A DNA stretch of 64,000 nucleotides, taken from the IMG/VR virus record IMGVR_UViG_3300031873_001030. One strand, 5' to 3'. Both the position numbers and the translations under genes were made by a program. Shown piece after piece: positions 1 through 64,000 of the stretch. Position 1 is the first letter of the stretch. The number at the start of each line of letters is the position of its first letter. This stretch comes from a virus. Its lineage: Duplodnaviria > Heunggongvirae > Uroviricota > Caudoviricetes. The notes under the pieces are model-generated. The model worked only from the letters and a program-made list of their open reading frames with translations, searched no databases and had not been told where the DNA came from.

Positions 1-73
1 GAAGAATTTGAAGACGGAGAATGGAGAGAATACTATAATGACGATAGTGAAGACATAATGGAGATGATAGATA

Positions 74-295
74 ATGGGAAATGAAGATGAATGGGATAAG
101 GTAAGGACAATATGTAAGGATTTGCTATACTTGGCTAAGATGAATGGATATGAGAAAGAATCCTTCTTTACATCTATGATTATACTGACAAACTTGAGGA
201 AGTCTTTGGATAGTGAAGATAATGTATGTATGCTTGAGGAAATGGAAAAGGAATTGAGGGAAGAGATACGTAGAAGGATAGGTGGATTTTCTTGA
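74..295 (+). CDS. hypothetical small acidic protein (73 aa)
   Basis: Intact ORF; GGAGATGA SD-like motif just upstream; no recognisable domain. Confidence 0.3.
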   Translation: MGNEDEWDKVRTICKDLLYLAKMNGYEKESFFTSMIILTNLRKSLDSEDNVCMLEEMEKELREEIRRRIGGFS

Positions 296-699
296 GAGAG
301 GGATTTTGTAAAATAAAGAATGAGTATGCCTTCTGTTATTATTTTTCATTTGGACAGACTTATAATAGTCTTTGTGGAAAGTTCAAGATAACTCCCACGA
401 AGAATGGATTTATAGTCAGAGAGAGGTGATACACGTATGTTTGAGGAAGAGGAAGAGATTGAAGAGAATGAGGAAGAAGAAGATGAAAAAGTGGAATGAC
501 AAGAAGTTAGTGAAAAATATAATGAAATACGAAGAAGGACTTATGGAAGACAAAGAAGTTGTGCTATTCTTTCAGTATCTTGTTGATATAGGAATGGCTT
601 GGACTTTACAAGGACACTATGGAAGGACTGCCCAATATCTTATTGACAGAGGATTTGTTGAAGACAAAAGAGGTAGGACGAATGTTGAACATTAAATCA

Positions 700-713
700 T
701 TAACATATGTTAA
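700..713. repeat. TTAACATATGTTAA 14-bp perfect palindrome (single copy)
   Basis: Exact 14-mer 5 nt after stop of ORF 372..695; another copy at 988..1001, so ORF 739..975 is flanked by the motif. Confidence 0.9.
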
Positions 714-987
714 TGTAAAAAATATGGGATTGGTGTGAATGTTTGACGAGAAATGGATAGCTCATTTGGAGAAGGAACACAACGAGAGATGTTCTGATAG
801 GGATTTGAGAAAGAAGAATAAGATATATGAAGTTTCTAAAAAGTATGCTAAGGATTGTATCAAGTGTCAATATATCTGTGAGAGAAGCAATAATTTTCAA
901 TCCACGTTGAAAGAGTTGAAGAGAATGGGTTGGAAGATATATTTTCCTAAAGTGAGACAAACCAGAGGAGATTGAAATCTTATGTCA

Positions 988-1001
988 TTAACATATGTTA
1001 A
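988..1001. repeat. TTAACATATGTTAA palindrome (single copy)
   Basis: Exact 14-mer 13 nt after stop of ORF 739..975. Confidence 0.9.
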
Positions 1002-1206
1002 ACATTTTTTTTCTAGCGAACCAAACAGGAAGGTGTAGAATGAAAAAGAAAAAAACATATTGGATAATTGATTGGTGTAATGTGGAAAATTGTAAAGTAG
1101 CATATACATTAACAGAAGCAAGAAAATTTGCGAAAGAATTATATGAAGATAGTTCTCGCGTAATCATATTTCAATATATAGAAGAAAAGAGTTAGAGGTG
1201 TAGAAA

Positions 1207-1578
1207 ATGGGAATGTATAGTTCTACTGATTGGTGTGAATTGAAAGTGAAAAGGGGAAAGGAAATAGAATTTTTTGATTGGCTTAAGAGGAATGAAGATT
1301 GGAAAGAAGCGATAGAAGTATTGAATGGCGAAGTAGAGATACAAGTCAGTTGGAAGATTATAAGTTATTGGTATGACAGCTTCCTTGACGAACTTGAACA
1401 GCTTGCTGAATATATTACAGGAAAATGGATATTGCTTTATGAGACAGGAGAAAGCAAAGCCATAATAACATTTACAGAAGATGACGAAGTGAAGATAGAA
1501 GTTGGGGAAATGGATTATCACAAAATTGATATAGATGATTTGAGAAAGGAAAATATGAAAATGGAAAGGAGTGATTAA
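1207..1578 (+). CDS. hypothetical protein (123 aa)
   Basis: ORF with GAGGTG SD 8 nt upstream; stop codon TAA lies inside palindrome copy 1575..1588. Confidence 0.45.
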   Translation: MGMYSSTDWCELKVKRGKEIEFFDWLKRNEDWKEAIEVLNGEVEIQVSWKIISYWYDSFLDELEQLAEYITGKWILLYETGESKAIITFTEDDEVKIEVGEMDYHKIDIDDLRKENMKMERSD

Positions 1579-1626
1579 CATATGTTAAGAGAGTCGGCGG
1601 ACCCTGAGTTGCTTAACATATGTTAA
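1575..1626. repeat. palindrome pair TTAACATATGTTAA-N24-TTAACATATGTTAA
   Basis: Two exact 14-mers (1575..1588, 1613..1626) flanking a 24-bp GC-rich spacer gagagtcggcggaccctgagttgc. Confidence 0.9.
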
Positions 1627-2313
1627 GAAGCTTCATCCCGTTTCCATAGTAAATTTAAATACTATGGAAACTAATATTACATATGGTTAGATGGAAAAAA
1701 GATAGCCATATGATATTTGACAGCAACAATATCTATAATGATTTAGGTAATTGTTGGATTGACTTGAAAGCAAAGAAAAAAATGAGGTGATATGAAATGC
1801 CTGTTGGAAGACCTAAAGGTTATAGTCCTAAGAGAGATAATCAGAAGTGGAACTATTGCCCAAATTGTGGGAAGAAAGTAAATTGAACTAAAGAGGTAAT
1901 GAATTGTGAATTTGGAGAAGATTGTAAAGAAGATACAATTCCATAAAGAGATATTGATAAAGTTGAAGAATGATATGATTAAGAAGCATAGTCCTTTAGC
2001 TCCTGCGTATATAACTCATATACGTAGTTTGGAAGGTTTCTTGGCATATCTTGAAAAGGAGTTCAAAGCTATTGGAGAACAGAAAGAAGATTGATATGCT
2101 GAAAGGAAGTCTTTATAGATATTTCTTTTGTAAGGAAAAGAAAGAAAAAGAATATAGGTGTCCAAAATGCGATTGTATTTTGGAGATAGAGATAAAATGT
2201 GGACCCAAGTGATATTGATGAATAAATTACACGTAGATATATTTGGTATGGATATGGATTTTGTTAAATGTAATTCTATAAAAAATTCTCAGACAAGCGC
2301 TTCTGAAGACAAC

Positions 2314-2504
2314 TTAACATATGTTAAGAATTCAGCAGTACCTGCAGCAAGCAACTCATTAACATATGTTAAGTATCTCCATCGAATCATCCTTGGCAAA
2401 CGCCAGACCCAGGAACACAAGTCTTTAACATATGTTAATGTAATCATTGGCCGCATTGCCTCAAACAAGAAAGAAAATCCCAGTCGCCCATTAACATATG
2501 TTAA
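2314..2504. repeat. 4-repeat array of TTAACATATGTTAA with unique GC-rich spacers (31, 52, 52 bp)
   Basis: Exact 14-mers at 2314, 2359, 2425, 2491. Spacers ~50% GC versus ~33% background. Both-strand ORFs 2158..2559 and 2289..2564 are explained by translating the repeat (LTYVK/N). Confidence 0.85.
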
Positions 2505-2641
2505 TAAGTTGGTGCCAGCAATTGCTTGGCAACCAACAGCATACAAAGTGATATTATGAATCATATTCCTTTCATATGAAGCAGATATGTGGAAAATATT
2601 TGATACAATAATAGAAGGGAGAAAAAATGAGTTAAAAAGAG

Positions 2642-2854
2642 ATGCGAATAATGAAAATATTTAATTACAACGTGAGCATAACAATAAAGAAAGATTATCC
2701 TAATTGTAAAGCTCCTATTCAAAAGAGATATAGAGAAAAAAAGAGGATGCGTGGTTTTTGTATAAATGGTGGATGTTGGAACAAAGTTGAAAATAACCGT
2801 TCCAAATGTCCAATCTGTATGGAAAAAGATAGGAAGAGATGGAAAGTGAGATAG
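2642..2854 (+). CDS. hypothetical Cys-containing small protein (70 aa), possible zinc ribbon
   Basis: ORF with CINGGC...CPIC pairs; Lys/Arg-rich. Confidence 0.35.
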   Translation: MRIMKIFNYNVSITIKKDYPNCKAPIQKRYREKKRMRGFCINGGCWNKVENNRSKCPICMEKDRKRWKVR

Positions 2855-2867
2855 TTAGTGATTATTT

Positions 2868-3089
2868 GTGGACATAATAATTTCAACATTGATAGCATTT
2901 GGCTCTTTGGTATTGGCGATATTTTTCATACTTATTGCGAGGTGGGACGCAAACAAAGTGATAGATAAGTTGTATAGAGAGGAATATAAAGAGAGAAATA
3001 GGATTGATGCGAATGTTGTCAAATCACTTGTAGGGAACTTGAAACAGAAAAGAGATGATGAAATATCTAGTTCGGAATATACAAAATGA
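2868..3089 (+). CDS. small membrane protein (73 aa)
   Basis: N-terminal hydrophobic helix IISTLIAFGSLVLAIFFILIA followed by charged tail. Confidence 0.35.
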   Translation: MDIIISTLIAFGSLVLAIFFILIARWDANKVIDKLYREEYKERNRIDANVVKSLVGNLKQKRDDEISSSEYTK

Positions 3090-3384
3090 TTTTTAAGTAG
3101 CAACGTGTAATTATTAGATTAGTTAGATATAGAGGAGTGAAGGAAGTAACTAAAGAATCTCGTTTCTTTGGATATTTTCTTTAAGAATAAAGTATAATGG
3201 AGGTGGCAAATGTCATTCTACGAAAGATTGGAGAGGAGAGCAAAAGCACTTAATGATATAATGTGGGGTTCAGACGATGAGACTGAAAGTGAATAACTCT
3301 ACTATTAATACTTTAGCAATTAATTATACTATAGGGACTTTAGGAGTTCCTATGGTATAAAAAATCTAGGGGCTTTGTTCCTAG

Positions 3385-3411
3385 TTAGAAAGGGATATTC
3401 TTCCTTTCTAA
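3385..3411. promoter_or_regulatory. inverted repeat TTAGAAAGG-N9-CCTTTCTAA upstream of 3441 operon (operator-like)
   Basis: 9-bp perfect IR 30 nt upstream of ATG 3441; related GAAAGGG/CCCTTTC IR at 7668..7702 upstream of gene 7964. Confidence 0.4.
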
Positions 3412-3440
3412 AAATATGGTAAAAATAAGGTGATATATAA

Positions 3441-4010
3441 ATGAAGACAATAGAAGTAGAAATAAAAGGTCCTATTTTGCTGATGCATAATCCGAAGTCT
3501 ATGCTAGACCCACAGACTACTGGAACGAAATCATCAACTGCGAAATATGACTATAATGTCGAAGCAGAGAAGTCTGCTTACAAGACGAAAAAAAATGAAT
3601 TATATATTCCTGCCCAAGCTATGTTCAGTTCCACATTGAATGGAGCTTCTTTCAAGAAAGTAGGAAAATATACTGCCAAGAGCATTATAGCTGGCAATAT
3701 GAGAATAGAGCCAGAAGAAATCCTGATTCTAGATAGCAAAGGGAAAGTCATGACAAAATATGAGATAGACTTGAGGACTGTGGTTATTGCTCAAGGTAAG
3801 AAAAGAAACCGAATAGTCAGGGCAAGAGCTATGGTAAAGGATTGGAGTGCTAGATTCAGAATAGTCTATAACGACCAATTCATAGGCGACCCTGCTATAA
3901 TAGAAGATTGCTTGAAGGATGCAGGTTCAAGGATAGGTCTGTTGGAATACAGACCACAGACAAGTGGAAGCTACGGAACATTTGAGATAGTGAAATTCAA
4001 GGTGATATAA
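3441..4010 (+). CDS. hypothetical protein (189 aa), first gene of a two-gene operon with ParB-like gene
   Basis: AGGTGA SD upstream; stop TAA abuts ATG of next gene (taaATGg). Confidence 0.55.
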   Translation: MKTIEVEIKGPILLMHNPKSMLDPQTTGTKSSTAKYDYNVEAEKSAYKTKKNELYIPAQAMFSSTLNGASFKKVGKYTAKSIIAGNMRIEPEEILILDSKGKVMTKYEIDLRTVVIAQGKKRNRIVRARAMVKDWSARFRIVYNDQFIGDPAIIEDCLKDAGSRIGLLEYRPQTSGSYGTFEIVKFKVI

Positions 4011-4895
4011 ATGGCACTATGGGATAGGGAAGAAAGAAAGCATACGGAAAATAAAGTATTGCCACTCAAGGATATAGTATTTGATGAGAACATATATCCA
4101 AGACAAAGTTCATGGTGGCAAACTTCGTATAAATATGCCGAAGAGATGAAAGCAGGCGCAAGGTTTCCTCCAATCACAGTAGGTTTTGTGAATGGAAGAT
4201 ACGTGCTTGTGGATGGGAAGCATAGGAATGACGCACTTCTGATGAATAAGGAGACACATACATCAGTAGTAGTTCTCTATGGTTACACTTTGGATGAACT
4301 CTATATTGAAGCTGTAAAACTCAATAGGGCTCACGGTGTAGGACTTACTTCTTTCGACAAGGTCAAGATAATCAAGAGACTTGAAGATATGAAATATTCA
4401 TTGGGAGACATAGCCACGATAGTCCAGATTCCTTTGGGAAGCATAGAGAAATTTGTAGCACAGAGGATTACGTTAAATCCATTAGGACAAGTCACAGTAT
4501 TGAAATCTCCTCTCAAGTTTATGGCAGGAGGAACTATAACGATGACTGACGAAGAGCAAGATACTCTAAGTGTGAGGAGTGAGATAAGTCTGGTAAATCA
4601 GATGACACAGATATTCTCAAATCCGAAGATGCTAAGGGTTGATATAACATTCGTTGATGCTATCGAGAAGCTTTACCAACTGATTCAAGATTTCCTCAAA
4701 GAACAGAAAATTTTGAATGGAGCTGGAAATACAATAGAAGAAGTTCCAAAAGAGAAAATATACAAGAAAAGAGGAAGACCTAAGAAAATCAAGACTGAAA
4801 GTGAGACTTCAGAACCAAAGAAAAAGGGAAGACCTAAAGGTTCTAAGAACAAGCTTAAAGAACTTGATGTCAGTAACGTCAAAGAACAAGCATAA
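4011..4895 (+). CDS. ParB/sulfiredoxin-fold (ParBc, DGQHR-like) domain protein with C-terminal AT-hook repeats
   Basis: Motif GRYVLVDGKHRNDAL matches the ParB/Srx N-terminal domain signature; C-terminus has KKRGRPKK and KKKGRPKGSK AT-hooks. Confidence 0.6.
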   Translation: MALWDREERKHTENKVLPLKDIVFDENIYPRQSSWWQTSYKYAEEMKAGARFPPITVGFVNGRYVLVDGKHRNDALLMNKETHTSVVVLYGYTLDELYIEAVKLNRAHGVGLTSFDKVKIIKRLEDMKYSLGDIATIVQIPLGSIEKFVAQRITLNPLGQVTVLKSPLKFMAGGTITMTDEEQDTLSVRSEISLVNQMTQIFSNPKMLRVDITFVDAIEKLYQLIQDFLKEQKILNGAGNTIEEVPKEKIYKKRGRPKKIKTESETSEPKKKGRPKGSKNKLKELDVSNVKEQA

Positions 4896-4943
4896 ATAGT
4901 TAATCAGTTAGACTTTATTTGGAAAGAATGAAGCAGGGTTTAG

Positions 4944-5016
4944 TGACAACGAACCTCAGAGATAGAACTTACTGATTCTTAGAATCAGTTGGTTCTTACT
5001 GCGAGGTTCGTTGTCA
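4944..5016 (+). ncRNA. structured hairpin element copy A (~73 nt; TGACAAnnAACCTCAGAG...CTGCGAGGTTnnTTGTCA)
   Basis: 13-bp outer stem GACAACGAACCTC/GAGGTTCGTTGTC; 45 nt after ParB-like stop; T-rich tract follows; 3 more copies with compensatory changes. Confidence 0.6.
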
Positions 5017-5432
5017 TAGTTCCTTCCCTCTTCATACTTTCTTTAATATTAGGGAATTTATAAAAACTGTAGGTTTTTATTATGAGATAAGGTTCGGTTG
5101 GGTCAGTTGGGGTGGGTTCCGTTCCGATATGGTATGGTAAGATTATATTTATTGGACGTGGTAGGATAGGGTAGGATGCGATATGGTATTGTTACTTGTT
5201 CCGATATGGTTCGGTGATTTGGGGTTAGGTTAGGTCTGTTCCGATAGGGCAAGGTATGGTATTTTATTTATTCGATACGGTTCGGTTTGGTGGGTTTGGG
5301 TTAGGCAAGATAAGATAGGGTTAGACAAGGTATCTTACTTTTGTATCCGATTGGGTAAGGTCTGGTAGTATTCGGTCCGTTGTGGTTAGGCACGATATGG
5401 TGTGGTAAGGTTTGACATTTATAGTCAGTCAT

Positions 5433-5491
5433 TAACATATGATAAAGAGTTGGACCCAGTGCACGGGTGGCATTCCATTAACATATGTTAA
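5433..5491. repeat. palindrome pair (degenerate TTAACATATGATAA + exact TTAACATATGTTAA) with 31-bp GC-rich spacer
   Basis: Spacer agagttggacccagtgcacgggtggcattcc resembles spacer at 1589..1612 (shared agagtYgg...accc). Confidence 0.8.
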
Positions 5492-5525
5492 TGAGAAAAG
5501 ATAAGAAATAATGTAAAATGATAAT

Positions 5526-5798
5526 ATGAAGAAGATAAAGGAAGAATTTTGCTTTCGCAGGAATGATACTAGAACTTCATATGATATGCAGAAAGGCTAT
5601 CTGATATATGGCAAGATTGATGACATTTATAATATCATCACTTACAATCTATTTGAGATGTGGAATACTACAAAGTGTTTTAAAAGGTTTAGGAAATTGT
5701 TCGTCACTACTTCAAATCACGAATGGATACATTATCTTGTTCCAGATATAAAAGATGGAAGTCTGATGAAGAAGATTGAAAATTGGTTTAACTGGTAA
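5526..5798 (+). CDS. hypothetical protein (90 aa) flanked by 38-bp direct repeats
   Basis: ORF bounded by ccattaacatatgttaatgagaaaagataagaaataatg at 5475..5512 and 5820..5857. Confidence 0.35.
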   Translation: MKKIKEEFCFRRNDTRTSYDMQKGYLIYGKIDDIYNIITYNLFEMWNTTKCFKRFRKLFVTTSNHEWIHYLVPDIKDGSLMKKIENWFNW

Positions 5799-5822
5799 AA
5801 TGTATCGTTAACCAAAATTCCA

Positions 5823-5836
5823 TTAACATATGTTAA
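5823..5836. repeat. TTAACATATGTTAA palindrome within 38-bp direct repeat
   Basis: Exact 14-mer; second copy of direct repeat flanking ORF 5526..5798. Confidence 0.9.
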
Positions 5837-6150
5837 TGAGAAAAGATAAGAAATAATGAAAATCAAAAAGAGGTAAAAAAAATGAGATACTATTGCCGAG
5901 AACATAAGGAAAGTTTTGAGACTACTGTCTGCTTTCTTCAACATGTTCTTAAGGAACACCATAGCATATTTGACATCACAAGTGAATAGATATTTATGTG
6001 ATGAGGTGGGGTCAAGTCAGGTCGGTTCTGGTTGCGATACTGACCTTATCACACCAAACCTCACCTTACCAGGGTTCGATAAGTTGTGATTTGGTAGGAT
6101 AGGGTAAAGTTATTTATATTTGAAACACGTAATTATATGTCAAGGAAGTC

Positions 6151-6224
6151 TGACAACAAACCTCAGAGTTGGAACTTTCTGGTTCTAAAAAATCACTTAG
6201 TTCTTTCTGCGAGGTTTGTTGTCT
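6151..6224 (+). ncRNA. structured hairpin element copy B
   Basis: Outer stem GACAACAAACCTC/GAGGTTTGTTGTC (A-T pair where copy A has C-G); embedded in GGT array. Confidence 0.6.
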
Positions 6225-6948
6225 TTGTATCGACTTTATCATTCGGTCAGGTAAGGCGGGTTCAGGTGGGGTATAGTTTCGGTTCGGTATGGTAGTTTGA
6301 CATTTATACGATACGGTAAGGTGAGGTTTGGAAGATAGTCTTTATGATTCGGTAAGGTGGGGTCAGTTGCGATTGTGTGAGGTTTGATTTGGTTTGGTCT
6401 GATTTGGTAGTTTGAGGCAAGGTAAAGTTAATTCCTTTTATATGATAAGGTATGGTCTAATTCGGTCTGGTTTGGTTGGATGGGCTACGTTCCGATAAGG
6501 TTCGGTATGGTAATATGACACTTATACGATTAGGTTCGGTCAGGTAAGGTTGGGTCAAATGCGATTAGGTAAGATGAGGTTCGGTCAGATACGGCAAGAT
6601 ATGGTATAATATTTATTCGGTTAGGTGAGGTCAGTTTAGGTCTGGTCTGATGTAGTTTGGCATGGTAGTATAACACTTATCGGTTTGGTTCGGTATGATG
6701 CGATATGGTCAGATTCGGTTTGATATGGTAGTATGACACTTATTGGTCAGGTTTAGTAGAATATGGTAAGGTTCGGTTCGATACGGTGGGATATGGTCAG
6801 TTAGGATTTGGAAAAGGAGAGAATAGTTTCAAGAAAGAATCAGCCCTTGGGTGAGTCCCTTGAAATGAAAAATGCCGCACCAGAGATGGTGATATTAGGT
6901 AAACTAATATAAATCAAGGTTCGAACCGTCCGTTAGGCAACGGTTCTC

Positions 6949-7021
6949 TGACAACAAACCTCAGAGTTAGAACTTACTGGTTCTTGAAATCAGTTGGTTC
7001 TTTCTGCGAGGTTTGTTGTCT
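6949..7021 (+). ncRNA. structured hairpin element copy C
   Basis: Same outer stem as copy B; inner region variable; embedded in GGT array. Confidence 0.6.
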
Positions 7022-7667
7022 TCCTCCAAAAAATTACTTATTCGATAGGGTAAGGATAGGTATGCTATGTCAGGGTCAGGTTTGGTTAGGTTTGATATGG
7101 TATGGTAAGGTAATTTAATACTTTTGCTTTGGTGCAATATGGTAATATTCGGTAGGGTATAATTCGGTGGGTTCCGTTAAGGTATGGTAAGGATTATATT
7201 TATGAAATACGTATATAGGAATAGAGATGATGAAAGGGAACTTAAATTTGAAGTTCCAGATAGTATGTCAATAGCTGAAGCATTTGAATTTGCAGAAAGG
7301 AAATGCGCCAGCATGGAGTGATTATAATTTTTGGTCTGGTAGGGTGCGATTAGGTACGATTGGGTTTGGTCAGATAGGATATGATATGGACTATTGTAAT
7401 TTTCGGTTAGGTGCGGTTAGGTCTGGTTTGGTGCGTTCGAGGTGTGGTCAGATAGGATATGGAACTTTCATTCGTACTTTTCGGTAGGGCATTATTCGGT
7501 CCGATATGGTCTGGTCAATTCCGCTCTGGTTCGGTTAGATAGTGTATGGTGATATATGTTAAGTCGTGGTTTGGTTCGGTCTGGTAGAATGAGGTTTATC
7601 TTTTTTGATAGGCTATCGTTCGGTCTGGTGAGGTATGGTTCGGTAGGGTTCGGCAAGGTTTAATCCT

Positions 7668-7702
7668 TTTAGGAAAGGGTCTTTGATTCATTCCCTTTCT
7701 AT
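7668..7702. promoter_or_regulatory. inverted repeat AGGAAAGGG-N13-CCCTTTCT (operator-like, related to 3385..3411)
   Basis: IR GAAAGGG/CCCTTTC ~260 nt upstream of gene 7964. Confidence 0.35.
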
Positions 7703-7711
7703 AAAAGATTT

Positions 7712-7787
7712 ATCCCACGTCTTCGGGATTTATCCCTTCTTTCAGAAGGGATTTATATATCACCGAATCTCGTTTTAAACGAGATTC
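7712..7787. repeat. cluster of three hairpins (ATCCC-N8-GGGAT; ATCCCTT-N7-AAGGGAT; GAATCTCGTT-TTAA-AACGAGATTC) with repeated GGGATTTAT flank
   Basis: Perfect stems of 5, 7 and 10 bp; related ATCCC/GGGAT hairpins at 25707..25723 and 43488..43503. Confidence 0.6.
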
Positions 7788-7963
7788 ACAAAGAACTTGT
7801 GGTCGGGTCTGATACGGCAAGGTGTGATACGGTAAGATAAGATTGGGTTATGGTCTGGCAAGGAACTTTTTACTTATATGGTTTGGCACGGTCCATTCCG
7901 TTGCGTTTAGGTGTGGTAAGGCTTGGTATGGTTACGATTTATTTGGCGTAACATATGTAATAC

Positions 7964-8632
7964 GTGTATTTAAGGTTTCTTATGTATAGTTATGCTATGG
8001 CAAAAGATGAGAATAGGGAAATAAACGTCAGTGGAAAGACAATTGCCTTAATCCTTATGGTAATCATTACAATATTTTCAGTAGGCAGTCTGATAGTAGC
8101 CATAAATGATAAAGGTCAAGCTTCCTCAGATTCAACTAGCTGGCAGAACAAATATACAACTTGCAGTTCTGGATTAAGCTCTTGCAACTCTCAACTAAGC
8201 TCTTCTCAATCAAGCTCCTCTTCATGCGCTTCACAACTCAATACTTGCAATAGCAACCTTGATTATTATCAGAACACAGGAGGAACTTGCAGTTCAGATT
8301 TGAGCAATTGCAATGCCAATTATAATACCTGCAATGCCAATCTTAACAATTATAAGACACTTTATTCTAATTGCGGTGGCAGTCTGACTAACTATCAGAC
8401 ACTTTATTCTAACTGCCAGTCAAGCTATTCTACTTGTAATTCTAATTTCAATACTCTGACTTCCACTTACAATTCTCTGAAGTCAAATTCTGATGTCATG
8501 GCACAGAATTATGCCAGTATGAAATGCTGTCCAAGCTGGCCATCCACCAAATACAGCTATTACTATACAAGCAATGGAAATGTCTATTGCACTGATACAG
8601 CAACAGCAAGCACAAAACTTACAGGATGCTAA
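7964..8632 (+). CDS. secreted/membrane-anchored Cys-, Ser-, Asn-rich protein (222 aa)
   Basis: N-terminal TM helix IALILMVIITIFSVGSLIVAI; repetitive TCNSN/SSC motifs; true start may be the internal Met (MAKDENRE). Confidence 0.5.
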   Translation: MYLRFLMYSYAMAKDENREINVSGKTIALILMVIITIFSVGSLIVAINDKGQASSDSTSWQNKYTTCSSGLSSCNSQLSSSQSSSSSCASQLNTCNSNLDYYQNTGGTCSSDLSNCNANYNTCNANLNNYKTLYSNCGGSLTNYQTLYSNCQSSYSTCNSNFNTLTSTYNSLKSNSDVMAQNYASMKCCPSWPSTKYSYYYTSNGNVYCTDTATASTKLTGC

Positions 8633-8793
8633 ATCATGAGAAAATATACATCCGACAAATGGTTGAAACCTGGTGAAAAATATATCAGCACTGCAGAGAA
8701 AGAACCTGTTCCTAAAAAGAAATATGGTCATGTAGAAATTCCAGATATAGAAGACGATTGATAACTAATATTATAATAGTTTTTAAGTGGTAA

Positions 8794-9276
8794 GTGATGA
8801 GTTACGACGAGACAAGTGATTTAGCATATCTGATATTATTCGTCGGTTGTATAATTGGATTGCTCATACTTATCGTTGGCTTAGTCGGATTTTTCAATCT
8901 TGTCCAAGGATTATATTTTTGGGATTGGTTCATACTATTTATCTTGACATTCCTAGCTTCAGAAGTTTTCTTCCTTCTTGTATTCAAGAAAAAACCGACA
9001 GGAAATGTATTCTGGAAGACATTTGGAAATAAGATTTTATCTTGGATGTCAGGTTCGTTGATAATCGCAGAATTTACTTCTTTCTATTATTACATTATTC
9101 TGAACATAATCAGAGATTGGCTTACCGTATTGGAAGTATTGACTACTATAGGAAAAATAATTGGAATAGGTGTGATGATTGCATCACTTATTGCTTTTTA
9201 CGTATGGTTCAACACTTTGAGATATAAAAATATCAAAGAACCTAAAGGGAAACTTAAAAAAGTATACAAGAGGTGA
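8794..9276 (+). CDS. integral membrane protein (160 aa, ~4 TM)
   Basis: Four long hydrophobic segments; basic C-terminus. Confidence 0.5.
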   Translation: MMSYDETSDLAYLILFVGCIIGLLILIVGLVGFFNLVQGLYFWDWFILFILTFLASEVFFLLVFKKKPTGNVFWKTFGNKILSWMSGSLIIAEFTSFYYYIILNIIRDWLTVLEVLTTIGKIIGIGVMIASLIAFYVWFNTLRYKNIKEPKGKLKKVYKR

Positions 9277-9702
9277 TTAGTTTCTGATAATTACTCAGAC
9301 ATTCACATTCGGACATAGTGAAAATCTTCTGGCAAGGATATTCTCCTCAAGCACAACACTTGCAAGATGCACATTTGTTTTCAATGAAAGACGCATAATA
9401 GAATATTATATCCGTGAAGAATGGGGTGGAAAAATTGCTGATACAAAAACTATTAATGGTTTCATAGACAGATTATGTAGAGACACCACGCATGAATTTG
9501 TTCATGCTCTTGGAAATTGCCATGTGGAATGGGTACCAAAGATGATGGATAGATGGATGAAAAAACGAATCATATATGCACATTCTGTGGGACAAAGGAA
9601 GGACCTATGATACAGTTTGACTATGACGACTGGGAATGTGAAAAATGCCATAGGATGGGAAGACACATATCACGTAAATAAATATGAATATCAAAATCAG
9701 AA

Positions 9703-10209
9703 TTGAAATATATGGAAGGATATAGTGTAAAGATTGGAAAGTGTTGTAATTGTAAAAAGGATATAACTAAAATGGGATTGAAAATAATAAAAGCAGAAGT
9801 TTTCACGAAAGAAGTATTTGACAAGATAATGAAAGGTGATTATATCGAAAATGCTAAGAAAGAGTATGAAAGCTTTTCCAATCAAAATCAGAGAAAAGGC
9901 CAATGGTTGTGGAATAAAATATGGGATAAAGTAGTTGATAAAGCAAAGAGACCAGAGAGTGAAAAAGATATTCTTGAAAATGAACAATTAGTTTCACATC
10001 ATCTATGGACTATGAAAGATTCTGAATTTGATGAGATGATGTCAAAGAGGGTAGATTGTTCTAAAATCTTGAAACTGATTGACGAATTTAGTAAAAAGTT
10101 TGATGTTAAGACTTTAGAATTATGTGGAGAAACTATAGAATATATTCCTATAACAATTGCAGACTGGAACAACTTTAAGGAAAAACTCAAGCAAGAGATT
10201 TTGAAATGA
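9703..10209 (+). CDS. hypothetical protein (168 aa)
   Basis: Intact ORF, Lys/Glu-rich; N-terminal CCNC motif. Confidence 0.4.
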   Translation: MKYMEGYSVKIGKCCNCKKDITKMGLKIIKAEVFTKEVFDKIMKGDYIENAKKEYESFSNQNQRKGQWLWNKIWDKVVDKAKRPESEKDILENEQLVSHHLWTMKDSEFDEMMSKRVDCSKILKLIDEFSKKFDVKTLELCGETIEYIPITIADWNNFKEKLKQEILK

Positions 10210-10332
10210 TGATAACAACAGCAATATTCATATTACTGAAACTTTTTGTAGAGAATAATAGTGTATCTTGGTGGTGGATGTTACTTTTCATACTCTTTGA
10301 TTTGATGATGGTTCTTACTATCAGAGTAGATT

Positions 10333-10524
10333 TTGGAAGATGAAATTATGAGTTATAAATGTGAAAATTGTAAAGGAACAGTTCCAAACTGTATGCCACA
10401 AATAAAGATAATTGTAGAAAAGAGAGATAAGACATATCCGAATGGAAGCATTGGTTGGGAAACAGTCAAAGAGAAAGTATTGTGCAGTTCATGCAATAAG
10501 GATAAAGAGGTCAAAAAATCATAG
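10333..10524 (+). CDS. zinc-ribbon small protein (63 aa)
   Basis: CENCKG...CSSCNKD (two CxxC pairs). Confidence 0.4.
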   Translation: MEDEIMSYKCENCKGTVPNCMPQIKIIVEKRDKTYPNGSIGWETVKEKVLCSSCNKDKEVKKS

Positions 10525-10649
10525 ATTTCAATCAGATAATTGACAAGTATCTGGATAGGGAAAGGAGAGAAAGAAAGATAGGGGAATATTATGTTAGCGA
10601 GATTCCATATTGTTTAAGATTAACTTGGTTTAGATTCAAACAGCCTAAA

Positions 10650-11186
10650 GTGACATCCAAAAAAACACTCAGGCTATTCGAGAGGGGCAATGTGATTCAT
10701 CAATTCATATCAAAAGTCCTATTGAGTTCGGAAGCAGTAAGGGAAGTAAAAAGTGAACAGTCACTAAGGATACCAAGGATATCTGACAACCCTAAGGAAA
10801 ATTTTCTAATCACAGGCAGATTTGATAACTTTATTGAATTAGTAGAAGGGGAAAATGTGCTGATTGAAGTGAAGACGACAAGAAATCTGGATTATCAGAA
10901 ATCAGCTTCATTGCATCATATCATGCAACTGACACCATATCTTTTATACAAGCAAGGTCTGAAAGGTGCCATATTGTATATAGACATGAACTTCCAGACA
11001 AAAGTATTTGAAGTGATTTATGACCCTAAATTGATGCTGGAAATAATGAAAAGGGCAGAAAATTTGCATATGTATTTAGTGGAAGACAAAATGCCGCTAC
11101 CAGAAGCCAAAGACATACCAGAAAAAAATTGGGAATGCAAATACATATGCAATTATAAAGAGGAATGTGATAAATGTGTTACCTAA
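10650..11186 (+). CDS. Cas4-like / RecB-family PD-(D/E)xK nuclease with C-terminal Cys cluster
   Basis: Motifs ITGRFDNFI (GRxD), LIEVKTT (ExK), QLTPYLLY (QhxxY) and C-terminal CKYICNYKEECDKC. The in-frame extension 10506..10649 encodes the YCLRLTWFRF Cas4 N-terminal Cys motif but has no ATG/GTG/TTG, so the true start is unclear. Confidence 0.65.
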   Translation: MTSKKTLRLFERGNVIHQFISKVLLSSEAVREVKSEQSLRIPRISDNPKENFLITGRFDNFIELVEGENVLIEVKTTRNLDYQKSASLHHIMQLTPYLLYKQGLKGAILYIDMNFQTKVFEVIYDPKLMLEIMKRAENLHMYLVEDKMPLPEAKDIPEKNWECKYICNYKEECDKCVT

Positions 11187-12039
11187 AGTCACATTTGCAG
11201 TCTGCGCATACAATGAGGAAAAGATTATCGCAGAATGTCTGAGACACATAAAGAACGTCGATTATCCTAACAAGGAGATAATAGTCGGAAGCGATGGGAC
11301 TGACAGGACAACTGAGATAGCACAAAATATTGGTGGTGTGGAAGTCATATCATCTGGAGAGAGGCTTGGAAAGACTCAGATGCTGATGAAGATAATAGAG
11401 CAAGCCAAAGGAGATATAATAATCATAAATGATGCTGAATTTTTCCTATTTCCAAATGACGCTGTCTACAAGATTGTAGAAAGTTTTGAGAACGAAAGGA
11501 TAGGAGGATTGTCATTTGGCTCTTCAGCTCCTCATGAGATTGACTTCACAAATTGGTGGGGACTCGTGGAACACGTGATACAGGACATATTCAGATATCA
11601 TAGGATGAAAAAGAACCCACTCACGTCATTGAAAGATGCTAATTTTATCATCGTAGCAAATGCTTTCAGAAAGGATATCATAACAAAGCTTGAGACGATA
11701 AATGATGATGCTGAGATAGGATATCAATTACTGTCTAAAAATCATTATCTGCTATATGTCCCTTCAGTCAGTTTCTATACACCTGGAGGTTCTGCAAAGA
11801 ACATAAAGGATAATATAAACCAGAGGTCAAGGACTGCAGTAGGATGGATACAGATAGGAAAGTTGTATAAGATAAACTTCTTGAGATTCTATATAATCTC
11901 TTTCTGGATGATTGTCAAACTGATATTCAGCCTGATAATCTGGACTGGAGTATTCATATTCAGCTACCTGAAAGGAAGATTCCTCTACATCATAGGCAGA
12001 AGGTCTTCAAAGCAAGTATGGACAAAGGTAAGAAGATGA
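11167..12039 (+). CDS. family 2 glycosyltransferase (GT-A fold)
   Basis: N-terminus FAVCAYNEEKII...VGSDGTDRT typical of GT2; C-terminal TM segments. Confidence 0.7.
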   Translation: MINVLPKVTFAVCAYNEEKIIAECLRHIKNVDYPNKEIIVGSDGTDRTTEIAQNIGGVEVISSGERLGKTQMLMKIIEQAKGDIIIINDAEFFLFPNDAVYKIVESFENERIGGLSFGSSAPHEIDFTNWWGLVEHVIQDIFRYHRMKKNPLTSLKDANFIIVANAFRKDIITKLETINDDAEIGYQLLSKNHYLLYVPSVSFYTPGGSAKNIKDNINQRSRTAVGWIQIGKLYKINFLRFYIISFWMIVKLIFSLIIWTGVFIFSYLKGRFLYIIGRRSSKQVWTKVRR

Positions 12040-12374
12040 GAAAAAAATTCAATTATGAAAACTATTACAAGAAATATTATGAAAGTCATAAGGATAAGCA
12101 CTTGTATTATGTCAATGAATGGAAGAAGAAGCATAAAGATAGTGTAAGAATTTATTCCAAACGTTATTCCAAAAGTTGGAGATTGAGAAACAAAGAAAGA
12201 TTGAAGAAAACTTCAAAAAGATATTATGACAGGCATATCAGAAGTTCTTGGTTCGATAGGATATTTGGTTTCAAATGCAAAGTATGCGGCAAGAGATATA
12301 AAGATAAAAAGGCTTTGGGTGGGCATACCACATATTGTAAAAGAAAAAGGATTGAACTTATTAACATATGTTAA
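12018..12374 (+). CDS. Lys-rich protein with C-terminal C2HC zinc finger (118 aa)
   Basis: FKCKVCGKRYKDKKALGGHTTYC; stop codon TAA lies inside palindrome 12361..12374. Confidence 0.45.
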   Translation: MDKGKKMRKKFNYENYYKKYYESHKDKHLYYVNEWKKKHKDSVRIYSKRYSKSWRLRNKERLKKTSKRYYDRHIRSSWFDRIFGFKCKVCGKRYKDKKALGGHTTYCKRKRIELINIC

Positions 12375-12411
12375 AAAGATTGCATGCAGATAACTTCTTA
12401 ACATATGTTAA
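12361..12411. repeat. palindrome pair TTAACATATGTTAA-N23-TTAACATATGTTAA spanning a gene junction
   Basis: First copy holds the stop of 12018..12374; second copy holds the ATG (catATGtta) of 12405..12995. Confidence 0.9.
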
Positions 12412-12995
12412 TTGCTCGGAAATTCCGAAAAGCAGAAGGTAATGACATGGACCCATTGTGGAACAAGAAATTAGAGATAATAAAGAAGCATGGTATAGAC
12501 AATGCTATTTTGGATTTAGGATGCAACATAGGTGACTTCTCCTCATATTTCGTGAGAAATGGATATGATGTGACTGGCGTCGACATAGACAATGAAAATT
12601 TGCTCATAGCAAACAGCAGAGGGATACATACGAAAAAATGCAATCTGAATCTGAAATTGCCTATGAAAAGCAATTCATATCCTACCATCTTCGCATTGGA
12701 GATAATAGAGCATCTCATCAATCCAGACAATGTCATAAAGGAAGCGCATAGACTGCTCAAAGATGGCGGGAAGTTTTATGTGTCAGTCCCATACTTCGGA
12801 CTAGTAAAAAGAACAGCGATATCGCTGTTCTTTTTTGATGATGTCTTTCTATATAATGGTCCGCATATAAGATTTTTCTCTGAAAAATCTTTCCGTAATA
12901 TATTGACAAAAAATGGATTCAAGATTCTCAAGATTTATAAACTTGGAAGATTCTATCCAGTCTATATGGACATGCTTGCCGTATGCTCTAAATAA
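12405..12995 (+). CDS. class I SAM-dependent methyltransferase
   Basis: Motif I ILDLGCNIGDFS; post-I acidic DVTGVDID; LKDGGKFYVSVP motif. Confidence 0.7.
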   Translation: MLIARKFRKAEGNDMDPLWNKKLEIIKKHGIDNAILDLGCNIGDFSSYFVRNGYDVTGVDIDNENLLIANSRGIHTKKCNLNLKLPMKSNSYPTIFALEIIEHLINPDNVIKEAHRLLKDGGKFYVSVPYFGLVKRTAISLFFFDDVFLYNGPHIRFFSEKSFRNILTKNGFKILKIYKLGRFYPVYMDMLAVCSK

Positions 12996-13353
12996 GCAAT
13001 ATGCCTACTACAATCAATAACGAAAGCATTACGAAATTTATAAATCTCGAAGAATCAAATGAGATATTCTTCCCATTATACCAAAGGAATACAAAAGGTG
13101 ACATCCAGAAAAAATGTTTGTGCTTCAGTATGAACAGAGTATCTTCAAGAGTAAATTTGCTATGCCTCAAATCTTCTTTATAATCCTTTATGAAACTTTT
13201 TTCTACCAGATGCTTTTCCTCATGCTTTCTGAGCCTTAAGAACAAGCTTCTATTTTTTTTTAGAAATGGTTCCATGTAGATATTGCCATCTTCGACATAG
13301 GCTATGTTGAACGGGTCAAGCTTCTTATAGATAATCTGGTATTTCAAAGTCAT
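12988..13353 (-). CDS. hypothetical protein with C-terminal TM anchor (121 aa)
   Basis: ORF ends MLSLLIVVGILLI. Confidence 0.35.
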   Translation of the reverse strand: MTLKYQIIYKKLDPFNIAYVEDGNIYMEPFLKKNRSLFLRLRKHEEKHLVEKSFIKDYKEDLRHSKFTLEDTLFILKHKHFFWMSPFVFLWYNGKNISFDSSRFINFVMLSLLIVVGILLI

Positions 13354-13583
13354 TTATCATCATCAGAATCTTTTGTAAACAGAATTCCCAGATATTTCAA
13401 TCTATCTTCCTCTATTCTTTCAAATCTCAATCTTGTATTTCCAAGCCTGTATACTTCATGGTTGGTGCTATAGTTGTAAAACATGAACCTCAATTGGAAT
13501 TGTTCCAAATCTTTTTTCCCATATAATCTTCCTATCTCAAGTTCATTGTCATCCATCATTTCCTTTCTCCTATACATGAGCAA
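13350..13583 (-). CDS. hypothetical protein (77 aa)
   Basis: Intact ORF overlapping neighbour by 4 nt (operon-like). Confidence 0.3.
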   Translation of the reverse strand: MLMYRRKEMMDDNELEIGRLYGKKDLEQFQLRFMFYNYSTNHEVYRLGNTRLRFERIEEDRLKYLGILFTKDSDDDK

Positions 13584-13723
13584 TTTTCACAAATCCAATA
13601 CATTGAATTTTTCATTTTGTCATGCCTTATTTTTATGCATTTATTTATGCAGGCAGACTTCCCACAGATGACACATGCTGCCAAAGCTGTCCTTTCGGCT
13701 CTACATATTTCACATGCCATTTA

Positions 13724-14488
13724 TTATCCTTTCCAATTATAATAATTTTTGCAATCATCTTTTGATTCGCACTGTTGGCATGATGTATCATCCTTATCAA
13801 AAAGTGTGAAGCAGTCATGAAAAGGTGGTCTCTTTATTATTTTTTTATTGCCCATGAACAATCCTAATTCGACCAATCTATCTGAACATTCGCTATCTTT
13901 AGCAGATATCACTTCTTCTAATTTGATTTTAAATAGCGCTAGCAAGACCATCGCTTGTCCTCTTTCTTTGCTCTCTCCTTTTGGAAAGTGCTTGTCCAGT
14001 TCATCAATAAGTTCTTCTATTACATTTGCAGACAAGATTTCAGAACAAGGATGCTGTTCTGTCCCTCTTGTTTTACAGGATGAATTGTTTGGGTTATCTG
14101 ACTTGCCTTTCAAAAAATTATTACGAACCTTTTTGAAATCATTAATCTCACCTTCAAGAGCTATGCCTCCGCTCCAATGTAATTGCTTCAGTTTTCTCAT
14201 GTTTTCCAATCTCTTGATTTCACTGTCCAGAATCTTAATTACATTGTCTTTTGCAATTCTTTTTTCATATCTGCTTGGATTGAATGAACACTTTTCCCAG
14301 CTCCTTACTTTCCCATCATTATATTCTCCATCCTCAGAAGTTCCGCATATCAAATCACAATGCAGGGCGACTAATCCCAAATCATTATCAGCATGTTTGC
14401 AACTGCCACAAGTCATCAGTTCTTCTTTGTTGCAACTTTTTATTATTATTTTTTTCATATTCATTTTCATTTTTTCATCTTCTGTCAT
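13724..14488 (-). CDS. Cys-rich hypothetical protein (254 aa)
   Basis: Many Cys pairs (CGSCKH, CQQCESKDDC); no recognisable domain. Confidence 0.45.
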   Translation of the reverse strand: MTEDEKMKMNMKKIIIKSCNKEELMTCGSCKHADNDLGLVALHCDLICGTSEDGEYNDGKVRSWEKCSFNPSRYEKRIAKDNVIKILDSEIKRLENMRKLKQLHWSGGIALEGEINDFKKVRNNFLKGKSDNPNNSSCKTRGTEQHPCSEILSANVIEELIDELDKHFPKGESKERGQAMVLLALFKIKLEEVISAKDSECSDRLVELGLFMGNKKIIKRPPFHDCFTLFDKDDTSCQQCESKDDCKNYYNWKG

Positions 14489-14822
14489 ATTTCACTACAA
14501 CAACTGTTTTGTTTTTCATAACGGCAGTAGCGATAGTATGTGCTGTTCCATAACTCCAACCATCCCAGAACGCAATGACAATATTTGAATCATTTACCAT
14601 TTCAATATTCCTTTTGAGATAATTGCCACTATCAGCAGGGAAATGTTCTATTTCAATATTATTCTCTCTTGCATATTCTTCTGCATATTCGTCAGCACTA
14701 TTCTTACAACAACCTTCAATAATTATGTCATCTTTATGCAAATGACATTTCAATGTATCAAATACTAATTCCTTATAAGATTCTTTCGTTCTTGTTCCAC
14801 ATATCAAGACTTTATTCATCAT
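14475..14822 (-). CDS. SLOG/DUF2493-like Rossmann-fold protein
   Basis: VLICGTR...GCCKNSADEYAEEYA...FPADSG...IAFWDGWSYGTAHTI resembles the DUF2493 GxR...GADxxA...FxAxW pattern. Confidence 0.4.
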   Translation of the reverse strand: MMNKVLICGTRTKESYKELVFDTLKCHLHKDDIIIEGCCKNSADEYAEEYARENNIEIEHFPADSGNYLKRNIEMVNDSNIVIAFWDGWSYGTAHTIATAVMKNKTVVVVKYDRR

Positions 14823-15055
14823 TTCACCTTTCTTTTTTTCTTATTCAAAGGCATCAAGTCATTCGTACCAATAGCAAAATAACCCATCTTTATCATAGGC
14901 GTGCTGTCTCGCAATATCTTTTTGGGATTATTCTTGTCAGCATAGATTGTAGTATTTCCAAATTGCCCTACTATCATGTCTTCACTTTCAAATGTCTCTA
15001 TCCTTGTATTTTTCACCCTCTCTATGAAATCCTTTAATTCTAATTTTATATCCAA
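14819..15055 (-). CDS. hypothetical protein (78 aa)
   Basis: ORF in co-directional minus-strand cluster with 4-nt overlaps. Confidence 0.35.
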   Translation of the reverse strand: MDIKLELKDFIERVKNTRIETFESEDMIVGQFGNTTIYADKNNPKKILRDSTPMIKMGYFAIGTNDLMPLNKKKRKVK

Positions 15056-15059
15056 ATCA

Positions 15060-15419
15060 TTACCTCTTTAATTTCTTTTTTCGAAAGAAGGCATTGTCAT
15101 AAGTGCAATTCCATTCTGGTTTTCCAACGAGATAAAATCGTTCCTTGCTCAACTTGCCTCTTTTATATTTCTTCTTTTCAATCTTTCCGTAATGATAGCA
15201 TTTGCCTTCATCAAGGACATCATTGACCACATGCCAGAATTTCCTGAACATCAGATTTGCAGGCTTGTCCATATAATTAATCTTCAACCAATGCTGCATA
15301 TTCTTGTTCATCATGAAGAATCCCATGTCAAACATGGCTCTCAATTCATCTTCAGATATCGGTATCTGCAACCAATCCATATTTTTGTCATCAACTATGT
15401 TAATCGTCACTCTCTTCAT
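15060..15419 (-). CDS. hypothetical protein (119 aa)
   Basis: Intact ORF in minus-strand cluster. Confidence 0.4.
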   Translation of the reverse strand: MKRVTINIVDDKNMDWLQIPISEDELRAMFDMGFFMMNKNMQHWLKINYMDKPANLMFRKFWHVVNDVLDEGKCYHYGKIEKKKYKRGKLSKERFYLVGKPEWNCTYDNAFFRKKKLKR

Positions 15420-15682
15420 AAGATATTCGCTCCTAGATTTCCTATGTTGAGTGCAAGTTTTTCACATCGCAGCCCATCATCAGTCACATCTATCACTTTA
15501 TATAATACTCCATTTTTATCCATGATTACTTTTCCGATATAGTTCTGCTTGTTGACTCTCATGTCTTTCAGCACTTCTGAAGTTATCGAACTCATGTCAA
15601 GAAATCCTCTTATATCATTTTTTTCTGTCCTTGCTCCAAAAATAATCCTTATGTCTCCCATATCATTCATCCTCCAACTCAT
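15416..15682 (-). CDS. hypothetical protein (88 aa)
   Basis: Intact ORF overlapping downstream gene by 4 nt. Confidence 0.4.
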   Translation of the reverse strand: MSWRMNDMGDIRIIFGARTEKNDIRGFLDMSSITSEVLKDMRVNKQNYIGKVIMDKNGVLYKVIDVTDDGLRCEKLALNIGNLGANIL

Positions 15683-15765
15683 TCAAATCCTTGTCAAATT
15701 CATATATGGCATTCTCATCTTCTGGCATGCACCATTTTTTCAAGAACTTTTTTAATTTCATTTAA

Positions 15766-15984
15766 TCAACCCTGGCAATAATGTCTTGTTCTCTTCTCAC
15801 CTTTGAAAATCCTTCTCGCTTTCCATATTTCCCGATTCTTGTTTACGACGAAGTTCAGGTATTCGCCATCATTATCCATCTTCTCCAAGTCAGCACAAAG
15901 CATGTTCTCATGATATGGACATGGATAATAGTTTCCTCCGCTTGTCCTGCATCCGCAGGCAAAGTCTGTTCCGATTTGAATCAC
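15766..15984 (-). CDS. hypothetical Cys-containing protein (72 aa)
   Basis: CGC...CPYH...C motif; overlapping + strand ORFs considered less likely. Confidence 0.3.
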   Translation of the reverse strand: MIQIGTDFACGCRTSGGNYYPCPYHENMLCADLEKMDNDGEYLNFVVNKNREIWKARRIFKGEKRTRHYCQG

Positions 15985-16499
15985 CTAAGCTTTCGTATCT
16001 TGACTTCGATGAATGTCTCGGCATCGAAAAACTTTCCAAACTTCAGAGGAATCCATATTATCTTCCCTCTTTTTCCCATCTGACCCACCTTACATCTAAA
16101 ACTTATTTCATTTATCATAAAATATATTAGTTTCATTAGAATATAAAGTTTTAAATTCAATTATAATACAGCAAATAGAAGTGACAATTATACCAAACCC
16201 AAGTTGAGTCACTGAAATGAGGATTTATAGTTCAATCCAATCTTTACAATTTCCACAGAAGTCTCCACCACTCTTACAGCTTCCATCATAAAAATTTTTA
16301 CAACTACTGCAGCATCTCAAGTTTTAACCTATTTTTAGCTTCTTCTTCCAACTTACATATTTCATTTATCGTATACATCACAATAACCTCCACATCTTCA
16401 ATCTGACAGCGAGTTTATACATATTATGCCAAAACCAACTGCCTTCATTCTTTCTCGCAAACATATATATTCCAACATATGTTATCAATGACATAATTG

Positions 16500-16770
16500 T
16501 AAACCACAGATTACCAGACCATACCCGAACCTATAAGACCACATCACACCTGAGCGAAAAGTGTTAACCATACCACATCAGACTTTATCATGCCTTACCA
16601 GTCCTTAACATATCGTAACTTACCACAACGTAGCATAAATGACAATCCATATCTTACCACACACCAACATATCTTACCAAAACCCACCCTAACCCATCTA
16701 ACCCAATCATAAATATAATCCCTATCTTACCAAATCCCATCACAACGGACCCTACCAAATCAGACCCCGT
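16500..16770 (-). repeat. inverted partial copy of the GGTNN satellite (G-rich strand on minus)
   Basis: ACC-rich on + strand (accagaccatacccgaacc...); the reverse complement matches units of the 5090..7940 array, e.g. ggtaagatagggattatatttatg. Confidence 0.7.
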
Positions 16771-16868
16771 TAAATAATTATAAGTTTCCCTTTAAAGAAA
16801 CATGGAAGAGGACTTGTTCCTCTTCCCAACCAAATAATACCTTCTTGCCCTCTAAGTCAGTTACTTCT

Positions 16869-17171
16869 TTATCGAATAAAAACGTCGAAAGCTTTTGCCT
16901 TTCGTCCGCTTTTAGTTGAAACTAGACCCTTGAAGACAATTTTCAGTTCCTGACCAATTTTCACTGAACCCATCTGTCTCTCTAAAATCATAGAACCAAA
17001 GACAGTTCTGACTTTTCCAGTGTTGTCTTTGATGTCGTAGACTCTGGACTTACTTCCATCTGGCCTGAAGTAATTTCCATCTCGAATTTGCATGAGAGTT
17101 CCTTCCAGTGAGTCGTCTTCATTTTCGAATCTGAATATTTCTCCACTTGTAGATTGCCAATTTCCTGGCAT
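16869..17171 (-). CDS. hypothetical protein (100 aa)
   Basis: Intact ORF; divergent from 17441 across an AT-rich 270-bp region. Confidence 0.45.
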   Translation of the reverse strand: MPGNWQSTSGEIFRFENEDDSLEGTLMQIRDGNYFRPDGSKSRVYDIKDNTGKVRTVFGSMILERQMGSVKIGQELKIVFKGLVSTKSGRKAKAFDVFIR

Positions 17172-17440
17172 GAATTATCAACTCCATTATTAATTAATAG
17201 AAACTATCAGTCTCTATCTAGATTATTTCATAACTTGGGAATAGTCTAGAATACAGACAAGCTCTTCAGTCTATATAAACATAATTGAAATCTGTGAGAT
17301 AAACTTCAGAAACTTTATCTCATGACTTATATCTTTCAAGATAAAGTTTCCCTGATAGAAAAGAGTATTTATAATCAAACATCAATATAATGACCGATAG
17401 CTTTTTAAAGCTATGCTTTATGTGATAAAGGAGAATAGGA

Positions 17441-17638
17441 ATGATAATAGACTATGGCAAGTTGAAAGGAAAGAAAGTGAAATTGTTATGCGTATTTGAA
17501 GGTCTGAGTCAGACTATCTATTACGATGGCATAATACTAGATTCATCTGAAGTCAATAAGGTTGTGACCATATCAGATAGATTTAGCAAGACAGTTCACA
17601 TTGATATGGATAGTATAAAACAAGTGGTAGAGTTATGA
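17441..17638 (+). CDS. hypothetical small protein (65 aa)
   Basis: AAGGAGAATAGG SD upstream. Confidence 0.35.
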   Translation: MIIDYGKLKGKKVKLLCVFEGLSQTIYYDGIILDSSEVNKVVTISDRFSKTVHIDMDSIKQVVEL

Positions 17639-17742
17639 TTGAGAGAAAGAAAGACAGAACAAAGGTGGATAACCATTAGTCCTGCCCTTCATCTGTATAA
17701 GATATTGCTTTTTCTAGTATATAAGTCTTACTTGGTGGTATT

Positions 17743-18933
17743 ATGACGTTGAAGAATCTTGTAACGCCATTGGAACTTAAGACTCTCTGGGATTCTGAAT
17801 ATTACAAATCAATATTGACAGCTACAGCTAGCAGCTGCCAATTTGGAAGGATAAGAGAACACCAACGTAATAATACATTCAAAGAAATCAGAGCCAATCT
17901 GAATGCTCTGATAGTTGGAGAATATGGAATTGGGAAATCCACAATGTTGGACATTAAGAATGTCCCAATAGTCAGGGCTAATACAGTTTCAGTTGCTGGA
18001 CTAGCTGGAACTACGACAAGAAGTGGGGAACACGTTATTGGAGCTGCATATAAAGCTAATAATAAATTACTAATTATAGATGACGTTGGTAGTGGTGAAA
18101 ATTCTTATATAGATAATTCTGTAAAACGATGCATGAATCTGCTATTGGAACCTCCGCATACTTTTTCACGAATGTTAGGATTTAAGATGAACATTCCTGT
18201 GAAAGAGAAGAAGGGTGGAGCTTGGGTGAAAGGAAGTGAGAATCAGTTTACATTGCGTTCTAAGTTCAGTTGCATCGTAGCTACAACATCAGTTGTAATT
18301 CGAAATACTGATGACAAAGCTTGGATGTCAAGATTCGTACCAGTAAAACTACATGGTAGTGTGGATTACATGTTTGAATTTTTATCTGGTTCTAATCCAT
18401 TTACAATTACTGGTTTGAATCGGAAAGTCAAGTTATTTGAATTTCCAGATTATCTGGAATTCTTGGAATTCTATGAAGAACATTTTCGTGGAAGTCTGTG
18501 GGAGAAAAGCATAATAGAAAAGGAAGATGAAGTCGGTTCTATAGCGAGAAATACTGGTGACTTGGTAAGATTGGCTGCTTTCAATTGCGCTGTCGATGAT
18601 AGAATAAATATAGAATTTGAAGATGCCAAGAAAGTTTTTGATAGGTTCTACAATCAGATATGGTTCAATATCCAAGTTGGACCACTGACTCATGAACAAT
18701 ATAGAGTTCTATTACTTCTCAATAAGAAGTTGACTGAAGATGAGATAGCAGAAACTATACAAAGGTCACAGCCTTACGTATCTAAGATGATAGAGAAATT
18801 TGAAAGTAAGGGAATACTTGTAGACAGAAAAGTTGCGAAAGAAGTTGAAAACTTTAAACAAACTTCATGGGAAAAACTCGAACCACAGCAGACTTTATCA
18901 GAATCTGTAAAGTTAGATGGTAGTCATGAGTGA
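17743..18933 (+). CDS. AAA+ ATPase with C-terminal winged-helix domain (Orc1/Cdc6-like or mobile-element replication initiator)
   Basis: Walker A VGEYGIGKST; Walker B LLIIDDVGSGE; C-terminal wH LTHEQYRVLLLLNKKLTEDEIAETIQRSQPYVSKMIEKFESKGIL. Confidence 0.55.
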   Translation: MTLKNLVTPLELKTLWDSEYYKSILTATASSCQFGRIREHQRNNTFKEIRANLNALIVGEYGIGKSTMLDIKNVPIVRANTVSVAGLAGTTTRSGEHVIGAAYKANNKLLIIDDVGSGENSYIDNSVKRCMNLLLEPPHTFSRMLGFKMNIPVKEKKGGAWVKGSENQFTLRSKFSCIVATTSVVIRNTDDKAWMSRFVPVKLHGSVDYMFEFLSGSNPFTITGLNRKVKLFEFPDYLEFLEFYEEHFRGSLWEKSIIEKEDEVGSIARNTGDLVRLAAFNCAVDDRINIEFEDAKKVFDRFYNQIWFNIQVGPLTHEQYRVLLLLNKKLTEDEIAETIQRSQPYVSKMIEKFESKGILVDRKVAKEVENFKQTSWEKLEPQQTLSESVKLDGSHE

Positions 18934-19099
18934 TTATAAAGATAAATTGCATTATAGTGAACGTGATGATAGATATTACACAATGAGTGACTATGAAAAA
19001 AAATATCGACAAACTAAAAAGTACAAGGAATATAGAAAAAAATATCGGAAAAAACTGAAAGAGAAAAGGTTGATGAGAAGTTACAAATGATATTACAAA

Positions 19100-19560
19100 A
19101 TCGGCGCGCGCAAGTTTAACTAAAGCTATTAGCTGATGTGATGAGACTACTATGTAGGAGTAATGCTATATGAAGAACTCTAAGTAGTAAAAATAAAAAA
19201 ATTATATAATATATATATTAGAGTATATGAATGAAATCGTTGTTGGAGTTAAGGCGTAGAATGTCTCCGTTGGGGTAATTCATCTAGTCTGTATAGAGTA
19301 GAGGAAGAATATTCCAAATCGCAGAACATAGAGAGAGAGAGAGAGAAAATCTTGACTTCTTGTTTTGCCAAATGGAATATTTTGCTAGTAGTCTATAAAG
19401 ACTAGATGAACAAGGCTAACGGAGACAATTTACGCCTTCTTTCCAATAACGAAAAACGCAGTTTTTTTGCCAAAAATGATATTGAAAAAAGCCACTTTTT
19501 CGTTGTTTTTTGAAACAGCACTAAATTCATAGACTAGTAGTAAAAAAAACTCAAATTAAG
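19100..19560. other. candidate replication origin / structured intergenic region
   Basis: ORF-free ~720 bp downstream of the AAA+-wH gene. ~166-bp imperfect palindrome with outer IR tgtctccgtt (19262..19271 / 19418..19427) and inner IR catctagtct (19281..19290 / 19399..19408). (GA)8 at 19331..19346 sits between the arms. AT-rich flanks. Confidence 0.35.
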
Positions 19561-19672
19561 TATATGCTTCAAAACATACTTCATATGATATAATTTAACG
19601 AAGGATGACATTTCATGCATTGAAGATATTTAAACTTGAAAAACGAAAGTTATCATTAGTTTAAGTGATAAG

Positions 19673-20074
19673 ATGTTGGAAGAAAAACATAAAGGTTCTT
19701 CAAGTTTTTTACTGATTTTGCTTGGAATTTTTATTGGTGTAGCTATTATGTTTTTGATTGGTTTCATTTCAGATTCAAATCCAGATTTTGATTCACCTTC
19801 AGTCAAACTTTTGGGAACTTGGCAGACTTTCATACCAATCAATGGTGTTCAGAATTTATTCACATTCAGTTTTGACAAGAACGCTAGCACAATCATAGCT
19901 TCAGAAACTGCATCAGTCAGTGGAAAATATGAGATTAAAGGTTCAAGTCTGACTATCTTCGATTCCAGCAATCAGACAATTTCAGTTTATACTTATCAAT
20001 TTATTACAGATAACTCTTTGAGTCTGATTCAGTCTGGACAAAATTTAGGAATTATTCTGACTAGATTGGCATAA
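19673..20074 (+). CDS. membrane-anchored/secreted small protein (133 aa)
   Basis: N-terminal TM/signal FLLILLGIFIGVAIMFLIGFI; Ser/Thr-rich remainder. Confidence 0.45.
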   Translation: MLEEKHKGSSSFLLILLGIFIGVAIMFLIGFISDSNPDFDSPSVKLLGTWQTFIPINGVQNLFTFSFDKNASTIIASETASVSGKYEIKGSSLTIFDSSNQTISVYTYQFITDNSLSLIQSGQNLGIILTRLA

Positions 20075-20502
20075 AAATTTTAAAACTTTATAAAGAATGA
20101 TTCCTAAATGAATTGTAGGAAATTTTAATTGGTAAATATGGATTTTATACCTGGAAAATTTTACAGTGTTAAGGAAATAGATGAAGGACTTACAGATTTG
20201 AGAGTCATACACAAGATTAAGGGTGTCGATTATCATCTTTTTAGGAATAAATCACATGATGATGGGAATAGGTATTATCTTATGTATGTTTCAAAAGCGT
20301 ATTGGTTGAAAGAAATACGGGAACGAGGTTTGTTGAAAATATGACAAGAGAAGATAGAAGAAACAAAGTCGCACCAGGATGGAAATTTCTCCATAGCAAG
20401 AATAAGACCCTGCTGTTGAGATACGACAATGAAAATAAATAAAATCAGGAAAGTGAAAAATAGATGACTCACCAAATATAAAGAATAATGAAAGTGAAAT
20501 AG

Positions 20503-21249
20503 ATGAGTATCATAGAAGTCAGAAAAGATGCTGCTTATAGAGCTATGAAAGATATTATTTCGCTGATTAATAATGTTAATACAGTTTATGATGTGGGTGG
20601 GAGGAATGGTTGTGACAAACTTTTGAAGAAAGTGAAAAATGTTATCATTTTGGATAGGAATAAAGAGATGCTTGCAAGAGCACGGAGGAAAGGATTCAGA
20701 ACTATCTGTTGTGATTTGAATTACAAGCTTCCATTGAAAAGCAATTCTATAGAAGCATATTTTTGTGCTAATCTAGTGGAGCACATAGTAAATATAGATA
20801 TACTCATATCTGAGATGTGGAGGACTTTGAAACCAGGTGGAACTTTATTTATTCTGACGCCGAATTTGGTCTCGCTGCATAATCGGTTCTTGTTCTTATT
20901 TGGAAAATTACCGACTTGTTGCTGTGTATCTGATTTGTTCTATGTTGGAAGTTCTGGAGAAGAGGGGATATCCCATCGGCATATAAGAATGCATACATTC
21001 TCGTCTCTTGCGAGACTATTTGAACTTCATGGTTTTGATTCTGTGCTTATGAAGGGTTCTGGGTTCTATCCAAGTTTCCTCAATTTCATGTCAGGTGTAG
21101 TGCCTACATTCTCGGTGTATATAATAGCGGTATTTAGAAAGGGAAAAGTTCCAAAAGATGATGTCAGGAGACTTTTGTATAGGAAGCTATATGATGATGA
21201 TATGGAACTGTTAAAAAGAAAATTGTTAGATAGCAGATATGATTTATAG
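20503..21249 (+). CDS. class I SAM-dependent methyltransferase
   Basis: Motif I VYDVGGRNGCD; LKPGGTLFILTP. Confidence 0.65.
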   Translation: MSIIEVRKDAAYRAMKDIISLINNVNTVYDVGGRNGCDKLLKKVKNVIILDRNKEMLARARRKGFRTICCDLNYKLPLKSNSIEAYFCANLVEHIVNIDILISEMWRTLKPGGTLFILTPNLVSLHNRFLFLFGKLPTCCCVSDLFYVGSSGEEGISHRHIRMHTFSSLARLFELHGFDSVLMKGSGFYPSFLNFMSGVVPTFSVYIIAVFRKGKVPKDDVRRLLYRKLYDDDMELLKRKLLDSRYDL

Positions 21250-21672
21250 AGACTATGTTTTGGATGTCGGTTGTGGAAAAGGAAATCTTGAAGTGATATT
21301 GGAAAGAAGGGGATTTGAAAATCTTTTTGCATTGGACAGTTCCAAAATGGCATTGGCAGAACTTAAATTGAGAACAAGAAAAAGCAAGACATCCAAAATC
21401 CTATGCAAGTCATAAAGGAATGCATGAGAGTTGGCAGACAAGCTATCATAGCCGTTCCTAATGGATTTTGGGTCGAACTGATACCTAAGAATTGGACTAT
21501 GCCAATTCCAAATTACTATGCACCTACAAAGAAATTGTTGAAATCTGCTGTGCATTGGTTGGGAGGAGAGATAATAGAATGGAATTATTACTATTCAGAT
21601 TTCAGATTCATAAGAAAATTCTTTCCAAGATGGTTCAGTACTAGCTTCATAGTAAGAGTAAAAAAACGATAA
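21240..21672 (+). pseudogene. disrupted methyltransferase (motif I fragment in one frame, remainder in another)
   Basis: 58-aa ORF 21240..21413 contains YVLDVGCGKGNLE (motif I) then stops; ORF 21403..21672 continues in another frame; no intact full-length reading frame. Confidence 0.35.
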
Positions 21673-21728
21673 GTTTATATACTTTCACAAACAATATATA
21701 ATATGCTTCAGAGACATGAAGTTAACTA

Positions 21729-22961
21729 TTGGAGATGAAAGTGATGAACATAGGTGAAGTTGAAATTGGAAAACCTTGGCAATATAAGGAAAATTCTATT
21801 GGAATTGTTGTTCCACTTTTAAGGAAGAATCAAGTCAAAAGAAATTATAAGACAGTTGAGGAAGTTAAGGAGATGATGAATATCAAGGATACTGGAAATA
21901 TAGACAGTGTTGAAATTTCCTCAAAAGTCAATGAACCAGTTTTTATCAGGAGCGGGACGATGTTTGAAGGGGTTGGAACTCAGAGCAGGACGCCAACAAC
22001 TAGCATTGTCATAATTCCAAATCAACAGCCTATGAAAGTTCCTGTAAAATGCATACATGCTTCTCATCACATATCTTCTGGAAGCAACTTTAAAGTCGCA
22101 GGTAGTATTCCCCACTATATTGGTTATGCAGCTTTTGGACCAAGGGCTAGTCAATCTCGTGTGTGGTCTTCTGTAAGCATGCAAGCAAGTTCTGTAAGCC
22201 ATCATGCTATGCATCTTTCTGACAATCTTATCGATAACGTAAGAAAAATAGAAACTTTTAAGAAAGATATTGGCGAAGCAGTTAAAAACTATCCGATATT
22301 GAAAAATCAAGTTGGTATAGTTGTTCTTGATTTTAACGGGGTTGTTGGTCTTGAGATGTTTGATAATTCTGAATCTTGGGCAGCAGTATGTAAAGACATA
22401 ATCAATAAGTATTCTGACACAATAACACAGCTTGTTGACAGTCCTTTATTTTCATTGAATGAAGAAAGCATAAAACCAAAGATATTGGAATTCTTGAAGA
22501 AGCTGACAGAAGCAAAAGAAGAGATTATCTTTCAAGCAGATGTGATGAAAACAATCTTATTGGAAAATGGAGATATCATTGGAGAATGTACGAGTATTGA
22601 TGGCAGGATGATACATCTCATGGGAATGAAAAAGAAGGATGAGGAAAGGACATATGGTTCAGTTGCTCCAAATAATTTACCATTTACACCACAAAATTGG
22701 ACAACCAGAGGTTCTAACTATTCTGTGCTATCTGCACTTGGAGATGGAAGTAGGAGATTTTCAGAAATAGAGAAAACAACTAAATTATCCCCAGCTACAG
22801 TAAGCAAAAATTTAAGCAAGTTCCATTCTCTTGGATTTATTGACAAGTCAGCAGAAATAATAAACAACAAGGCCCGTGAAGTTTATAGCCTTACAAGCAA
22901 CGGTAAAAATGCATTTTTTACTATGCATGATGTCAGGAAGAAATTGATGAAGCTTGGATAA
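21729..22961 (+). CDS. hypothetical protein with C-terminal winged-HTH DNA-binding domain (410 aa)
   Basis: C-terminus LSALGDGSRRFSEIEKTTKLSPATVSKNLSKFHSLGFIDKS resembles ArsR/MarR-type wHTH. Confidence 0.5.
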   Translation: MEMKVMNIGEVEIGKPWQYKENSIGIVVPLLRKNQVKRNYKTVEEVKEMMNIKDTGNIDSVEISSKVNEPVFIRSGTMFEGVGTQSRTPTTSIVIIPNQQPMKVPVKCIHASHHISSGSNFKVAGSIPHYIGYAAFGPRASQSRVWSSVSMQASSVSHHAMHLSDNLIDNVRKIETFKKDIGEAVKNYPILKNQVGIVVLDFNGVVGLEMFDNSESWAAVCKDIINKYSDTITQLVDSPLFSLNEESIKPKILEFLKKLTEAKEEIIFQADVMKTILLENGDIIGECTSIDGRMIHLMGMKKKDEERTYGSVAPNNLPFTPQNWTTRGSNYSVLSALGDGSRRFSEIEKTTKLSPATVSKNLSKFHSLGFIDKSAEIINNKAREVYSLTSNGKNAFFTMHDVRKKLMKLG

Positions 22962-23109
22962 GCCTTAAATACTTTAACAGCCAATATTTTTTAGATATCA
23001 AATGAGAATCTACGATAATGTCACGATATAAGTTACACATTATGTGTAACCTCTCTATCTTTGCCTAGCAAGTGAAGACAGGGACATAAAAGAAAAAGAG
23101 GTAGATTCA

Positions 23110-23427
23110 ATGGTATTAATGTATAGGCAGGGAGACTTGCTTTTCAGAAAAGTAGAGAAGATTCCTTCTAATGCAGATGTCGTTAAAAATGGCGTTATTC
23201 TAAAAGGTGAAGCGACTGGACATGCTCACAAGCTTGTAGGCGGTACAGTATTTTCACAGTCAACTGGATTCATGGGAAATGGTCCAAGACAAATGTTCCT
23301 TCAAGTTGAAAAGAGCGGAAGAGTTGTTCATGAAGAACATAAAACAATTGAACTTGAAATTGGGTTCTACATCGTAATCCGTCAACGTGAATATAACCCA
23401 TACAGAATCTCATTAGTCGGGGATTAG
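23110..23427 (+). CDS. hypothetical protein (105 aa)
   Basis: Intact ORF; stop abuts start of next gene. Confidence 0.4.
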   Translation: MVLMYRQGDLLFRKVEKIPSNADVVKNGVILKGEATGHAHKLVGGTVFSQSTGFMGNGPRQMFLQVEKSGRVVHEEHKTIELEIGFYIVIRQREYNPYRISLVGD

Positions 23428-24054
23428 ATGATGGACGAATTCAAGAACACAATGAAAGGATTCTTTCACAGTTTTGATTATCTTCCTGAAGTGTTCAAGA
23501 CTCTTCATATCATAAGGCTAGTTCCAGGAAAGTTCGAGGTCAAGATGAAGCAGCCAATGATAATCCTTGGAAACCTGAGATTCCTGAATGAGACAAAACA
23601 TAGATGGCAGGAATACAATTTCGAAACTTTCTTCCTCAAAAAGAGAATTCCAGATTGCCAATGCAAAGAAGTCATGGATGCTGCAAAGGAATACATCCTA
23701 TTCAAAAGACTGCATGAGAACCAGAAAATCAGTGCAAGAGAAATAATGAATTGCAAAAATCTCGAATTGAGGAGAGCATTACTTGAAAGGTTTGGTTATG
23801 AGAAAATGTTGAATGAGCTTGGTGGACATATGATAGATGCAGAAGGAAATTACATTCTTTTCAAAATGGATTTCAGGGAAGTAAATGAATCTGTAAAATT
23901 AAATGAGGATGTAAAACTTTTGAAGATGAAGGATTCCTCAACAGAAAGATGGTATGTATTAAGGGTTCCTCCAAATGTAAAAAATTGCACTGAAGCTGTG
24001 TCATGGTCTTTCAATACGCCAGTTGAAGAATACAAATTAGAAGTGGAAACATAG
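23428..24054 (+). CDS. hypothetical protein (208 aa)
   Basis: Intact ORF translationally coupled to 23110..23427. Confidence 0.45.
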   Translation: MMDEFKNTMKGFFHSFDYLPEVFKTLHIIRLVPGKFEVKMKQPMIILGNLRFLNETKHRWQEYNFETFFLKKRIPDCQCKEVMDAAKEYILFKRLHENQKISAREIMNCKNLELRRALLERFGYEKMLNELGGHMIDAEGNYILFKMDFREVNESVKLNEDVKLLKMKDSSTERWYVLRVPPNVKNCTEAVSWSFNTPVEEYKLEVET

Positions 24055-24100
24055 TGCGTGTGACAGGATTTGAACCTGTAAGGCACTAAGCAACGGATAT
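24055..24100 (-). ncRNA. orphan tRNA 3'-half-like fragment (T-arm ACAGG-TTCAAAT-CCTGT + acceptor 3' strand CACACGC-A)
   Basis: Perfect T-arm and 3' acceptor strand, but no complementary 5' acceptor strand (GYGTGTG) within ~250 nt. Confidence 0.3.
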
Positions 24101-24415
24101 CCAAGTCCTAATCGTTTAAGTTTACTCTTGGTTTGAGCCTTTGAGTTTGGGCCTCTAAGTCCGCCTATCTTTTAAATAATTATATATGCTGTAATATATA
24201 TTATGAAAAAGCGAAAACTAATTTAACTGTTGAAATTAAAGTTATTGGATATGTCTTACTGTAAAGCATGCAGAATATGCCTTCCTTTCTTAATTCATCA
24301 TGCAATTTTATAATTAAGAAGGTTATAATGTTGACTTTGATACTCTTCTTTCCAGCACAAGCTCATATCTTTTTAATACCTTCCTTATTGCAGCAATGAT
24401 ACTTATCTTTTTCTC

Positions 24416-24479
24416 TTAACATATGTTAATCAGTGATGCAGCATAATGCAAAATTCCTTCAGTCTTTAACATATGTTAA
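24416..24479. repeat. palindrome pair TTAACATATGTTAA-N36-TTAACATATGTTAA
   Basis: Two exact 14-mers flanking 36-bp spacer tcagtgatgcagcataatgcaaaattccttcagtct, adjacent to tRNA cluster. Confidence 0.9.
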
Positions 24480-24601
24480 TGTCAAATTAGAAATGCAATA
24501 CGATTGTTAACAAGAAAGTTAACAAAGTCTCACCTGCCAGAATTGCACCAGCATCTACGAGGCTACAGCTCGTTGTTCTACTGTTGAACTAAGGCGAGTT
24601 G

Positions 24602-24674
24602 TGGGGATGCTGAGATTTGAACTCAGATTATTCGCTTCCAGAGCGAAGGTTCTAACAAGTTATACTACATCCCC
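24602..24674 (-). tRNA. tRNA-Pro (anticodon TGG)
   Basis: Manual fold: acceptor GGGGATG/CATCCCC; T-arm CTGAG-TTCAAAT-CTCAG; anticodon stem TTCGC/GCGAA; loop TCTGGAA (C at position 33 is atypical). Confidence 0.65.
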
Positions 24675-24677
24675 AAG

Positions 24678-24751
24678 GGAGAATAGAGGGATTTGAACCC
24701 TCTCTAACAAGTTCACAGCTTGACGTGCTCGCCTACTACACCATATTCTCC
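24678..24751 (-). tRNA. tRNA-His (anticodon GTG) with G-1
   Basis: Acceptor GAGAATA/TATTCTC plus an extra 5' G pairing the discriminator C (His hallmark); D-stem GTGT/GCAC; anticodon loop CTGTGAA; T-arm GAGGG-TTCAAAT-CCCTC. Confidence 0.75.
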
Positions 24752-25212
24752 ATTTTATTATGTTCTTCTCTATGGCAATTTGCACATAGAAGTTTGCATT
24801 TCTGCAATTCTTTTCGTATCACCTCGAGACTATTATGCCATATTCTGGATATTTCATATTTCTTTTCTCCGTTCATATGATGAAATTCAAGTGCTGCGAA
24901 ACATTTGTTATATCCACATTTTTGACATTTACCTCCAAATTCCATTTTCATAATTTTTGTTTTTTCTTGGTTTTTACGCTTTTGTGCTATATACCACAAA
25001 TGTCTCTGAGGGAGAGATGATTTTTGTTTATGTTGTTTTATATATTTTCTCATATATTCTCTATGATATTTTTTCCTTTTTTCTCTGTTTTCAGGGTTTG
25101 ACAACCAAATTTTCCATCGTTCTTTTTCTTGCTCACGGTGTGATTTTCTATATAATCTATTTATTTCACACAATCGTTCTTTGTTTTTTTCATAATATTT
25201 TTTACTGGTCAT
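24736..25212 (-). CDS. HNH endonuclease
   Basis: CQKCGY...LEFHHMNGEK...LCANCHREEH (HNH/zinc-finger nuclease signature); the 3' end of the ORF overlaps the 5' end of tRNA-His. Confidence 0.65.
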   Translation of the reverse strand: MTSKKYYEKNKERLCEINRLYRKSHREQEKERWKIWLSNPENREKRKKYHREYMRKYIKQHKQKSSLPQRHLWYIAQKRKNQEKTKIMKMEFGGKCQKCGYNKCFAALEFHHMNGEKKYEISRIWHNSLEVIRKELQKCKLLCANCHREEHNKMENMV

Positions 25213-25255
25213 ATAATGTAATTGTTTAATACCATTTATATTTGTTGTTGAACTA

Positions 25256-25330
25256 CGCTCTGGGCAAGACTCGAACTTGCAATTTCTCCGTTAACAGCGG
25301 AGCGCTTGTACCTGTTTAAGCTGCCAGAGC
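25256..25330 (-). tRNA. tRNA-Asn (anticodon GTT)
   Basis: Acceptor GCTCTGG/CCAGAGC; D-stem GCTT/AAGC; anticodon stem CTCCG/CGGAG; loop CTGTTAA; T-arm GCAAG-TTCGAGT-CTTGC. Confidence 0.75.
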
Positions 25331-25333
25331 AAG

Positions 25334-25437
25334 TACTCCCCGAATGATTCGAACATTCGTCTCTTGGTTTCTCCAAGTTTCAGATTCTTGTTGAAATTAT
25401 CAAAGCCAAGCATCTTTGTCCACTGGACGAGGGGAGT
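25334..25437 (-). tRNA. tRNA-Gln (anticodon TTG) with ~31-nt intron at 37/38
   Basis: Acceptor ACTCCCC/GGGGAGT; T-arm GAATG-TTCGAAT-CATTC; anticodon stem CTTGG/CCAAG enclosing 38 nt (CTTTGA + 31-nt insert); intron contains TCAA complementary to the anticodon region (BHB-like). Confidence 0.6.
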
Positions 25438-25469
25438 ATATTGATTGTAGTTCTTTTTAAAAACTATGG

Positions 25470-25500
25470 ACACAAGCGGGAATCGAACTCGCATCTCTTT
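25470..25500 (-). ncRNA. orphan tRNA 3'-half-like fragment (GCGAG-TTCGATT-CCCGC T-arm + 3' strand TTGTGTC-C)
   Basis: T-arm-like element with one A.C mismatch; no matching 5' acceptor strand found upstream. Confidence 0.25.
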
Positions 25501-25706
25501 CTTGCAAGGGAAGTATCCTACCATTAAACGATTGGCCCGTCATTGAAGAAAAAAGAACTAGCTCTATTGATTTGCCTTATGGGCGGGCTGTTGATTATAT
25601 GCTTCAATAGACATATTAGAAAATTTAGTCTTGATGATTGATTTGATTTTGTATTATGTGATATATAGAATGCAATATATATTTTAGAAGCATTATTTTC
25701 TAGATT

Positions 25707-25723
25707 TATCCCTCTAACGGGAT
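25707..25723. repeat. ATCCC-N6-GGGAT hairpin with GATTTAT/GGGATTTAT flanks
   Basis: Overlaps the stop codon of XPF (minus strand); same motif family as 7712..7752 and 43488..43503. Confidence 0.5.
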
Positions 25724-26358
25724 TTATATTTTTCAGTCAATATCTTCTTGATTCTAGTTGAAAGTACGTCTCCTATTCCCTTTGCTTTCTGCAAGTCTTC
25801 CTCACTGGCTAAAAGTACTTTTTCAACAGAACCGAGATTTTCCAACAGCCTTTTGGATATTGTCGAATTTACTCCAGGAATGGAGGAGACTATCTGCTCT
25901 TGTATCTTTGACATTTCTGTCGGCACCTTTTCAAATTTGTATGATACAGTTCTTTTGCTTTCAACTTGCTCTTTTTTCGCAAGATGATATATCATTCTGG
26001 CAGTGTCCATTTTGTCCTTAGTATTTACTATGGAAATGTTGAATCTGATGATTAGACTTGCCATAGCGGCTTTCACAATGTTCACATCTATGCGTTCATT
26101 TGGAAATCCTTCTATGATTATGATGACAATCTTAAAATTGTCCTTCATCCTAGTTGTCTGTTCAAATAACCTTCCATCAAATATTGACGCTACAAAATCT
26201 TGATATGTCTTCCTTTCAATCACTGTCCTATCCGAAACTATGAAGTCTCCAACTTCCAAGAAAGATTCATTCAAGTTGACGTTGGCAAAATTTCTCAGAA
26301 AGTATATCAGCTCTTTTTCCCTGGAATCTGCTGATATCGTGATTTTAAATTCTTCCAT
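25714..26358 (-). CDS. xpf: short XPF/Hef-type structure-specific nuclease (ERCC4 nuclease domain + HhH2)
   Basis: ERCC4 motif GDFIVSDRTVIERKTYQDFVASIFDGRLFEQ; C-terminal HhH2 IPGVNSTISKRLLENLGSVEKVLLASEEDLQKAKGIGDVLSTRI; ~214 aa as in the crenarchaeal-type PCNA-dependent short XPF. Confidence 0.7.
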   Translation of the reverse strand: MEEFKITISADSREKELIYFLRNFANVNLNESFLEVGDFIVSDRTVIERKTYQDFVASIFDGRLFEQTTRMKDNFKIVIIIIEGFPNERIDVNIVKAAMASLIIRFNISIVNTKDKMDTARMIYHLAKKEQVESKRTVSYKFEKVPTEMSKIQEQIVSSIPGVNSTISKRLLENLGSVEKVLLASEEDLQKAKGIGDVLSTRIKKILTEKYKSR

Positions 26359-26598
26359 AGTATTATCAGTAATTGCAAAAATATATCTCCGAAATCGGGA
26401 AGGTTACAGATTCACTGGAAACCAGCGAAGCATTGTCGATGCTATGAAATCCTTCCCAGTAGGAGATAAATTTATTTGTGCAGATAATCTTAAATACTTT
26501 AACAACCGATATAATTGTATCTCTCATACAGCTATGGGATTCATAATACAACAACAGGATGTAGTACAGTTTCCGTAGCGATTTTGGAGGGTACATTT

Positions 26599-26859
26599 AT
26601 GGATACCATCACGCTATATATACTTAGAACAAAGCCAGAGACACATTTCTATGTTGGAATTACTAAAGACCTTGATAAGAGATTAGAACAGCATAAAAAT
26701 AATCCAAATGTCTCTTGGGTAAAAAGAAGAAACTTTAAATTTGATTTAGTATGGAGAGAGAAATTTCCTGATTTGAAATCTGCAAGGAAAAAGGAGAAAT
26801 ATTATAAGAAAATGGAAAGGAAAAGACTCTTAAAAATCATTGGGATAAAAGGAGTGTGA
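26599..26859 (+). CDS. small GIY-YIG nuclease-superfamily protein (YhbQ/Slx1-like), paralogue 1
   Basis: LYILRTKPETHFYVGITKDLDKRLEQHK GIY-YIG core; GGAGG SD 9 nt upstream of internal ATG 26599 (track ORF starts 26515); paralogue at 35982..36239. Confidence 0.65.
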   Translation: MDTITLYILRTKPETHFYVGITKDLDKRLEQHKNNPNVSWVKRRNFKFDLVWREKFPDLKSARKKEKYYKKMERKRLLKIIGIKGV

Positions 26860-26863
26860 TGGT

Positions 26864-28279
26864 ATGGAACTAAACAAAGGTTCAAAAAGAACGAGAAAAG
26901 TAATTAATCCTGAAGGTTCTATAGTATTGAAACGTTCAGATGAAATCCAGCTATATCTTGAAGCAAGCAATCTCAACATAAAGGAAGATAAGTTCTATCA
27001 GAGTGCTAAGGACAAGCTGGCAAGCTTGATAAAGATGGCTAGGGAAGCCAATCAGGCATACGTCTTTGGTCTTGGAAGATTCTTAACTGACAACGGATTG
27101 AAACTTTCTCCAGTTGTGTTATATTCAGTACTGTCTGACAGACATGTTCCAATTAATGCAAGTGCAATAAAGACATTCAACACTCCTCAAAGAATAGCAG
27201 AAGCTGTATCATTGCAGAATCTTAAGATAGTTAAATTGAACAACCAATTCAAGAAAAAGATTCTTAAGAAAGCCTTGGAAAACATGTCAGAATTTACTTT
27301 GAGAAAGAACAAGATGCTTAAGAGAAAAGTCAAGGAAAAGGACTTGATTAAACTTTTGAGGCCTAAGCCAGCAAATGCAGAAATGGCAAAGCTATACAAG
27401 GCAATTATAGAAGATGACAAGCTTTCAAAGATGAAGGAGACTGAAACATTTGTAAGAGTGAAGTCTTCAAAAGAAATGAACACTAAAGATAAGCTTGATT
27501 ATTTGACAAATAACGTAGACAGGCTTCCAATAAATGAATTGATAAGAAATCTTAAGTTCATCTCTGAAAATGCAGACTTCAGGAAAGACTTTGAATTGAA
27601 GAGCAAAGTGATAGCAAAATTGCAGAATATAAAGGACATGAGGTTCTTGAACGTTTTTGATTTGATAACCACTGTGGTTTATGTTCCAGACTTCAGCAAG
27701 GCACTGTCAGAAGTTGTAAAGAAATTTTGCGATGATGTTAAAGCTAAGTTTGACTACAATGAAAGTGCAACTGTATTATTTGACTTGTCTGGAAGTATGG
27801 AAGGGGAGGGAATAGAAAAAGGTTTTAAGTACTTGGTACTGTTTGCAAATATATTTGGCAATTTGAAATTGAGATGCTTTAGTGAAGAATTGCTTAAGGA
27901 CACTTACCAGAATGTCATCACTGACATAAATAAAGGAAATTACAAGATTGCATTGAACAAGCTTGACACTATCGGTGGAACTGCATTGCTTGATTCTTTG
28001 GACAAACTTATAGATGAGGGAAAGACTGAATCTAATATAATCATTATAAGCGATGAAGTGAGCTGGCTTGAAGGAGATGACTTGAGTGTGAGAATAAAGG
28101 AAATTTCAGACAAGCTTAAGGGAAAGAAAGTGATACTGGTAAATCCTGTAGTTTATAAGGGAACAGTATTCAGGGACAATATAATTGCATTTGCAAGCCT
28201 TACCTCAAATGTCATTTACAATCTGATGATAGGAACAAAGCCAGAAGCATTTGTAAAGATGATAAAAGAATATAAGTGA
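26864..28279 (+). CDS. von Willebrand factor A (vWA) domain protein with alpha-helical N-terminal region (471 aa)
   Basis: MIDAS motifs VLFDLSGSMEG (DxSxS), GGTALLDSL, IIIISDEVSW; N-terminal ~290 aa Lys-rich helical, TROVE/Ro60-like architecture not excluded. Confidence 0.6.
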   Translation: MELNKGSKRTRKVINPEGSIVLKRSDEIQLYLEASNLNIKEDKFYQSAKDKLASLIKMAREANQAYVFGLGRFLTDNGLKLSPVVLYSVLSDRHVPINASAIKTFNTPQRIAEAVSLQNLKIVKLNNQFKKKILKKALENMSEFTLRKNKMLKRKVKEKDLIKLLRPKPANAEMAKLYKAIIEDDKLSKMKETETFVRVKSSKEMNTKDKLDYLTNNVDRLPINELIRNLKFISENADFRKDFELKSKVIAKLQNIKDMRFLNVFDLITTVVYVPDFSKALSEVVKKFCDDVKAKFDYNESATVLFDLSGSMEGEGIEKGFKYLVLFANIFGNLKLRCFSEELLKDTYQNVITDINKGNYKIALNKLDTIGGTALLDSLDKLIDEGKTESNIIIISDEVSWLEGDDLSVRIKEISDKLKGKKVILVNPVVYKGTVFRDNIIAFASLTSNVIYNLMIGTKPEAFVKMIKEYK

Positions 28280-28299
28280 TAAAAAAGGAAGTGAAATAA

Positions 28300-28599
28300 A
28301 TGGGAATGTTTGATTATGTATTGGCAGATTTCAAATGTCCTTACTGCAAATTTATTGTTGCACAAGAAAGCATGCAGAAAAGTGTAAACACTGGGGAATA
28401 TGACACATGGCAAACAAAAGATTTGAGTTGCGGTTTGAGGATAATAAAGGTTGGTGACAAGATAAAATTAAGTGGGATGCATATCGGAAAAGGATTCCTA
28501 AACATTCATCACATATGCCCAAAATGCGACAAGCTTGTCGAAGCAAGAATCAAAATAAAGAATTACAAGCTTACAAACAAAAAGAGATACATAATATGA
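28300..28599 (+). CDS. zinc-ribbon protein (99 aa)
   Basis: CPYCKF ... CPKCDK. Confidence 0.4.
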   Translation: MGMFDYVLADFKCPYCKFIVAQESMQKSVNTGEYDTWQTKDLSCGLRIIKVGDKIKLSGMHIGKGFLNIHHICPKCDKLVEARIKIKNYKLTNKKRYII

Positions 28600-28844
28600 A
28601 CTTTGAAGACTCATCAAGAGAAAGGATAGAATCCATGAAGAAATTAAAGGACGAATTTTTAGAGGAAGTATTCAAGAAATTTGGAATGTCCAAAACTGGA
28701 AGTAATGATATCTATAAGGTGAAGGACATGTCAATAGGTATCGTTAGAGATGAACTATATCAAGTGTTCAGAAAATTGGCAAAGCAGGAATTGCGAAATA
28801 CCTTTACTAAATTATGCAAGGAAATAGATGGTGATGAAGATTAA
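28515..28844 (+). CDS. hypothetical protein (likely starts at internal Met ~28596)
   Basis: ORF overlapping end of the zinc-ribbon gene; MNFEDSSRE internal start more plausible. Confidence 0.3.
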   Translation: MPKMRQACRSKNQNKELQAYKQKEIHNMNFEDSSRERIESMKKLKDEFLEEVFKKFGMSKTGSNDIYKVKDMSIGIVRDELYQVFRKLAKQELRNTFTKLCKEIDGDED

Positions 28845-29322
28845 GCAATACAAGATAGTCTATCCAAAAGAGTTTGAGGTCAACGAAACTTGGGGAAAAT
28901 CATTTGTTTTTCCATTTGAACCATTGGATTTGTCAAATAAGCCAGATAGCTTGGGAAGAATTGAGTGGCATATAGAACTTGTAATGGATAAGAAAAAGAG
29001 CAAGGTCAGCAAATCATTTTCAAAATATTACATAAAGGAATTGTGGGTATTTGCCACACAGACAAAAGATAAGAGGTACATAGGTAAAATATTCAAGATA
29101 CCGTGCCATACAGAAACTCTTACTGCTTCTTCTTTCCATCCTGAGGACTATTTGAACAACTTATGGAAATTCACATTCTGCGATGAGCACAAGAACCCAC
29201 TCTTTTCTGCATATCCAAAAGATGAGCACAAATATTTTGTGATTGATGCATCAAGTTCCATTTCAATAGAACCAAAATTCATGTCAAAATTACCTGTTAA
29301 AGATGTACTGCATAAGAGTTAG
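28828..29322 (+). CDS. hypothetical protein (164 aa)
   Basis: Intact ORF overlapping upstream gene (operon-like). Confidence 0.45.
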   Translation: MVMKIKQYKIVYPKEFEVNETWGKSFVFPFEPLDLSNKPDSLGRIEWHIELVMDKKKSKVSKSFSKYYIKELWVFATQTKDKRYIGKIFKIPCHTETLTASSFHPEDYLNNLWKFTFCDEHKNPLFSAYPKDEHKYFVIDASSSISIEPKFMSKLPVKDVLHKS

Positions 29323-29483
29323 AATAAAGTAATGATGTAAAATGTATGTTGCGATATATAATTTCTGAAATCTAAAACAATATTAATCATCTTTCATAAA
29401 TTTTATTCTGCTCCTAAAAGTTTGTCTTAATAAGCTAGCTTTACGGAGTATTTGATAAGTAAGTAAGTAACTAGGTAATAATA

Positions 29484-29903
29484 ATGGATAAGCCTAAATC
29501 AAATGAAGAGGAAAAGTTTGAGAAGGGAGCAGAGGCTAGTTCATCTACCCTTGCTCCTTCTTCAAAATTAAAAGAAGAGAGAAAAATTCCTGAGGCGACT
29601 TTTGTGGTTCCTACTTCTACTATTGGGACTTTTGTGAAGAAGGATGATAAAGACGTTTCATTTCCAGAATGGGAGGGACGGTATAGGAAACGGGCTAGGA
29701 GGCTTGGGATTATTTTCACGGTCTGCTGTATTTTGGCTGTCATTTGGTTGTTATACATTTACATTGCTGGAAACAAGGATGTCCTTAGTACGATAACATA
29801 TACTCTTCTGATGTGGATACTTGTGATAGTGTTCCTGAAGTTTGCTGTGAATAGGAGAGTAAAGCAGAAAGAGAATTCCTATAGAAAGAAAGCGGAGGGC
29901 TAG
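29484..29903 (+). CDS. membrane protein (139 aa, 2 TM) with charged N-terminus
   Basis: TM helices IIFTVCCILAVIWLLYIYIA and TLLMWILVIVFLKFA. Confidence 0.45.
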   Translation: MDKPKSNEEEKFEKGAEASSSTLAPSSKLKEERKIPEATFVVPTSTIGTFVKKDDKDVSFPEWEGRYRKRARRLGIIFTVCCILAVIWLLYIYIAGNKDVLSTITYTLLMWILVIVFLKFAVNRRVKQKENSYRKKAEG

Positions 29904-29905
29904 TT

Positions 29906-30238
29906 GTGGGAAATTACAGATTTCTTATAACTCTTGAGCTCCTTGGGAGATTAGTCTTGGGTGTGAGCTGGCTTATTTTCGTCAGCGCTTTTGTGCGGTT
30001 TGGTGAATATTTTTCGGCTTTTGCGTTTGTAGTTTTTGGATTGTCATCTATCGCAATGGTTTACTGGATGTTCGTTCCATTCTTCATTCCTGTTGCTTTA
30101 TTGACCCCACTGATGGGGTTGACAAGAAAGAAAGATGAGAAACTGGATAGCAGAAGGAAACCAGAGGAATTTTCTGGAATGATACTTTTCAACTTGGCCT
30201 ATGAAAGATTAAAACAGAGAGTAGAGCGAGGTTCATAA
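29906..30238 (+). CDS. membrane protein (110 aa, 3 TM)
   Basis: Three hydrophobic helices; adjacent to preceding membrane gene. Confidence 0.45.
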   Translation: MGNYRFLITLELLGRLVLGVSWLIFVSAFVRFGEYFSAFAFVVFGLSSIAMVYWMFVPFFIPVALLTPLMGLTRKKDEKLDSRRKPEEFSGMILFNLAYERLKQRVERGS

Positions 30239-30241
30239 TCA

Positions 30242-31066
30242 ATGGCTAAACTTACTGCTACTGTAAATGATGTTGTCATGTTCAAGTCTCTTTTTGGTCT
30301 GTTGTGCAGGAATTCTGATATGCTAAAATTTAAAGTCGATAAGGAAGGTATAAGTTCTGTTACTATGCCTGCGGATATGGCGACTTTTCTTAGTGTTTTG
30401 ATAAAGCCAAATTTCTTTGAGGAATGGAATTTTGAAGGTTCGTTCATGTATTGCTATTTTGACCCGCAGCAATTTTCTCGGATGATGAAGAATCTTACCT
30501 CGAAGAAGATTGAGATGGTGCTTGATGAGAATTATATAAATTTCAGTCTTGAGAACGAGGGAAGAAAGAAACATATCTCATTGGTACAGATTACTGGAGA
30601 ATTGTCAGAGCTTCCTGGGAATTTGGGAACTGATTTTGATTTTTCATGGATTATTGAGATAGAGACTTTGAAAAGCATTGTGGATGATATTGTCAATGTC
30701 GATGACAATGCGGATTTGTCTTCCATCTATTTCACATGGGAAAAAGACAGTCTGAAAGTTGAAGCAAGGGAGAGTAAGGTCATGAAGTTTGAGACTATTA
30801 TTGGCCCACCTTTTGTGAAATGTGGTAGCGGGCATTCTTCTTTTAGGACCAATTATTTTTCAAAGATAGTCTGGGCTGGTCTTGGTAAGATTAGATTTTC
30901 AATCTTGAATACTGACGGTCCAGCTTTTATGGAGACTTGTGATGATAGCAAGTTCTCATTGAAATTTATTGTGGCGCCTTTTGTGGCAAGTAATCCTGAT
31001 ATGGATATCACGTCCGAGAATGACGGTAAAAGTTCACAAGATAGTGAGGTGGTAAGTGATGGGTAA
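30242..31066 (+). CDS. pcn: DNA polymerase sliding clamp PCNA
   Basis: Length 274 aa; N-terminal FKVDKEGISSVTMPADMATF aligns with archaeal PCNA FKVTEDGISMRAMDPSRVVL; C-terminal LKFIVAPFV matches the PCNA LTFLLAPRV region. Confidence 0.65.
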   Translation: MAKLTATVNDVVMFKSLFGLLCRNSDMLKFKVDKEGISSVTMPADMATFLSVLIKPNFFEEWNFEGSFMYCYFDPQQFSRMMKNLTSKKIEMVLDENYINFSLENEGRKKHISLVQITGELSELPGNLGTDFDFSWIIEIETLKSIVDDIVNVDDNADLSSIYFTWEKDSLKVEARESKVMKFETIIGPPFVKCGSGHSSFRTNYFSKIVWAGLGKIRFSILNTDGPAFMETCDDSKFSLKFIVAPFVASNPDMDITSENDGKSSQDSEVVSDG

Positions 31067-31520
31067 ATGTACAGCGTGTGGAAAAAACATAGGAATGTTT
31101 GGTAGCAGCAAGTCTTGCGATGCTGAAGATTGTAAAGTTGAAGGTCTGTGCAAGGAATGTTCGTCTGCCAAATTGTCAGACTGCGAAAAATGCGGATATA
31201 CATTCTGCATTGCTCACATAAAAAATCATGAATGCGAAGAGGAAAGTGATAAGGAAGAGAGTGAGGATTCTGAAGATGGAGAAGAGGAGGAAGAGCCTGT
31301 TGAATTGTCTGAAGATGATGTCCATATCTCAAAGGATAAGAAATTTAAGATGCTTCTTTTGGAAGATTACTATAATGAAGATATTGTAAACTTCCTTGAA
31401 GAGACGGAAAAGGAAGGGTATGTGCTTATCGGCACCGATATGGGCAATAGCATGTACTTATTCAAGAACTTTTCTTTAGAAAAGAAAAGTTCACAAAAGA
31501 AAGAAGGAGAAAGTGCATGA
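31056..31520 (+). CDS. zinc-finger (AN1-like C6H2) protein with acidic C-terminal half
   Basis: CKECSSAKLSDCEKCGYTFCIAHIKNHEC pattern; poly-Glu/Asp region. Confidence 0.4.
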   Translation: MMGKCTACGKNIGMFGSSKSCDAEDCKVEGLCKECSSAKLSDCEKCGYTFCIAHIKNHECEEESDKEESEDSEDGEEEEEPVELSEDDVHISKDKKFKMLLLEDYYNEDIVNFLEETEKEGYVLIGTDMGNSMYLFKNFSLEKKSSQKKEGESA

Positions 31521-31556
31521 AGAATCAAGAATCAGAAAATTCTTTGTATACTTTCT

Positions 31557-32483
31557 TTGAAGAAAGTATTTGGAGGTTATAAAGAAATGATAATGACAAC
31601 AGGAAGTTGGATATTGGCAGGATTAGGTGCCTTCATATTCATAATGTTTCTTTCTGGAATAAGGATAGTAAGGCCTTTGGAAAGGGGTTTGGTTGAAAGG
31701 TTTGGTAAGTATCATAGGTTTGCCATGCCAGGTTTCAATTGGATAATCCCAGTATTTGACAGCATGTACAGAATCAACATCACCGAGACTATGGTGAATG
31801 CTGAACCTCAGCAGATTATTACTATGGATAAACTGAATGCCACAGTTGATGCGCAGGTTTATTTCAAGGTAAAAGATGATGAGACTTCTGTGAAGGCTTC
31901 TCAATATAACGTCTACAACTACAGGTACCAGATTGTAAATCTTGCGAGGACTACTCTGAGAAACATCATAGGTACGATGTCCCTTACTGATGCAAATAGC
32001 AAGAGGGATGTGATAAACAAGGATTTGATGGATACTCTCAGTGTCGAGACAAAGAATTGGGGTATACAAGTTGTGAGGACTGAATTGAAGGAGATAGACC
32101 CGCCAGAAGATGTACAAGCTACAATGAACAGGGTAGTGAAAGCGGAGAATGAAAAGATGGCTGCCATAGACTTTGCAACAGCTGCAGAGACTCAGGCAGA
32201 TGGTCTTAAGAGAGCGAAGATAAAGGAAGCGGAAGGTCTGAGGCAATTTGAGATATTGCGTGCAGAAGGTAATAAGCAGGCGACTATACTTGAAGCTGAC
32301 GGAAGAGCTCAGGCTATCAAGCTTGTGAATGAGGCTGCAGAAAAGTATTTCATTGGAAATGCCCAGAAATTGAAGACTCTCGAAGTCACTCAGAGTTCAT
32401 TGGAAAGCAATACAAAAATAATAGTTCCGAACGACCAGAAAATCATAAATGTGATAGGAAACTTAATCGGCGAAAAATTATAG
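31557..32483 (+). CDS. SPFH/band-7 (stomatin/prohibitin-like) membrane protein
   Basis: N-terminal TM then IRIVRPLERGLVERFGKYHRFAMPGFNWIIPVFD...VDAQVYFKV, the classic SPFH core; coiled-coil C-terminus. Confidence 0.75.
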   Translation: MKKVFGGYKEMIMTTGSWILAGLGAFIFIMFLSGIRIVRPLERGLVERFGKYHRFAMPGFNWIIPVFDSMYRINITETMVNAEPQQIITMDKLNATVDAQVYFKVKDDETSVKASQYNVYNYRYQIVNLARTTLRNIIGTMSLTDANSKRDVINKDLMDTLSVETKNWGIQVVRTELKEIDPPEDVQATMNRVVKAENEKMAAIDFATAAETQADGLKRAKIKEAEGLRQFEILRAEGNKQATILEADGRAQAIKLVNEAAEKYFIGNAQKLKTLEVTQSSLESNTKIIVPNDQKIINVIGNLIGEKL

Positions 32484-32564
32484 AGAAACTTTTTCAAAAA
32501 AGTTTCATCAAAAAATCTGTGGTAGGGTTTGGTATATTGATTTTGTTAGTGAGGAGTATATAAA

Positions 32565-32807
32565 ATGACGAAAACAATAGTTGAGGAAAGTGTGATGCCG
32601 CATAAAAATGATTTCAGTTTTGACGAAGGAAAATCTTTTCTTGTAGAGGAATTTAAGATTAATGATAATCTTAGAAGAAGATATGTGAAGCTTATTGACC
32701 AGCATGGAAAATTCGAATTGTCTTTGTCACAGTTCAAATGGATTGTTGAAAAAGTCAATTGCATAGAATCTGAAGTAAATGTATATGAAAAACAATTGAG
32801 ATTGTGA
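32565..32807 (+). CDS. hypothetical protein (80 aa)
   Basis: GAGGAG SD upstream; part of a small-gene array. Confidence 0.35.
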   Translation: MTKTIVEESVMPHKNDFSFDEGKSFLVEEFKINDNLRRRYVKLIDQHGKFELSLSQFKWIVEKVNCIESEVNVYEKQLRL

Positions 32808-33193
32808 ATATGAAAAATATAAAGATAACGACAAAAATTTGTGACAAGCATTTTGCAATTTTGAGATATGAAAGTGATGATATGATTAGTGCGAAGAAGG
32901 TTTTCAATAAGCTGAATTGTAAGTTTAATTTCAAAGAGACTTGGTTCGTATCTGTTGATGGGATGATTTTTTCCATATCTTTCTGCCTTTATACTTGGTC
33001 GAAATACAAGTCGATGATTTATGCAAAAGGTATTTCAAAGAATTTCCGTGAAGGATGTTTGAAGGATAGGTGCGGTTGTCTTGTGTTGAAACCTGGCTGC
33101 AAGTTTAAAGTATTGTACAAATTCAATCAGGAGCGTTCGAATCAGGAACTTAAGAATAGCATTCAAGATATATTAACTAGGAAAGAATTATAA
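32804..33193 (+). CDS. hypothetical protein (129 aa)
   Basis: 4-nt overlap with upstream gene. Confidence 0.4.
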   Translation: MNMKNIKITTKICDKHFAILRYESDDMISAKKVFNKLNCKFNFKETWFVSVDGMIFSISFCLYTWSKYKSMIYAKGISKNFREGCLKDRCGCLVLKPGCKFKVLYKFNQERSNQELKNSIQDILTRKEL

Positions 33194-33195
33194 TT

Positions 33196-33501
33196 ATGGA
33201 GAACTTTCTTCAAAGAAAGTTCACAAAGAAATTGGAGGTAACTGGTATGAGTAAAGAAGCTGCAAGTAAGGAAGATGGTAGAGGAAGAAACGCAGTTTCT
33301 TCCCTAATGCATAAGCTGAAGATGGAAAAAAGATATAAAGGTAAGAAGATTGTTTCGATGAAGGAACGGTTCCTTAAGACTGCGCATCAGAGAGGGAAGA
33401 TGAAAAAAGGAATGACTAAATCCCAGATGAAGAAAGAAATCAAGCAAAGATTAAAAGATAAAAAACCAATATATCAATCAAGGCTTACCGATTATGTTTA
33501 A
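33196..33501 (+). CDS. Lys-rich small protein (101 aa)
   Basis: Highly basic; possible nucleic-acid binding. Confidence 0.4.
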   Translation: MENFLQRKFTKKLEVTGMSKEAASKEDGRGRNAVSSLMHKLKMEKRYKGKKIVSMKERFLKTAHQRGKMKKGMTKSQMKKEIKQRLKDKKPIYQSRLTDYV

Positions 33502-33829
33502 GAAGAAAAAAGTTTCGGCGAGACAGGAAGTAGAAGATATACGGAATAAAGTACATCAATCTGTACATTCTAAAGATAGGATGTCTTTAAAGGAAGAGCT
33601 TGATGAACTTCATGCACAGATACATGAGTCTGGAAAAGTTCGGATGCCTACTAGGGGGGAGATATATGGACATCCAACAAAGCCGATTGGAATCTGCTTG
33701 AAATGCAAAAAGATGTTTCCGACTGAGCAGCTTCAACGTTATTATATAAATCCAGAAGAGTGTTATTGGTTGTGTCCAAAGTGCGGTTTCAAGAAAAGAA
33801 TGAGAGAAAAGTTTTCATCGAGATTATAA
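33494..33829 (+). CDS. zinc-ribbon protein (111 aa)
   Basis: CLKCKK ... CPKCGF. Confidence 0.4.
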   Translation: MFKKKKVSARQEVEDIRNKVHQSVHSKDRMSLKEELDELHAQIHESGKVRMPTRGEIYGHPTKPIGICLKCKKMFPTEQLQRYYINPEECYWLCPKCGFKKRMREKFSSRL

Positions 33830-33878
33830 TTAAGTGATAAGAGGCAATAGAAAGTGAAAGAAGAAATCATTAATTTCT

Positions 33879-34622
33879 TTGTATACTTTCTTTGAAGAAA
33901 GTATTATGATAGAAGATGAAATTATAAGCGGGAGAATTTCTATTGGTCGGGTTGGTATTTATCTTAATGCTAAGACTAAAGGTGGTTACAATATAGGATT
34001 TAATTTTCTTAATAGTCCAGAGCTGAGGACTGCGGGCGTGTGCAATATCACGAAGGACCAGATGTTTATAATGTTTGCTGATTTTGACAATATAGGTTAT
34101 GAAAAACTTAAAGACCAGTTGGATTTCATAAATAGGAATCATGATGTGAGCAATTTTCTTGTTCTTACGACTGGAAAGAATCGATATCATGTGATAAGTT
34201 TTGAAAAATTCTGGAAACAGGAATTAGTTGACATATTGAAGAATACTTTCTGCGATTATACGTATAAAAGTTTTGTTCCGTTGAAAGTTGACAAGGGCTG
34301 GATACTTAGGGTGACTGAAAAGAGGGATTTGGATAATAATGTTGTGAAGGACAGGCCTGAATATGTAGAATCGTTTTCTTATTCTGAAGTCCCTAAGAGG
34401 AGATTGTCGCGTGCTCACGTAGAATTTTTTTCGAGAATGTATCCTGAATTCAGGAAATTTGCAGAGGAGAAGCTTGATAAAAATTATTGGGATGAGTTTA
34501 CTGTGATTCAGCTGCTGAAATATGGGACAAGCCATGAGAATCTTATTGCAAAATTTGACTTGAAGGATTTGATAGATTCCAAGAAGCTTGAAATAGTGTG
34601 GAAGGACAATATATTTGATTAG
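33879..34622 (+). CDS. putative primase-polymerase (AEP/prim-pol-like) domain protein
   Basis: AEP-like motifs: FIMFADFDNIGYE (DxD), TGKNRYHVISF (sxH), VDKGWILRV (D..hR); stop codon abuts hairpin element copy D. Confidence 0.4.
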   Translation: MYTFFEESIMIEDEIISGRISIGRVGIYLNAKTKGGYNIGFNFLNSPELRTAGVCNITKDQMFIMFADFDNIGYEKLKDQLDFINRNHDVSNFLVLTTGKNRYHVISFEKFWKQELVDILKNTFCDYTYKSFVPLKVDKGWILRVTEKRDLDNNVVKDRPEYVESFSYSEVPKRRLSRAHVEFFSRMYPEFRKFAEEKLDKNYWDEFTVIQLLKYGTSHENLIAKFDLKDLIDSKKLEIVWKDNIFD

Positions 34623-34695
34623 TGACAATGAACCTCAGAGTAGGAACCAACTGGAAAGTGGAATCAGCAAGTCATAACTGCGAGGTTCATTGTCA
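34623..34695 (+). ncRNA. structured hairpin element copy D
   Basis: Outer stem GACAATGAACCTC/GAGGTTCATTGTC (two compensatory pairs relative to copies A-C); followed by gcttttatt T-tract. Confidence 0.6.
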
Positions 34696-34739
34696 GGCTT
34701 TTATTGTACAAAAACGAAGATTAATATTGAGGACCTTTT

Positions 34740-35402
34740 ATGACCGATATCGATGCCGAAAAAGTTTGGAGCTCTCTTAGAAGGGAAAAGACATTGGATT
34801 TGTTAGGGCTTACTGACAGTGAATTGAGGGATATTGTTGATTCGCTTATTGATGAGGCTGGATTTCCTGCGACTAATTTGGGAGATGAAGCTAGGGAATT
34901 GCTGACAGATGAGGCTAGAAAGGAAGCTGGTCCTGAGGAGGAAGTTGAAAGAGAAAAAGAGATAGAGGAAGCAGAAGAAGTCACTGAAGAAGAGCTTGAA
35001 GCTGCTAGGGAAGGAAGAGCTGAAGAGAGAAGGGAAGAGCGTCTTGAACGTCTTGGAGAAAGGAGACCAAGAAGGGAAAGAGGAGTTGGAATTGAGCCTA
35101 TGGAATTGCCTAAAGTGAAGATTCCAGAAGAGAGGATTCCAGAAATAAGAGTTCCTCCTGGAGTTGAACTTCCAGTTATTCGGGAATTTGAAACTCCATC
35201 TAAGCGCATGGAAAGGGTCATAGGTGAAGTTGAGGGTGGTGTAGAGAAGAGAATAAAAGAGACTGATGAAAAGACAAAAGAGATTAGTAAAGGTCCAGTT
35301 AGTTTTGGCCAGAGAGTTGCCGATACTGCAAGAAATGTGAGGGATACTGTTATTAATGTTTCAAAGCGTATAATTGATAGAATAAGGCAATTAGGTAGAT
35401 AA
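34740..35402 (+). CDS. highly charged Glu/Arg-rich low-complexity protein (220 aa)
   Basis: GAGGA SD upstream; purine-rich coding strand; antisense ORF 34721..35221 is Ser-rich artefact. Confidence 0.4.
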   Translation: MTDIDAEKVWSSLRREKTLDLLGLTDSELRDIVDSLIDEAGFPATNLGDEARELLTDEARKEAGPEEEVEREKEIEEAEEVTEEELEAAREGRAEERREERLERLGERRPRRERGVGIEPMELPKVKIPEERIPEIRVPPGVELPVIREFETPSKRMERVIGEVEGGVEKRIKETDEKTKEISKGPVSFGQRVADTARNVRDTVINVSKRIIDRIRQLGR

Positions 35403-35417
35403 TCTTTATGTGATGAG

Positions 35418-35500
35418 TTAGGGTCCGATGGGGTAAGTTAGGATATTGTGAGGTCGGATGTGGTATGTTTGGTGAGGTAAGGTATGGTCCGATATGGTTT
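35418..35500 (+). repeat. GGTNN satellite patch (includes TCCGATATGGT submotif) immediately upstream of gene 35503
   Basis: gggtccgatggggtaagttagg...ggtccgatatggttt; same family as 5090..7940. Confidence 0.65.
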
Positions 35501-35502
35501 AA

Positions 35503-35982
35503 GTGATTGATATGAAAATTGAAGTAAGGATGCACCATCTTAGCGAACTTAAGAGAAAGTTGCTTGATTCTGATATGAATCATACCAAGTATATTTTACT
35601 GGATGAGATGAGAGCGACGATAGATAAGTTGAAGGGTGACAGGAATCTCATGTTCAAGATTGTTGCTATGATGTCGAAAGTGACTACTGCTTCTCGGTTG
35701 ACTACTGAAGGGATGATAATGGCTTTGGAAAATATGGTTTTGTTTGATATAATGCAATATGATATTTTACAGGATGGTGATGTGACTGTTTTGAATCTGA
35801 ATGTTGATGATAATTATTTTGAGATTTTTAACAAGATTCCTCTGATTGGCAGGTTTATCTCAACTCTTTCTGGAGGAAGAAAAAGATATTTGGAAGAGGT
35901 GAGAAAAACTATAGAGGAGGATTATACAAAAGATTATACACTGAAAATAATCATGGATGATACAAAGGAGGTTCATGAATAA
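35503..35982 (+). CDS. hypothetical protein (159 aa)
   Basis: Intact ORF; stop overlaps start of the GIY-YIG paralogue (ATGA). Confidence 0.4.
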   Translation: MIDMKIEVRMHHLSELKRKLLDSDMNHTKYILLDEMRATIDKLKGDRNLMFKIVAMMSKVTTASRLTTEGMIMALENMVLFDIMQYDILQDGDVTVLNLNVDDNYFEIFNKIPLIGRFISTLSGGRKRYLEEVRKTIEEDYTKDYTLKIIMDDTKEVHE

Positions 35983-36239
35983 TGAATCGCGTCACATTGT
36001 ACATATTAAAATGCGATAATGGAATGTTTTATACTGGTATTACTAGAGATTTAAAAAAGAGACTTTTTCAGCATAGAAATTGTAAAAGTTCTTCATTTGT
36101 AAAAAGAAGAAATTTAAATTTTGATGTTGTTTATACTGAAACTTTTGGGAATTGGACACTTGCTAGAAAAAAGGAAAAATATTATAAGAAGATGAATAGG
36201 GAAAAATTAAAAAAAATTATAAAGAGTGTGACGCGATGA
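35982..36239 (+). CDS. small GIY-YIG nuclease-superfamily protein, paralogue 2
   Basis: LYILKCDNGMFYTGITRDLKKRLFQHRN; shares KKEKYYKKM..R..LKKII tail with paralogue 1; GGAGG SD. Confidence 0.65.
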   Translation: MNRVTLYILKCDNGMFYTGITRDLKKRLFQHRNCKSSSFVKRRNLNFDVVYTETFGNWTLARKKEKYYKKMNREKLKKIIKSVTR

Positions 36240-36646
36240 ATTCACTTGTGTGGATTTTGTTGATACTTTATGTTCTGATAGGTGTTGGAGTAGCTGTCAG
36301 CAAGAAATGGATAACGAATAGCACGGGTGAGATAAACTTGCAGAATGTGTTGAGGCTGCAGACTTGGACAAGATTGTTTTTCAATCCATGGACTGTTTTG
36401 ATTTTAGCGGTCTCTATAGGATTGTTCGGAGTTTCTATGTGGGTGTTTTCTCTTGAGAAAGCTAACAGTATAATTTTAGTGAGCATGGTTCTTGGATTAC
36501 CAGCTACGTTGTTCAACGTATTCTTGAATAAGAGGATTCTTGGTGAGATTGTGTCATCTTCACAGTACGTTCCAATTTCTATGACTGTTGTCGGTTATAT
36601 GCTGATGATTGCTGGAGTCTGGTATTTCGTTGGAGGGATAAAGTGA
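36236..36646 (+). CDS. small 4-TM membrane protein (SMR/GtrA/ArnE-F-like candidate flippase component)
   Basis: 136 aa with four hydrophobic helices; heads glycosylation cluster. Confidence 0.4.
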   Translation: MNSLVWILLILYVLIGVGVAVSKKWITNSTGEINLQNVLRLQTWTRLFFNPWTVLILAVSIGLFGVSMWVFSLEKANSIILVSMVLGLPATLFNVFLNKRILGEIVSSSQYVPISMTVVGYMLMIAGVWYFVGGIK

Positions 36647-36767
36647 AATTGTCAGATGAAGATAAAAAAGTCTTGAAGGATAAGAAATGGTGGGTTCTTT
36701 TAGCGTTTTCTTTGCTGCTTCTTGGAGTTTTTATATGGTTTGTTAGTTCTCACAGTGGAGCAGGTTT

Positions 36768-37862
36768 ATGAAGATAGCAATTCTATTTGATTTCATAGAA
36801 GGATGTGCGGGTGGAGAGAAGTTGTTAAAATTCCTAGCTCAAAAATATGATGCTGATATTTATACTGGCTATGTGGATTGGGACAATACTTATCCAGAAT
36901 TTAAGAATATGCGTATAACTGTCATAGGAAAAATATCAAAGATTCAGATATTGAAGCAGGAGATGCTGATAAGAAGTTTCAGGAAATTGGATTTGTCTGG
37001 ATATGATAAGATAATATGTCTTGGATTGTATTCAATCTACGCAGCGGAGAACTTTTCTTTGAAGAAAAGTTCACAAAAGAAATCAGAGATAATTTGGTAT
37101 CCTTATGGAGTGAGTCCTTTCTACAAAAAGAGAGCCAATATGGATGATAGTTTTGCTAATCAGAGTTTGATTTGGAAGATAGGTGCTTGGATATTGACGC
37201 AAAGGACTAAAGGATATAATAAAAAGATTGTTCAAAATAATATTGACAGGATAGTGACGATATCCACGTATTCAAGGAAATCTTTCAGGGAATATTATGG
37301 AAGGGATTCTGCTGTGATATCGCCGCCAGTGGATATGGATAAACATTATTGGAAACAAAACAAAGGATACTATCTGATTGTATCAAGGTTGCTTGCTGGA
37401 AAGAGAGTTGACTTGGTGATAGAGGCTTTCAAAAAAATGCCAGACAAGATTCTTTATATCGAAGGGATAGGTCATATGGAAAATAAATTGAAGGAGCTTG
37501 CAAATGGATATGATAATATAAAATTTCTTGGAAGGATTCAGTCTGACAAGCTTCCAGAACTTTATTCTGAATGCATAGCTTTTGTGGGAACTGCTCTATA
37601 TGATGATTGGAGCATGCCTATGGTGGAAGCTTTGGCATCAGGGAAACCTTGCATAGCTGTGAATAAGGGGGCATATCCTGAAATCATAAATGACAGGGTT
37701 GGCATATTGGTTGAAGGGACGCCAGAAGGGATAATTGCAGGTGTGAATAAGATTACTCCAGGAATCGCTGAGAGCATGAAGGATGAGTGCATCAAAAGGG
37801 CAAGAAGATGGGGCATGGTAGAATTTGGAAATAAATGGGATAAGATATGCGAAGTATATTAA
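36768..37862 (+). CDS. GT-B fold glycosyltransferase (GT4 family-like)
   Basis: C-terminal EAFGMP-like region: MVEALASGKPCIAVNKGAYPEIINDRVGILVEG. Confidence 0.7.
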   Translation: MKIAILFDFIEGCAGGEKLLKFLAQKYDADIYTGYVDWDNTYPEFKNMRITVIGKISKIQILKQEMLIRSFRKLDLSGYDKIICLGLYSIYAAENFSLKKSSQKKSEIIWYPYGVSPFYKKRANMDDSFANQSLIWKIGAWILTQRTKGYNKKIVQNNIDRIVTISTYSRKSFREYYGRDSAVISPPVDMDKHYWKQNKGYYLIVSRLLAGKRVDLVIEAFKKMPDKILYIEGIGHMENKLKELANGYDNIKFLGRIQSDKLPELYSECIAFVGTALYDDWSMPMVEALASGKPCIAVNKGAYPEIINDRVGILVEGTPEGIIAGVNKITPGIAESMKDECIKRARRWGMVEFGNKWDKICEVY

Positions 37863-39082
37863 AATGCAGGTCATGTGGTAGTAAAAAATTGATTCCTTTA
37901 CTGTCATTGGGAAATCAATACATATCTAATTTTGTAAAAAAATCTGAAGAGAGGGGAAAGAAGATACCTCTGACTCTTCTGTTGTGTGAAAATTGCAAAT
38001 TGGTGCAGTCGAAATATACAGCGCCTCGGGAATTGCTATATTCAAAGTATTGGTACAAATCTGGGATAAGTTCTACAATCAGGGATGACTTGAAAGATAT
38101 AGTAGATAGTGTGAAAAAATTTGTTGCTTTGGAGAGGAATGACAAAGTGATTGACATAGGTTGCAATGATGGGACTTTGCTGCGGTATTATAAGAATGAT
38201 GTGGTCAAGATAGGATTTGAACCGTCGGATTTGTATAAGGAAGCTGAAGATGGAAATGATTGGATAGTCCATGATTATTTCAGTCTGCATCCCAAAGGGT
38301 TGGGATATGAAAATTTCTTTGATGTCAGGGCAAAAGTTGTGACTGCAATCTCGATGTTCTATGACTTGGATGACCCGAACCAATTTCTTGAGGATGTGAA
38401 AAATATTCTGCATGAGGATGGCATATTTGTCATACAGCAGAATTATCTTGTGTCCATGATGGAGCAGAATGCTTTTGATAACATTGTACATGAGCATCTG
38501 GAATATTATTCATTGTATTCTTTGGAGAAACTTTTGGACAGGCATGGCATGGAAATTTTTGATGTCAAGATAAGCGGCATAAATGGCGGAAGTTTTAGGA
38601 CATACATAAGATTGAAGAAAGGAAATAAAATCCCGTCAAGACGGGATAAATGTTCTTCTTATTCTCTAAAGTCAATGAGAAAAAAAGAAAAACTTTTGAA
38701 GTTGGACAAAAAAGAAATTTATATGAGATTTGGAAAAAGGGTAAAAAAAATAAGAAGAGATTTGAAATCATTGCTGCTAAAGCTGAAAAAACAGAAGAAG
38801 AGCATAGGGATATATGGGGCATCGACAAGGGGAAATACGATTCTCCAATATTGCGGCATAGACAAATCCATAGTTGATTTTGCGACAGACAAGAATCCAG
38901 ATAAATGGGGCAAGCATACAATCACGATGATACCGATAATATCAATAGAAGAATATAGGAAAAGAAAACCAGATGTCCTTCTTGTGATGACTTGGCATTT
39001 CTTTGACGAGATAAAAAAACAGGAAAAAGATTATGAAGGTGTATTCATAATTCCAATGCCTAAGGTGAGGCTAGTAGCATGA
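37847..39082 (+). CDS. C-methyltransferase-like SAM-dependent methyltransferase with N-terminal zinc ribbon
   Basis: N-terminus CRSCGSKKLIPLLSLGNQYISNF plus motif I VIDIGCNDGTLL; architecture of sugar C-methyltransferases (TylCIII-like). Confidence 0.55.
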   Translation: MRSILKCRSCGSKKLIPLLSLGNQYISNFVKKSEERGKKIPLTLLLCENCKLVQSKYTAPRELLYSKYWYKSGISSTIRDDLKDIVDSVKKFVALERNDKVIDIGCNDGTLLRYYKNDVVKIGFEPSDLYKEAEDGNDWIVHDYFSLHPKGLGYENFFDVRAKVVTAISMFYDLDDPNQFLEDVKNILHEDGIFVIQQNYLVSMMEQNAFDNIVHEHLEYYSLYSLEKLLDRHGMEIFDVKISGINGGSFRTYIRLKKGNKIPSRRDKCSSYSLKSMRKKEKLLKLDKKEIYMRFGKRVKKIRRDLKSLLLKLKKQKKSIGIYGASTRGNTILQYCGIDKSIVDFATDKNPDKWGKHTITMIPIISIEEYRKRKPDVLLVMTWHFFDEIKKQEKDYEGVFIIPMPKVRLVA

Positions 39083-39209
39083 TGTTATGGATAAAAATTG
39101 TGATTGGAATTGCATCGTTCATAGTTGCTGCATTCATATTTTTGGTGATTTCTTTCTACTTTCTGATGAAAGAGCTTGAGAAACGGGAAAGGGAGATGGG
39201 GGAATCTCA

Positions 39210-40823
39210 ATGATGGAAATAAAATTTGACCCATATCTGATTGTTTTTATTATCATCGCTCTCGGTGTTTTGGTATTTGAATTGATTGTGACTGTCGGCA
39301 AGCCTCTGGCTTTCGGTGACGAGGCATATCATGCTTACATCGGAAAATATATTGGAACTACGCATACATTTCCAAAGGACCTTCCAGGATTCGGAGGTCT
39401 TTACACGTATTCTCCATTGTTGCATATCATATTGGGTGTGATATATGTATTGCCTTCTGCGTTATGGGTATTGGCAAAGACTGTAGTGCCATTGACTGTT
39501 CTTGTGATAGGGATGTCGATGTTCATTCTTCTGTCGAAATTATATAATAGCAGGCTGGCATTTGTAGCTTCAGTGATAATAATCGCATTGCCGATATTTG
39601 TGACTTATTCAGTTTTGATTTATACTGACATGCTGATGGTATTGTTTTTCTTCCTTTCATTTGCTTTCACATTATTGGCAGATAAATTTGGTAGTAAAAA
39701 ATATTGGTTTCTTGCTGTCGTATTTGCATCTCTTTCTTACTTGTCAAAAACTCCAGGAATAGTGAGTTTCTTGTTCATCGGTGGGTTGCTGGTATATAAA
39801 TTTGCGAAGAAGGAATTGTCTCTGAAACAATTCTTGGCAATATCATTGATATCTATCGGGATTGTGGCAGCATTAGTCGGTTGGTGGTGGGTGAGGAATT
39901 ATGTTGATTTCAAGACGATTGATTGCAATCTTCCTCTTACATTTTTCAACACCGTTATCGGTGTCAAATCAGAATGTTACAATCTGTCGGATGTGATTAC
40001 TAAGGAGAGTGCTGATAAGTTTGCTGGATATGTTGCACCGACTGGTTCGAATCTGGACGTGCTTCATTTTGGATTGAAAGGATTCATGGAATTTGTGTAT
40101 GGAAAAATGTTGTTGGTTCCACTGTTCGTATTTTGTGGAATAATTCTGATGTTGAGAAGGAGAGAACGGAATGACATTTATTTGCTGGTATTATTGCTGC
40201 TGTCTGTATTGCCAGTGATATTTGTAAGTTCTGCAAGAGTGGAGGATGTTGGAAGGTATATAATTCTGTCAACTGTGACTTTTGCCCTGATGTCTGCAGT
40301 TTTTCTTGAGGAGTTTTTCAAGTCAGTGCAAAAGTTTTGGAAATACATACCTGTGTTAATCATCATTGTGATGCTGATATTGTTTTGGCCTGTGTTTAAG
40401 AGCAGGTTGGATACGATGTCACAAGTGAAGACTTTCTCTCCATTGTTCTTTGATGCGTGCGATTGGATAAAAGGAAATACGCCAAATGATGGGATATTCC
40501 TGTCTTTATGGTCAGCTCCTACTGCATATAATTGCGAAAGGACATCAAAATGGAGCACTAATGATTTGCCTGATATTGTACTGAGTCAGAATGTGACGAT
40601 TGTATTGGATGCGTTGGAAAGTGAAAAAATAAATTATATATTCATCCAGAAATTTGCAATGAGCGGTGCTGCATATATAACCATGGTTCCTTACAATTTT
40701 GTAGTATTTCTAGAGAGTAATCCAAATAACTTTCAGAAGGTTTATGAGAATGGACCTTCCTTGAATGATTGTGCGAGTGCTGGCGGATGTGACGGAACTA
40801 TAGTTTATAAAGTGATAAAATGA
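39210..40823 (+). CDS. polytopic membrane glycosyltransferase (GT39/GT83 ArnT/PMT-like or AglB-like)
   Basis: 537 aa, >10 TM helices, first loop FGDEAYHAY (DE motif), large C-terminal soluble domain. Confidence 0.5.
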   Translation: MMEIKFDPYLIVFIIIALGVLVFELIVTVGKPLAFGDEAYHAYIGKYIGTTHTFPKDLPGFGGLYTYSPLLHIILGVIYVLPSALWVLAKTVVPLTVLVIGMSMFILLSKLYNSRLAFVASVIIIALPIFVTYSVLIYTDMLMVLFFFLSFAFTLLADKFGSKKYWFLAVVFASLSYLSKTPGIVSFLFIGGLLVYKFAKKELSLKQFLAISLISIGIVAALVGWWWVRNYVDFKTIDCNLPLTFFNTVIGVKSECYNLSDVITKESADKFAGYVAPTGSNLDVLHFGLKGFMEFVYGKMLLVPLFVFCGIILMLRRRERNDIYLLVLLLLSVLPVIFVSSARVEDVGRYIILSTVTFALMSAVFLEEFFKSVQKFWKYIPVLIIIVMLILFWPVFKSRLDTMSQVKTFSPLFFDACDWIKGNTPNDGIFLSLWSAPTAYNCERTSKWSTNDLPDIVLSQNVTIVLDALESEKINYIFIQKFAMSGAAYITMVPYNFVVFLESNPNNFQKVYENGPSLNDCASAGGCDGTIVYKVIK

Positions 40824-41086
40824 AATCAAAGGAACGGAGATTGCTATTGGCATGTGAAAAGCTGTCTAAGTTAAAACAAGAGGAAAGAGAATTGGAAGAT
40901 AAGTTATATCATGTAAGGATAAAAATTGAAGAATTGTATTATGGGAAGAGGCAAGCAAATGAAATCAGTAAATATTAGGACAGAATCAAAATCAGTGACT
41001 TATGTTTCTTATGAGGATAATCCAGATGAAAAGGAAATGAGAGACTATATTTTGAAGACATTGAACTTTAGAGGTGACTTTCTTTT

Positions 41087-41671
41087 ATGACAGATTTGAG
41101 CAGAGTGATAGAAAATAGCGGGGTAGTGTTGAAATATTGCGAGGGGATTAAGAATCCGAAGATAATAGAATTTGGCGGTGGAAACAATAGGTTGGTGCTT
41201 CCATACAAAGTTGATGAATTGGATTACATAAGATTGAAGAAAGGCGATATGATTGCGGATTTGGAAAAGAGACTTCCGATAAAGAGCAATTCTTATGATA
41301 TCATATTCTCATCATCAGTCTTCGAACATGTGTTCAACATCAAGCAGCTTTTCAATGAATGCCATAGGATACTCAGACCAGAAGGGAAATTGATATGTTT
41401 CATTCCGCATTTTGCATCGTTATCGTCTATACACTTTCTGCATCAGAAATTCTTTTCAACAACATCTTTTGGAGTTCTGACCGAAATTGATACTGATTTC
41501 AATTATGAGTTTAGAGGAAAGTTGTGGAAGATAGTTGAGATGAGAATAACTTGTCCGTTGAAATTCTTGGAGCCATTGATAAACTTGAACCAGAGATTTT
41601 ATGAAGGTACGATACTGAAAAATATAGTTCCTCCACGATTCTTGGTTGTTGTGCTGGAAAAGGTTTTATAA
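41087..41671 (+). CDS. methyltransferase type 11-like protein
   Basis: LPIKSNSYDIIFSSSVFEHV...LRPEGKLICFIP (post-motif I region conserved with 12405 and 42044 genes). Confidence 0.5.
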   Translation: MTDLSRVIENSGVVLKYCEGIKNPKIIEFGGGNNRLVLPYKVDELDYIRLKKGDMIADLEKRLPIKSNSYDIIFSSSVFEHVFNIKQLFNECHRILRPEGKLICFIPHFASLSSIHFLHQKFFSTTSFGVLTEIDTDFNYEFRGKLWKIVEMRITCPLKFLEPLINLNQRFYEGTILKNIVPPRFLVVVLEKVL

Positions 41672-41698
41672 ACTTTGATTACCAATTATTATGACAGC

Positions 41699-41745
41699 GT
41701 ATGGTTAGGTCTGGTTGGATGTGATAAGATAAGGTTTGGTAAGAT
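41699..41745 (+). repeat. GGTNN satellite patch upstream of gene 41764
   Basis: gtatggttaggtctggttggatgtgataagataaggtttggtaag. Confidence 0.55.
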
Positions 41746-42043
41746 AATAAAGAGGTAATGTAAATGGGAATACTTGATATGTTTACGCAATCTGACAGAC
41801 TGAAAAATGTTTTGTTGGGAATTATTAATATGTTGCTTCTTTTGGGAATTTTTCTTCTTGGCCATAATTCTGCGATATGGACAAATGAACAAATACAAAC
41901 ATATTGTTCCATAGATTGGTGCAATGCTTATCGCATGAATACAGGAATTTTCAATACTTCTATCATAACTGGTGTGAATGATACTTTTAATATTTCAGAT
42001 TTAGGTCTGAATCCGAAATTGAATTTTACATTGGTGAATGTAA

Positions 42044-42583
42044 GTGGTAGCTAGAATCTTGAATGTCGGTTGTGGTAATGATACCTATGGAACGGATTTT
42101 ATAGACATGTATCCGATGAGAAAGGAAGTAAGAAGATGCGATATTGAGAATGAGAAGCTTCCATTCAAGGATAATACTTTTGACGAAGTGTATTCTGAAA
42201 ACTTTTTTGAGCATCTGAAAAATCCAAGCAATGTGTTGAAGGAAATGAGAAGAGTGTTGAAGCATGGAGGCAAGCTTGTAGTCATAACAGATAATGCTGG
42301 ATTCTGGGCATTTCATATTGCTGGTGCTACTACTCACTATGGAGGATATGAGAAGAAAAGTTTTGGAAAATTGGACAGGCATTTCGGATTGTTCACCCCT
42401 TGGCATCTGAAAAATCATTTTGAAGATATCGGACTGAAAAATATCATGTATAAATATAGGTTATTGAGAAAGAAAAATCCTTATTGGTATGTGAGAATAA
42501 TTTCAAATGTCATAAGTGTTGTGACTAAGAGAATGGGACAATCGCAGATAAGGATTGAAGGTATTAAACAATTTACCAAATAA
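42044..42583 (+). CDS. class I SAM-dependent methyltransferase (type 11)
   Basis: Motif I ILNVGCGNDTYG; LPFKDNTFDEVYSENFFEHL; LKHGGKLVVITDN. Confidence 0.65.
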   Translation: MVARILNVGCGNDTYGTDFIDMYPMRKEVRRCDIENEKLPFKDNTFDEVYSENFFEHLKNPSNVLKEMRRVLKHGGKLVVITDNAGFWAFHIAGATTHYGGYEKKSFGKLDRHFGLFTPWHLKNHFEDIGLKNIMYKYRLLRKKNPYWYVRIISNVISVVTKRMGQSQIRIEGIKQFTK

Positions 42584-43328
42584 TTTGGTACAATTCAATT
42601 GTTCTATTTGGAAAACCAAAAGAATTTGATGTGTTTACTTCTTCATCATTTTGAGGTTCGATGAAAATTCTACCTTTGTCTGTAGTGTTGAATATTATTA
42701 TTGCATGCCCTATTGTGTAATTTTTCCATTCAATATATACTAAGCCAATACTGATGTGTTGTTTAAGAGAATTTAATATGATGTCTCGACTAAAGTCCCA
42801 ACAATTATAAGTTTCATTATATGTGTTTTCATTTGTCTTATCAGTAGCTATGAAATTTTTCATATCATTATATGTTGGGTCTTGAGAATTTTCATAGAAA
42901 AGGTAGTCATTTAAATTCCACGTATTACGATAGAATGTTGTCAAGTTAGTTGTGTTAAAGACTGATATATTTGTTATGTTCAATACTGTCAAATTAGTTG
43001 TGTTAAAGACTGATATATTTGTTATGTTCAATACTGTCAAATTAGTTGTGTTAAAGACTGATATATTTGTTATGTTCAATGTTGTCAATTCTGTTATGTT
43101 CGTTACGTTTAATACTGTGATATTAGTTATGTTAAGAATTTTGATGTTTGATATCGAACTGTTGACTAAATTTATCTTATCGTCTAAAAGAGTTTTTACA
43201 CTGCTTAGTTCATTTTGTGTGGAAGTTAGACTTTTTTGTATTTCAGATGTTTTTTGAATCTGAAAAATTATTGTAATCAAGGTTGCAATAAAAATTGTGG
43301 AAAAGACGAAGATTGTCTTTGAATCCAT
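42573..43328 (-). CDS. membrane-anchored secreted protein with 16-aa tandem repeats rich in N-glycosylation sequons
   Basis: N-terminal TM IFVFSTIFIATLITIIF; 3x48-bp DNA tandem repeat (42948..43091) encoding NITNISVFNTTNLTVL; C-terminal region with NCWDFS...H (possible Cys-His peptidase-like fold, unverified). Confidence 0.5.
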   Translation of the reverse strand: MDSKTIFVFSTIFIATLITIIFQIQKTSEIQKSLTSTQNELSSVKTLLDDKINLVNSSISNIKILNITNITVLNVTNITELTTLNITNISVFNTTNLTVLNITNISVFNTTNLTVLNITNISVFNTTNLTTFYRNTWNLNDYLFYENSQDPTYNDMKNFIATDKTNENTYNETYNCWDFSRDIILNSLKQHISIGLVYIEWKNYTIGHAIIIFNTTDKGRIFIEPQNDEEVNTSNSFGFPNRTIELYQIIW

Positions 43329-43487
43329 AATTTATCATAGTGTTCGTTGAACTTAAGACAATCGCAGATTCTGCAACATACAGGTTGAGTCTTGTATATA
43401 CGTAGAATCATGTCCTAAACTATATGATTAAGCTTATATATTTCCAAAGCTTAATTACTAATTGTGACCAAATTACATAAAACTTTT

Positions 43488-43503
43488 ATCCCGAAGACGG
43501 GAT
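43488..43503. repeat. ATCCCG-AAGA-CGGGAT hairpin in divergent intergenic region
   Basis: Same ATCCC/GGGAT family with TTTAT flank. Confidence 0.5.
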
Positions 43504-44138
43504 TTAAGAGAAATTTGTTGAATCCTATTTCACAGAGGATGAGTTTTGTATTTCCTGTTTCTTTTTACAGATTGTTGGGAGGCATCAGTATGAAGTACAA
43601 TCGTGATATGACATATATCATGATGGAAGCTGTGAATGAATGGACGATGAAGAGGGAAGGAATAAATCTTGCAGAACTTTCAAACAATGGAAGAAAAATA
43701 AAAATAGGAGGTAGATTGTAAATGGGCGGTGAATCGATAGAAGATAAGATTGCAGGTACGATACCATTAGTCATAACTACTGGAGTTGCTATGAATGTCT
43801 ATGAGAGGACTTTGGGCAGTAGCGGAAAGAAACCGAAGAAAAAGATGGTGAATAAAGTATTTGGTGCGAAGAAAATTTCTTTCGGGAATTCAAAGAAAAA
43901 TGGATTGTATGACTTGTGATGTGAGTTGAAGAAAACATGTCACATGGGGAAAAAAGACAGAGAAGGAAAAAAACTAAGAAGCAAAGGCAAAGAAAAAGGA
44001 TGAAAGAGAGGAGAGACAAAGGGAGGTAATCTATGAATGAGATTGACATCCATGAAATGAATTATTTCATCGACATGGTGTCACCAGCTTATCAAGATGA
44101 GTTGTGAAAAAAATGAGATGCGAAAACAATAGGGGTAA

Positions 44139-47100
44139 TTGCCCAATTTGGAGGGTTTTGTAATGGCAAATAGTATTTTTGGTCAGCCTCAGCCAAATCC
44201 ATTTTCACCAGGCACGACATTGCCGTCATCAAATGTAAGTGTGACGCCAAGTATGCCCATTGGTGGATTGACTGTAGGATTAGGAGGAAGTGGAAATGTT
44301 TATTATGGAGGAGCGCCTGCTGGAGGAGTTGGTCAGACTACAACAACAACTGGAGGTCCTGCGATTTATATTCCTCCACAGGAGACTGCAAAAGCAGCAG
44401 AAAAAACAATAACTCCTGCTTTGATTCCTGAAATAAAACCGCCAACTTTAAAAGTTGGTGTCGGCGGATTGGTAGAAGGTTTGGGAAAATCTGGTAATGT
44501 ATATGAAGGTGGTGTGCTTGTTGGAGGTACTACTCCATGGGGTCCTGTAGTTAAGGAAGGTGGTGTCAGTTATGTCCCAACTGGAAGGACAGCTGAAACT
44601 GGAGAGACAATTTATTCTGGAACTCAGATAAGTTCTGCAACACCTATTGGAACTTTTGTGCCTGCAAAGAGAATTGAAATAACTCCACTGATGCCAGAGA
44701 TTAGTGTACAACCAGCTACAGCTGGTGCTATAGGTCTTTCATTTCCTGCAGGTGTTTTGTCTGTAAAATCTGGTCCAGTTGATGTGAGCAAACTTTCTCC
44801 AGATGTGCAGACTGCGTTGGGAAATCTTCAAGGAAAGGTGCAGGCTGAATATCCAGGATTCAAGCTTGCAAGTTGGACTCGTGAAGGTGATGAGCTGAAA
44901 GGTGTTTTGGAACCTGTGAAGTATGTCTCACTTGGAACTGATGTTACGAAAGCGACTGCTGCCATAAAGGATTTGGGATTGAAAGAAGGTGATTATAAAT
45001 TATATACTGGAATTGGTGGGGATTATCAGCTTGTGACTGATAAGGTGTCAAGCCAGAAATACGTGAGTGGTCTTCTTTCCAGTTATTCAGTTATTCCTAT
45101 AACTGGGTATGGACAGTATAGAGGGTCTGATGAGAGGATTGCATTGAAGTTTCTTGATAAGGAAGGTTATATCAAAGATGGTGTGATAAGCAAAGATGTT
45201 CAAGTGATAGGGGATATAGGAGTAGGAGGAACTGGTGCGATGATAGTTTTAAAGGGAAGTACAAAGAGTTCTGAAGATTTGTCAAAGACTTATTTTTCTT
45301 CCTTGACTGAAGTGCAGAAGGAAGATACTGCGATGGCAAGAGGAGAGTTGCAGATTGCTCAGGAAAAGGAACTTTTGAGACAACCTGGTATGAGTGTTGA
45401 AAAGGGAGCTGCTTGGTGGAATTTGAATGTTGGTCCTTATATGCTTTCTCCAAAGGACCCTCTTGGTCTGAGGAGTGCTTACATAGGAGTTGAAGGTTTG
45501 GTAAAAGGAACTCCTGTCAGTGTCATACAAAAGGACATAGAAGCTAGCAGGCTTTCTGCAGAACAGGAATTTCTTCAGAGAAAATATATGGGAGAGTCTT
45601 GGACTAAATCATTATGGGAAGCTCCTGCAACGCAGCCTTTGAAAGTTGCTGCTACTTGGTATGGCGGTGGTCTTTTGTTGGGAGGTGCTGCTGGAGTTCT
45701 TAAAACTGCTGAAGTAGGTGCTGGTATAGTATCAAAAGCTCCATGGCTTGCAACTACAGGAAGAGTTATTTCAACTGCTGGAAAAGTTGCGACAAGTGTT
45801 CCAGGACAAGTTGTAATTGGTTCAGGATTGTATGGTTTTACTGAAAGAGGAAATATAATGGCACTTGCAAAAGGAGGTGTTCCAAGAGACATTGTTCCTG
45901 GAATGATTTTTGACGCATCACAATTTGGATTTGCATATGGCGGTGCAGCTGCAGGTTTTCCAGTTGGTTATTCTAGAGGTGCTGGATTGGGTTATGCTTT
46001 CAAGCCTGGTGCATTGCCTCCATCTGAAACATTCGTGGCAGAAATCAGAGGGACTGGAGTATCTGGAATTCCAGGTGAATTGCAAGGATTGAAACTTGGG
46101 ACAAGGGTTGCTGGAGAAGTTCCAAAGGGTTTTGTTCCAAAAGGATTTAGTGAAGGTGTTCCTTATAGGGCGTTCTTGCAGGAGGGTGTGACAGTTACAA
46201 GAGCTGGAGAAGTTGTACCTTCTGGGACTTTGATGCCAACTATTGCAGAAATGGAACCTGCAAAACCTTTGATGCAGAGGATTGCCACTGCAATGACAAA
46301 GCCAAGCGAATTGATTCCTAAGATGCTTCCTGGAGGACCTACTGTTGAAGCTCCTTTTCTTGAATCAATCAGATATGGTGAAGAAAAGATAGCGAAAGGA
46401 GGAACTAAGGATATTTATGCTGCAGGTTATCAGCCAGGAACTACAATATGGTCAAGATTGAAGATGCCTGTTGAAGGAGCGCAGTATGGGATTGCTGAAG
46501 GTTTTAAGACTGTTACAGCTGAGAGTCCTCTTGCTTCGTTGACAGAAAAATACACTACAAGGATGGCATTGAGAGCTACTGGCGCTCCTATTGAAGCGGG
46601 AGATGTTGTTCCAGTGAAAATAATGGCAAAGACAGATTTTATTGTAAATGATGAAGGGATAGCTGCGATGTTGAAATCTGGAAAGAATCTTGCAGATATT
46701 GAAAAATTGAAAGGTGCTGATATAATACAGCGTGATATTGAATTTGCAGATAAGCCTGCTGTAAGGTACACTAGATTTATTGATAAGGAAACTGGAAAAT
46801 CTTTGGTTGTGTTGAAGCAGACTGCAGCTCCTACAATAGAGGAAGTTGTTGCTTTGGCAGAGGAAGGAAAGACTTTGATAAAACCTGAATATGTTGGAGG
46901 AAAGGTTGCAGGCTATAGTATAAGAGGTACTGAAATAGTTGGAGAGGGGAAAGAATTTGCAGGAGGAGTGCGTTATAAAAAGGGTGTTGAAGTAGTTGGT
47001 AAGGAACAAGTGACAGGAATAGCTCTTGATGATAAGACATTTAACGCATTGATGGATAAATATGGAAACAAGATATTGAGGGTTTCATCTCCGACAACTG

Positions 47101-48161
47101 CAAGAGATATAGCAGCTCTTGAGGCAAGTGCTGAAGGCGGTGTCACAAGAGGGACAAGCGAGCTTTCTGTCATCAGATACGTCTCAAGGGGACAATTTGA
47201 AGATTATCTGAAATCAAGAACTGGAGTAAGTAGTGTGAAGGGTGGTGAATATCCTCCTACTGAAGCTGGAACTTTTGGAACTGTTTCAATTGAAAGGCCT
47301 GAAGTTCCTAGACTTCCTAAGGTACCAGAAGAAAAAATAGTTCCACCTGAAGCTGGAGTTTCAAAAGGAGGTCTTATGTCTGAAGGCGAGAGAGTGATGT
47401 CAATTGCTCTTTCAGAAGAAGTTGGAAGACCAGCAGTCGGATTGGAAGAACGTCCTTTGAGATTCACTGAAAAGTATTTTGGGATGCAAACTCCATCCTT
47501 TGGAGTGACATCTGTTGAAGGTGCAGGGATAATAAGTTCTGACATAGCCATTGCTACAAAGTCTGCTGTTGGAATGCGTGAACAATTAGTTGCAGCTCCA
47601 GAGATTAGTGTTAGAACTATGTTGAAACCATCTGCAATTATGACTAGTGTAAATATTGAGGATGTGTTGCTTAAGATTTCTGAAAGTATTTTAGGCAAGT
47701 TGCAGCCAAGGATAAGTACTGATATCACTGATGTAGGAATGAGGATTGAACCGATAACTTCTCCTATTGTTACAACTAAGGTTACAACTGCTGTTGATAT
47801 AACACCTATACCTATGAATTTGATAGCTCCTATTACAACTTTTAAAGGACCAATTGTGACTGTCAGACCTCCAATAATACCTCCTGGTGGTGGGGGCGGT
47901 GGTGGAGAAGGTAAAAAACCTGAAAGAGAATATTTTGGATATTTCGGTCGTAAAAAAGCAGGAAAGAGAATTTTAAGTTCTGATTTGTTTTCTGTTGCTG
48001 TGTCTCAGGCTGCGTATGGAAAAGCCACTACTCCAAAGTTTAGTAGGAAAGAAGTTTCTGAACTTGAGAGCAGAGGTTTGATAAGAGTTCCTACAGCTGA
48101 GATATCTGGAATCCCAAGTTCTGGAGAATTATTGAAAAGATTGTTAGGAGGTAGAAAATGA
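44139..48161 (+). CDS. large Gly/Val/Thr/Ala-rich protein of unknown function (1340 aa)
   Basis: Long intact ORF with GGAGGG SD; no signal peptide or TM; GSGNVY(Y/E)GG repeats near N-terminus; C-terminal GGGGGGEGKK. Confidence 0.6.
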   Translation: MPNLEGFVMANSIFGQPQPNPFSPGTTLPSSNVSVTPSMPIGGLTVGLGGSGNVYYGGAPAGGVGQTTTTTGGPAIYIPPQETAKAAEKTITPALIPEIKPPTLKVGVGGLVEGLGKSGNVYEGGVLVGGTTPWGPVVKEGGVSYVPTGRTAETGETIYSGTQISSATPIGTFVPAKRIEITPLMPEISVQPATAGAIGLSFPAGVLSVKSGPVDVSKLSPDVQTALGNLQGKVQAEYPGFKLASWTREGDELKGVLEPVKYVSLGTDVTKATAAIKDLGLKEGDYKLYTGIGGDYQLVTDKVSSQKYVSGLLSSYSVIPITGYGQYRGSDERIALKFLDKEGYIKDGVISKDVQVIGDIGVGGTGAMIVLKGSTKSSEDLSKTYFSSLTEVQKEDTAMARGELQIAQEKELLRQPGMSVEKGAAWWNLNVGPYMLSPKDPLGLRSAYIGVEGLVKGTPVSVIQKDIEASRLSAEQEFLQRKYMGESWTKSLWEAPATQPLKVAATWYGGGLLLGGAAGVLKTAEVGAGIVSKAPWLATTGRVISTAGKVATSVPGQVVIGSGLYGFTERGNIMALAKGGVPRDIVPGMIFDASQFGFAYGGAAAGFPVGYSRGAGLGYAFKPGALPPSETFVAEIRGTGVSGIPGELQGLKLGTRVAGEVPKGFVPKGFSEGVPYRAFLQEGVTVTRAGEVVPSGTLMPTIAEMEPAKPLMQRIATAMTKPSELIPKMLPGGPTVEAPFLESIRYGEEKIAKGGTKDIYAAGYQPGTTIWSRLKMPVEGAQYGIAEGFKTVTAESPLASLTEKYTTRMALRATGAPIEAGDVVPVKIMAKTDFIVNDEGIAAMLKSGKNLADIEKLKGADIIQRDIEFADKPAVRYTRFIDKETGKSLVVLKQTAAPTIEEVVALAEEGKTLIKPEYVGGKVAGYSIRGTEIVGEGKEFAGGVRYKKGVEVVGKEQVTGIALDDKTFNALMDKYGNKILRVSSPTTARDIAALEASAEGGVTRGTSELSVIRYVSRGQFEDYLKSRTGVSSVKGGEYPPTEAGTFGTVSIERPEVPRLPKVPEEKIVPPEAGVSKGGLMSEGERVMSIALSEEVGRPAVGLEERPLRFTEKYFGMQTPSFGVTSVEGAGIISSDIAIATKSAVGMREQLVAAPEISVRTMLKPSAIMTSVNIEDVLLKISESILGKLQPRISTDITDVGMRIEPITSPIVTTKVTTAVDITPIPMNLIAPITTFKGPIVTVRPPIIPPGGGGGGGEGKKPEREYFGYFGRKKAGKRILSSDLFSVAVSQAAYGKATTPKFSRKEVSELESRGLIRVPTAEISGIPSSGELLKRLLGGRK

Positions 48162-48304
48162 AACTTACAAAGGAAAAGATAGCGTATTTCATCAAGGACG
48201 AGAAGAAAGCTGTGAAGGAATATCACAAGTATGGCCTGCACAATCTTGAAAAGGACGAGCGCAAGCATAAGAAATTCCTGCTTAAAAAATTAGGGGGAAA
48301 GTAA

Positions 48305-48928
48305 ATGCCAGAAGAAAAATGGAGGAAAAGATTAACATTTCAACCTTCTCCTGGAGCTTCTATAATGGATGCTTTTAAGATTGCAGAAGATTTGCCGCAA
48401 CTGACTACAGGAAAATTGCCATTGGGAGAAACAGAAAGAGAAATCAAGTCAAAAGAATGGTATGGGGCGACACGTCCAGAGGAATATGAGGAAAGGGAAC
48501 GGATAAAGAGAGAGGCTATGGTAAGGGAAGGAGTTAGGAGAAATCCGAAGTTGCCTGAACCTGAGATGGTTGGTGGGAAGGAAGGAATTGAAATTTTTAG
48601 TCCTGCTAAATCCTCGCTAACTTATGGTAGTCAGCCTCAAATAAGGGAAGCTGAAGATGTTCTCTCAAGGAAAGAAAAACTTAGAGCTAGGGCGCAAGTA
48701 TTGTCTGAAAAGGTTGAAGCAGAAAGTTTAAGAAGAAGAGAATTTGAAGAATGGAGAAGTTCTCCGAAAGGTGCTCCATTGAGATTTGCAGAGACTGTTG
48801 GTGCAAGATTTCTTAATCCAAGAGAGCTTCGTAGGATTCCCGCAATACCAAAAATGCCATTTGGCGGGTATAAAAAATATGGAAGGGGAATTGAAAGGAG
48901 AAAAGCTAAATTGCTTTTCAGCAGGTAA
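48305..48928 (+). CDS. basic hypothetical protein (207 aa)
   Basis: Arg/Lys/Glu-rich; directly downstream of the 1340-aa gene. Confidence 0.4.
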   Translation: MPEEKWRKRLTFQPSPGASIMDAFKIAEDLPQLTTGKLPLGETEREIKSKEWYGATRPEEYEERERIKREAMVREGVRRNPKLPEPEMVGGKEGIEIFSPAKSSLTYGSQPQIREAEDVLSRKEKLRARAQVLSEKVEAESLRRREFEEWRSSPKGAPLRFAETVGARFLNPRELRRIPAIPKMPFGGYKKYGRGIERRKAKLLFSR

Positions 48929-49089
48929 AATAAAAATGGGAGATTCAAGATGAAATTAGTTAAAAGGAATGGTCAGTTCTTGGAGGAATGAACTAAGATG
49001 AATATCACTAGACAATTGTGGTTAGAAAAAAATAGAGATATGATTAGTGATTATAATAAAAATTATTATCTGAAGGAGGAAAAAAAATA

Positions 49090-49320
49090 ATGAGATTAAA
49101 AAAAGTCAAAGGTCAGTTTCTCATAGTTTCCATGATTGCCACATTTATGACAGTGACGGCATTCATCGTAATCTATCCGATATTGAGCAGCCAGATAAAT
49201 TCAGCAGTTGGAGATATGGATGTTTATTCTGCAACTATGCTGAAACTGACTCCGTTCTTCATATTGGTTAGCATAATACTGACGATAGTGTTCGCATCAA
49301 TGCCTATGAGAGAAGGTTGA
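49090..49320 (+). CDS. small pilin-like protein with archaeal class III (type IV pilin-like) signal peptide
   Basis: MRLKKVKG|QFLIVSMIATFMTVTAFIVIYPIL: basic N-region, KG/Q junction, then hydrophobic helix; GGAGG SD. Confidence 0.45.
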   Translation: MRLKKVKGQFLIVSMIATFMTVTAFIVIYPILSSQINSAVGDMDVYSATMLKLTPFFILVSIILTIVFASMPMREG

Positions 49321-49388
49321 ACACCGATAACGGTGTTGAAGAACTTTTTCAAATTAGGAGGAACTGACATGAAAGTAAAGAGTACAAT

Positions 49389-52300
49389 ATGCATTGGAAA
49401 CATTTACTTACTCATAAGTCTCTTTTTCTGGAGGGGATTCGAATCAGTATAAGATTGTCAAAGGCAACTGTAAAGATTACAAGCTTGATATTCGCATTGG
49501 CTCTGATTGGAACTTTTGGCTATCTTTTTATCTCCAATGTCAGCAACAAAGTGAGTGGAGATTCTTATAATGACATAAATATGAGTGATATAGTCAATAA
49601 TACTATAGTGACAGCATCTAGTTATTCGAATTATGAATATGAGGTGACTAAAAATGTATACAAGACTTATTTCCAAGACAATATCAATTCAGGTGAAGCT
49701 GTAAGGTTTGAGAAGGATGGATATTATTTCATATATGATTTGAGTGGTGGAAAGATTCAGTGGGCAGAACAAGATGGAAACCCTACGAAGACAAAGTCCA
49801 TAGGAGCAATATTATCTTCTCCGATAAGTCTTGCTGGTGATAAAGTTTATTACAATGATGCTTTTGCATATACAAATGTGAGTTATCTTATCTTGAATGA
49901 CATGCTCAAAGAGAATTTCATATTGTCATCATCGTTGCCGATAGATGACACATACTTGTATTTGGAATATACTGGTGAGATAAAGCATTCGGATAGTCTG
50001 ATGATTTATGCAAATGATAAGAATCAGACTGAAAAGAATTTTGTAACTCAAGGTAAGATAGAATTCAAGGATGTAAATGGAACTACGATATTTTTCTTAC
50101 CAGCACCTACAGTAACTGATTCGAATGGAAAGTCGGAATATGGTTTTTATGATATAAAAATTTCCAGTGGAAAGATTGCATTCAATCTTAGAGTGAACAG
50201 CACTTTCTTGAAAAATGCCGCTTACCCAGTGTATATAGACCCAACTATTAGAACTTTCAATGATACATTATCATCAAAAAACTTGACATTTATATGGAAT
50301 CAGAATCAGACACTTTATATATCAATACCAAAAAATGCTATAGTTACAAATGCTTACTTGAATTTGAGTGGATTCCCGGCACAGAATAATGTAAATTTCT
50401 TTGACCCCTTAGACAATGGAAATTATATTAGTTCAACCAATGCTATAGTAAGTGGCGGGCAAATAACATTAAATCGTCAAAACAATACAGGGGAAAGTTT
50501 TACTTCACCTCCCTGCAGTGAAATACAATATATAGGCGGTACCGTACCAGGTACTTATGCAACTGCACAATCCTTTAGAGCATCGGGTGTGTATCTTTCA
50601 TATATTAAAGTCAAGTTCTTCAATCAAGTCACCGCAACATTATCAATAAGGTCGAGTTTAGCTGGAGCCAATCTTGTTTCTACAAGTGTTGCAAGCGGAG
50701 ATGAGAGATATTATGAATGGTATATCACAAACCCACCAGCGCTCACTGTTGGTAATACTTACTACATAGTTCTTACATGGAGTTCTGACGGAAGCAATTA
50801 TGGAGGCTTGAGACAGGCTTGCTACAATTATTTGTATCCGAACGGAACTTATTATGCTTACTTGTTAAGTTCCTGGAACACTGAACCGAATGGGGCTTAC
50901 TATGACCATGCTTTTGAAACAAAATACTGGGAGTATGATACAAGCAATTATGTTAATTCAGTTGCAATAGACACCACATCATATTATTTGAATGCAACCT
51001 TAACAAAATCAGATAACATACCAGCAGGAACATCAATAACTTATTATTTAAGTTCAAATGGTGGCGCGTCTTGGGAACAAGTCACCTCAGGCATAAATCA
51101 TACATTCTCTAATATCGGGCAAGATATCAGATGGAGAGGAGTATTGACAACAAATTCTGATAGGTCATCAACACCAACACTTTATAACATGACTGTGAAT
51201 GCATCTCAAGGGTATTGGCCAATGAATCCTTATCTTGATATTTCTGGGGATGGAGACGTGGAATGGAATTATACAGGAACATTTAATCAATCAAACAATA
51301 GGACAGCAAACTTATCCTCTGAAATAAACACATATTTGTCGACTTGTACACCAACAAGTGGGAATTGCACAATGCCATTAGTATTCCATTCAGATACAGC
51401 AGGAATAATTCAGGTTTCAGATATCAACATAACATATAATGTGCCTTTTATATCGGTTTGGAATACTTCAAAGGCAGGAACTAGCAACTCTACACAGATT
51501 GAATTGCCTTTATACAATGGAGGCACTTATGCATTTACAGTGGACTGGGGTGATGGAACAACAGATTACATCACTTCATATCTGAATGATAACCACACTT
51601 ATGCGACAGCAGGGGTTTACGTTGTGAACATAGCTGGGACTATAAATGGATTCAGGTTCAACAATGGTGGCGACAGATTAAAGATTATCAACATCACACA
51701 ATGGGGAGACTTGAATGTAGGAAATTCTGGTAATTATTTTCACGGTTGTGCTAATTTGAATAGCAATGCCACTGATAACTTGAATTTGGCAGGAACTACG
51801 GATTTGTCTAATATGTTTTATTCAGCTACTTCCTTCAATGGAAGTATTTCAGGCTGGGATACAAGTGGTGTCACTTCCATGTATACTATGTTCTATGGCG
51901 CTTCTAATTTTAATTCGAATATTTCAAGCTGGAATACAGGAAATGTAATCAATATGGAATATATGTTTTATACCGCTTCTTCCTTTAATCAGAATATTTC
52001 AAACTGGAATACAGGAAAAGTCACTAGTATGTTAAGTATGTTTCATGGTGCCACTTCTTTCAATCAGAACATAAGCAATTGGGATGTCAGTAAAGTCACT
52101 ACTATGTCTGATATGTTTCATAGTGCTACTTCCTTCAATGGAAATATTTCAGGCTGGAATGTAGTCAATGTCACTACTATGTATGATATGTTCCATAGTG
52201 CCACTTCTTTCAATCAGAGTATGAGTAGTTGGAATACAGGAAATGTTGCTACTATGTTTTCCATGTTTTATGGTGCTACTGCTTTCAATGGCAATATTTC

Positions 52301-55300
52301 AGGCTGGAATACAGGAAATGTCAATAATATGGTAGCTATGTTTTATAATACTCCTTTTAATCAGAATATTGGAAATTGGAATGTCAGCAGTGTCACTACC
52401 ACATATCAGATGTTTTATAGTGCTTCTATTTTCAATCAGAATATCAGTAGTTGGAACACAAGTAAAGTCATTACTATGAGTGAGATGTTTCGTGGTGCTT
52501 CTGCTTTCAATCAGAATATAAGCAATTGGGATACAAGCAAAGTCACTACTATGACCAATATGTTTTATGATGCTACTTCATTCAATGGCAATGTTTCAGG
52601 CTGGAATATAGGAAATGTCACTACTATTGATTATATGTTCCGTGGTGCTACTTCTTTCAACCAGAGTATGAATAATTGGAACACAAGTAAAGTCACTACT
52701 ATGTATGCTATGTTCTATGGCGCTTCTAATTTTAATGGAAATATTTCAAATTGGAATACAAGCAATGTCATTGCCATGGATTATATGTTTTATAATACTG
52801 CTTTCAATCAGAATATTTCAAGCTGGAATACAGGAAAAGTCGCTAGTATGGCAGGTATGTTTCAGAGTGCTGCTTCCTTCAATCAGAATCTTAGTTCTTG
52901 GAATGTCAGTTCAGTGACTAATGCGGCAAATATGTTTTTGTCTGTGACATTATCTACTCCCAATTATGATTCCTTGCTTGTTGGATGGGGCAGCAGGGTT
53001 GAAAAGAATGCTACTGTTTTTTCGGGAGGTAATTCCAAGTATTCTGCTGCTGGTCTTGCTGGCAGGAATAATTTGACTGGTATTTATAATAATTGGACTA
53101 TCACTGATGGTGGTCCTGTGGACATAATTAATCCGACATATACTAACTTCGGTTCAGATTACACGAATAACACAGCAGTAAATGGCGGAAGTATTTTAAC
53201 TTATTATGCGAAATGGATAGATAATATCCAATTAGACAAATGTGTAAACTCAAGCAAGATAAATACCTCAGGCAGCTGGACTAATGGAACTTGGGCATCA
53301 GCAGGAACAGGTAACTGGACTAACTACACAGTAAAATTTCCAGCAGAAGTAGGAAGCAACTATACAGTAAAAATCTATTGTAACGATACTTCTGGATACA
53401 TGAATGTGACTGGAACTTTATTCTGGTGGGCAGAGAGTTTTGTGATAACTCAGAATCATACTTGGCAAGGTACGACATTGGAAGATGACAATACATTCGC
53501 ATATTCTCCAACGTTGAATGTGAGTTTCCAGATGACTGCATTGAATTTTGACAATGGAACATTTGAATTTGACGGAGCTAATTATACAATTTCTACAAAT
53601 CCAAAAGTTTACAACAATACCAATGGAGTTTATTGGATTAATTTTACAAATAAAAAACCAGGAAATTATAATTTCAAATGGTATGCCAGTACGATTAGTG
53701 GAATATGGAAAAATACAAGTCAAGTGACTTTGATAGTTACAAAGGCATATCCTGCATTTTCAAATTCAGTTACAACACCGATAAATTATCTTACTGCATC
53801 TGATTATGCAAGTAATGGAAATAATTTAGGTTGTGATGACTGTACATATTATACAAAAAGGAATGGAACTCAGATATGTGTTGGAGCTTGTTCAGATACG
53901 ACTGTATTAGGAGCAAGTGCATATAATTATACAATCTATACGGCTGGAGGTGAGAATTATACTTCAGGCCAGAGTGAATTGGATTTGACTGTGAATAAAA
54001 TCATATTGTCAGGTACGATAAATTCTCCTGATGTGACTTATCCTACTGGAATGTCAATAACTGGAAGCGAATCAAATACTGGAGATGGAGATGTCGCATA
54101 TCAAACTTGTTTAGATAATGTATGTACATTAGGCAAGGGACCAAATACTTTTAATTATGGTGCGAATACTTACACTTGCAAGTTCAACACCACTGGAGCT
54201 ACTTTTGAAAACTATACGGCAAGTGCAAGCATAGCTATAGACTCATGCACTATAAACAAAGGTACGTCACTTTCGCTGTCGATAAATTCAAATGTGACAT
54301 CACCGATAACATATCCTATACCATCATCGATAAACGGAAGTGGGTGTGTGTTTGGAGCTGGTTATGGGACAGATATAGTTTGTACTTTATACAGAGGAAA
54401 TTCAACTTGGTCAGGAACTGGAAATGATACGGCAATCTTAGGAGCGGGCATCTATGCATATAATTATTCTACTCCAGGAGGAACAAACTGGACTGCAACA
54501 TCTGCAAGCAATTATACACTGATAGTGAACAGGGGAAGTCTTTCTTTATCGATAAATTCCAATGTCACGTCTCCGATAACATATCCTACACCATCATCGG
54601 TAAATGGAAGTGGATGTGCAGGAAGTGATGTAGTCTGCACTTTATACAGAGGAAATTCGTCTTGGTCTGGAACAGGAAATGATTCTGCAGTTTTATCTGC
54701 AGGTGTGTATGCATATAATTATTCCACTCCAGGTGGAACTAACTATTCAGCAGCATCTGCTGTTAATTATACATTGGTAGTGCTTGGTAATACTCCGCCA
54801 ACATATTCGTATTTTGGTGCAACTGTTCCAAATAATACAGTAGTGGTTGGTGGAAGTGTTGTGACTTATTATGCAAAATGGTCAGATGATGTCCAATTGG
54901 ATAAGTGTGCAAATTCTTCGAGAGTGAATAATTCAGCATGGGTTAATGGGACATGGGTATCTCCAGGAACAGGCAATTGGACGAACTATACAGTAGCATT
55001 TCCATCTGAGCGTGGGAGCAACTTGACAATAAGGATTTATTGCAATGATAGTGTCGGGCAGATGGTTGAGACTGGAACTTTGTTCTGGATTATAGATTAT
55101 TATCCATATTCAAATTCTACAGGACAAGCAAGCAATTCGATACCTTCAGGGACTAACAACACGTTATTTTCTAAATTATTTGCTGGTGGCGGAGGCACTA
55201 CACTTAGTTGGGCATGGCTATCTACAAATGAAACAGGAGCGTGGAAAAATTATACAATTACTAATTATACGTATTATAGTGTAATCTTAAATGAATCAAA

Positions 55301-58300
55301 TAGTGGTAATATTGGTGATACTTTTGAGGCAGGTAGTAGTAATCCTAATATAAATAATGGTATATATCCAAGTCTGGAAGTCTATGCATTTTATGGTATG
55401 CGAACATTTTTGTTGTGGAATTTGTCAATAATACCAACAGGTGCTACAATAGTTAGTGCTAATTTGTCTTTATATGGGTATGATATTGCACATGGTGGAC
55501 TTGGTTCAAGATTGTATAATGCATATAATACATCTACATATACTCTCAATGATTGTGGGCAGCAATGGATAGAAGGAACAAGGAACCAGTCAGCTAATGT
55601 GACCTGTAATGAATTGGTATATAACAATCAGCCATCTTTGAATATTTTACAGGATTCTATTTGGACTGGAACTACAAGTAATGTTTGGTTATCTTGGAAT
55701 GTGACAAACGCCACTATATCAACTTATTCAAATACAACCAATAAAAATATGAGCATAGTAATAAAAGAAAATACTGAAGTTGACAATATTTATTCACTTT
55801 TCTTCTCAAAAGAATATACAGGTAACATAGCATTAAGGCCACAATTGAATATAACATATGCATTGCCTTCTCCTTATATTGCTGGAAGTTTATTCAATTG
55901 GGTTAATTTCACGTGGCAGAACAATTCCATAATTGCTGGAAACATAATAGGTTGGAAGATATATTTCAATGATTCTTTAGGGCATGAAAATGTGACTGAG
56001 ACATATAACTTTACTATTGAGAGTAGCAAACCGATAATATCCCAGAATCATACTTGGCAAGGTACGACATTGGAAGATGATAATACATTTACATATTCTC
56101 CAACTTTGAATGTCAGTTTCCAGATTACTGCATGGGCTTATGATTTGAACATTCTTACTGCGACATTTGAATTTAACGGAGTCAATTATACAAATTCAAC
56201 AACAACTAGGGTCTATAATAATACAAATAATGTGTTCTGGATTAACTTCACTTCGATGAAAGCTGGCAATTATAATTTCAGGTGGTATGTCAATGATACT
56301 GTAGGTGGATGGAGCAATACAAGTCAAGTTGTATTGGCAATAGGTAAAGCTACATTGGTTGGAACAATATCCTCTCCAGATGTGTATTTTCCTGCTGACA
56401 TGTCACTGACTGGTTTGGAAAGCAATGCAGGAGATGTGGATGTTGCATATCAGACTTGTCTAGGTGATGCATGTAAACCTGGATTAGGACCAAATCTTTT
56501 TGGTTCATGTTGTGAATATCCTGCAGATACTTACACTTGCAAATTCAATACGACTGGAGCTGTCTTTGAGAATTATACTTCAAATGCCAACATAGCTACA
56601 GATTCTTGTACAATCAATAAAGGAGGACTTGTAGGAACAATAACAAGTCCAGATGTAACTTATCCAGCTGACTTATTTTTAACTGGTTCAGAGAGCAATG
56701 TAGGTGATACAGATGTCACATATCAGACTTGTGTCAGCAACATATGTAAGGCAGGTTTGGGTGCGAATAGTTTTGATATTGGAGGAGGAACATATAATTG
56801 CATATTCAATACTACAGGAGCTACTTTTGCAAATTGGACGGCAAGTGCAAGCATGCAGACTGACAGTTGCACTGTAAACAAAGGAATATTGACAGGAAGT
56901 TCTTCATCACCAGCAGTGACTTATCCTGCTGGATTGACAGCGACAGGAACTGAAACTAACACAGTGGATACTGATGTCGCATACAGGGAATATTGTGAAT
57001 TAGGAACAAAAGGAGTTTTGATGGGTTCTGCCTTAGGTGGAAATCCTTCAGGAACTGTTGTGCTTGATGTAGGGACATGGACATGCAAGCTTAACACCAC
57101 AGGCGGACCATTTGCCAATTGGACTGCATCCGCAAGCATAGGAACATCTGTTGGAATAGTAAGCATAGGAACATTGACTGGGACTATATCATCTCCAGAT
57201 GTCACTTATCCGACTGATATGACAATCACTGGAATTGAGACTAATACTGGTGATAGTGATGTTGCTTATAGGACTTGTTTAAGTGGCAGTGGTGAATGCA
57301 AGTCAGGAAAGGGACCAAATACTTTTGATTATCCTCCTGGAACTTATAGTTGCGTATTTAACACTACAGGTGCGGCATTTGCAAATTGGACGTCATCATC
57401 AAATATTGCTACGGATGTGTGTGTCATAAACAATGGAACGCTTACAATACAATTGTCAACACCAACTCCTATAACTTATGAAGCTGTAGCTGGTATCGAA
57501 GGATGGATTACTAATAACGCTGGAGATGGTGGATGTACTTATATCTTATTGAGGAATGGCACTCAAATCAATACCAGTATTCATGTCACTGATAACACAA
57601 TACTAGGTGCTGGATATTACAACTATACTTATTATACAGCAGGTTGTGCAAATTATACTATCAATAGGCTTGCTGATGTGCCATTGACTGTGAATCAGAA
57701 AAATGCATTTGTAAGAGTCTATCCATGGACAGGTCCTATAACATATGAGACAAGTGTATTTCAATATTGTACATCCTTATCTACATTGGTAAATTGTACG
57801 ATGTACAGGAATGGAACTACAGTTACGAATGGAACGAATATAGTATTAGGAGTTGGAGCTTATCTTTTCAAGGCTAACATATCAGATGCTGCCAATTATA
57901 CAAATTATGATGACTTGAATATTCTGACTGTCGATAAAAAACAGTTGGCAGCAAATTTATGGATTAATGGTCACTTGAATCAGAATACAACTGTGGTTCA
58001 AACATTCCCATACATTCCTAAATATGCGACTTCAAATGCGACGAATATCAATGGATTGAGTGGTTCTCTATATAGAGATGATGCACCTGTTGCAGGTGAT
58101 ACTGATACAATTCCACCTGTGCAAGGAACATATAAATACAAGGCCAATGCGACTGGAAATGTAAATTATACAAGCGATTCTGTAGGGCAGACATTTTATG
58201 CAAGTGTCATCTCAGCTCACAACATAACAATCTCAAGTCCAGTAAATGGAAGTTCGATTGGGATATTGCCAAATACAAATAAGAGTGTCCAAATAAATTA

Positions 58301-60647
58301 TACGGTTGGAAATCCAGTTTCAATTGTTTGCGCATATGCGATAGATGCTGGAATCAATACATCATATCGTGTAAATATGCTGACATGTGAGAATGTGACT
58401 TCTATTGGCATAAGTCAGATTGGGAGCCATAACTTGACAGTAGCTGTTTGGGATACGTTCTTCACTACATATAATGAAAGCAGTGTCTTCTTTGACATAG
58501 ATTTTGTCAATCAGTGGATTGTGACTAATGGCGGTGGTGTTGTGCTGACTGATGGAAATGTATCATTTTCAAATGGAACGTATAGCTTTAACTTGTCTAC
58601 AACTAATGGAACGTTTTCGACAAATACATCTCTGCTTCCGAAAGGTAATGTGTCAGCTACATTCAAAGATTTTGTGACGTATGCAGATAAAACTGTATAC
58701 TACAATGTGACTAATGAGACTCAAATTTCTACAACTATTGTTCTTTCATTTTCTGGAGTCACTATAAGGGTATTTGGAGAAGATTCGCTTTCTCCGATAA
58801 ATTGGTATAAAGTGACGATGACAAATGGGACTGCAAGCACTGGAGCGTATACTACGCAATTGACAGTTGGAAAGGGAAATCCTGGGGGTTACTTGATAAA
58901 TTTCCTTGATGATGATATCAATACTTATGAGAGCAATCTGAATGCCTTGTTCACTTATGAATTTGGATTTACAAATGCGACATTTGCATTGACATATAAT
59001 ATATCTGATGCTGTTGGAAATAGCACCAATCTTACATTGAAGATTTATAACAATACAGTAGGTGCATGGGATACTGTCTTCAATCTGACAAATTCTGGAA
59101 ATAGTGGAGGAATCACGACAAGATATTTCACGATAGACAATAGTCCGTCGATATATGCAAATTATGGGGACATATTCACAAGCTGTCTTGGAACATATTG
59201 CCCATTGTTCATGATGAACATGACACCAGCTGGTTCTGCAGTGATAAAAGTTTATGAGATGAGATTGACAGAACCATATACTTATGATACAAACGGATTT
59301 GCACAGATTAATTTCACAAAGTTCCCGATTACTAGCGGAACTAGCAGATTCATGTTTCAATCTCCTGTATATGCTTCATCATTGAATAATTATGGACTGA
59401 GGACTTATTTCATAAATCCATCTGCGATGGCTACGATAAATTTGGATGCATATCTTAGTAACTTATGTTATATACAGCAGTTCCAAACTGTCCAATCTAG
59501 TTTGGCTACTACAAATCCTATTCCAGTTCCTGATGTGTTGCTTACATTGATGAAGGTATTTGGAACTGAATTGAAGATAGTCGACCAGCAGAAGAGCGAT
59601 TATTCTGGCATTGCAAGATTGTGTGTGGAAGCTGGTTATCCATATACTATGACTTTTGTGAAGAGTGGATATCAGACACAGACTGCTTATGATGAAGTGT
59701 TTTCAAACGCTGGTCCTTATTATGTCAACATGTTTACAGTGAACGCAAGCGATTACTTTTCAAACCCATATTCTACAAACATTTCGATAACTCCTGCAGA
59801 TAATTATATACACAATTCTACAACAATCTATACATGTGCTGTACTGGCTCCATATAATCCATGGGGACCTTCTGGAAATGTATTACTCTCATCTTTCCTT
59901 AGAATATATCATTCTTATGAGTTTGCTGCATATCCTCCAAACATATCTTCAGCGTTATATCCACCAAGTTCTGGATTCTGTAATGGTACTGCTCCATTTT
60001 GCACTAACTATTATACAAATACGACTTGTGCAGCAGTTGTAGGATGTAATTGGGTAAATTGGATTGTTACTGGTGCTTGTAATGGACCACCAACTTGCCT
60101 TAGTCATCTGAAAGAATCAACTTGTTTGAATGAGACTGGATGTGATTGGACACGTTTTGGACCATTTGGAATATCAACATTGCATAATTCGACATTGGTA
60201 TCTAATCAGACTTCAACAAATCCGCTTGGAGCTATATTCACTTATGGATTGAATGAGTCTGGAACTTACAACATAACTTGTGGAGGATATTTTCGTGTAG
60301 TGAATGATACTTCAATCTTCAATGCGACTGGGAGTATTATCGAAATTTCTAAGCAGAGGGTAATATGGGTAGAACCTACTGGAGGTGGAATAGCTGGTGC
60401 TGGAAAAGACTTGATAGGAAACATAAGCGAATCTGCGTTATATTTTGTAGTGCTGATATTGGATATGATTATAACAAGTTTCTTTGTCCGTCACTTTGGT
60501 ATGAAAAGTGCGTTTATATTCCTTGTAGTATGGGCTATGGCAATGGTGATATTAGGAGGTTGGGGTTTCAATGCACAGACTGGAGTATTCTCAGTTGGAT
60601 TTTTGTTATGGATAGCACTCATGTTCTATCCATATAGGAGGGAATAA
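49389..60647 (+). CDS. giant (3752 aa) N-glycosylation-sequon-rich surface protein with DUF285-type repeats and C-terminal TM anchor
   Basis: N-terminal TM ITSLIFALALIGTFGYLFI; ~23-26-aa repeats MFxxAxSFNQNISxWNTxxVTxM (DUF285-type) at ~51.7-52.9 kb; internal ~2.6-kb duplication (53.15-54.25 kb vs 54.79-56.65 kb); C-terminal helices ALYFVVLILDMIITSFF / FIFLVVWAMAMVILGGWG. Confidence 0.8.
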   Translation: MHWKHLLTHKSLFLEGIRISIRLSKATVKITSLIFALALIGTFGYLFISNVSNKVSGDSYNDINMSDIVNNTIVTASSYSNYEYEVTKNVYKTYFQDNINSGEAVRFEKDGYYFIYDLSGGKIQWAEQDGNPTKTKSIGAILSSPISLAGDKVYYNDAFAYTNVSYLILNDMLKENFILSSSLPIDDTYLYLEYTGEIKHSDSLMIYANDKNQTEKNFVTQGKIEFKDVNGTTIFFLPAPTVTDSNGKSEYGFYDIKISSGKIAFNLRVNSTFLKNAAYPVYIDPTIRTFNDTLSSKNLTFIWNQNQTLYISIPKNAIVTNAYLNLSGFPAQNNVNFFDPLDNGNYISSTNAIVSGGQITLNRQNNTGESFTSPPCSEIQYIGGTVPGTYATAQSFRASGVYLSYIKVKFFNQVTATLSIRSSLAGANLVSTSVASGDERYYEWYITNPPALTVGNTYYIVLTWSSDGSNYGGLRQACYNYLYPNGTYYAYLLSSWNTEPNGAYYDHAFETKYWEYDTSNYVNSVAIDTTSYYLNATLTKSDNIPAGTSITYYLSSNGGASWEQVTSGINHTFSNIGQDIRWRGVLTTNSDRSSTPTLYNMTVNASQGYWPMNPYLDISGDGDVEWNYTGTFNQSNNRTANLSSEINTYLSTCTPTSGNCTMPLVFHSDTAGIIQVSDINITYNVPFISVWNTSKAGTSNSTQIELPLYNGGTYAFTVDWGDGTTDYITSYLNDNHTYATAGVYVVNIAGTINGFRFNNGGDRLKIINITQWGDLNVGNSGNYFHGCANLNSNATDNLNLAGTTDLSNMFYSATSFNGSISGWDTSGVTSMYTMFYGASNFNSNISSWNTGNVINMEYMFYTASSFNQNISNWNTGKVTSMLSMFHGATSFNQNISNWDVSKVTTMSDMFHSATSFNGNISGWNVVNVTTMYDMFHSATSFNQSMSSWNTGNVATMFSMFYGATAFNGNISGWNTGNVNNMVAMFYNTPFNQNIGNWNVSSVTTTYQMFYSASIFNQNISSWNTSKVITMSEMFRGASAFNQNISNWDTSKVTTMTNMFYDATSFNGNVSGWNIGNVTTIDYMFRGATSFNQSMNNWNTSKVTTMYAMFYGASNFNGNISNWNTSNVIAMDYMFYNTAFNQNISSWNTGKVASMAGMFQSAASFNQNLSSWNVSSVTNAANMFLSVTLSTPNYDSLLVGWGSRVEKNATVFSGGNSKYSAAGLAGRNNLTGIYNNWTITDGGPVDIINPTYTNFGSDYTNNTAVNGGSILTYYAKWIDNIQLDKCVNSSKINTSGSWTNGTWASAGTGNWTNYTVKFPAEVGSNYTVKIYCNDTSGYMNVTGTLFWWAESFVITQNHTWQGTTLEDDNTFAYSPTLNVSFQMTALNFDNGTFEFDGANYTISTNPKVYNNTNGVYWINFTNKKPGNYNFKWYASTISGIWKNTSQVTLIVTKAYPAFSNSVTTPINYLTASDYASNGNNLGCDDCTYYTKRNGTQICVGACSDTTVLGASAYNYTIYTAGGENYTSGQSELDLTVNKIILSGTINSPDVTYPTGMSITGSESNTGDGDVAYQTCLDNVCTLGKGPNTFNYGANTYTCKFNTTGATFENYTASASIAIDSCTINKGTSLSLSINSNVTSPITYPIPSSINGSGCVFGAGYGTDIVCTLYRGNSTWSGTGNDTAILGAGIYAYNYSTPGGTNWTATSASNYTLIVNRGSLSLSINSNVTSPITYPTPSSVNGSGCAGSDVVCTLYRGNSSWSGTGNDSAVLSAGVYAYNYSTPGGTNYSAASAVNYTLVVLGNTPPTYSYFGATVPNNTVVVGGSVVTYYAKWSDDVQLDKCANSSRVNNSAWVNGTWVSPGTGNWTNYTVAFPSERGSNLTIRIYCNDSVGQMVETGTLFWIIDYYPYSNSTGQASNSIPSGTNNTLFSKLFAGGGGTTLSWAWLSTNETGAWKNYTITNYTYYSVILNESNSGNIGDTFEAGSSNPNINNGIYPSLEVYAFYGMRTFLLWNLSIIPTGATIVSANLSLYGYDIAHGGLGSRLYNAYNTSTYTLNDCGQQWIEGTRNQSANVTCNELVYNNQPSLNILQDSIWTGTTSNVWLSWNVTNATISTYSNTTNKNMSIVIKENTEVDNIYSLFFSKEYTGNIALRPQLNITYALPSPYIAGSLFNWVNFTWQNNSIIAGNIIGWKIYFNDSLGHENVTETYNFTIESSKPIISQNHTWQGTTLEDDNTFTYSPTLNVSFQITAWAYDLNILTATFEFNGVNYTNSTTTRVYNNTNNVFWINFTSMKAGNYNFRWYVNDTVGGWSNTSQVVLAIGKATLVGTISSPDVYFPADMSLTGLESNAGDVDVAYQTCLGDACKPGLGPNLFGSCCEYPADTYTCKFNTTGAVFENYTSNANIATDSCTINKGGLVGTITSPDVTYPADLFLTGSESNVGDTDVTYQTCVSNICKAGLGANSFDIGGGTYNCIFNTTGATFANWTASASMQTDSCTVNKGILTGSSSSPAVTYPAGLTATGTETNTVDTDVAYREYCELGTKGVLMGSALGGNPSGTVVLDVGTWTCKLNTTGGPFANWTASASIGTSVGIVSIGTLTGTISSPDVTYPTDMTITGIETNTGDSDVAYRTCLSGSGECKSGKGPNTFDYPPGTYSCVFNTTGAAFANWTSSSNIATDVCVINNGTLTIQLSTPTPITYEAVAGIEGWITNNAGDGGCTYILLRNGTQINTSIHVTDNTILGAGYYNYTYYTAGCANYTINRLADVPLTVNQKNAFVRVYPWTGPITYETSVFQYCTSLSTLVNCTMYRNGTTVTNGTNIVLGVGAYLFKANISDAANYTNYDDLNILTVDKKQLAANLWINGHLNQNTTVVQTFPYIPKYATSNATNINGLSGSLYRDDAPVAGDTDTIPPVQGTYKYKANATGNVNYTSDSVGQTFYASVISAHNITISSPVNGSSIGILPNTNKSVQINYTVGNPVSIVCAYAIDAGINTSYRVNMLTCENVTSIGISQIGSHNLTVAVWDTFFTTYNESSVFFDIDFVNQWIVTNGGGVVLTDGNVSFSNGTYSFNLSTTNGTFSTNTSLLPKGNVSATFKDFVTYADKTVYYNVTNETQISTTIVLSFSGVTIRVFGEDSLSPINWYKVTMTNGTASTGAYTTQLTVGKGNPGGYLINFLDDDINTYESNLNALFTYEFGFTNATFALTYNISDAVGNSTNLTLKIYNNTVGAWDTVFNLTNSGNSGGITTRYFTIDNSPSIYANYGDIFTSCLGTYCPLFMMNMTPAGSAVIKVYEMRLTEPYTYDTNGFAQINFTKFPITSGTSRFMFQSPVYASSLNNYGLRTYFINPSAMATINLDAYLSNLCYIQQFQTVQSSLATTNPIPVPDVLLTLMKVFGTELKIVDQQKSDYSGIARLCVEAGYPYTMTFVKSGYQTQTAYDEVFSNAGPYYVNMFTVNASDYFSNPYSTNISITPADNYIHNSTTIYTCAVLAPYNPWGPSGNVLLSSFLRIYHSYEFAAYPPNISSALYPPSSGFCNGTAPFCTNYYTNTTCAAVVGCNWVNWIVTGACNGPPTCLSHLKESTCLNETGCDWTRFGPFGISTLHNSTLVSNQTSTNPLGAIFTYGLNESGTYNITCGGYFRVVNDTSIFNATGSIIEISKQRVIWVEPTGGGIAGAGKDLIGNISESALYFVVLILDMIITSFFVRHFGMKSAFIFLVVWAMAMVILGGWGFNAQTGVFSVGFLLWIALMFYPYRRE

Positions 60648-60649
60648 TC

Positions 60650-61099
60650 ATGAAAATGATATATAGGAAAGCAGCATCGTTGACTTTATTATTATCCATA
60701 TGGGCTGGAATAATAGGAGTTGGTGTATTGGCATATCCAAGCGGATATAAATCTACTTGGGACCAGATACAGACAGTATATTCAAATCCAGTTGGTGCAA
60801 TTCCAGTGATAATTAAGAATGCATTTTCAGCAGGGAATCTTGGTATGTTTGGAGGATTGTTAGTTGCTGGAGCAGTATCTGCAGTGATATTTACAACTTC
60901 TGTCTTGGGTGGTGGATTTTCCCAGCTGTTTGCAATTCCACTATTGATTATATTTGCAGTTGTCAATATGTTTGTCTTGCCAACGACTCAGATATTGTCA
61001 GAAAGTGGTGCGCCTTATGCAGTGCAGGTAATCTATACGCTTTTCATAGGGACACTTACTATTTTGACGGCATTGACATTCACTTCAGGTAGACCATAA
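60650..61099 (+). CDS. membrane protein (149 aa, 4 TM)
   Basis: Start 3 nt after the giant gene stop; four hydrophobic helices. Confidence 0.5.
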   Translation: MKMIYRKAASLTLLLSIWAGIIGVGVLAYPSGYKSTWDQIQTVYSNPVGAIPVIIKNAFSAGNLGMFGGLLVAGAVSAVIFTTSVLGGGFSQLFAIPLLIIFAVVNMFVLPTTQILSESGAPYAVQVIYTLFIGTLTILTALTFTSGRP

Positions 61100-61149
61100 G
61101 AGGCAAATGATATGAAAAAAGAAGATACAGAGAAGGAGGGAATGAGAAA

Positions 61150-61425
61150 ATGGTAGTATCTTTTCCATTCTTATGGGATGAATTGATTCAACAATTGTTA
61201 CTTAGTGTGACAGGTAGCCCATTACTTGTTGGTCTAATCGGAATATTTTTCATCGGAGTGTTAGGATTGGCAATGAGATTGACATTAGAGATACAGCTAA
61301 TTGCGATGTTCTTTTTTATAATGCTAATTGCTGTCGCATATATACCATGGATAAGTGGAGTTGTGCTAATTGTAGCTGGAATATTCGTTGGAATGTTTTT
61401 CTTTTACACGTTTTTCAGAGGATAA
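61150..61425 (+). CDS. small membrane protein (91 aa)
   Basis: Three hydrophobic helices. Confidence 0.4.
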   Translation: MVVSFPFLWDELIQQLLLSVTGSPLLVGLIGIFFIGVLGLAMRLTLEIQLIAMFFFIMLIAVAYIPWISGVVLIVAGIFVGMFFFYTFFRG

Positions 61426-61615
61426 TATGGAATTTGAAAAAGAATTGCAGTGCCCAAGATGCAGGACAAATTCACTGATAGATATAGGTGATTGGGATGA
61501 TGAGAATCTTTTCAAGTGCGTGTCTTGCAGATATTGGTTTCTGGAATCTTACATAAGAGGAAAAAATAATGATGCGTTGTGTCTGCATGAAGTGCCGATA
61601 GGAGATTTAAAATGA
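61388..61615 (+). CDS. zinc-ribbon protein (75 aa)
   Basis: CPRCRTNS ... CVSCRYW. Confidence 0.4.
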   Translation: MECFSFTRFSEDNMEFEKELQCPRCRTNSLIDIGDWDDENLFKCVSCRYWFLESYIRGKNNDALCLHEVPIGDLK

Positions 61616-61830
61616 AATATCTGTACAACAAAGTTTCAGAAAAAATAGATGAGCTGATAAGGAAGAGCCCGAAGAGGGAGTTGGATATGGAATTATTGAA
61701 GAGGAGTCTTCCAAATAAGATAAGGCTTACAAGATTTGACGTATTGAGCATTGTGAGAGAAATGGAAAAAGATGGTTGTTTCGTTATCGATGGCAATAAA
61801 CTCAGAAAGGAGGTGAAAACCGATGGTTGA
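61612..61830 (+). CDS. hypothetical small protein (72 aa)
   Basis: ATGA overlap with upstream gene. Confidence 0.35.
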   Translation: MKYLYNKVSEKIDELIRKSPKRELDMELLKRSLPNKIRLTRFDVLSIVREMEKDGCFVIDGNKLRKEVKTDG

Positions 61831-61978
61831 ATACATTGTGAAAATATATAAAAGGAAAAGAGACGGAACTCTGACTGCTAATCTTGTGAGGCATTCTTAT
61901 AAGAAAGGAAAGGCTATAAAGATGGCTAAAGTCAATATTTGATGAATTAAGATATAAAATAGTGGAGGTGAAAAAGAA

Positions 61979-62053
61979 ATGGCAAAAAAATGTTCAAATA
62001 AAGGAAAATTACTCAAAGTCAAGGGAAAAGTTCCCAAAGGTTGGAAAAAATGA
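61979..62053 (+). CDS. Lys-rich micro-protein (24 aa) ending GKVPKGWKK
   Basis: GGAGGTG SD 8 nt upstream; paralogous to 62093..62206. Confidence 0.35.
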   Translation: MAKKCSNKGKLLKVKGKVPKGWKK

Positions 62054-62092
62054 AAGAGTTGAAAAATATAAGATGATGGGGGTGAAAAAGAA

Positions 62093-62206
62093 ATGCAAAA
62101 ATGGAAAATTGAAAAAAGCAAAGTGAAAAAATTGAAAAAAATGAAAGGGAAATTTGATAAGATTGACATATATGAAGGAAAAGTTCCAAAAGGTTGGAAA
62201 AAATGA
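62093..62206 (+). CDS. Lys-rich micro-protein (37 aa) ending GKVPKGWKK
   Basis: GGGGTG SD upstream; stop overlaps next ATG (ATGA). Confidence 0.35.
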   Translation: MQKWKIEKSKVKKLKKMKGKFDKIDIYEGKVPKGWKK

Positions 62207-62349
62207 AAGAGTTAGGAACTGTGAAAAGAGGCAAGGTGAAGATATATTCAGAGAAACAGATGAAGTATCTTCATTTTAAGGAATTGCCTCACACTCACTA
62301 TAAGTATGTTGGAGGAAAGTTAATAAAAAAGAGGCATATATATACATGA
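62203..62349 (+). CDS. small basic protein (48 aa)
   Basis: ATGA-coupled to both the upstream micro-ORF and the downstream lipoprotein-like gene. Confidence 0.35.
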   Translation: MKELGTVKRGKVKIYSEKQMKYLHFKELPHTHYKYVGGKLIKKRHIYT

Positions 62350-64000
62350 CGCTTAAATTTGGAAAAATCAATAAGTTTAGTATGAGATGGCTTATCCTAT
62401 TAGCTATAGTGCCACTGATATTTTTCTCAGGATGTACTAGTCAACCAGGCATAATTTTATCTGCACCAAGCGGTAATCAGACTATATTTTTGACTCATGT
62501 TAATACGACTGTATTTGCATGGAATGGAACAGCTTTATCAGATTTGAATATGAGCATGTATTCGATAATAAATGCGACTTGGGTTAATACCACAAATATA
62601 AATGTCAGTCAGATTTGTTTCAATGGAACTTGTCTATTGTCATGGCCTATAAATTCATCTGCACAGATTATTGCTGTAATAAATAATTCTGGATATTACA
62701 ATATCACAGCTGCGATAGCTTCATACATAAATAATGCGACTGAGAGAAATCTGTTTACTGCGACATATAACATAACTTACAATACATGGGCATACAACCA
62801 GACATCTCCAGCAGTCAGCTATATAGATTGGTTGATACTTGTTTTTAATTCCACTTGGAATTCTACGTATAATGTTACGTATGATACTTGGGCTTATAAC
62901 CAGACAACACCTGCAGTAAATTATGTAGATTGGATTGTAGATACTTTCAATTCAACTTGGAACACCACTTATAACTCGACGTATGACACATGGGCATATA
63001 ACCAGACCACTCCAGCAGTCAGTTATACAAATTGGATTGTAGATATTTTCAACGCGACTTGGAACACAACTTATAATTCTACTTATGACCAATGGACTTA
63101 TAATCAAACACTTCCTGCTATCACATATGCGAACAGTCAATTCATAAATATGTCAAATGCAACTGTAAACCAATGGTTATACAATCAGACAACTCCTGCT
63201 ATAGACTGGGTTATAGCTCAAGGGTACATTAGCCAAGAATCAGAATATAATTCCAATCCACTTGGTTACATAAATGATACTTCGTGGAACATAACTGCAT
63301 GGAACGGTACTTTAGCTTTCAATAATACTTTATCAACTTATGACACATGGGCATATAACCAGACTACACCAGCTATAGATTGGGTCATAGCTCAAGGATA
63401 TACTGGAAATGCTTCATGGAACCAATCGTTAGCTGATACGTTATATTACAGTATCTTGAATCCGAATAATTTCATAAACAGTAGTTATAATGCAACTTAT
63501 GATACATGGTCATACAATCAGACTACTCCAGCTATTGACTGGGTCACAGCTCAAAATTATACTACTAGTAATTTTACATGGAACCAGTCATTAGCAGATA
63601 CACTTTACTACTGGATAACAAATCCAGATAATTTTGTGAATAATACTTATAATTCTACCTATGATACATGGGCTTATAATCAAACAACTCCAGCTATAGA
63701 TTACATACTGTCAAATCCTTATGGCTGGCTTAATACGAGTTATAACTCAACGTATAACACTTATGCTTATAACCAGACACAGCCAGCAATAGATTGGGTT
63801 ATAGCTCAAGGGTACATTAGTCAAGAGTCAGAGTATAACTCAAATCCACTTGGTTACATAAATGATACAAGTTGGAACATATCAGCTTGGAATGGTACTT
63901 TAGCTTTTAACGACACATTGGCTACATATGATACTTGGGCATATAACCAGACACTTCCAGCAATAGATTATGCAAATAGCCAATTCATAAACATGACTAA
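62346..64000 (+). CDS. lipoprotein-like repeat protein (partial, runs off window end)
   Basis: Signal peptide plus lipobox-like LIFFSGC; ~39-aa tandem repeats TYNSTYDTWAYNQTTPA... (117-bp DNA repeats 62760..63130, higher-order ~600-bp repeat 63195..63920); no stop before 64000. Confidence 0.55.
   Translation, partial: MTLKFGKINKFSMRWLILLAIVPLIFFSGCTSQPGIILSAPSGNQTIFLTHVNTTVFAWNGTALSDLNMSMYSIINATWVNTTNINVSQICFNGTCLLSWPINSSAQIIAVINNSGYYNITAAIASYINNATERNLFTATYNITYNTWAYNQTSPAVSYIDWLILVFNSTWNSTYNVTYDTWAYNQTTPAVNYVDWIVDTFNSTWNTTYNSTYDTWAYNQTTPAVSYTNWIVDIFNATWNTTYNSTYDQWTYNQTLPAITYANSQFINMSNATVNQWLYNQTTPAIDWVIAQGYISQESEYNSNPLGYINDTSWNITAWNGTLAFNNTLSTYDTWAYNQTTPAIDWVIAQGYTGNASWNQSLADTLYYSILNPNNFINSSYNATYDTWSYNQTTPAIDWVTAQNYTTSNFTWNQSLADTLYYWITNPDNFVNNTYNSTYDTWAYNQTTPAIDYILSNPYGWLNTSYNSTYNTYAYNQTQPAIDWVIAQGYISQESEYNSNPLGYINDTSWNISAWNGTLAFNDTLATYDTWAYNQTLPAIDYANSQFINMT

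Follow-up and report, generated by a model that had tools for sequence, protein, structure and literature searches.

A 14-bp palindrome marking gene boundaries in the early arm of a virus-like element resembles the binding site of a symmetric regulator

The window, the whole stretch of 64,000 nucleotides that was analyzed, comes from an uncultivated, virus-like element of ~92 kb, of which ~80 kb was reconstructed. In the range considered here it carries a VIPR RNA-guided system, defined by a RAMP-like Vipr protein, vrRNA arrays of YNNGG (GGY/NN) tandem repeats and an accessory DNA-binding gene (bioRxiv 10.64898/2026.04.26.720920), all of which were found. ORF 3441-4010 and its homologues gave a profile match to PDB 36pp 'SUSP1 Vipr protein' (E = 9.1e-16), the interval 5088-7930 contains 20 or more YNNGG runs, and a ParB-like gene (4011-4895) adjoins the Vipr ORF. 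The VIPR system does not depend on the repeat described here. This repeat, the perfect 14-bp palindrome TTAACATATGTTAA, is present in the window as 14 exact copies and one copy with a single mismatch, listed below with two extended repeat units (window positions).

700..713, exact palindrome, 4 nt past the stop of ORF 441-695 and 25 nt ahead of ATG 739
988..1001, exact palindrome, 12 nt past the stop of ORF 739-975 and 38 nt ahead of ATG 1040
1575..1588, exact palindrome, first of a pair, holding the TAA stop of ORF 1207-1578
1613..1626, exact palindrome, second of the pair begun at 1575, preceded by a 24-nt spacer of 67% GC
2314..2327, exact palindrome, first of a four-copy array with start-to-start spacings of 45, 66 and 66 nt
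2359..2372, exact palindrome, second in the four-copy array 2314-2504
2425..2438, exact palindrome, third in the four-copy array 2314-2504
2491..2504, exact palindrome, fourth in the array 2314-2504, 137 nt ahead of ATG 2642
5432..5445, one-mismatch copy TTAACATATGATAA, directly following the first vrRNA array, with a right half of the half-site type of the relative L047
5472..5517, + strand, 46-nt extended unit (palindrome plus TGAGAAAAGATAAGAAATAATG), 87% conserved in the relative L002 at 7659-7703
5478..5491, exact palindrome within the unit 5472-5517, 34 nt ahead of ATG 5526
5817..5862, + strand, the 46-nt extended unit again, 98% identical to 5472-5517 (repeat family D15)
5823..5836, exact palindrome within the unit 5817-5862, 45 nt ahead of ATG 5882
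12361..12374, exact palindrome, within which the zf-C2H2 gene 12036-12374 ends (residues NIC, then its TAA stop)
12398..12411, exact palindrome, in which ATG 12405 opens the longest methyltransferase ORF
24416..24429, exact palindrome in the gap where plus-strand ORFs converge with the minus-strand tRNA cluster
24466..24479, exact palindrome, 47 nt past the 3′ end of the minus-strand tRNA-Tyr

When up to two mismatches to TTAACATATGTTAA were allowed, 16 matches were counted in the window, including a single two-mismatch match at 16605, against a shuffle expectation of 0.91 (maximum 5); 0 of 100 shuffles reached 16. A further 11 exact copies lie upstream of the window, within 9.2 kb of it (L041), and the 80,273-bp reconstruction holds 25, where 0.003 would be expected from base composition. 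All 25 are confined to the left 33.6 kb of the reconstruction (P = 3.6e-10), 23 of them within its first 21.6 kb (binomial P = 1.3e-11), and every one is placed at or between gene ends, so the first-pass annotation was right to put the palindrome at gene boundaries. Almost every gene boundary of the early-gene arm is marked in this way, with palindromes single or in groups of 2-4 that are ~36-82 bp apart and that also adjoin the VIPR guide-RNA arrays. The range 693-12411 given earlier takes in most of the window copies and misses those at 24416 and 24466 and the 11 upstream copies.

The motif had also been described as supplying stop and start codons. Both stops are where they were said to be, with the TAA of ORF 1207-1578 formed by motif bases 2-4 and that of ORF 12018-12374 by motif bases 12-14. 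The methyltransferase start, assigned to the CATATG of the motif, is doubtful: ATG 12405 does lie in the motif, but the gene more likely starts at ATG 12447, which is preceded at 6 nt by a Shine-Dalgarno-like AAGGT, whereas ATG 12405 has no such motif. The ligase start is a conserved case of a start within the palindrome. Because TTAACATATGTTAA contains an ATG and, on each strand, TAA in two of the three frames, and because the intergenic gaps are very short, ORFs will start or end in the motif largely automatically.

ORF 739-975 is bracketed by copies (at 700 and 988), as had been reported, and so is ORF 5526-5798 (at 5478 and 5823), although the direct repeat around the latter measures 46 nt rather than 38 bp. 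Such bracketing of single small ORFs by extragenic sites is what would be seen at a true mobile-cassette boundary, that is, an attC-like site or REP-like element moved by a dedicated enzyme, and integron attC sites and REP/BIME elements are likewise extragenic inverted-repeat elements at gene ends. The search for a recombinase or transposase that had been recommended was run as a Pfam scan of 91 ORFs, in ~80 kb of the ~92 kb, and returned no tyrosine recombinase, transposase or RAYT. An attC site, linked to an IntI tyrosine recombinase with attI and Pc, spans ~57-141 bp; its inverted repeat (R''-L''/L'-R') is imperfect, contains extrahelical bases and has GTTRRRY as its core. The sites here are 14-bp perfect palindromes without conserved flanks, and the 91 ORFs gave no match to Phage_integrase or another recombinase family. 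REP/BIME elements are imperfect palindromes of 20-40 nt with a GTAG head and a RAYT (Y1 transposase); here only the extragenic position is shared, the 14-nt, perfect sites having no GTAG head and the ORFs no match to Y1_Tnp or another transposase. The attC and REP likenesses drawn in the first-pass annotation were accordingly dropped, and since the sites also differ in positional stability, being retained at the same junctions in syntenic relatives, a mobile-cassette boundary of this kind is extremely improbable. A CRISPR/TIGR-like array was also rejected; it would consist of regular repeat-spacer units beside a Cas/Tas effector, with spacers matching foreign DNA (TIGR as defined in PMC12045711), whereas the spacers between paired copies are of irregular length (22-111 nt) and match none of the DNA examined, and no Nop/Cas family was found by Pfam among the 91 ORFs.

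Conservation was assessed in relatives. L018 is syntenic with L041 at a protein identity of 67-78%, and in the two the palindromes occupy the same junctions with 14/14 bases conserved (alignments A1-A4), while the spacers and flanks around them are poorly conserved; orthologous spacers look diverged, not replaced. The single palindromes at the ligase start and the ligase end are conserved as well. L002 and L021 contain the identical 14-mer, and 38/40 sites in the clade of the window are invariant. The pattern named beforehand as refuting, identical gene order with palindromes absent or off the boundaries, was not seen in L041 and L018. Palindromes that are stable where gene order is identical speak for function in place and against mobility, and the conservation, at orthologous non-coding positions as for an operator, suggests purifying selection on the palindrome where it stands.

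Gene content does vary next to palindromes. L002 is without a 7.5-kb block that begins right after the 5478 unit, ORF 2642-2854 is missing from L021 beside its palindrome, and L047 has ~2 kb of small ORFs with 8 interleaved palindromes at a place that in L041 and L018 is a gap of 336 bp holding three palindromes. These indels, together with the 46-nt units that bracket ORF 5526-5798 and are largely conserved in L002, and the near identity of ~50 nt around each of the L021 palindromes 2201 and 2326, which lie ahead of a vrRNA run, recall the promoter-early stem-loops (PeSLs) of T4-type phages, repeated motifs that bound small variable early genes. PeSLs combine a strong sigma-70-like promoter with an effective stem-loop terminator and form mini-circles (PMC2839356; see also PMC4122927). 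By analogy, a small terminator-and-promoter module would be built around the palindrome, and homologous recombination between its repeats would shuffle small early genes. Against this, among 38 aligned copies no sigma-70-like or other promoter consensus and no asymmetric element was found at a fixed offset, and the one flank preference was weak and symmetric (pyrimidines at -3/-2, purines at +2/+3). A promoter consensus scan was weakly enriched (72 sites versus 55.3 +/- 5.9), with a consensus that may not be that of the host, and a site may overlap the start codon or lie up to 170 nt from it. The best predicted fold of a single palindrome is weak (-5.1 kcal/mol), and T-tracts do not follow the copies consistently. 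The combined terminator/promoter element proposed earlier is thus not visible as a fixed module. Intergenic repeats of halovirus HF2 were conjectured, then tested, to carry promoters (PMC8707807); they too lie in viral intergenic regions, but are direct repeats of 58 bp and 29 bp that contain AT-rich promoter motifs, whereas no fixed AT-rich box accompanies the palindrome here.

Since gene indels end in intergenic DNA and nearly every gap has a palindrome, their abutment would be expected anyway, and the sites are stable where gene order is conserved. A PeSL-like module is therefore rather unlikely, though it is the strongest of the alternatives weighed here. Of the suggestion that small genes are shuffled as cassettes, the abutment of indels on palindromes stands, and the stability under synteny and the lack of a recombinase among the 91 ORFs do not fit; it is plausible that repeated copies of a regulatory motif recombine passively, as in the T4 PeSLs.

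Folding was examined for paired copies, which were predicted to fold at -15.4 to -23.5 kcal/mol (z-scores -3.8 to -5.9). Several of the pairs begin with a copy that runs into the stop codon of the gene upstream and end with a copy placed ahead of the following gene; palindromes also follow the ends of the vrRNA arrays and of the tRNA operon. These features would suit an RNA-level element in which neighboring copies pair into a 14-bp stem around the spacer in a polycistronic early transcript, giving an intercistronic hairpin for processing, 3′-end formation or stabilization, comparable to RNase III sites in T7 early mRNA or to REP stabilizers. A partner copy is not needed, however, as single copies, weak folders alone, are conserved at the ligase start and end, and the variable spacer length also speaks against a stem. 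Flank complementarity was no higher than in shuffles, and the flanks showed no pairing covariation.

Half-sites were compared in L047, a more distant relative whose ligase is 53% identical. Its sites are TATCATATGATA (14 copies) and the hybrids TAACATATGATA (4 copies) and TATCATATGTTA (3 copies), so that one third are hybrid and would leave a mismatch in a stem; positions 4 and 11 vary without association (Fisher P = 1.0). The near-copies at window 5432 and at L018 3618 are hybrids of the same kind. The two half-sites evolve independently, not as base pairs, and the 14 palindromic and 7 hybrid sites of L047 display the dyad symmetry with independent halves looked for in an operator. An RNA-level element is accordingly improbable.

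ParB-family proteins (such as KorB, Noc and SopB) bind dispersed 13-16-bp palindromes, and the ParB-like gene 4011-4895 lies within the palindrome region, with a putative helix-turn-helix recognized by eye after its N-terminal domain (alignment A6). The element also encodes several nucleases (Cas4-like, ERCC4, HNH, GIY-YIG) and a DNA ligase. The palindrome could then be a DNA site for a non-transcriptional machine, whether a ParB-like centromere, a nuclease recognition site or a replication or packaging signal. L003 and L005, however, keep the vipr-ParB module (ParB-like protein 57% and 51% identical) and the guide-RNA arrays and have no palindrome in 7-10 kb; the putative recognition helix varies as much among motif-bearing genomes as between these and motif-free ones; no ParA-like gene was found by Pfam among the 91 ORFs; and 25 sites over 33 kb are unlike a single origin or pac site. 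ParB-parS centromeres and KorB-like sites were rejected because site and protein fail to co-occur in L003 and L005, and a non-transcriptional machine of any of these kinds is very improbable.

Elsewhere, several CPR bacteria carry pairs of TTAACATATGTTAA 34-56 bp apart directly upstream of HTH_17-Fic/Doc toxin-antitoxin operons, and in a Pacearchaeota MAG pairs of the 14-mer precede a gene whose product has a nucleotidyltransferase domain. From their position, the CPR sites appear to behave like autoregulatory operators. They share with the element the identical sequence, in pairs, there immediately upstream of a small helix-turn-helix gene, but the loci are unrelated to this element, which encodes no HTH_17 homologue in 80 kb.

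Its constancy at shared junctions makes the palindrome look like a site to which a symmetric regulatory protein binds, and not like the boundary of a mobile cassette. The favored reading, held at about even odds (roughly 0.5), is that the palindrome (dyad-symmetric consensus TTAWCATATGWTAA) is a cis-acting DNA site for a dimeric protein that co-regulates the early arm. On double-stranded DNA the palindrome would be read by a sequence-specific homodimer whose gene lies in the element or in its host, and occupancy, by a repressor or an activator, would switch the transcription units of the early arm together, presumably at transcription initiation. As a by-product, identical short repeats at gene boundaries would serve as recombination substrates by which small genes are added or removed. 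In plasmids and phages, global regulators have comparable operator sets (KorA/KorB in RK2, for example, and the 14-bp operators of phage 434): dyad sites of 12-16 bp, numerous and intergenic within one replicon, highly conserved, single or clustered, and read by dimers. They differ in that the sites here are almost invariant, overlap stop and start codons and are confined to one genome arm.

Several points count against the operator-like site. Invariance at 38/40 is stricter than in many operator sets; no candidate DNA-binding protein, the adjacent ParB-like protein included, tracks the motif across relatives, and no HTH_17 is encoded in the 80 kb; start codons lie at widely varying distances from the sites, beside which no promoter could be placed; paired copies would, by prediction, also form very stable RNA hairpins; and the GC-rich spacers within pairs (0.46 versus 0.34) are not explained by it.

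A further possibility is that the palindrome serves as the address label for a dedicated boundary system, and that the VIPR-carrying and possibly archaeal viruses that use it form a new lineage; one symmetric factor would gate the early arm, vrRNA arrays included, through ~25 invariant sites that double as recombination joints. In a bolder variant of this reading, units of palindrome, GC-rich spacer and palindrome would be transcribed as stem-loop small RNAs with their own function. The reading is a long shot; were it true, the system would be an archaeal-virus counterpart of the T4 PeSLs, with small ORFs gained and lost at the joints.

The 14-bp palindrome TTAACATATGTTAA, a perfect dyad, is present in the window in 14 exact copies, together with one copy carrying one mismatch (TTAACATATGATAA at 5432) and one match carrying two, so that 16 matches at ≤2 mismatches were found against 0.91 expected from dinucleotide-preserving shuffles. 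Exact copies at 24416 and 24466, a pair just past the tRNA cluster, lie beyond the range given in the first-pass annotation. Upstream of the window start, L041 (a Logan contig that overlaps it) adds 9.2 kb with 11 further exact copies. An 80,273-bp reconstruction, assembled from L041, the window and a further contig, L042, contained 25 exact copies, whereas its base composition predicts 0.003. Every one fell within the first 33.6 kb (P = 3.6e-10), leaving the last 46.6 kb with none, and 23 were in the initial 21.6 kb, a stretch with plus-strand genes only. Copies were placed in intergenic gaps or overlapped gene ends by a few bases. Spacings between sites were 36-50, 64-66, 73, 82, 95 and 125 bp, with no consistent helical phase when the listed positions were inspected by eye, and the spacers between paired copies had a GC content of 0.46 versus 0.34 in the surroundings. 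An array at 2314-2504 contains four palindromes with start-to-start distances of 45, 66 and 66 nt; because these are all multiples of three, one frame stays open through the four copies on both strands, and ORF 2158-2559 (+) across the array contains LTYV four times, as does ORF 2289-2564 (-). This open frame is either coding or a chance event at about 1 in 27.

All coordinates of the first-pass annotation were correct when rechecked on the sequence. As it had stated, the TAA codons that end ORFs 1207-1578 and 12018-12374 are motif triplets, and ORF 739-975 is bracketed by copies at 700 and 988. ORF 5526-5798 is also bracketed, as proposed, by copies within a direct repeat, the length of which is 46 nt rather than 38 nt:
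5472-5517 and 5817-5862, 46-nt direct repeat, 98% identical, enclosing the copies at 5478 and 5823
The ATG at 12405, proposed as the start of the methyltransferase gene, does form the motif center, but the gene more probably starts at 12447, since a Shine-Dalgarno-like AAGGT lies 6 nt upstream of that ATG and none precedes 12405. Three copies contain an upstream stop codon (L041 4916, window 1575 and window 12361), and at L041 7763 the DNA ligase begins inside a copy, with the Shine-Dalgarno-like AGGAAGTGAT just upstream; motif I of the ligase (KIDG) falls at residues 31-34. The palindrome also contains the ligase start codon in the relative L018. As TAA occurs in two of the three motif frames on each strand, the motif is barred from most coding positions and ends ORFs automatically, while its ATG could start a real ORF in just 2-4 of about 38 copies.

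The identical 14-mer is present in three relatives (L002, L021 and L018). The region L041 2593-9469 has a syntenic counterpart in L018, whose proteins are 67-78% identical (47% in the last ORF), and palindromes are common to both at the MoxR-small gene/VWA junction, the VWA/next gene junction (three copies in each, one L018 copy decaying), the ligase start and the ligase end. At these shared junctions 14 of 14 bases were kept, with poorly conserved spacers and flanks (alignments A1-A4 of orthologous junctions), and single copies were as well kept as pairs. Judged from these alignments, each site is under purifying selection in place. The more distant relative L047, the first 18.9 kb of a 66-kb contig, has a similarly organized left arm and a ligase 53% identical, and carries the following motifs:
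TATCATATGATA, variant motif, 14 copies
TAACATATGATA, 4 copies
TATCATATGTTA, 3 copies
The evolutionary variant of the 14-mer consists of A/T at positions 4 and 11. These positions, which would be hairpin partners, vary independently in L047 (Fisher P = 1.0), where one third of sites are hybrids; the near-copies at window 5432 and L018 3618 are of the same hybrid type. Across 38 aligned copies there was no asymmetric element at a fixed offset and a weak, symmetric flank preference (pyrimidines at -3/-2, purines at +2/+3), and complementarity between the flanks of copies was not above that of shuffles.

The palindrome is interpreted, with a probability of about one half, as a conserved operator-like site, putatively bound by a protein, that punctuates the early arm. 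A symmetric dimer would bind TTAWCATATGWTAA as two independent half-sites on duplex DNA, a mode favored by the independence of the half-sites, by the lack of an asymmetric flank element and by flank pairing at shuffle level. The palindrome pairs may instead act at the RNA level, as they are predicted to form strong hairpins (-15.4 to -23.5 kcal/mol); the half-site and flank data speak against any structure for which pairing within the molecule is required. A CRISPR- or TIGR-like array of palindrome-spacer units was rejected because spacers are irregular in length (22-111 nt) and orthologous spacers appear diverged rather than replaced, with no match to the other DNA compared.

Public collections were searched for two palindrome copies 20-50 nt apart, which returned the relatives described above and these unrelated loci:
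L036, L037, L039, L040, L014, L017 and L019, CPR bacteria, TTAACATATGTTAA pair, in several immediately upstream of HTH_17-Fic/Doc toxin-antitoxin operons
L038, Pacearchaeota MAG (DPANN archaeon), TTAACATATGTTAA pair preceding a nucleotidyltransferase-domain gene with, by eye, an N-terminal helix-turn-helix
A position immediately upstream of such an operon is classical for an autoregulatory operator, and in the CPR bacteria and Pacearchaeota the pairs are probably just that. By analogy, they only hint that TTAACATATGTTAA would suit as a protein-binding dyad, homology not being implied; a profile of the CPR antitoxins detected no HTH_17 homologue in six-frame translations of the window and the 80-kb reconstruction. 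Scanning for sigma-70 and terminator consensus sequences revealed no informative link to the motif, the paired-palindrome pattern had 0 matches in IMG/VR, and the exact 14-mer was absent from the literature as searched by its sequence.

The first-pass annotation had likened the palindrome to integron attC sites or REP elements and suggested that small genes are shuffled as palindrome-bounded cassettes. The architecture matches neither attC nor REP, and none of 91 ORFs scanned against Pfam matched a tyrosine recombinase or other integrase, a transposase or a RAYT (the Y1 transposase tied to REP); both readings were rejected. What holds of the shuffling proposal is that gene-sized differences between relatives adjoin palindromes, at four places; the sites do not look like mobile-cassette boundaries, and they stay at the L018/L041 junctions. 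Such differences could have come from regulatory repeats recombining with one another, by analogy with the promoter-early stem-loops (PeSLs) of T4-type phages, in which that recombination has been demonstrated (PMC2839356). They are also expected by default, as a copy lies in nearly every intergenic gap. PeSL-like shuffling at the palindromes is possible as a side effect.

Part of the early arm is occupied by a module with these features:
3441-4010, Vipr homologue (profile with relatives versus PDB 36pp 'SUSP1 Vipr protein', E = 9.1e-16)
4011-4895, ParB-like accessory gene, C-terminal AT-hooks by eye in the translation
5088-5410 and 5995-7930, non-coding vrRNA (guide RNA) arrays of YNNGG (GGY/NN) repeats, at least 20 runs of 6-13 units
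The combination of Vipr homologue, YNNGG arrays and ParB-like accessory gene defines a VIPR system; this class of RNA-guided DNA-binding systems was first described in 2026 (bioRxiv 10.64898/2026.04.26.720920). By these predicted features window 3441-7930 is a complete VIPR locus. In L021, L002, L047 and the window, palindromes lie beside or ahead of vrRNA units; since some relatives have the module together with the palindrome and others have it alone, the two are separable. The neighboring ParB-like protein is a poor candidate for binding the palindrome: two relatives (L003 and L005) retain its gene but show no palindrome across 7-10 kb, and in alignment the differences in its putative recognition helix do not follow the presence or absence of the motif, which also speaks against a ParB centromere. 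No relatives of the Vipr protein were found in GTDB species genomes, and when vrRNA targets were sought under the 1-nt-skip rule in the DNA compared here, the best matches were no better than those of shuffled guides. A near-perfect hairpin of about 72 nt occurs four times, directly after the ParB-like gene (4944-5016), within the vrRNA arrays (6152-6223 and 6950-7020) and far off (34619-34695), with RNA minimum free energies of -40 to -48 kcal/mol and z-scores of -7 to -8. Rfam gave no match for the vrRNA arrays or the long hairpins.

The window belongs to a contig of ~92 kb, recovered in independent assemblies of 92,011 and 91,950 bp. It has very few protein relatives, and megablast and blastn searches of 50,697 phage records returned no matching DNA. 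Recognized genes encode a MoxR ATPase, a VWA protein, an ATP-dependent DNA ligase, a ParB-like protein, a Cas4-like nuclease, glycosyltransferases, methyltransferases, a P-loop and winged-helix protein, an ERCC4 nuclease, tRNAs and giant DUF285 proteins. Individual features are:
12036-12374, zf-C2H2 protein
17743-18933, 396-aa protein, N-terminal P-loop (weak MCM and AAA matches), C-terminal winged helix (MarR/TrmB-like)
24736-25212 (-), ORF within the tRNA cluster, HNH endonuclease-like motif by eye
25334-25438 (-), tRNA gene, 31-nt intron in the anticodon loop
26515-26859 (+), small GIY-YIG-like ORF near the tRNA cluster
49389-60647 and past 62346, giant ORFs, one a 3752-aa DUF285-repeat protein
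The 396-aa protein matches the domain order of Orc1/Cdc6-type initiators and has just three relatives in 5.8 billion proteins. The tRNA anticodon is TTA (UAA suppressor) according to ARAGORN and TTG (Gln) if the intron is placed at the canonical 37/38 position; a short intron in that position suggests splicing of the archaeal kind, and with it possibly an archaeal host for the element. The HNH-like and GIY-YIG-like ORFs look like free-standing homing endonucleases; Pfam GIY-YIG matches fell on two scanned ORFs, not individually assigned. The 3752-aa protein is followed, partly past the window, by one ORF of 1736 aa and another of at least 1460 aa, neither with a family assignment.

For this virus group, whose annotated relatives are very scarce, a single 14-mer provides a clean, testable candidate for a cis-regulatory code of the early arm, and together with its variant it could help to recognize further related genomes, mark the limits of early transcription units and capture the regulator by DNA affinity. 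As the sites flank VIPR guide-RNA arrays, they may reveal how these arrays are switched on or insulated. Recombination between sites, if true, would mean that the idea of regulatory repeats serving as joints for gene shuffling applies to more than the T4-type phages.

Follow-up and report, generated by a model that had tools for sequence, protein, structure and literature searches.

The window (the whole 64,000-nt stretch of viral DNA analysed here) belongs to what is probably a ~92-kb extrachromosomal element or virus, an archaeal virus or plasmid with archaeal hallmarks. It contains four copies of a hairpin repeat, all on the + strand and all found in the sequence where the original prediction had placed them. 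Copy A (4944-5016; 73 nt; covariance-model score 99.3 bits) combines a perfect 14-bp basal stem with the best preserved interior of the copies; copy B (6151-6224; 74 nt; 87.8 bits) has a 13-bp basal stem with a T.T end; copy C (6949-7021) is 73 nt long and scores 97.2 bits; and copy D (34623-34695; 73 nt; 81.0 bits) retains intact ends around a decayed interior. Orientation, set by an asymmetric AGAG/CTGC loop, is the same in 4/4 copies, and each lies in sense within a + strand transcription unit, an agreement with local transcription for which p is about 0.06-0.125 under random orientation, and which hints that the element may have a role tied to its orientation.

What is conserved in the element is a pair of imperfect, 18-nt terminal inverted repeats, TGACAAYRAACCTCAGAG and CTGCGAGGTTYRTTGTCW; copies A and D have TG...CA termini, and the flanks around the four copies are unrelated. 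End identity between copies is 80-100%, and copy C is identical to copy B over the outer 40 columns, whilst interior identity falls to only 53-61% in D; the interior thus tolerates decay, as in copy D, and the two ends are conserved. The two end motifs are confined to the four copies, and matches to the end-motif patterns in the window number 10 and 9 against 1.8 and 0.8 expected by chance. The covariance-model search proposed with the original prediction, run unfiltered, returned exactly four copies in the window and none in a further ~16 kb of the same contig. Rfam, permissive thresholds included, gave no model matching the family, scans of IMG/VR, JGI metagenomes and GTDB genomes yielded no credible further copy, and the hairpin core scanned JGI-wide produced chance matches only. 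With no Rfam match and no homologue in the scanned public collections, the original proposal of a structured ncRNA family selected for RNA structure is unsupported.

Hairpin fold and mirrored substitutions

Fold prediction, also proposed at the outset, showed that all copies fold far better than shuffled sequence, with RNA minimum free energies (MFE) of -42.1 (A), -32.7 (B), -38.4 (C) and -25.5 (D) and z-scores of -10.0, -7.3, -9.4 and -4.2 respectively; DNA folding parameters gave the same hairpins. The outer stem, predicted to be 13 bp, has that length in B and C, where the last base is T and leaves the T.T end, and extends to 14 bp in A and D. The inner stem of copy D is largely degenerate, with 7/16 inner pairs broken.

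In two basal-stem pairs both bases change together, and no change breaks the stem, so that pairing is indeed preserved at the variable positions. The first pair is C:G and becomes T:A in copy D; the second is A:T in B and C but G:C in the other two copies. Written as dinucleotides, the variable positions are CG/CG in A, TG/CA in D and, rather than the AA/TT first described, CA/TG in B and C. By a rough combinatorial estimate, finding two complete pairs when five stem columns vary has a p of about 0.02, a figure that excludes the further requirement of the same copies and complementary bases, and the covariation shuffle control gave 90/500, four sequences being too few to show covariation statistically. 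The coupling between the two hairpin arms is real, but since mobile REPINs, too, commonly show compensatory changes between the hairpin arms (PMC3116915), mirrored substitutions are no proof of an RNA gene and are equally typical of mobile foldback DNA.

Insertion sites and related genomes

Copy A lies downstream of a ParB-like gene (4011-4895, +) whose product matches the PHROG ParB-like partition protein (E=6e-6), PF02195 being present in some of its homologues. Both A and D had been described as directly following stop codons, which is true of D only, A beginning 48 nt past the stop. Behind the ParB-like gene is an older hairpin, with its 5' arm at 4921-4938 (+; GGAAAGAATGAAGCAGGG) and its 3' arm at 5026-5042 (+; CCCTCTTCATACTTTCT, then a T-rich tail). 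The related genome L006, whose ParB-like protein is 75% identical to that of the window, retains the 3'-arm block at 97% identity (L006 6621-6652), and in the pairwise alignment one gap spans copy A and is followed by 27 nt of identical flank. Copy A is thus a clean insertion of ~76-79 bp relative to L006, comprising the hairpin only, in the apical loop of the older, conserved hairpin. The empty site in L006 is itself a hairpin (MFE -20.8, z -4.3), and the composite fold of older hairpin and copy A in the window has an MFE of -62.9 (z -7.9). The sequence, aligned to the empty site, places a TAG on either side of copy A (4941-4943 and 5017-5019), possibly the two halves of a 3-bp target-site duplication. 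TG...CA termini with a 3-bp duplication recall IS3-type elements. No such duplication flanks the other copies (D, TAG/GGC; B, GTC/TTG; C, CTC/TCC). The element is likewise absent behind the ParB-like gene of the more distant relatives L007 and L009, the latter carrying an unrelated hairpin and U-tract in the same slot.

At site D, the TAG stop of an upstream gene of unknown function (33879-34622, +) directly abuts the element, and the downstream gene (34740-35402, +), which is syntenic with relatives, starts 44 nt after it. The relatives' counterpart of the downstream gene overlaps the upstream gene in L023 and L024, the two lying ~34 nt apart in L022; the hairpin is absent from site D in relatives at 74%, 61% and 47% identity, and copy D fills a spacer that they are missing. 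The closest relatives lack the element at orthologous sites, and at A it has simply inserted into an older hairpin, which argues against the ncRNA reading. The same observations point to the MITE-like element that the original prediction had listed among the possible roles.

The element might instead be a cis-acting RNA hairpin, a stem-loop repeated in 3'-UTRs or between cistrons that serves to terminate or attenuate transcription, to protect 3' ends or to mark a processing site, but this is unlikely; such a hairpin would have spread by recombination, like the indel-delimiting PeSL promoter/stem-loop cassettes of T4-type phages. The sense orientation of 4/4 copies in + strand transcription units, the stop codons preceding A and D, the very stable RNA folds and the unrelated L009 hairpin with its U-tract behind the ParB-like gene are consistent with it, as is the position of copies at indel boundaries between related genomes, which PeSLs share (PMC2839356). 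A terminator role in particular is weak, because the ParB-like operon already owns a conserved hairpin with a U-rich tail, copy A merely sitting in its loop, and because a strong terminator would do harm at the position of D, whose two flanking genes overlap in relatives. T-tracts had been reported after A and D, but a TTTT follows D, a weak TTT follows B, and what follows A is a block rich in pyrimidines. In archaea, termination is generally considered to depend on oligo-T rather than on a hairpin. Intrinsic-terminator-like sites are also unenriched in the genome (13 found against 8.4 +/- 3.2 expected), and the wobble pairs (5 G:U and 2 A.C in A-C; 2 G:U and 3 A.C in D) give no consistent strand signal. 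PeSLs (PMC2839356, PMC4122927) resemble the element as repeated intergenic stem-loops in a variable, small-ORF-rich region of a large virus that coincide with insertions and deletions between related genomes. They are composite promoter-plus-terminator units, however, with loosely similar stems and roughly 50 copies per genome, whereas here there are four near-identical hairpins, one of them inside another hairpin, with no demonstrably linked promoter.

Copy B occupies the 3' end of an extra segment of ~820 bp (5412-6232, +) that is absent from L006 and contains two TTAACATATGTTAA motifs and ORFs of 90 aa and ~35 aa. The collinear blastn blocks on either side (5331-5411 and 6233-6294) map to L006 6809-6889 and 6897-6957, only 7 nt apart, so that the indel at B is not a simple hairpin insertion and could alternatively reflect recombination between repeated spacer units. 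That B closes an inserted module of this size would suit an attC-like site for single-strand recombination at the 3' end of each gene cassette, as would the imperfect inverted repeat, its length within the attC size range, its placement at 3' ends of genes or small-ORF modules, the single orientation of all copies and a structure kept through mirrored changes. We nevertheless consider this highly improbable, given that the copies lack the attC core motifs RYYYAAC/GTTRRRY and are scattered rather than arrayed, that the insertion at A consists of the hairpin without any cassette, and that none of 61 ORFs gave a detectable integrase or tyrosine recombinase.

An unrelated hairpin (6923-6946) ends 3 nt upstream of copy C, which is followed by CTTCCTCC and then A6. 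The 'GGT satellite' in which B and C had been said to be embedded is real and consists of a degenerate pentamer array, (NNGGT)n, and such arrays also lie behind the ParB-like genes of relatives. With 3/4 copies <=2.1 kb downstream of the ParB-like gene amongst these arrays, and a 14-bp inverted repeat as the conserved part, the element could be a DNA site, double-stranded or cruciform, that a virus protein recognises, possibly a ParB-like centromere-like or replication-related site. This is improbable, since the element is missing from relatives that share both the gene and the arrays, copy D is unrelated in position, and a dimer-binding site does not need mirrored substitutions. The arms are also about 59 bp apart, centre to centre, a spacing unlike that of known palindromic partition sites.

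The virus-encoded Ro60 homologue

The original prediction had noted a Ro60/TROVE-like architecture in the 471-aa protein encoded at 26864-28279 and raised a Y-RNA-like role for the hairpins. The protein is a true Ro60/TROVE homologue, matching PDB 9L5Y/9KOP, which is phage phiRo60, at E=3e-6 as a single sequence and at E=1.6e-27, over its full length, as a family profile; the hairpins, by contrast, fail the Y-RNA tests. The RNAs bound by phiRo60 are short hairpins that combine a 5'-3' stem and an internal loop with CGAA near the 5' end (PMC12135203), and the proposal would make the hairpins partners of the virus protein, like the ~60-nt single-hairpin Yrl RNAs of that Thermus phage. It gains from the protein family being truly Ro60, from the 5'-3' stem with internal loops, from a CGAA at nt 7-10 of copy A and from a search of the window for YrlA-type RNAs, which found none. 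Against it, CGAA occurs in A only (B and C have CAAA, D has UGAA) and is fully base-paired, outside any bulge, and the bacterial motif GNCGAAN0-1G (PMC4201824) is unmatched by the element. Known Y RNAs lie next to the Ro60 gene, whereas D is 6.3 kb and A-C are about 20-22 kb away. The model had no match within +/-10 kb of Ro60 homologues at four relative loci, and the JGI-wide core scan found nothing beyond chance though many Ro60 homologues lie on JGI contigs. In relative L029, a tRNA mimic resembling YrlA (36.5 bits, E=4e-6) instead precedes the Ro60 gene by 35 nt, and insertion polymorphism speaks against a conserved partner RNA. What the element shares with Y RNAs, YrlA and phage Yrl (PMC4201824, PMC12135203) is a Ro60 homologue in the same genome, a long 5'-3' stem and internal loops, with a length similar to phage Yrl2; it lacks a conserved CGAA/GNCGAA, a tRNA-like domain, an Rfam match and adjacency to the Ro60 gene, and is missing from relatives encoding Ro60 homologues. 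We regard a Y-RNA-like role as decidedly improbable.

Proposed mobile foldback DNA

The reading we prefer, with about even confidence, is a small, lineage-specific family of 73-74-bp foldback repeats, that is, MITE/REPIN-like non-autonomous mobile DNA. The hairpin-repeat finding is real yet would then be fairly ordinary, a selfish element between genes and not a conserved RNA gene. Because no credible copy was found in the other scanned genomes, mobility rests on presence or absence against a few diverged relatives rather than on observed movement; a copy number of only four counts against it, and a search of the 61 ORFs revealed no transposase, Y1/HUH or integrase domain, nor is there a known autonomous partner.

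As in MITEs, the copies are short, non-coding, intergenic and multi-copy, with conserved terminal inverted repeats, a variable interior, a foldback hairpin, presence/absence between related genomes and, at one copy, a 3-bp flanking duplication. At 73 bp the element is at the small end of the MITE range, with the duplication at 1/4 copies and no parent insertion sequence with the same ends found, and substitutions in one end are mirrored in the other, a feature that a DDE transposase would not require for ordinary end recognition. REPINs (RAYT-mobilised REP doublets; PMC3116915) share this feature, being extragenic hairpins of ~70-110 nt with conserved inverted ends, a less conserved spacer and compensatory substitutions between the arms, and they are believed to function in a single-stranded, folded-back form. 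They are nevertheless bacterial, with tens to hundreds of copies and a RAYT gene alongside, whereas the present element occurs four times, the ~80 kb seen contain no Y1 transposase, and the host is probably archaeal. The position of copy A in the loop of a pre-existing hairpin recalls palindrome-targeting insertion sequences (IS1397, ISKpn1, IS621 and others), five families of which target palindromic hairpins (PMC1525189), although these are full-length, bacterial and transposase-encoding, and only 1/4 copies here lies in a hairpin loop.

As mobile foldback DNA, the element would have been moved by an enzyme encoded outside the ~80 kb examined. The matching changes in both arms suggest that the arms are kept complementary, presumably because copying, repair or recognition acts on a single-stranded foldback form of the element, the model put forward for REPINs. 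Since all copies lie in sense inside transcription units, transcripts should also carry them as highly stable RNA hairpins. Protection or attenuation of mRNA 3' ends by these hairpins is probable, and we take it to be secondary, either a by-product or a function co-opted later. Other selfish elements in the genome include GIY-YIG and several HNH endonuclease genes.

Fold, copy number and arm coupling of the hairpin repeat

The hairpin repeat family is real and non-random. All four copies were recovered at the coordinates originally proposed, A at 4944-5016, B at 6151-6224, C at 6949-7021 and D at 34623-34695, and a covariance model built from them and run with filters off found exactly these four in the window. 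The end motifs gave 10 and 9 pattern matches where shuffled sequence predicts 1.8 and 0.8, and the strong ones all fell within the four copies. The covariance model found no further copies in ~16 kb of extra sequence from the same 92-kb contig (L026 and L028), more end motifs were found neither there nor in the window, and a search of the window for degenerate or solo ends was likewise negative.

Each copy folds as one long hairpin, in which two 2x2 loops separated by 2 bp lie between a basal stem (14 bp in A and D, 13 bp in B and C) and an upper stem, with RNA minimum free energies (MFE) of -42.1, -32.7, -38.4 and -25.5 kcal/mol and fold z-scores of -10.0, -7.3, -9.4 and -4.2 for A, B, C and D respectively. 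DNA parameters gave identical hairpin structures for either strand, and wobble-pair asymmetry gave no consistent signal as to which strand is transcribed or folded. The 18-nt ends are complementary at 16 of 18 positions, the outermost 14 bp being perfectly paired in A and D, and identity between copies is 80-100% over the outer 40 columns and 53-61% over the inner columns in comparisons with D. All four copies run in the direction of transcription, a mildly unlikely outcome if orientation were random.

The original prediction that stem positions covary is borne out for two basal-stem pairs, though its list of covarying dinucleotides was slightly wrong: one pair reads C:G in copies A-C but T:A in D, and the other reads G:C in A and D but A:T in B and C. 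The sole stem-breaking difference in the basal stem is the T.T at its end in B and C. A shuffle control needs more than four sequences; on a rough combinatorial estimate, p is ~0.02 for obtaining two complete pairs from five variable stem columns, with the same copies and complementary bases not yet required. These mirrored substitutions show that the two arms are kept complementary.

Orthologous sites in relatives and the nature of the repeat

Sites A, B and D gave informative comparisons with related elements. The ParB-like protein encoded upstream of A (4011-4895, +) has 12 homologs, the closest on a usable contig being that of L006 (75% identity). In an affine-gap pairwise alignment of site A between the window and L006 both flanks align and the single gap is the whole element, the window reading GGGTT-TAG-(copy A)-TAG-TTCCTTCCC... 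and L006 reading GGGTT-GTTG-TTCCTTCCC..., followed by 27 identical bases. The 'empty site' of L006 is itself a hairpin with arms GGAAAGUAGAAGCGGG and CCCUCUUCAUACUUUCU (MFE -20.8 kcal/mol, z -4.3), and both arms of this older hairpin are kept in the window (4921-4938 and 5026-5042) with copy A in the loop between them; arms and copy A together form a predicted composite hairpin of ~130 nt (-62.9 kcal/mol). Since the older arms are retained around it, copy A is a hairpin-only insertion into the apical loop of a conserved 3' hairpin, one which has its own U-rich tail behind the ParB-like gene. The element is also absent behind the ParB-like gene of the more distant L007 and L009, the latter carrying an unrelated 10-bp hairpin and a U-tract in the same slot. 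A pyrimidine-rich block, TTCCTTCCCTCTTCATACTTTCTTTA, makes up the conserved hairpin's 3' arm and U-rich tail and is 97% identical between the window (5019-5050) and L006 (6621-6652), where the ParB-like proteins are only 75% identical; it is probably the native 3'-end signal of the ParB-like operon.

At site D, no hairpin was found in three relatives (L022, L023 and L024) with homologs of the upstream gene (33879-34622) at 74%, 61% and 47% identity. The gene downstream of D is syntenic in the relatives, and the two D-flanking genes overlap in L023 and L024, lie ~34 nt apart in L022 and are 117 nt apart in the window. At site B, collinear blocks are 7 nt apart in L006 and 820 nt apart in the window, where the extra segment (5412-6232) ends with copy B. 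Nesting inside outer hairpins, as seen for A, was tested for B, C and D and was negative.

The best explanation, which we hold with moderate confidence, is that the repeat is a small mobile foldback (MITE-like) element, given its absence from relatives, the clean insertion at A, the conserved ends and decaying interior, the intergenic location and the lack of an RNA-family match, Rfam returning nothing at the copies at either gathering thresholds or permissive E-values. Our confidence goes no higher because the copies are few and share one orientation, a duplication is found at A only, no transposase was found and no copy is known outside this genome. Like MITEs, the element has terminal inverted repeats and occupies several unrelated sites (the four copies have unrelated flanks) with presence/absence between related genomes. 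MITE copies are each flanked by a target-site duplication; the flanking triplets here are TAG/TAG at A, TAG/GGC at D, GTC/TTG at B and CTC/TCC at C. An autonomous partner with the same ends was not found, there being no transposase domain among the window's 61 ORFs, and an integrase/transposase search of the window found nothing. Insertion into palindromic targets is known for insertion sequences of five families (PMC1525189). REPIN/REP elements are similar in having inverted conserved units that form a hairpin with compensatory changes, but differ in their RAYT gene and high copy number, the present element lacking a Y1_Tnp match and having four copies in ~80 kb. Compensatory changes across the hairpin are common in mobile REPINs (PMC3116915), and because mobile foldback DNA has such changes too they are not alone proof of an RNA gene.

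The main rival, which takes the repeat for a PeSL-type RNA stem-loop acting in cis (PMC2839356), is in our estimate possible though rather unlikely. As expected for such stem-loops, copies lie at insertion/deletion boundaries between related virus genomes; against this, intrinsic-terminator-like sites are not enriched in this genome. A U-tract follows the stem in D (TTTT, 4 nt past the stem) and B (TTT) and is lacking in A and C, and a terminator scan detected only the inner part of A. A terminator role is unlikely for A, where the older hairpin was already present, and for D, whose flanking genes form a conserved pair. The cis-acting and mobile-element readings are compatible rather than exclusive, since transcription of a foldback inserted in sense would yield a very stable hairpin irrespective of what had moved it. 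An integron attC site is very unlikely, as the core sites RYYYAAC ... GTTRRRY (R''/R') do not occur in the arms and no integrase was found among the 61 ORFs. For the AGAG/CUGC loop, kink-turn, bulge-helix-bulge and C/D-box structures were dropped after a manual sequence check found their motifs absent.

Beyond the window, an exact-pattern scan of IMG/VR yielded no copies, whilst the same type of scan of JGI metagenomes yielded four matches, all of which are taken as chance since they lack the extended stem. BLAST of the region against GenBank phages gave no match, and protein-guided IMG/VR searches with two upstream genes and the Ro60 homolog gave no relatives. Five GTDB matches proved to be one unrelated-looking MITE of ~78 bp with ends CAGGCTGACAAAGAACCTC in 'Ca. 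Kuenenia stuttgartiensis' MAGs (L017 1005-1082, L018 304-381, L019 7595-7672, L020 148-225 and L021 355-432). It has in common with our element only a TGACAA-NN-AACCTCA stem, its ends are 5 nt longer, its flanks are TTA/TAA and the two interiors are unrelated. In one case it disrupts an IS630-like transposase gene. As the hairpin needs only ~11 matching bases the likeness is probably due to chance, although related end-recognition sequences could also account for it.

Whilst bacteria are well known to harbour small foldback repeats, such repeats have to our knowledge rarely been documented in archaeal viruses or plasmids. The copies described here, which had been put forward as a structured non-coding RNA family, are best regarded as a new family, tiny and lineage-specific, within this known foldback/MITE-like class. 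They offer an unusually legible case, in which an older hairpin has a hairpin-only insertion in its loop, a relative shows the empty site and the two ends carry mirrored substitutions, and a caution that a multi-copy hairpin with compensatory changes is not by itself a sign of an RNA gene. Alone the hairpins are of modest interest; more promising leads come from the Ro60 family and from the way repeats are arranged in the variable region.

The Ro60 homolog and candidate Y RNAs

The 471-aa protein encoded at 26864-28279 (+), proposed to be Ro60-like from its architecture, does match the Ro60 homolog of Thermus phage phiLo (PDB 9KOP/9L5Y; E=3e-6), and a profile of 38 family members matched the same homolog over the full length (E=1.6e-27). 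The family comprises ~95 homologs (relatives P0023-P0118) on contigs of up to 106 kb, which are full-length homologs of phage phiRo60 (TROVE + vWA) and go undetected by the Pfam TROVE model.

The Thermus phage Ro60 homolog binds short hairpin RNAs with a 5'-proximal CGAA (PMC12135203). The hairpins had been suggested, speculatively, to be Y-RNA-like ligands of the element's own Ro60 homolog. This we consider very improbable, the hairpins failing the Y-RNA tests of motif, tRNA-like domain, Rfam match, adjacency and co-occurrence. The Ro60-binding motif, GNCGAAN0-1G or CGAA, lies close to the 5' end within a bulged helix (PMC4201824, PMC12135203), but CGAA is present only in A, where it is fully paired, with CAAA in B and C and UGAA in D. 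A tRNA-like domain is absent, and searches of the copies' surroundings (E<=10) and of the whole window (E<=1) gave no Rfam Y_RNA or YrlA match. Nor are the copies adjacent to the Ro60 gene, D lying 6.3 kb downstream and A-C ~20-22 kb upstream. In four loci from relatives (L029-L032) the covariance model gave no match up to 10 kb either side of the Ro60 homologs, and a JGI-wide scan for the hairpin-core pattern gave chance matches only, though many of the Ro60 homologs come from JGI contigs. It is equally doubtful that the copies yield short transcripts serving as dispersed, fast-evolving Y-RNA-like ligands, with an RNA partner spreading through the genome as a mobile foldback. If true, this would be the first Ro60/Y-RNA pair in an archaeal virus, with its RNA partner away from the Ro60 gene.

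In L029 a partial YrlA-like (tRNA-mimic) match at 9901-9966 (36.5 bits, E=4e-6) ends 35 nt upstream of the Ro60 gene and is preceded by repeated structured modules (9540-9900). The search that detects this RNA gave no YrlA match in the window. The window does contain a degenerate tRNA-like sequence at 25425-25580 (core 25468-25538, - strand; Rfam tRNA 37.5 bits), 1.3 kb from the Ro60 gene, with two acceptor-stem mismatches and not called by ARAGORN. An A/U-rich long-range stem of 10-11 bp encloses it, a layout loosely reminiscent of YrlA, but folding does not exceed that of shuffled sequence (z 0.14). Another T-arm-like motif is present at 24065-24077 (-). The sizeable Ro60-homolog family, with one gene adjoined by a YrlA-like RNA, may be of more interest than the hairpins themselves.

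Other repeats and genome context

The pentamer arrays and 14-bp palindrome that organise the variable region are also among the possibly more interesting side results. The 'GGT satellite' of the original prediction is real and is a degenerate pentanucleotide array, (NNGGT)n, in which GGT-to-GGT spacings cluster at 5, 10, 15 and 20 nt and onward in the same steps. Arrays lie at 5088-5410, 6000-6110, 6240-6800, 7040-7200, 7340-7930, 35419-35493 and 41696-41759 and, as the reverse complement (ACC), at 16500-16770, the G-rich strand following gene direction. Blocks of ~10-13 pentamer units are split by AT-rich spacers such as GACATTTATAC or GACACTTAT. Arrays also occur in L006 (6660-7340), L007 (4010-4240) and L009 (9950-10448); behind the ParB-like gene of relatives the kind of array is conserved and its sequence is not. 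They could represent a protein-binding array, a promoter-upstream element or a centromere-like region.

The 14-bp palindrome TTAACATATGTTAA has fourteen exact copies in the window, starting at 700, 988, 1575, 1613, 2314, 2359, 2425, 2491, 5478, 5823, 12361, 12398, 24416 and 24466, and occurs in L006 at 6977-7035 and 7568-7672. Copies are often paired 35-65 nt apart and ~30-45 nt upstream of start codons, and the palindrome is probably an operator/promoter motif of an element-encoded regulator. A 92-nt inverted repeat (19237-19328 and 19361-19452; 76% complementary, arms separated by 32 nt) lies a short way downstream of a gene (17743-18933) encoding a P-loop and winged-helix protein with weak MCM and MarR matches and an Orc1/Cdc6-like layout, and is a possible replication origin. 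A tandem 24-nt repeat occupies an intergenic or antisense region (42934-43157), and long in-frame repeats with 75-nt and 102-nt units (51738-52937 and 62757-63969) sit in the gene for a 3752-aa DUF285 protein and in an ORF running off the window end.

The window is AT-rich (~36% G+C), with genes mostly on the + strand and GC skew following gene direction. No close relatives were found among GenBank phages, PLSDB plasmids or IMG/VR; the relatives encode a family-B DNA polymerase, thymidylate synthase and RNA ligase. An archaeal host is indicated by several features, namely a Hef/XPF-type nuclease with its best annotated matches in Methanobacterium viruses, TrmB/Lrs14/MsvR-type regulators and an intron-bearing tRNA. 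The gene for this tRNA, at 25333-25437 (-) and found only in ARAGORN's intron mode, has a 31-nt anticodon-loop intron, short and of archaeal type; placing the intron at 37/38, the canonical site, would make it Gln (UUG), the ARAGORN parse being a UAA suppressor (anticodon UUA). GIY-YIG domains are present in two ORFs, one of them (26515-26856, +) directly upstream of the Ro60 gene, several ORFs match HNH endonucleases and one matches a Cas4-like/PD-(D/E)XK nuclease, the element thus carrying a notable load of homing-endonuclease-type genes.

Follow-up and report, generated by a model that had tools for sequence, protein, structure and literature searches.

A long palindrome downstream of a truncated MCM helicase gene as a putative origin of replication in a large archaeal extrachromosomal element

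An imperfect palindrome of 216 bp lies downstream of a gene for a truncated MCM-family helicase in the stretch of DNA analysed here, a 64-kb window with 35% G+C and nearly all genes on one strand. We lean, with moderate confidence and on the strength of sequence comparison, towards reading three adjoining parts as the cis-acting replication origin of the element: an AT-rich tract (19183-19236), the palindrome itself (19237-19452) and short repeats reaching to approximately 19545. The origin would be served by the helicase, referred to below as the mini-MCM, acting as its own loader. The original prediction had placed an origin next to an initiator-like gene by analogy with Orc1/Cdc6 genes and their ORB boxes. 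The origin-like character of the site held up, while the analogy was abandoned, because there is neither an Orc1/Cdc6 gene nor an ORB box.

Gap-free self-comparison delimited the palindrome to a left arm at 19237-19328 and a right arm at 19361-19452, each of 92 nt, and the two are 76% complementary without gaps. The non-palindromic spacer between them, 32 nt long (19329-19360), carries (AG)8 at 19330-19346, which is the (GA)8 core of the earlier description. The outer arms first recognised (tgtctccgtt at 19262-19271 and aacggagaca at 19418-19427), the inner ones (catctagtct at 19281-19290 and agactagatg at 19399-19408), the (GA)8 microsatellite and the AT-rich repeats were all found as described. 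A nested palindrome of about 166 bp had been proposed from them; it exists, but its length had to be revised to the 216 bp and 92-nt arms given above. The surrounding ORF-free region, taken to be about 720 bp, was reduced to 582 bp (19091-19672), the remainder being occupied by a small basic ORF rich in K, R and Y (18917-19090, + strand), which overlaps the mini-MCM stop codon. A similar ORF, containing KKYRQ, is found in the matching slot of the related contig L001. The palindrome starts 304 nt past the mini-MCM stop codon. It is the longest and strongest inverted repeat of the window, and no second copy was found in the 64 kb. A hairpin telomere or an assembly fold-back artefact was rejected as its source, the flanks being unique and the palindromic part just 216 bp.

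The gene preceding the palindrome (17743-18933, + strand) encodes 396 amino acids, which by profile comparison and structure prediction represent an N-terminally truncated MCM, i.e., an MCM-family AAA+ core followed by a C-terminal winged helix, without the MCM N-terminal domain. We assign this identity because of four results. An exhaustive HMMER search yielded 114 relatives, and a profile built on 59 of them matched AAA+ domains of eukaryotic MCM2-7 and archaeal MCM in PDB with E-values from 6.5e-13 to 1e-9. The Pfam MCM P-loop domain was matched by 14 of the 59 members. The AlphaFold (AF2) model on the 59-sequence alignment reached a pLDDT of 88, against 30 with three sequences, and its helices at residues 317-355 were of high confidence. 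Finally, the best 50 Foldseek matches of the model in PDB were all MCM subunits. The 396-aa protein alone gave sub-threshold matches only, to a P-loop and to a MarR/TrmB winged helix; the latter, of wHTH type and located at residues 315-362, was also present in relatives. The P-loop AAA+ domain and the C-terminal winged helix of the original prediction were thus retained, and its Orc1/Cdc6 assignment was replaced by the MCM family, with no Orc1/Cdc6 model among the Pfam matches listed for the protein and its relatives. Among the matches listed, comprising the 25 most frequent of 33 families, there was likewise none to ORF904 (SF3), SaPI Rep, Cch (DUF927), Cch2 or Primase_Cterm.

The mini-MCM belongs to a module of conserved order: on the opposite strand a gene for a 100-aa protein, followed by those for a 65-aa protein and the mini-MCM itself, and then a large repeat-rich intergenic region. 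The first gene of the module (16869-17171, - strand) may encode an OB-fold single-strand-binding protein, a function that we infer since the only database resemblance of its product, to archaeal Replication factor A, is weak (E 0.23). This 100-aa protein is 62-82% identical to its homologues in L001, L002, L005 and L006 and has 42 relatives in metagenomes. Homologues of the 65-aa protein (17441-17638, + strand) occupy the same position in L005, L006 and L007; a family match was sought for it and none was found.

Related contigs were fetched via the mini-MCM and via the 100-aa protein. The palindrome was compared across four lineages, the window and the three closest relatives found with enough flanking DNA (L048, L005 and L040), whose mini-MCMs are 40-45% identical to that of the window. 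Each of these relatives has a palindrome downstream of the mini-MCM gene, 184-241 nt in size and the longest inverted repeat of its locus. In L048 (45% identity) it is located at 2412-2641 with overlapping arms of 119 nt, in L005 (41%) at 9830-10070 with nested arms of 45 and 39 nt (z -8.9 / -11.5), and in L040 (40%) at 3024-3263 (z -10.4 / -11.2). The presence of a palindrome that is real and unique in the window, kept at similar size and in the same place by three of the three closest relatives, supports the origin reading, as does its position behind the mini-MCM gene of a module with a possible SSB-like protein.

Beyond these lineages the slot downstream of the helicase gene varies in content. 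A repeat-rich non-coding region follows the gene directly in the window, L005, L040, L048 and L050. In L050, where the mini-MCM is 33% identical, two 8-nt iteron blocks (GGGAGTAT / GGGAGTCT) flank an AT-rich spacer, which is a classic origin layout and supports the same reading. Shorter inverted repeats were found in the slot of L006 and L042, with mini-MCM identities of 33% or less. The inverted repeat of L008 was not counted, being weak (z -3) and upstream of the helicase gene, and L043 and L046 were excluded as a non-homologous protein of approximately 500 aa occupies their helicase slot.

The four palindromes are barely alignable in sequence, and the likeness left between pairs amounts to traces (z 3.6 to 8.1). 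Pairwise alignment gave z from 1.3 to 8.1, with the two orientations about equal, and the window and L048 aligned slightly better with one of them flipped (z 4.3 vs 2.4). Despite this divergence, 67-90 base pairs are retained per palindrome. The window and L048 have a recognisable basal helix in common, AACGGAGACAATYTAMGCCTYC, in which two double changes could be read directly, C-G to A-T and T-A to C-G, and both keep the pairing. No consensus structure emerged when the four palindromes were aligned with MAFFT and passed to RNAalifold, as they are too diverged for in-register alignment. All have a central dinucleotide run: (GA)8 in the window, (AT)8 in L005, TATATATA in L040, (AT)6 in L048 and, outside the four, (TA)6 in L006. 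An inverted apex motif of the window (19307-19381), composed of AATATTCCAAA at 19308-19318 and TGGAATATT at 19373-19381, is common to L005 (9904-9914 and 9988-9996, with an extra copy at 9768), and a single TATTCCAAAAT is placed at the centre of the inverted repeat in L006.

Short repeats continue to the right of the palindrome. A segment of the right arm (19360-19381) recurs as a direct repeat at 19462-19483 (+ strand; TTTTGCCAAA..GATATT), and short motifs of this repeat are found again around the L005 palindrome. A second small inverted repeat at 19445-19507 has 23-nt arms, 74% complementary, and T runs. The inner arm motif appears a third time, incompletely but with AGACTAG, at 19526-19545, and agtagtaaaaa is present at both 19183 and 19536. 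All three window copies of AGACTAG/CTAGTCT fall in 19284-19537. Within the 19360-19381 / 19462-19483 repeat lie both window copies of TTTGCCAAA and two of the three of AATGATATT; for CTAG, 4 of 72 copies are in the palindrome region. The pairing kept in spite of diverged sequence and the concentration of short motifs at the palindrome both support an origin.

The least stable DNA of the window adjoins the palindrome on its left. Among all 63,960 windows of 40 bp evaluated with nearest-neighbour energies, 19188-19227 was the least stable, in line with the expectation of an AT-rich unwinding element by the repeats. This segment lies in the AT-rich tract at 19183-19236, the candidate unwinding element, which includes the box TATAATATATATATTA at 19205-19220. 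The same 16-mer was found in L005 at 9781-9796, just before its palindrome; of all 40-bp segments in that 17-kb locus, the least stable starts at 9756, spans the 16-mer and abuts the palindrome. In L040 an AT run, ATATATATATTATATAATATAATAAAA, is placed between the mini-MCM stop codon and the palindrome. The abutment of the least stable duplex on the palindrome in both the window and L005 supports the origin reading. The tract with its box at 19205-19220 could equally be read as an archaeal TATA box.

A TATA box would suit a first alternative, in which the palindrome would encode a non-coding RNA with a long hairpin, about 230 nt in size and running from the TATA-like box to a T7 run at 19461-19467, 8 nt beyond the stem, and transcribed from the opposite strand in some relatives. 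Such an RNA could regulate replication or copy number, provide a primer or be the partner of the TROVE/Ro60-like protein that the element encodes (26864-28279). We regard this as doubtful, though it accounts for several features of the site. The minimum-energy fold of the palindrome has 82 base pairs. With RNA parameters it reached -101.4 kcal/mol on the + strand (z -14.1) and -79.1 kcal/mol on the - strand (z -12.0), and with DNA parameters -54.2 (z -11.6) and -44.4 kcal/mol (z -9.5), respectively; in each case 0 of 200 shuffles folded as well. The + strand RNA is thus better by 22 kcal/mol, and has 9 G-U pairs vs 1 on the - strand. TATA-like boxes are found upstream of the stem by 16 nt in the window, 33 nt in L005 and approximately 35 nt in L040. 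The comparison with relatives weakens the RNA reading, because they share neither the strand bias nor the T runs and neither an Rfam match nor a Ro-binding motif was found. Sense/antisense G-U counts in the four palindromes are 9/1 (window), 3/5, 2/11 (L040) and 6/5, the better-folding strand of L040 is opposite to its TATA-like box, and T runs are not consistently present behind the stem in L005, L040 and L048. Two Rfam searches, one of the entire window with gathering thresholds and one of 18900-19700 that admitted E-values up to 10, returned tRNAs elsewhere only. An SRP-like RNA was considered separately and rejected, the palindrome having no branches and no Rfam match.

With the TROVE/Ro60-like protein as partner, the known counterpart would be the Y RNAs, long-stem RNAs encoded near Ro60 genes (PMC4201824). 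The site resembles that system in its long stem, built from widely separated 5' and 3' segments, and in the presence of a TROVE-like gene in the same element. It differs in having no Rfam Y_RNA or YrlA match and no conserved strand. The Ro-binding motifs GNCGAAN0-1G and GGUCYGA (PMC4201824) are absent from all four palindromes. The TROVE gene is also not adjacent, lying 7.4 kb from the palindrome in the window and about 3.6 kb in L040, and in L005 and L048 the flanking DNA retrieved does not include it. Y RNAs are required in eukaryotic chromosomal DNA replication, a requirement that is still unexplained. A combined scheme may therefore be imagined, in which a long-stem RNA, its strand varying by lineage, acts with the TROVE/Ro60-like protein and the mini-MCM at initiation as an archaeal Y RNA counterpart; the opposite G-U biases of the window and L040 would then represent flipped RNA genes. 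To this scheme we give the least credence of all the readings weighed here.

Some of the same features count against the origin reading, which we still prefer. The strong G-U/G-T strand bias in two of the four palindromes, those of the window and L040, hints at a single-stranded or RNA role, and the opposite direction of the two biases is compatible with one strand acting as single-stranded DNA or RNA. The 92-nt arms are much longer than protein-binding sites require. A spacer of 32 nt, and of at least 51 nt in L005, works against the extrusion of a cruciform from duplex DNA and is likewise a point against. The comparison, moreover, draws on four palindrome-bearing lineages. GC skew shows neither an inflection nor a sign change at 19.3 kb, a further point against, but it says little on origins here since it tracks the coding strand, with +0.28 across 1-12995, -0.34 for the - strand block (12996-17171) and +0.20 to +0.24 further on. 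The sole local minimum of cumulative skew, near 17 kb, coincides with the divergent gene boundary. As a conjecture, the gene orientation would be compatible with a circular replicon copied in one direction, rightwards, starting near 19.3 kb.

Further repeat-rich ORF-free regions are present in the window at 16160-16868 and 17172-17440. The true origin could be located in one of these instead, in which case the palindrome would be an accessory site.

The suggested resemblance to archaeal origin recognition boxes was not borne out by direct comparison. The strings TCCAGTGGAAAC and GTTCCAGTGGAAAC, taken by us to be the ORB core consensus, had no match with three or fewer mismatches in 18900-19700. 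A 13-mer, presumably the Methanothermobacter mini-ORB, had three 3-mismatch matches in that interval and 68 in the whole window. The general architecture is nonetheless shared with archaeal oriC, where inverted recognition elements are found at an easily melted tract beside an AAA+/winged-helix replication gene. The difference is that archaeal oriC combines orc1/cdc6 with short ORB boxes, whereas here the gene is of the MCM family, the arms are complementary over their whole length and there is no ORB core.

For the origin we propose the following course of initiation. The mini-MCM would be a self-loading initiator helicase, whose C-terminal winged helix would bind the repeated motifs on the two inverted arms. 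Recognition of inverted motifs would therefore seat two head-to-head rings about the central dinucleotide repeat and the AT-rich tract next to it, and these two stretches would be expected to melt first. Once single-stranded, an arm pair could fold in vivo into a very stable hairpin (predicted at -44 to -54 kcal/mol as DNA), which could mark a priming site, and the small OB-like protein of the module may coat the unwound strands.

Head-to-head assembly has a precedent in the core origins of SV40 and papillomaviruses, where a palindromic binding region and an AT-rich tract serve two head-to-head hexamers of the initiator helicase. The site studied here would likewise offer a palindrome and an AT-rich tract to an initiator helicase, the head-to-head assembly being our proposal; it is unlike these origins of eukaryotic viruses in that their palindromes are about 20-30 bp and their helicases are of SF3 with an N-terminal origin-binding domain. 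They are also mentioned in PMC7581432. In the staphylococcal mobile elements SaPI and SCCmec, the origin is found immediately behind the gene of a self-loading helicase, whose C-terminal domain binds it (PMC7581432). Of these helicases, Cch is MCM-like and paired with a small SSB gene, and for Cch2 the inverted repeats are dispensable for binding (PMC7581432). Iterons flanking an AT-rich region, as in SaPI and SCCmec, are the layout of L050. The two systems differ from the present one in being bacterial and in having short iterons, in contrast to a palindrome of about 200 bp.

A closer archaeal parallel is the origin of the Sulfolobus plasmid pRN1, a stem-loop of about 100 nt downstream of orf904, which is required and movable and must stay intact (PMC4234260). 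[quoted passage not shown] Both pRN1 and, by our reading, the present element are archaeal extrachromosomal replicons with a long stem-loop downstream of a helicase-type gene with a C-terminal winged helix. The stem-loops differ in size, about 100 nt in pRN1 vs 216 nt with a 32-nt spacer here. The proteins differ also: in ORF904 a primase-polymerase is joined to an SF3 helicase, whereas the core here is of the MCM family and no primase was identified next to the mini-MCM. Origin function in pRN1 was demonstrated by deletion, whereas here it is predicted from sequence comparison. What links the site with pRN1, SaPI and SCCmec is, by analogy, a similar layout and a presumably similar function, without a common helicase family by the searches above.

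The region to the right of the palindrome raises another alternative. L005 synteny ends right after the palindrome, and the interval 19673-32800 of the window has no counterpart there. The palindrome separates the + strand replication operon from the next gene on that strand, and it may accordingly be asked if it is a transcriptional control or boundary element, a large operator or terminator-insulator between the replication operon and a variable block, bound by one of the many winged-helix proteins of the element; the AT tracts would then be ordinary archaeal promoters. TATA-like boxes and T runs are indeed present, and the window has other candidate operators, e.g., the repeated palindromic TTAACATATGTTAA with 15 copies. 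We consider this improbable. Arms of 92-119 nt kept complementary across lineages with 40-45% identity exceed the needs of known operators and archaeal terminators, and archaeal termination proceeds at oligo-T without long hairpins. The iterons and AT spacer of L050 are typical of origins. A scan for sigma-70 promoters and intrinsic terminators gave promoter-like sites at chance level and no terminator of bacterial type at the palindrome.

The synteny breakpoint would also suit a recombination-related or selfish sequence without a role in initiation, such as a foldback or MITE-like element, a site of resolution or inversion, or a fragile site at the border of a variable region. The ambiguous orientation between lineages, with the flipped alignment of the window and L048, points the same way. 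We find this very unlikely. MITE and foldback elements have dispersed copies and target-site duplications, neither of which was found here: the palindrome is single in 64 kb and no flanking direct repeat of the target-site type is evident. Integrase, resolvase and transposase families were scanned for among the neighbouring ORFs and none matched. The apex pattern AATATTCCAAAN{40,70}TGGAATATT had 28 matches in IMG/VR, which were treated as chance, because none of them folds like the window palindrome (best fold -65 vs -111 kcal/mol). The position next to the same gene is, in addition, conserved in four diverged lineages.

If the preferred reading is true, the replication module of a large archaeal element family would be defined, consisting of an OB-like protein, a truncated winged-helix MCM and a palindromic origin of about 200 bp. 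An MCM-family core would then possibly need neither Orc1/Cdc6 nor the MCM N-terminal domain to load itself at a defined site, which would bear on the evolution of MCM loading. The compact cassette of origin and helicase would also be a candidate vector backbone for archaea that are hard to transform. The combination of mini-MCM and palindrome is new as a module, while the placement of a mobile-element origin beside its initiator helicase gene is an established principle.

The source of the window is probably a large archaeal extrachromosomal element, a plasmid or virus belonging to a family not yet described. The INPHARED phages and PLSDB plasmids were searched at the DNA and protein level without a match, and neither the mini-MCM profile nor that of the 100-aa protein found relatives in IMG/VR or among the GTDB species genomes; judged by these searches, the replicon family is without a representative in the four collections. 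Many of the window proteins belong to no family. Those recognised include an archaeal Hef/XPF-type nuclease and a ParB-like protein, and the window also has a tRNA cluster. Relatives carry tRNA arrays, including several long, apparently intron-containing tRNA matches; a Pox_A32-type packaging ATPase was found in one distant relative and a ParB_N protein in another. The core proteome of the Borgs also includes TROVE and YspA/YAcAr-type genes (PMC11208441), and the resemblance seen between the present element and Borgs is limited to genes of this kind.

In two related loci from metagenome contigs, L043 (2893-4395, - strand) and L046 (2046-3572, - strand), the conserved genes for the 100-aa and 65-aa proteins of the replication module are followed by a gene for a protein of approximately 500 aa. 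This protein occupies the slot of the mini-MCM, the MCM-family AAA+ protein without the MCM N-terminal domain, and no homology to the mini-MCM was detectable. Since a non-homologous protein fills the same slot, the arrangement in L043 and L046 suggests that the replication protein was replaced inside the conserved module. Approximately 13 kb immediately 3' of the palindrome, the candidate replication origin (window 19673-32800), are without counterpart in the related locus L005 (compared stretch 10367-11339), and synteny between the two picks up again only at window position 32804. This block carries methyltransferases, an ARPP-1/wHTH protein, DUF6745, tRNAs, XPF, GIY-YIG, and a TROVE gene.

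The product of the TROVE gene (26864-28279, + strand) is 471 aa long and shows a relationship to proteins with a TROVE domain, of the Ro60-like type (PDB 9l5y/9kop, E 3e-6, residues 15-398). Genes of equal size are located near the replication module in two of the related loci, L040 (6889-8316, - strand) and L046 (5750-7180, - strand), and in both of them TATGAAACCCTCTTGTGCATGAGC-like motifs are repeated upstream of the gene as direct and inverted copies. No Y RNA, the partner RNA of Ro60, was found with Rfam. The tRNAs of the window form an element-borne cluster (24527-25538, - strand) with Tyr, Pro, His, and Asn; a fifth, at 25468-25538, was detected by Rfam alone. In L040 a tRNA cluster with at least nine matches (328-2678, - strand) comes immediately after the palindrome, and several of these matches span 89-135 nt, a length which suggests that they contain introns.

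The palindromes themselves were compared for G-U (G-T) pairs on the two strands. The window palindrome (19237-19452) has nine such pairs in the sense and one in the antisense orientation, while the L040 palindrome (3024-3263) has two and 11, respectively; the bias is strong but opposite in these two, and the palindromes of L005 and of the related locus L048 are balanced. None of the explanations tested accounted for the opposite biases of the window and L040.

An alternative location for the replication origin is offered by degenerate short GGT-rich (or ACC-rich) repeats, which build ORF-poor arrays of kilobase scale with TTTATA-like boxes in between. Such arrays were found in the window at 5090-7960, where the + strand is G/T-rich, and at 16160-16868, where it is C/A-rich, in the related locus L050 at 5413-5712 and 7195-7431, and in L046 at 517-912. 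The window array is preceded by a ParB-like gene (4011-4895), and the ParB_N gene of L050 has arrays on both sides; the arrays may represent a centromere-like partition region. A hairpin of approximately 75 nt, GACAAYRAACCTCAGAG...CTGCGAGGTTYRTTGTC, occurs in four copies in the window (4944-5016, 6152-6223, 6950-7020, and 34623-34695), one of them directly 3' of the stop codon of gene 33879-34622. It may encode a small RNA, act like a terminator or represent a mobile repeat.

The perfect 14-bp palindrome TTAACATATGTTAA is present in 15 copies (window 700-24479), against only 0.03 copies expected by chance. The copies, at 700, 988, 1575, 1613, 2314, 2359, 2425, 2491, 5432, 5478, 5823, 12361, 12398, 24416, and 24466, are frequently paired with 30-70 nt between the members, and the motif is likely an operator for some regulator of the element.

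An ORF of 3752 aa (49389-60647, + strand) includes a 75-nt (25-aa) repeat in approximately 14 copies at 51805-52903 and looks like a putative giant surface or adhesin-type protein. Additional repeats of 102 nt and 162 nt are found at the end of the window (62784-63700). An almost perfect 48-nt tandem repeat at 42939-43088 (3.1 copies, 97% identity) overlaps ORFs predicted on both strands (42573-43328, - strand; 42952-43257, + strand).

Follow-up and report, generated by a model that had tools for sequence, protein, structure and literature searches.

A compact tRNA array with a free-standing HNH endonuclease gene, an intron-bearing tRNA-Gln and two imperfect tRNA-like elements on an archaeal virus-like element

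The minus strand of the window, by which we mean the whole 64-kb stretch of DNA that was analyzed, carries a tRNA array with an HNH endonuclease gene inside it and one imperfect tRNA-like element toward either end (elements A and B). Sequence searches that required additional DNA covered 71 kb, namely the window and 7 kb to its right. The array and its immediate surroundings comprise the following features:

24055-24096, minus strand: element A, an orphan 3' part of a tRNA (Rfam in truncated mode, 15.2 bits, E 0.33)
24416-24429 and 24466-24479: a pair of palindromes TTAACATATGTTAA, 14 bp each, in the 431 nt that separate tRNA-Tyr from element A
24528-24598, minus strand: tRNA-Tyr(GUA) (ARAGORN and Rfam, 52.9 bits)
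24602-24674, minus strand: tRNA-Pro(UGG) (ARAGORN and Rfam, 55.9 bits)
24678-24751, minus strand: tRNA-His(GUG), including the encoded G-1 at 24751 (ARAGORN and Rfam, 61.4 bits)
24736-25212, minus strand: free-standing ORF of the HNH homing-endonuclease type, 158 aa (PHROG profiles)
25256-25330, minus strand: tRNA-Asn(GUU) (ARAGORN and Rfam, 57.7 bits)
25334-25437, minus strand: tRNA-Gln(UUG) (ARAGORN with introns allowed)
25467-25538, minus strand: element B, tRNA-Ala(UGC)-like (Rfam tRNA model, 37.5 bits)

Read along the minus strand, the order was tRNA-Ala(UGC)-like, Gln(UUG), Asn, the HNH gene, His, Pro and Tyr, and an XPF-type nuclease gene lay upstream of all of these co-oriented genes. 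The initial annotation had described a compact minus-strand tRNA cluster; the cluster is real and larger than described, tRNA-Tyr having been missed 3 nt after tRNA-Pro. Spacers of 3 nt were found inside both tRNA groups (Gln-Asn and His-Pro-Tyr), and the gene coordinates agreed with the 3-nt distances previously given for tRNA-Pro/tRNA-His and for tRNA-Asn/tRNA-Gln, with tRNA-Gln recovered only when introns were allowed. The array tRNAs were of archaeal type, as demonstrated by the C1-G72 pair of tRNA-Tyr (which is of archaeal/eukaryal type and has a short variable loop), the A1-U72 pair of tRNA-Gln, the encoded G-1 of tRNA-His (with discriminator C73) and the lack of an encoded CCA in every one of them. 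The palindrome TTAACATATGTTAA occurred in 15 copies in the window, compared with 0.03 expected, and the copies were mostly paired, 37-66 bp apart. When the whole locus was compared with INPHARED phages by blastn, a single 55-nt tRNA match was obtained and nothing else.

The tRNA-Gln(UUG) gene is composed of exon 1 (25400-25437), a 31-nt intron (25369-25399) and exon 2 (25334-25368) on the minus strand, with the intron at canonical position 37/38. In archaeal bulge-helix-bulge introns, the first two anticodon bases sit in the 4-bp helix (PMC4090602). The hand-built structure of the tRNA-Gln precursor demonstrated this arrangement, with two 3-nt bulges (GAU and AAA) and a 4-bp helix (CUUU/GGAG) in which C32-U35, including the first two anticodon bases, pair with GGAG. 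This form was not the minimum free energy (MFE) fold of the precursor (-18.1 vs -33.2 kcal/mol); the spliced RNA of 73 nt folded into a clean cloverleaf with the 7-nt anticodon loop CUUUGAA. ARAGORN run with the -i option labeled 25334-25437 as tRNA-Stop(tta), and this label was rejected in favor of Gln(UUG) on the bulge-helix-bulge geometry; a "suppressor tRNA" call by this program at this site amounts to a misplaced intron boundary. The tRNA-Gln(UUG) genes of relatives were intronless. Maturation of the tRNA-Gln of the window requires a host splicing endonuclease and ligase to excise the 31-nt intron. The archaeal flavor that had been suspected of the cluster was thus confirmed by an intron that had gone unmentioned.

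The ORF lying between the tRNA pairs had been called an HNH endonuclease, and profile searches agreed: it matched PHROG 3106 (E 4e-22) and PHROG 2255 (E 5e-20), both annotated "HNH endonuclease", and had 234 homologs, some with PF01844. Its translation carries the motif CQKC...HH...N...CANCH, in which CxxC pairs flank an HNH (beta-beta-alpha-metal) core, and a Pfam search with the single sequence gave no match at 0.01. The best homologs were located in jumbo-phage-like contigs (54-58% identity over the HNH domain), and one homolog (P0003) lies directly beside an array of 14 tRNAs on a phage-like contig. As had also been noticed, the 3' end of the ORF overlaps the 5' end of tRNA-His; the overlap is the last 15 nt, made up of four codons and the stop. 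Since this overlap is part of tRNA-His, RNase P acting on a shared transcript would strip the stop codon from the HNH message, and any one transcript could either yield mature tRNA-His or be translated into the HNH protein, but not both. The gene is probably a selfish homing-endonuclease gene lodged between tRNA-Asn and tRNA-His.

To the right of the array, a second group of genes was found:

26382-26469, minus strand: short Y-RNA-like gene (covariance model R1, 41 bits, E 3e-7)
26519-26594, plus strand: short Y-RNA-like gene (model R1, 40.8 bits; motif, stem and fold)
26599-26859, plus strand: GIY-YIG endonuclease gene (Pfam GIY-YIG, E 6e-14; gene-caller coordinates)
26864-28279, plus strand: Ro60/TROVE-like protein with a C-terminal vWA/MIDAS domain (family profile against PDB)

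The GIY-YIG gene sits 1.1 kb from the tRNA array and is separated by 4-nt gaps from the Y-RNA-like gene on one side and the TROVE gene on the other. A Pfam search with the single TROVE-like sequence gave no match; a family profile built from 34 homologs matched the TROVE proteins 9L5Y and 9KOP in PDB (E 3e-16, residues 13-408), and the DxSxS motif of the vWA MIDAS (D307, S309 and S311) was invariant. In the Y-RNA-like family, 92.9% of the cells of the terminal stem were paired, compared with 40-55% in slid controls, and double changes were observed in 13 of 18 pairs. These genes adjoin the Ro60/TROVE gene and have a conserved terminal stem with an internal loop, the features by which Y RNAs are recognized, and are candidate ligands of Ro60. 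Both copies in the window were short and lacked a tRNA-like module.

The TROVE-like protein had 97 homologs, encoded on contigs of 15-106 kb that represent a family of archaeal virus-like elements carrying PolB, ThyA, dUTPase and RNA ligase. The hallmark of the family is the Ro60/TROVE gene flanked by the new Y-RNA-like family. All relatives compared showed at most 60% protein identity, and none was found in IMG/VR with the XPF, DUF6745 or TROVE single sequences or with the TROVE profile. Two assemblies of the element of the window were identical. In one relative (L022/L023), at least 24 tRNAs, one of them an intron-bearing tRNA-Thr, are interspersed with HNH, HNH_3 and LAGLIDADG genes, and an HNH-NUMOD3 gene lies near the array. 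The HNH genes of L022 were related to that of the window at the motif level only, and therefore give no evidence for a shared insertion. The much bigger arrays of relatives suggest that tRNAs and endonuclease genes come and go within the family. Neither a virus hallmark (capsid, terminase) nor a plasmid replication gene was detected in the window with Pfam and PHROGs, and the element is considered putatively virus-like on the gene content of its relatives. The XPF gene was closest to those of Aenigmatarchaeota MAGs (47% identity), and synteny did not extend to the array, tRNAs being absent near the closest XPF homologs in Aenigmatarchaeota and Woesearchaeota MAGs.

Element B had been described as an orphan 3' half at about 25470-25500, and this description was refuted. 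The Rfam model RF00005 called a full-length tRNA (25468-25538, model positions 1-71) at 37.5 bits, compared with a gathering score of 29; ARAGORN detected it only at a lowered threshold. The acceptor strand GGGCCAA pairs 7/7 with UUG(U)GUCC only if one U is bulged, and hand pairing gave G3·U70 and A73, the identity set of alanine, in agreement with the anticodon UGC. The defects are A·C mismatches at 30-40 in the anticodon stem and 52-62 in the T stem, and a D-stem composed mostly of G·U (three G·U pairs). The cloverleaf had an energy of -4.3 kcal/mol, compared with -14.6 kcal/mol for the unconstrained MFE structure, which retained the bulged acceptor stem. The tRNA-Ala(UGC) of relative L022 is built in the same way, with G3·U70 and A73, and other viral tRNAs in the element family score as low (38.6 bits). 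Element B is a full-length but degenerate tRNA-Ala(UGC)-like gene. It may be a complete tRNA-Ala gene turning into a pseudogene or a weak viral tRNA, and it might still work as a tRNA.

Element A, on the strand of the array and at its distal end, corresponded to the earlier description of an element at 24055-24100 with a T-arm and a 3' acceptor strand: no complementary 5' acceptor strand was found for it. Its T-arm (24063-24079) is perfect, ACAGG-UUCAAAU-CCUGU, with the canonical loop GGUUCAAAUCC on a 5-bp stem, and is directly followed by the 3' acceptor strand CACACGC and A73. The T-arm is preceded by a variable region that is long, as in class II tRNAs. Over the 3' strand of the anticodon stem, the variable arm and the T-arm, element A matched the tRNA-Leu(UAG) of relative L022 at 25 of 32 positions, a likeness that is short and in part due to the universal T-loop. 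In blastn against INPHARED phages, the T-arm was matched, the best matches were tRNA-Leu genes, and the top match was the tRNA-Leu of halovirus HGTV-1. A strand complementary at 8 of 9 positions was observed 19 nt downstream of the element, with an estimated chance probability of ~0.3. A TATA-like box, TTATTTAAAA, lies about 85 nt upstream of element A, and the TTAACATATGTTAA palindrome pair separates element A from the array; on these two features, element A might be separately transcribed and functional.

Element A most likely derives from a tRNA gene that has since been lost. What survives would be the 3' third of a Leu-like gene of class II, whose 5' part may have disappeared through deletion or recombination.

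The initial annotation had suggested an attachment site. In this reading, element A would be attP, or attR of an island, copied from the end of a host tRNA gene that closes with ...CCUGUCACACGCA and used by an integrase. Integration into tRNA genes is common among archaeal viruses and plasmids (PMC4090602), and element A consists of exactly the T-arm and 3' acceptor part usual in tRNA att sites. A second copy was nevertheless absent from the 71 kb, even with up to 5 mismatches allowed, and no integrase or recombinase domain of the tyrosine or serine type was found with Pfam and PHROGs in about 50 ORFs scanned. Searches of JGI metagenomes and IMG/VR with the exact 21-mer of element A returned only unrelated bacterial or phage-type contigs, among them one phage tRNA-Lys, and the likeness to the relative's own tRNA-Leu reaches into the variable arm. 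The attachment-site reading fails on these results, and we regard it as unlikely.

It is also improbable that element A arose by chance as a T-arm-like hairpin, without descent from a tRNA. In favor of chance, the exact 11-mer of the T-loop had one further copy on the same strand, inside an ORF at about 38213, a looser T-arm pattern had one stray match on the plus strand (60791), and the fold of the region was no more stable than those of shuffled sequences (z = -0.74). Against chance stand the canonical loop, the perfect 5-bp stem, the strand and end of the array at which the element lies, the 7-nt strand followed by A, and the Leu-like stretch of variable arm.

The Ro60/TROVE gene and the two Y-RNA-like genes, 0.8-2.8 kb away, raise a further reading, in which element A, element B or both would be functional tRNA mimics for a Ro60/Y-RNA system, acting for example as a Y-RNA-type module, as a substrate of Ro60 or as a decoy. 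In relatives, the long Y RNAs include tRNA-like modules in the order T-arm, closed acceptor hairpin (4-5-nt loop) and D-arm, and the window has no such long Y RNA. On element A, however, model R1 covered the T-arm only and scored 12.6 bits, compared with 16.1 bits for an ordinary tRNA junction, and the element has no closed acceptor hairpin, D-arm, CAUACAG/UUCAUA motif or CGUUUUUGGA motif. Element B has its modules in the order of a normal, unpermuted tRNA. We give a role as mimics a low probability. Element A as a degenerate Y RNA was suggested by its spacing in a MAFFT alignment and was rejected, the covariance model covering nothing beyond the T-arm.

A broader proposal would join the array, the defective tRNA-Ala, the tRNA stub and the Ro60/Y-RNA module into one functional system, a viral tRNA supply combined with an RNA-surveillance or decoy apparatus, with the tRNA-like RNAs (A and/or B) as ligands or substrates of Ro60; this is a little harder still to credit. 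If it were true, the long Y RNAs of the family would have arisen from tandem tRNA genes in arrays with 3-nt spacing, and archaeal mobile elements would have their first described Y-RNA system.

Finally, a split tRNA of the Nanoarchaeum type, trans-spliced from element A as its 3' half and a 5' half encoded elsewhere, had been offered as an alternative and is very unlikely: the archaeal host lineage splices bulge-helix-bulge introns and the TATA-like box stands upstream, but no credible 5'-half candidate (acceptor strand plus D-arm) was present on either strand of the 71 kb, no 11-mer complementary to a would-be leader occurred in the accessible 71 kb except at one chance site inside a giant ORF, and no exon boundary is defined in the putative strand of the anticodon stem. 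The likeness to the split and permuted tRNAs of Nanoarchaeum, Caldivirga and Cyanidioschyzon is superficial, consisting of a 3' portion without an adjacent 5' portion, and, unlike in those systems, neither a 5' half, nor a complementary leader or trailer, nor a bulge-helix-bulge junction goes with element A in the accessible 71 kb.

Large phages (T4 with segB, T5-like and jumbo phages) have free-standing homing endonuclease genes between the tRNAs of their tRNA gene regions. The array of the window is similarly compact and on one strand, with spacers of a few nucleotides and with HNH and GIY-YIG genes within or beside it, whereas its tRNAs are of archaeal type (C1-G72 in tRNA-Tyr, the bulge-helix-bulge intron) and its element has no recognizable Caudoviricetes hallmark genes. 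Among the 34-36 tRNAs of the Halogranum tailed virus HGTV-1 are pseudogenes and a single gene with an intron (PMC13532342), and in this the array of HGTV-1, an archaeal virus, resembles that of the window. No protein or DNA relationship between HGTV-1 and the window was detectable beyond the tRNA T-arm, however, and the window has a GC content of about 35% and likely a different host, given that its XPF is nearest to those of Aenigmatarchaeota MAGs.

The Ro60 neighborhood also has counterparts. Nidhogg-type viruses of Asgard archaea have large genomes that are reported to encode Ro60 (TROVE and vWA) and RNA ligase, and the paper that describes them mentions neither Y RNAs nor tRNAs (bioRxiv 10.1101/2021.07.29.454249). 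The family of the window similarly encodes TROVE and vWA domains, and its relatives encode RNA ligase and PolB, the two groups being compared by description only. Like the bacterial and phage Y RNAs YrlA and YrlB next to rsr (Ro60), the Y-like RNAs of the family, numbering 1-4, are encoded no more than ~1.7 kb from the TROVE gene, and covariation strongly supports their terminal stem with an internal loop. YrlA has the module order T-arm, closed acceptor hairpin and D-arm (PMC4201824), which the long Y RNAs of the family share. The motifs differ, being CAUACAG...UUCAUA and CGUUUUUGGA and not GNCGAAN0-1G, and the context is archaeal; the family's Y-like RNAs scored below the threshold of the Rfam YrlA model.

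Taken together, the data make it fairly probable that the locus is a virus-type tRNA array with an HNH gene on an archaeal extrachromosomal virus-like element, and that both supposed orphans are by-products of array turnover. No sign of an integration site or of a split tRNA was found, and both mechanisms fail by the conditions that the initial annotation had itself named for their refutation, one fragment being a full-length tRNA to a covariance model and the other having no duplicate in the 71 kb. The suggestion of a hotspot for mobile DNA holds insofar as the locus attracts mobile DNA in general, although its agents are free-standing homing endonuclease genes and not integrases. Other viruses are known to carry tRNA arrays in which selfish endonuclease genes, pseudogenes and now and then an intron occur, so that the tRNA locus is of an ordinary, known kind and the Ro60/Y-RNA neighborhood is the more novel part. 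What looks to the eye like an orphan tRNA half can be a complete but weak tRNA or the remnant of a deletion and need not be an att site or a split gene. The analysis assigns the window to an archaeal family of virus-like elements that is large, unannotated and characterized by a Ro60/TROVE gene and a new Y-RNA-like family supported by covariation, and the archaeal-type, intron-bearing tRNAs on the element provide a handle for host assignment.

The tRNA cluster lies on the minus strand and comprises the following features:

24055-24096, minus strand: tRNA 3' part (element A)
24528-24598, minus strand: tRNA-Tyr(GUA), intron-less
24602-24674, minus strand: tRNA-Pro(UGG), intron-less
24678-24750, minus strand: tRNA-His(GUG), intron-less
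24736-25212, minus strand: HNH ORF of 158 codons
25256-25330, minus strand: tRNA-Asn(GUU), intron-less
25333-25437, minus strand: tRNA-Gln(UUG) with a 31-nt intron
25467-25538, minus strand: tRNA-Ala(UGC)-like gene (element B)

The tRNA-Tyr, tRNA-Pro, tRNA-His and tRNA-Asn genes scored 52.9-61.4 bits with Rfam, and ARAGORN agreed on all four. The Pro, His, Asn and Gln genes of the initial annotation were present, as were its 3-nt gaps between Pro and His and between Asn and Gln; tRNA-Tyr, separated from tRNA-Pro by another 3-nt spacer, had been missed. The sequence encodes G-1 of tRNA-His at 24751, opposite discriminator C73; tRNA-Tyr has C1-G72 and a short variable loop, and CCA is not encoded in the set. 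The Tyr C1-G72 pair, the His G-1 and the absent CCA, which we take to be archaeal by established tRNA identity rules, together with the short Tyr variable loop, support an archaeal type for the whole tRNA set.

The gene at 25333-25437(-) was called by ARAGORN with introns allowed and was labelled "tRNA-Stop (tta)", because the intron was placed two bases too far 5'. In the precursor as drawn, the anticodon stem (CUUGG/CCAAG) and an inner intron helix accompany a 4-bp helix of C32-U33-U34-U35 paired with intron GGAG, and two 3-nt bulges (G36-A37-U and A-A-A38). This fits the archaeal bulge-helix-bulge as defined in PMC4090602, with a 3-nt bulge on either side of a 4-bp helix that takes in the first two bases of the anticodon, and the intron was thus assigned to that type. 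Cuts within the bulges excise 25369-25399 and leave a 73-nt RNA whose unconstrained fold is a clean cloverleaf with the anticodon loop CUUUGAA. The bulge-helix-bulge fold is not the minimum for the precursor (-18.1 versus -33.2 kcal/mol). Its geometry gives tRNA-Gln(UUG), and the suppressor tRNA was rejected, although automated annotation could mistake the gene for one. The tRNA-Gln(UUG) genes of relatives are intron-less and share the same A1-U72 pair.

The contig containing the window (ENA k141_1406800, 91,950 bp) was identical to the Logan assembly of SRR9651338, with a GC content of about 35%. No housekeeping or virus hallmark genes were recognised in the window. Those recognised encode ParB-like, PD-(D/E)XK, XPF/ERCC4, GIY-YIG, HNH and AAA+/wHTH proteins, methyl- and glycosyltransferases, an SPFH protein and giant repeat proteins; the closest matches to the XPF protein were in Aenigmatarchaeota MAGs (47% identity). 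A 471-aa ORF at 26864-28279(+) with a vWA/MIDAS domain had no Pfam match. Its 97 homologs are carried by contigs of 15-106 kb; about 80 of these homologs are full-length and share 43-57% identity with it. A profile of 34 homologs matched the TROVE domain-containing PDB entries 9L5Y and 9KOP (E 3e-16), and the DxSxS MIDAS motif was invariant, which identifies the protein as Ro60-like. Besides very many small ORFs, the TROVE-bearing contigs encode PolB, thymidylate synthase (ThyA), dUTPase-like proteins, helicases and RNA ligase, a gene content that is virus-like. The TROVE protein is the hallmark of this element family (97 homologs, including those on the relatives L018, L020, L021, L022 and L024), which was not found in IMG/VR. 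Ro60 (TROVE+vWA) and RNA ligase are both reported to be encoded by Nidhogg viruses of Asgard archaea (bioRxiv 10.1101/2021.07.29.454249), a parallel to the element family at the level of gene content.

Several repeats were also observed in the window. The perfect 14-bp palindrome TTAACATATGTTAA occurs in 15 copies versus 0.03 expected (starts 700, 988, 1575, 1613, 2314, 2359, 2425, 2491, 5432, 5478, 5823, 12361, 12398, 24416 and 24466), mostly paired 37-66 bp apart and many of them intergenic; it probably serves a dimeric DNA-binding protein as an operator or a centromere-like site, and a ParB-like gene is present in the window. The ParB-like gene (4011-4895) adjoins a 3-kb stretch (~4900-7960) without ORFs of at least 100 aa, with degenerate GGT-rich repeats of roughly 5-nt periodicity, and on the basis of this adjacency the stretch may be an origin or partition region. 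Further positions noted with this repeat region were 16500-16770 (inverted), 35414-35493 and 41696-41759. A long-hairpin repeat of ~79 nt is present in three to four copies (4937-5015, 6152-6223, 6942-7020 and 34616-34694), and the longest inverted repeat (19237-19328 and 19361-19452; 92-nt arms, 76% complementary, 32 nt apart) is intergenic, upstream of 19673. Giant ORFs fill the right part of the window (44139-48161, 49389-60647 and 62346 onward; 11697-20450 in the giant-ORF entry L015), with lengths of 1340, 3752, 1736 and more than 1460 aa. Many DUF285 (BspA-like) repeats occur in the product of 3752 aa, and such ORFs are unusual cargo for a virus-like element.

A larger tRNA array was found in the relative L022/L023, where at least 24 tRNAs flank the TROVE gene on its two sides; one is a tRNA-Thr(UGU) with a 14-nt intron (L022 13733-13818). 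The tRNAs are interleaved with HNH, HNH_3 and LAGLIDADG genes, and the first tRNA is preceded, at a distance of about 3.5 kb, by an HNH-NUMOD3 gene. The region beside these arrays (L022 13215-16603) encodes an MJ1316-domain protein, an eRF1/acVLRF1-like protein and a metallophosphoesterase. RNA ligase genes occur at other places on the contig, and the combined set resembles one for RNA repair or translation rescue.

The HNH ORF of the window matched PHROG HNH-endonuclease families (E 4e-22 and 5e-20) and had no match in a single-sequence Pfam search; several of its 234 database homologs carried PF01844, and its CxxC...HH...N...CxxCH motif was intact. As had been proposed, it ends inside tRNA-His, the overlap being its final four codons and stop (24736-24750). 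It resembled the L022/L023 HNH genes at the motif level only, and its closest proteins were on jumbo-phage-like contigs, among them one that borders an array of 14 tRNAs. These similarities indicate that different endonuclease lineages have repeatedly colonised tRNA arrays.

Element B was initially described as lacking a 5' acceptor strand, which was incorrect; it is a full-length tRNA-like gene. The full Rfam tRNA model matched 25468-25538 at 37.5 bits (threshold 29) with six non-standard pairs. With one extra U in the 3' strand bulged, hand pairing of GGGCCAA with UUG(U)GUCC gave 7/7 acceptor pairs, and this stem was retained in the unconstrained minimum-energy fold. G3·U70 and discriminator A73 form the alanine identity set, consistent with the UGC anticodon, and, apart from the bulge, the layout is that of tRNA-Ala(UGC) in a related element. 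Its weaknesses are A·C mismatches at 30-40 and 52-62, a D-stem of mostly G·U pairs, and a cloverleaf energy of -4.3 versus -14.6 kcal/mol for the minimum. Low-scoring tRNAs are common in the family, as in L022 (38.6 and 42.6 bits); element B either belongs among them or is a gene in decay.

Element A proved to be the orphan initially described. It has a perfect T-arm (ACAGG UUCAAAU CCUGU) followed by CACACGC-A, and no strand pairing with CACACGC was found upstream on the minus strand. No credible 5' half, with a pairing acceptor strand and then a D-arm, was found in 71 kb (the window plus 7 kb more of the contig). Rfam in truncated mode gave 15.2 bits (E 0.33) with a long variable region aligned. 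Among the tRNAs of a related element, the best local alignment was to tRNA-Leu(UAG) (25/32 identity), spanning the anticodon-stem 3' strand, variable arm and T-arm, and the best match in a phage collection was the tRNA-Leu of halovirus HGTV-1. These similarities, although short, and the long variable region suggest that element A represents a class II, Leu-like tRNA gene of which the 3' third is left. The spacer separating it from tRNA-Tyr holds a TATA-like box and two 14-bp palindromes, so element A may be transcribed separately, which keeps a functional reading at low probability.

The initial annotation had explained such elements as att sites left by integrase-mediated insertion or as 3' halves of split tRNAs; for element A neither was supported, and either would depend on evidence from the host genome or from the contig's other 21 kb. 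For the att site, no second copy was present in 71 kb with up to 5 mismatches allowed, no integrase domain was found among about 50 ORFs scanned, and an exact 21-mer of element A retrieved only unrelated bacterial or phage-type contigs from JGI metagenomes and IMG/VR, the match in one being a tRNA-Lys. For the split tRNA, no sequence complementary to a putative leader was found, and the 5' half was missing from the 71 kb. The proposed hotspot for mobile DNA holds through homing endonucleases, but not through these two mechanisms.

The locus would best be explained as a reduced version of the family's tRNA array, in which the HNH gene would have inserted selfishly between Asn and His, with element B a weakened tRNA-Ala and element A the remnant of a lost tRNA. 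The order and shared orientation of XPF, element B, Gln, Asn, HNH, His, Pro and Tyr suggest that they are transcribed as a single unit, in which case the HNH reading frame would lose its stop codon when RNase P cuts at tRNA-His.

Beside the TROVE genes of relatives, T-arm-containing elements were present that no tRNA finder called. They are listed below, after the two short counterparts in the window and the adjoining GIY-YIG and TROVE genes:

26382-26469, minus strand: short Y-RNA-like gene without the tRNA-like module
26519-26594, plus strand: short Y-RNA-like gene without the tRNA-like module
26599-26859, plus strand: GIY-YIG endonuclease gene
26864-28279, plus strand: Ro60/TROVE-like ORF
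L018 9561-9994; L020 9884-9963; L021 9456-9996; L022 8257-8459 and 9317-9715; L024 2341-2650: Y-RNA-like elements of relatives

The plan shared by the Y-RNA-like elements is 5'-(R)UC-AUACAG-[8-10-nt strand]-UUCAUA ... [complementary strand]-CGUUUUUGGA(Y)-3', the motifs CAUACAG...UUCAUA and CGUUUUUGGA flanking a covarying 8-10-bp stem. A covariance model based on six of the long members detected 15 members at E < 1e-3, including both short genes of the window; none was farther than about 1.7 kb from a TROVE gene. The terminal stem was strongly supported by covariation: 92.9% of cells were paired versus 40-55% with slid partners, double changes occurred in 13 of 18 pairs, and the observed values were reached in 0 of 500 shuffles. 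In the long members a T-arm is followed by an acceptor-like hairpin with a 4-5-nt closing loop and then by a D-arm with GG, resembling the permuted tRNA-like module of bacterial and phage YrlA RNAs beside Ro60 genes (PMC4201824), but the Rfam YrlA model stayed below threshold on every member. These elements form a new Y-RNA-like family. Element A was ruled out as a Y RNA, since the model gave it 12.6 bits, on the T-arm alone, less than the 16.1 bits for 24646-24702(-), which spans the tRNA-His 3' half and the tRNA-Pro 5' half. This junction match, and acceptor-hairpin loops in the long Y RNAs of L018, L022 and L024 equal to the discriminator base plus the arrays' typical 3-nt spacer, suggest a tandem duplication of a tRNA gene as the origin of the module.

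In relatives, Y RNAs extend up to the TROVE gene, where the window has the GIY-YIG gene, with 4-nt gaps to the last Y-RNA-like gene and to the TROVE start codon. This looks like a precise homing-endonuclease insertion, possibly at the expense of a long Y RNA.

Viruses are already known to carry tRNA arrays that include endonuclease genes, pseudogenes and an intron, for example HGTV-1 (PMC13532342), a precedent for the tRNA locus described here. The more novel content is the Ro60/Y-RNA module of these uncharacterised archaeal elements, just beyond the tRNA locus.
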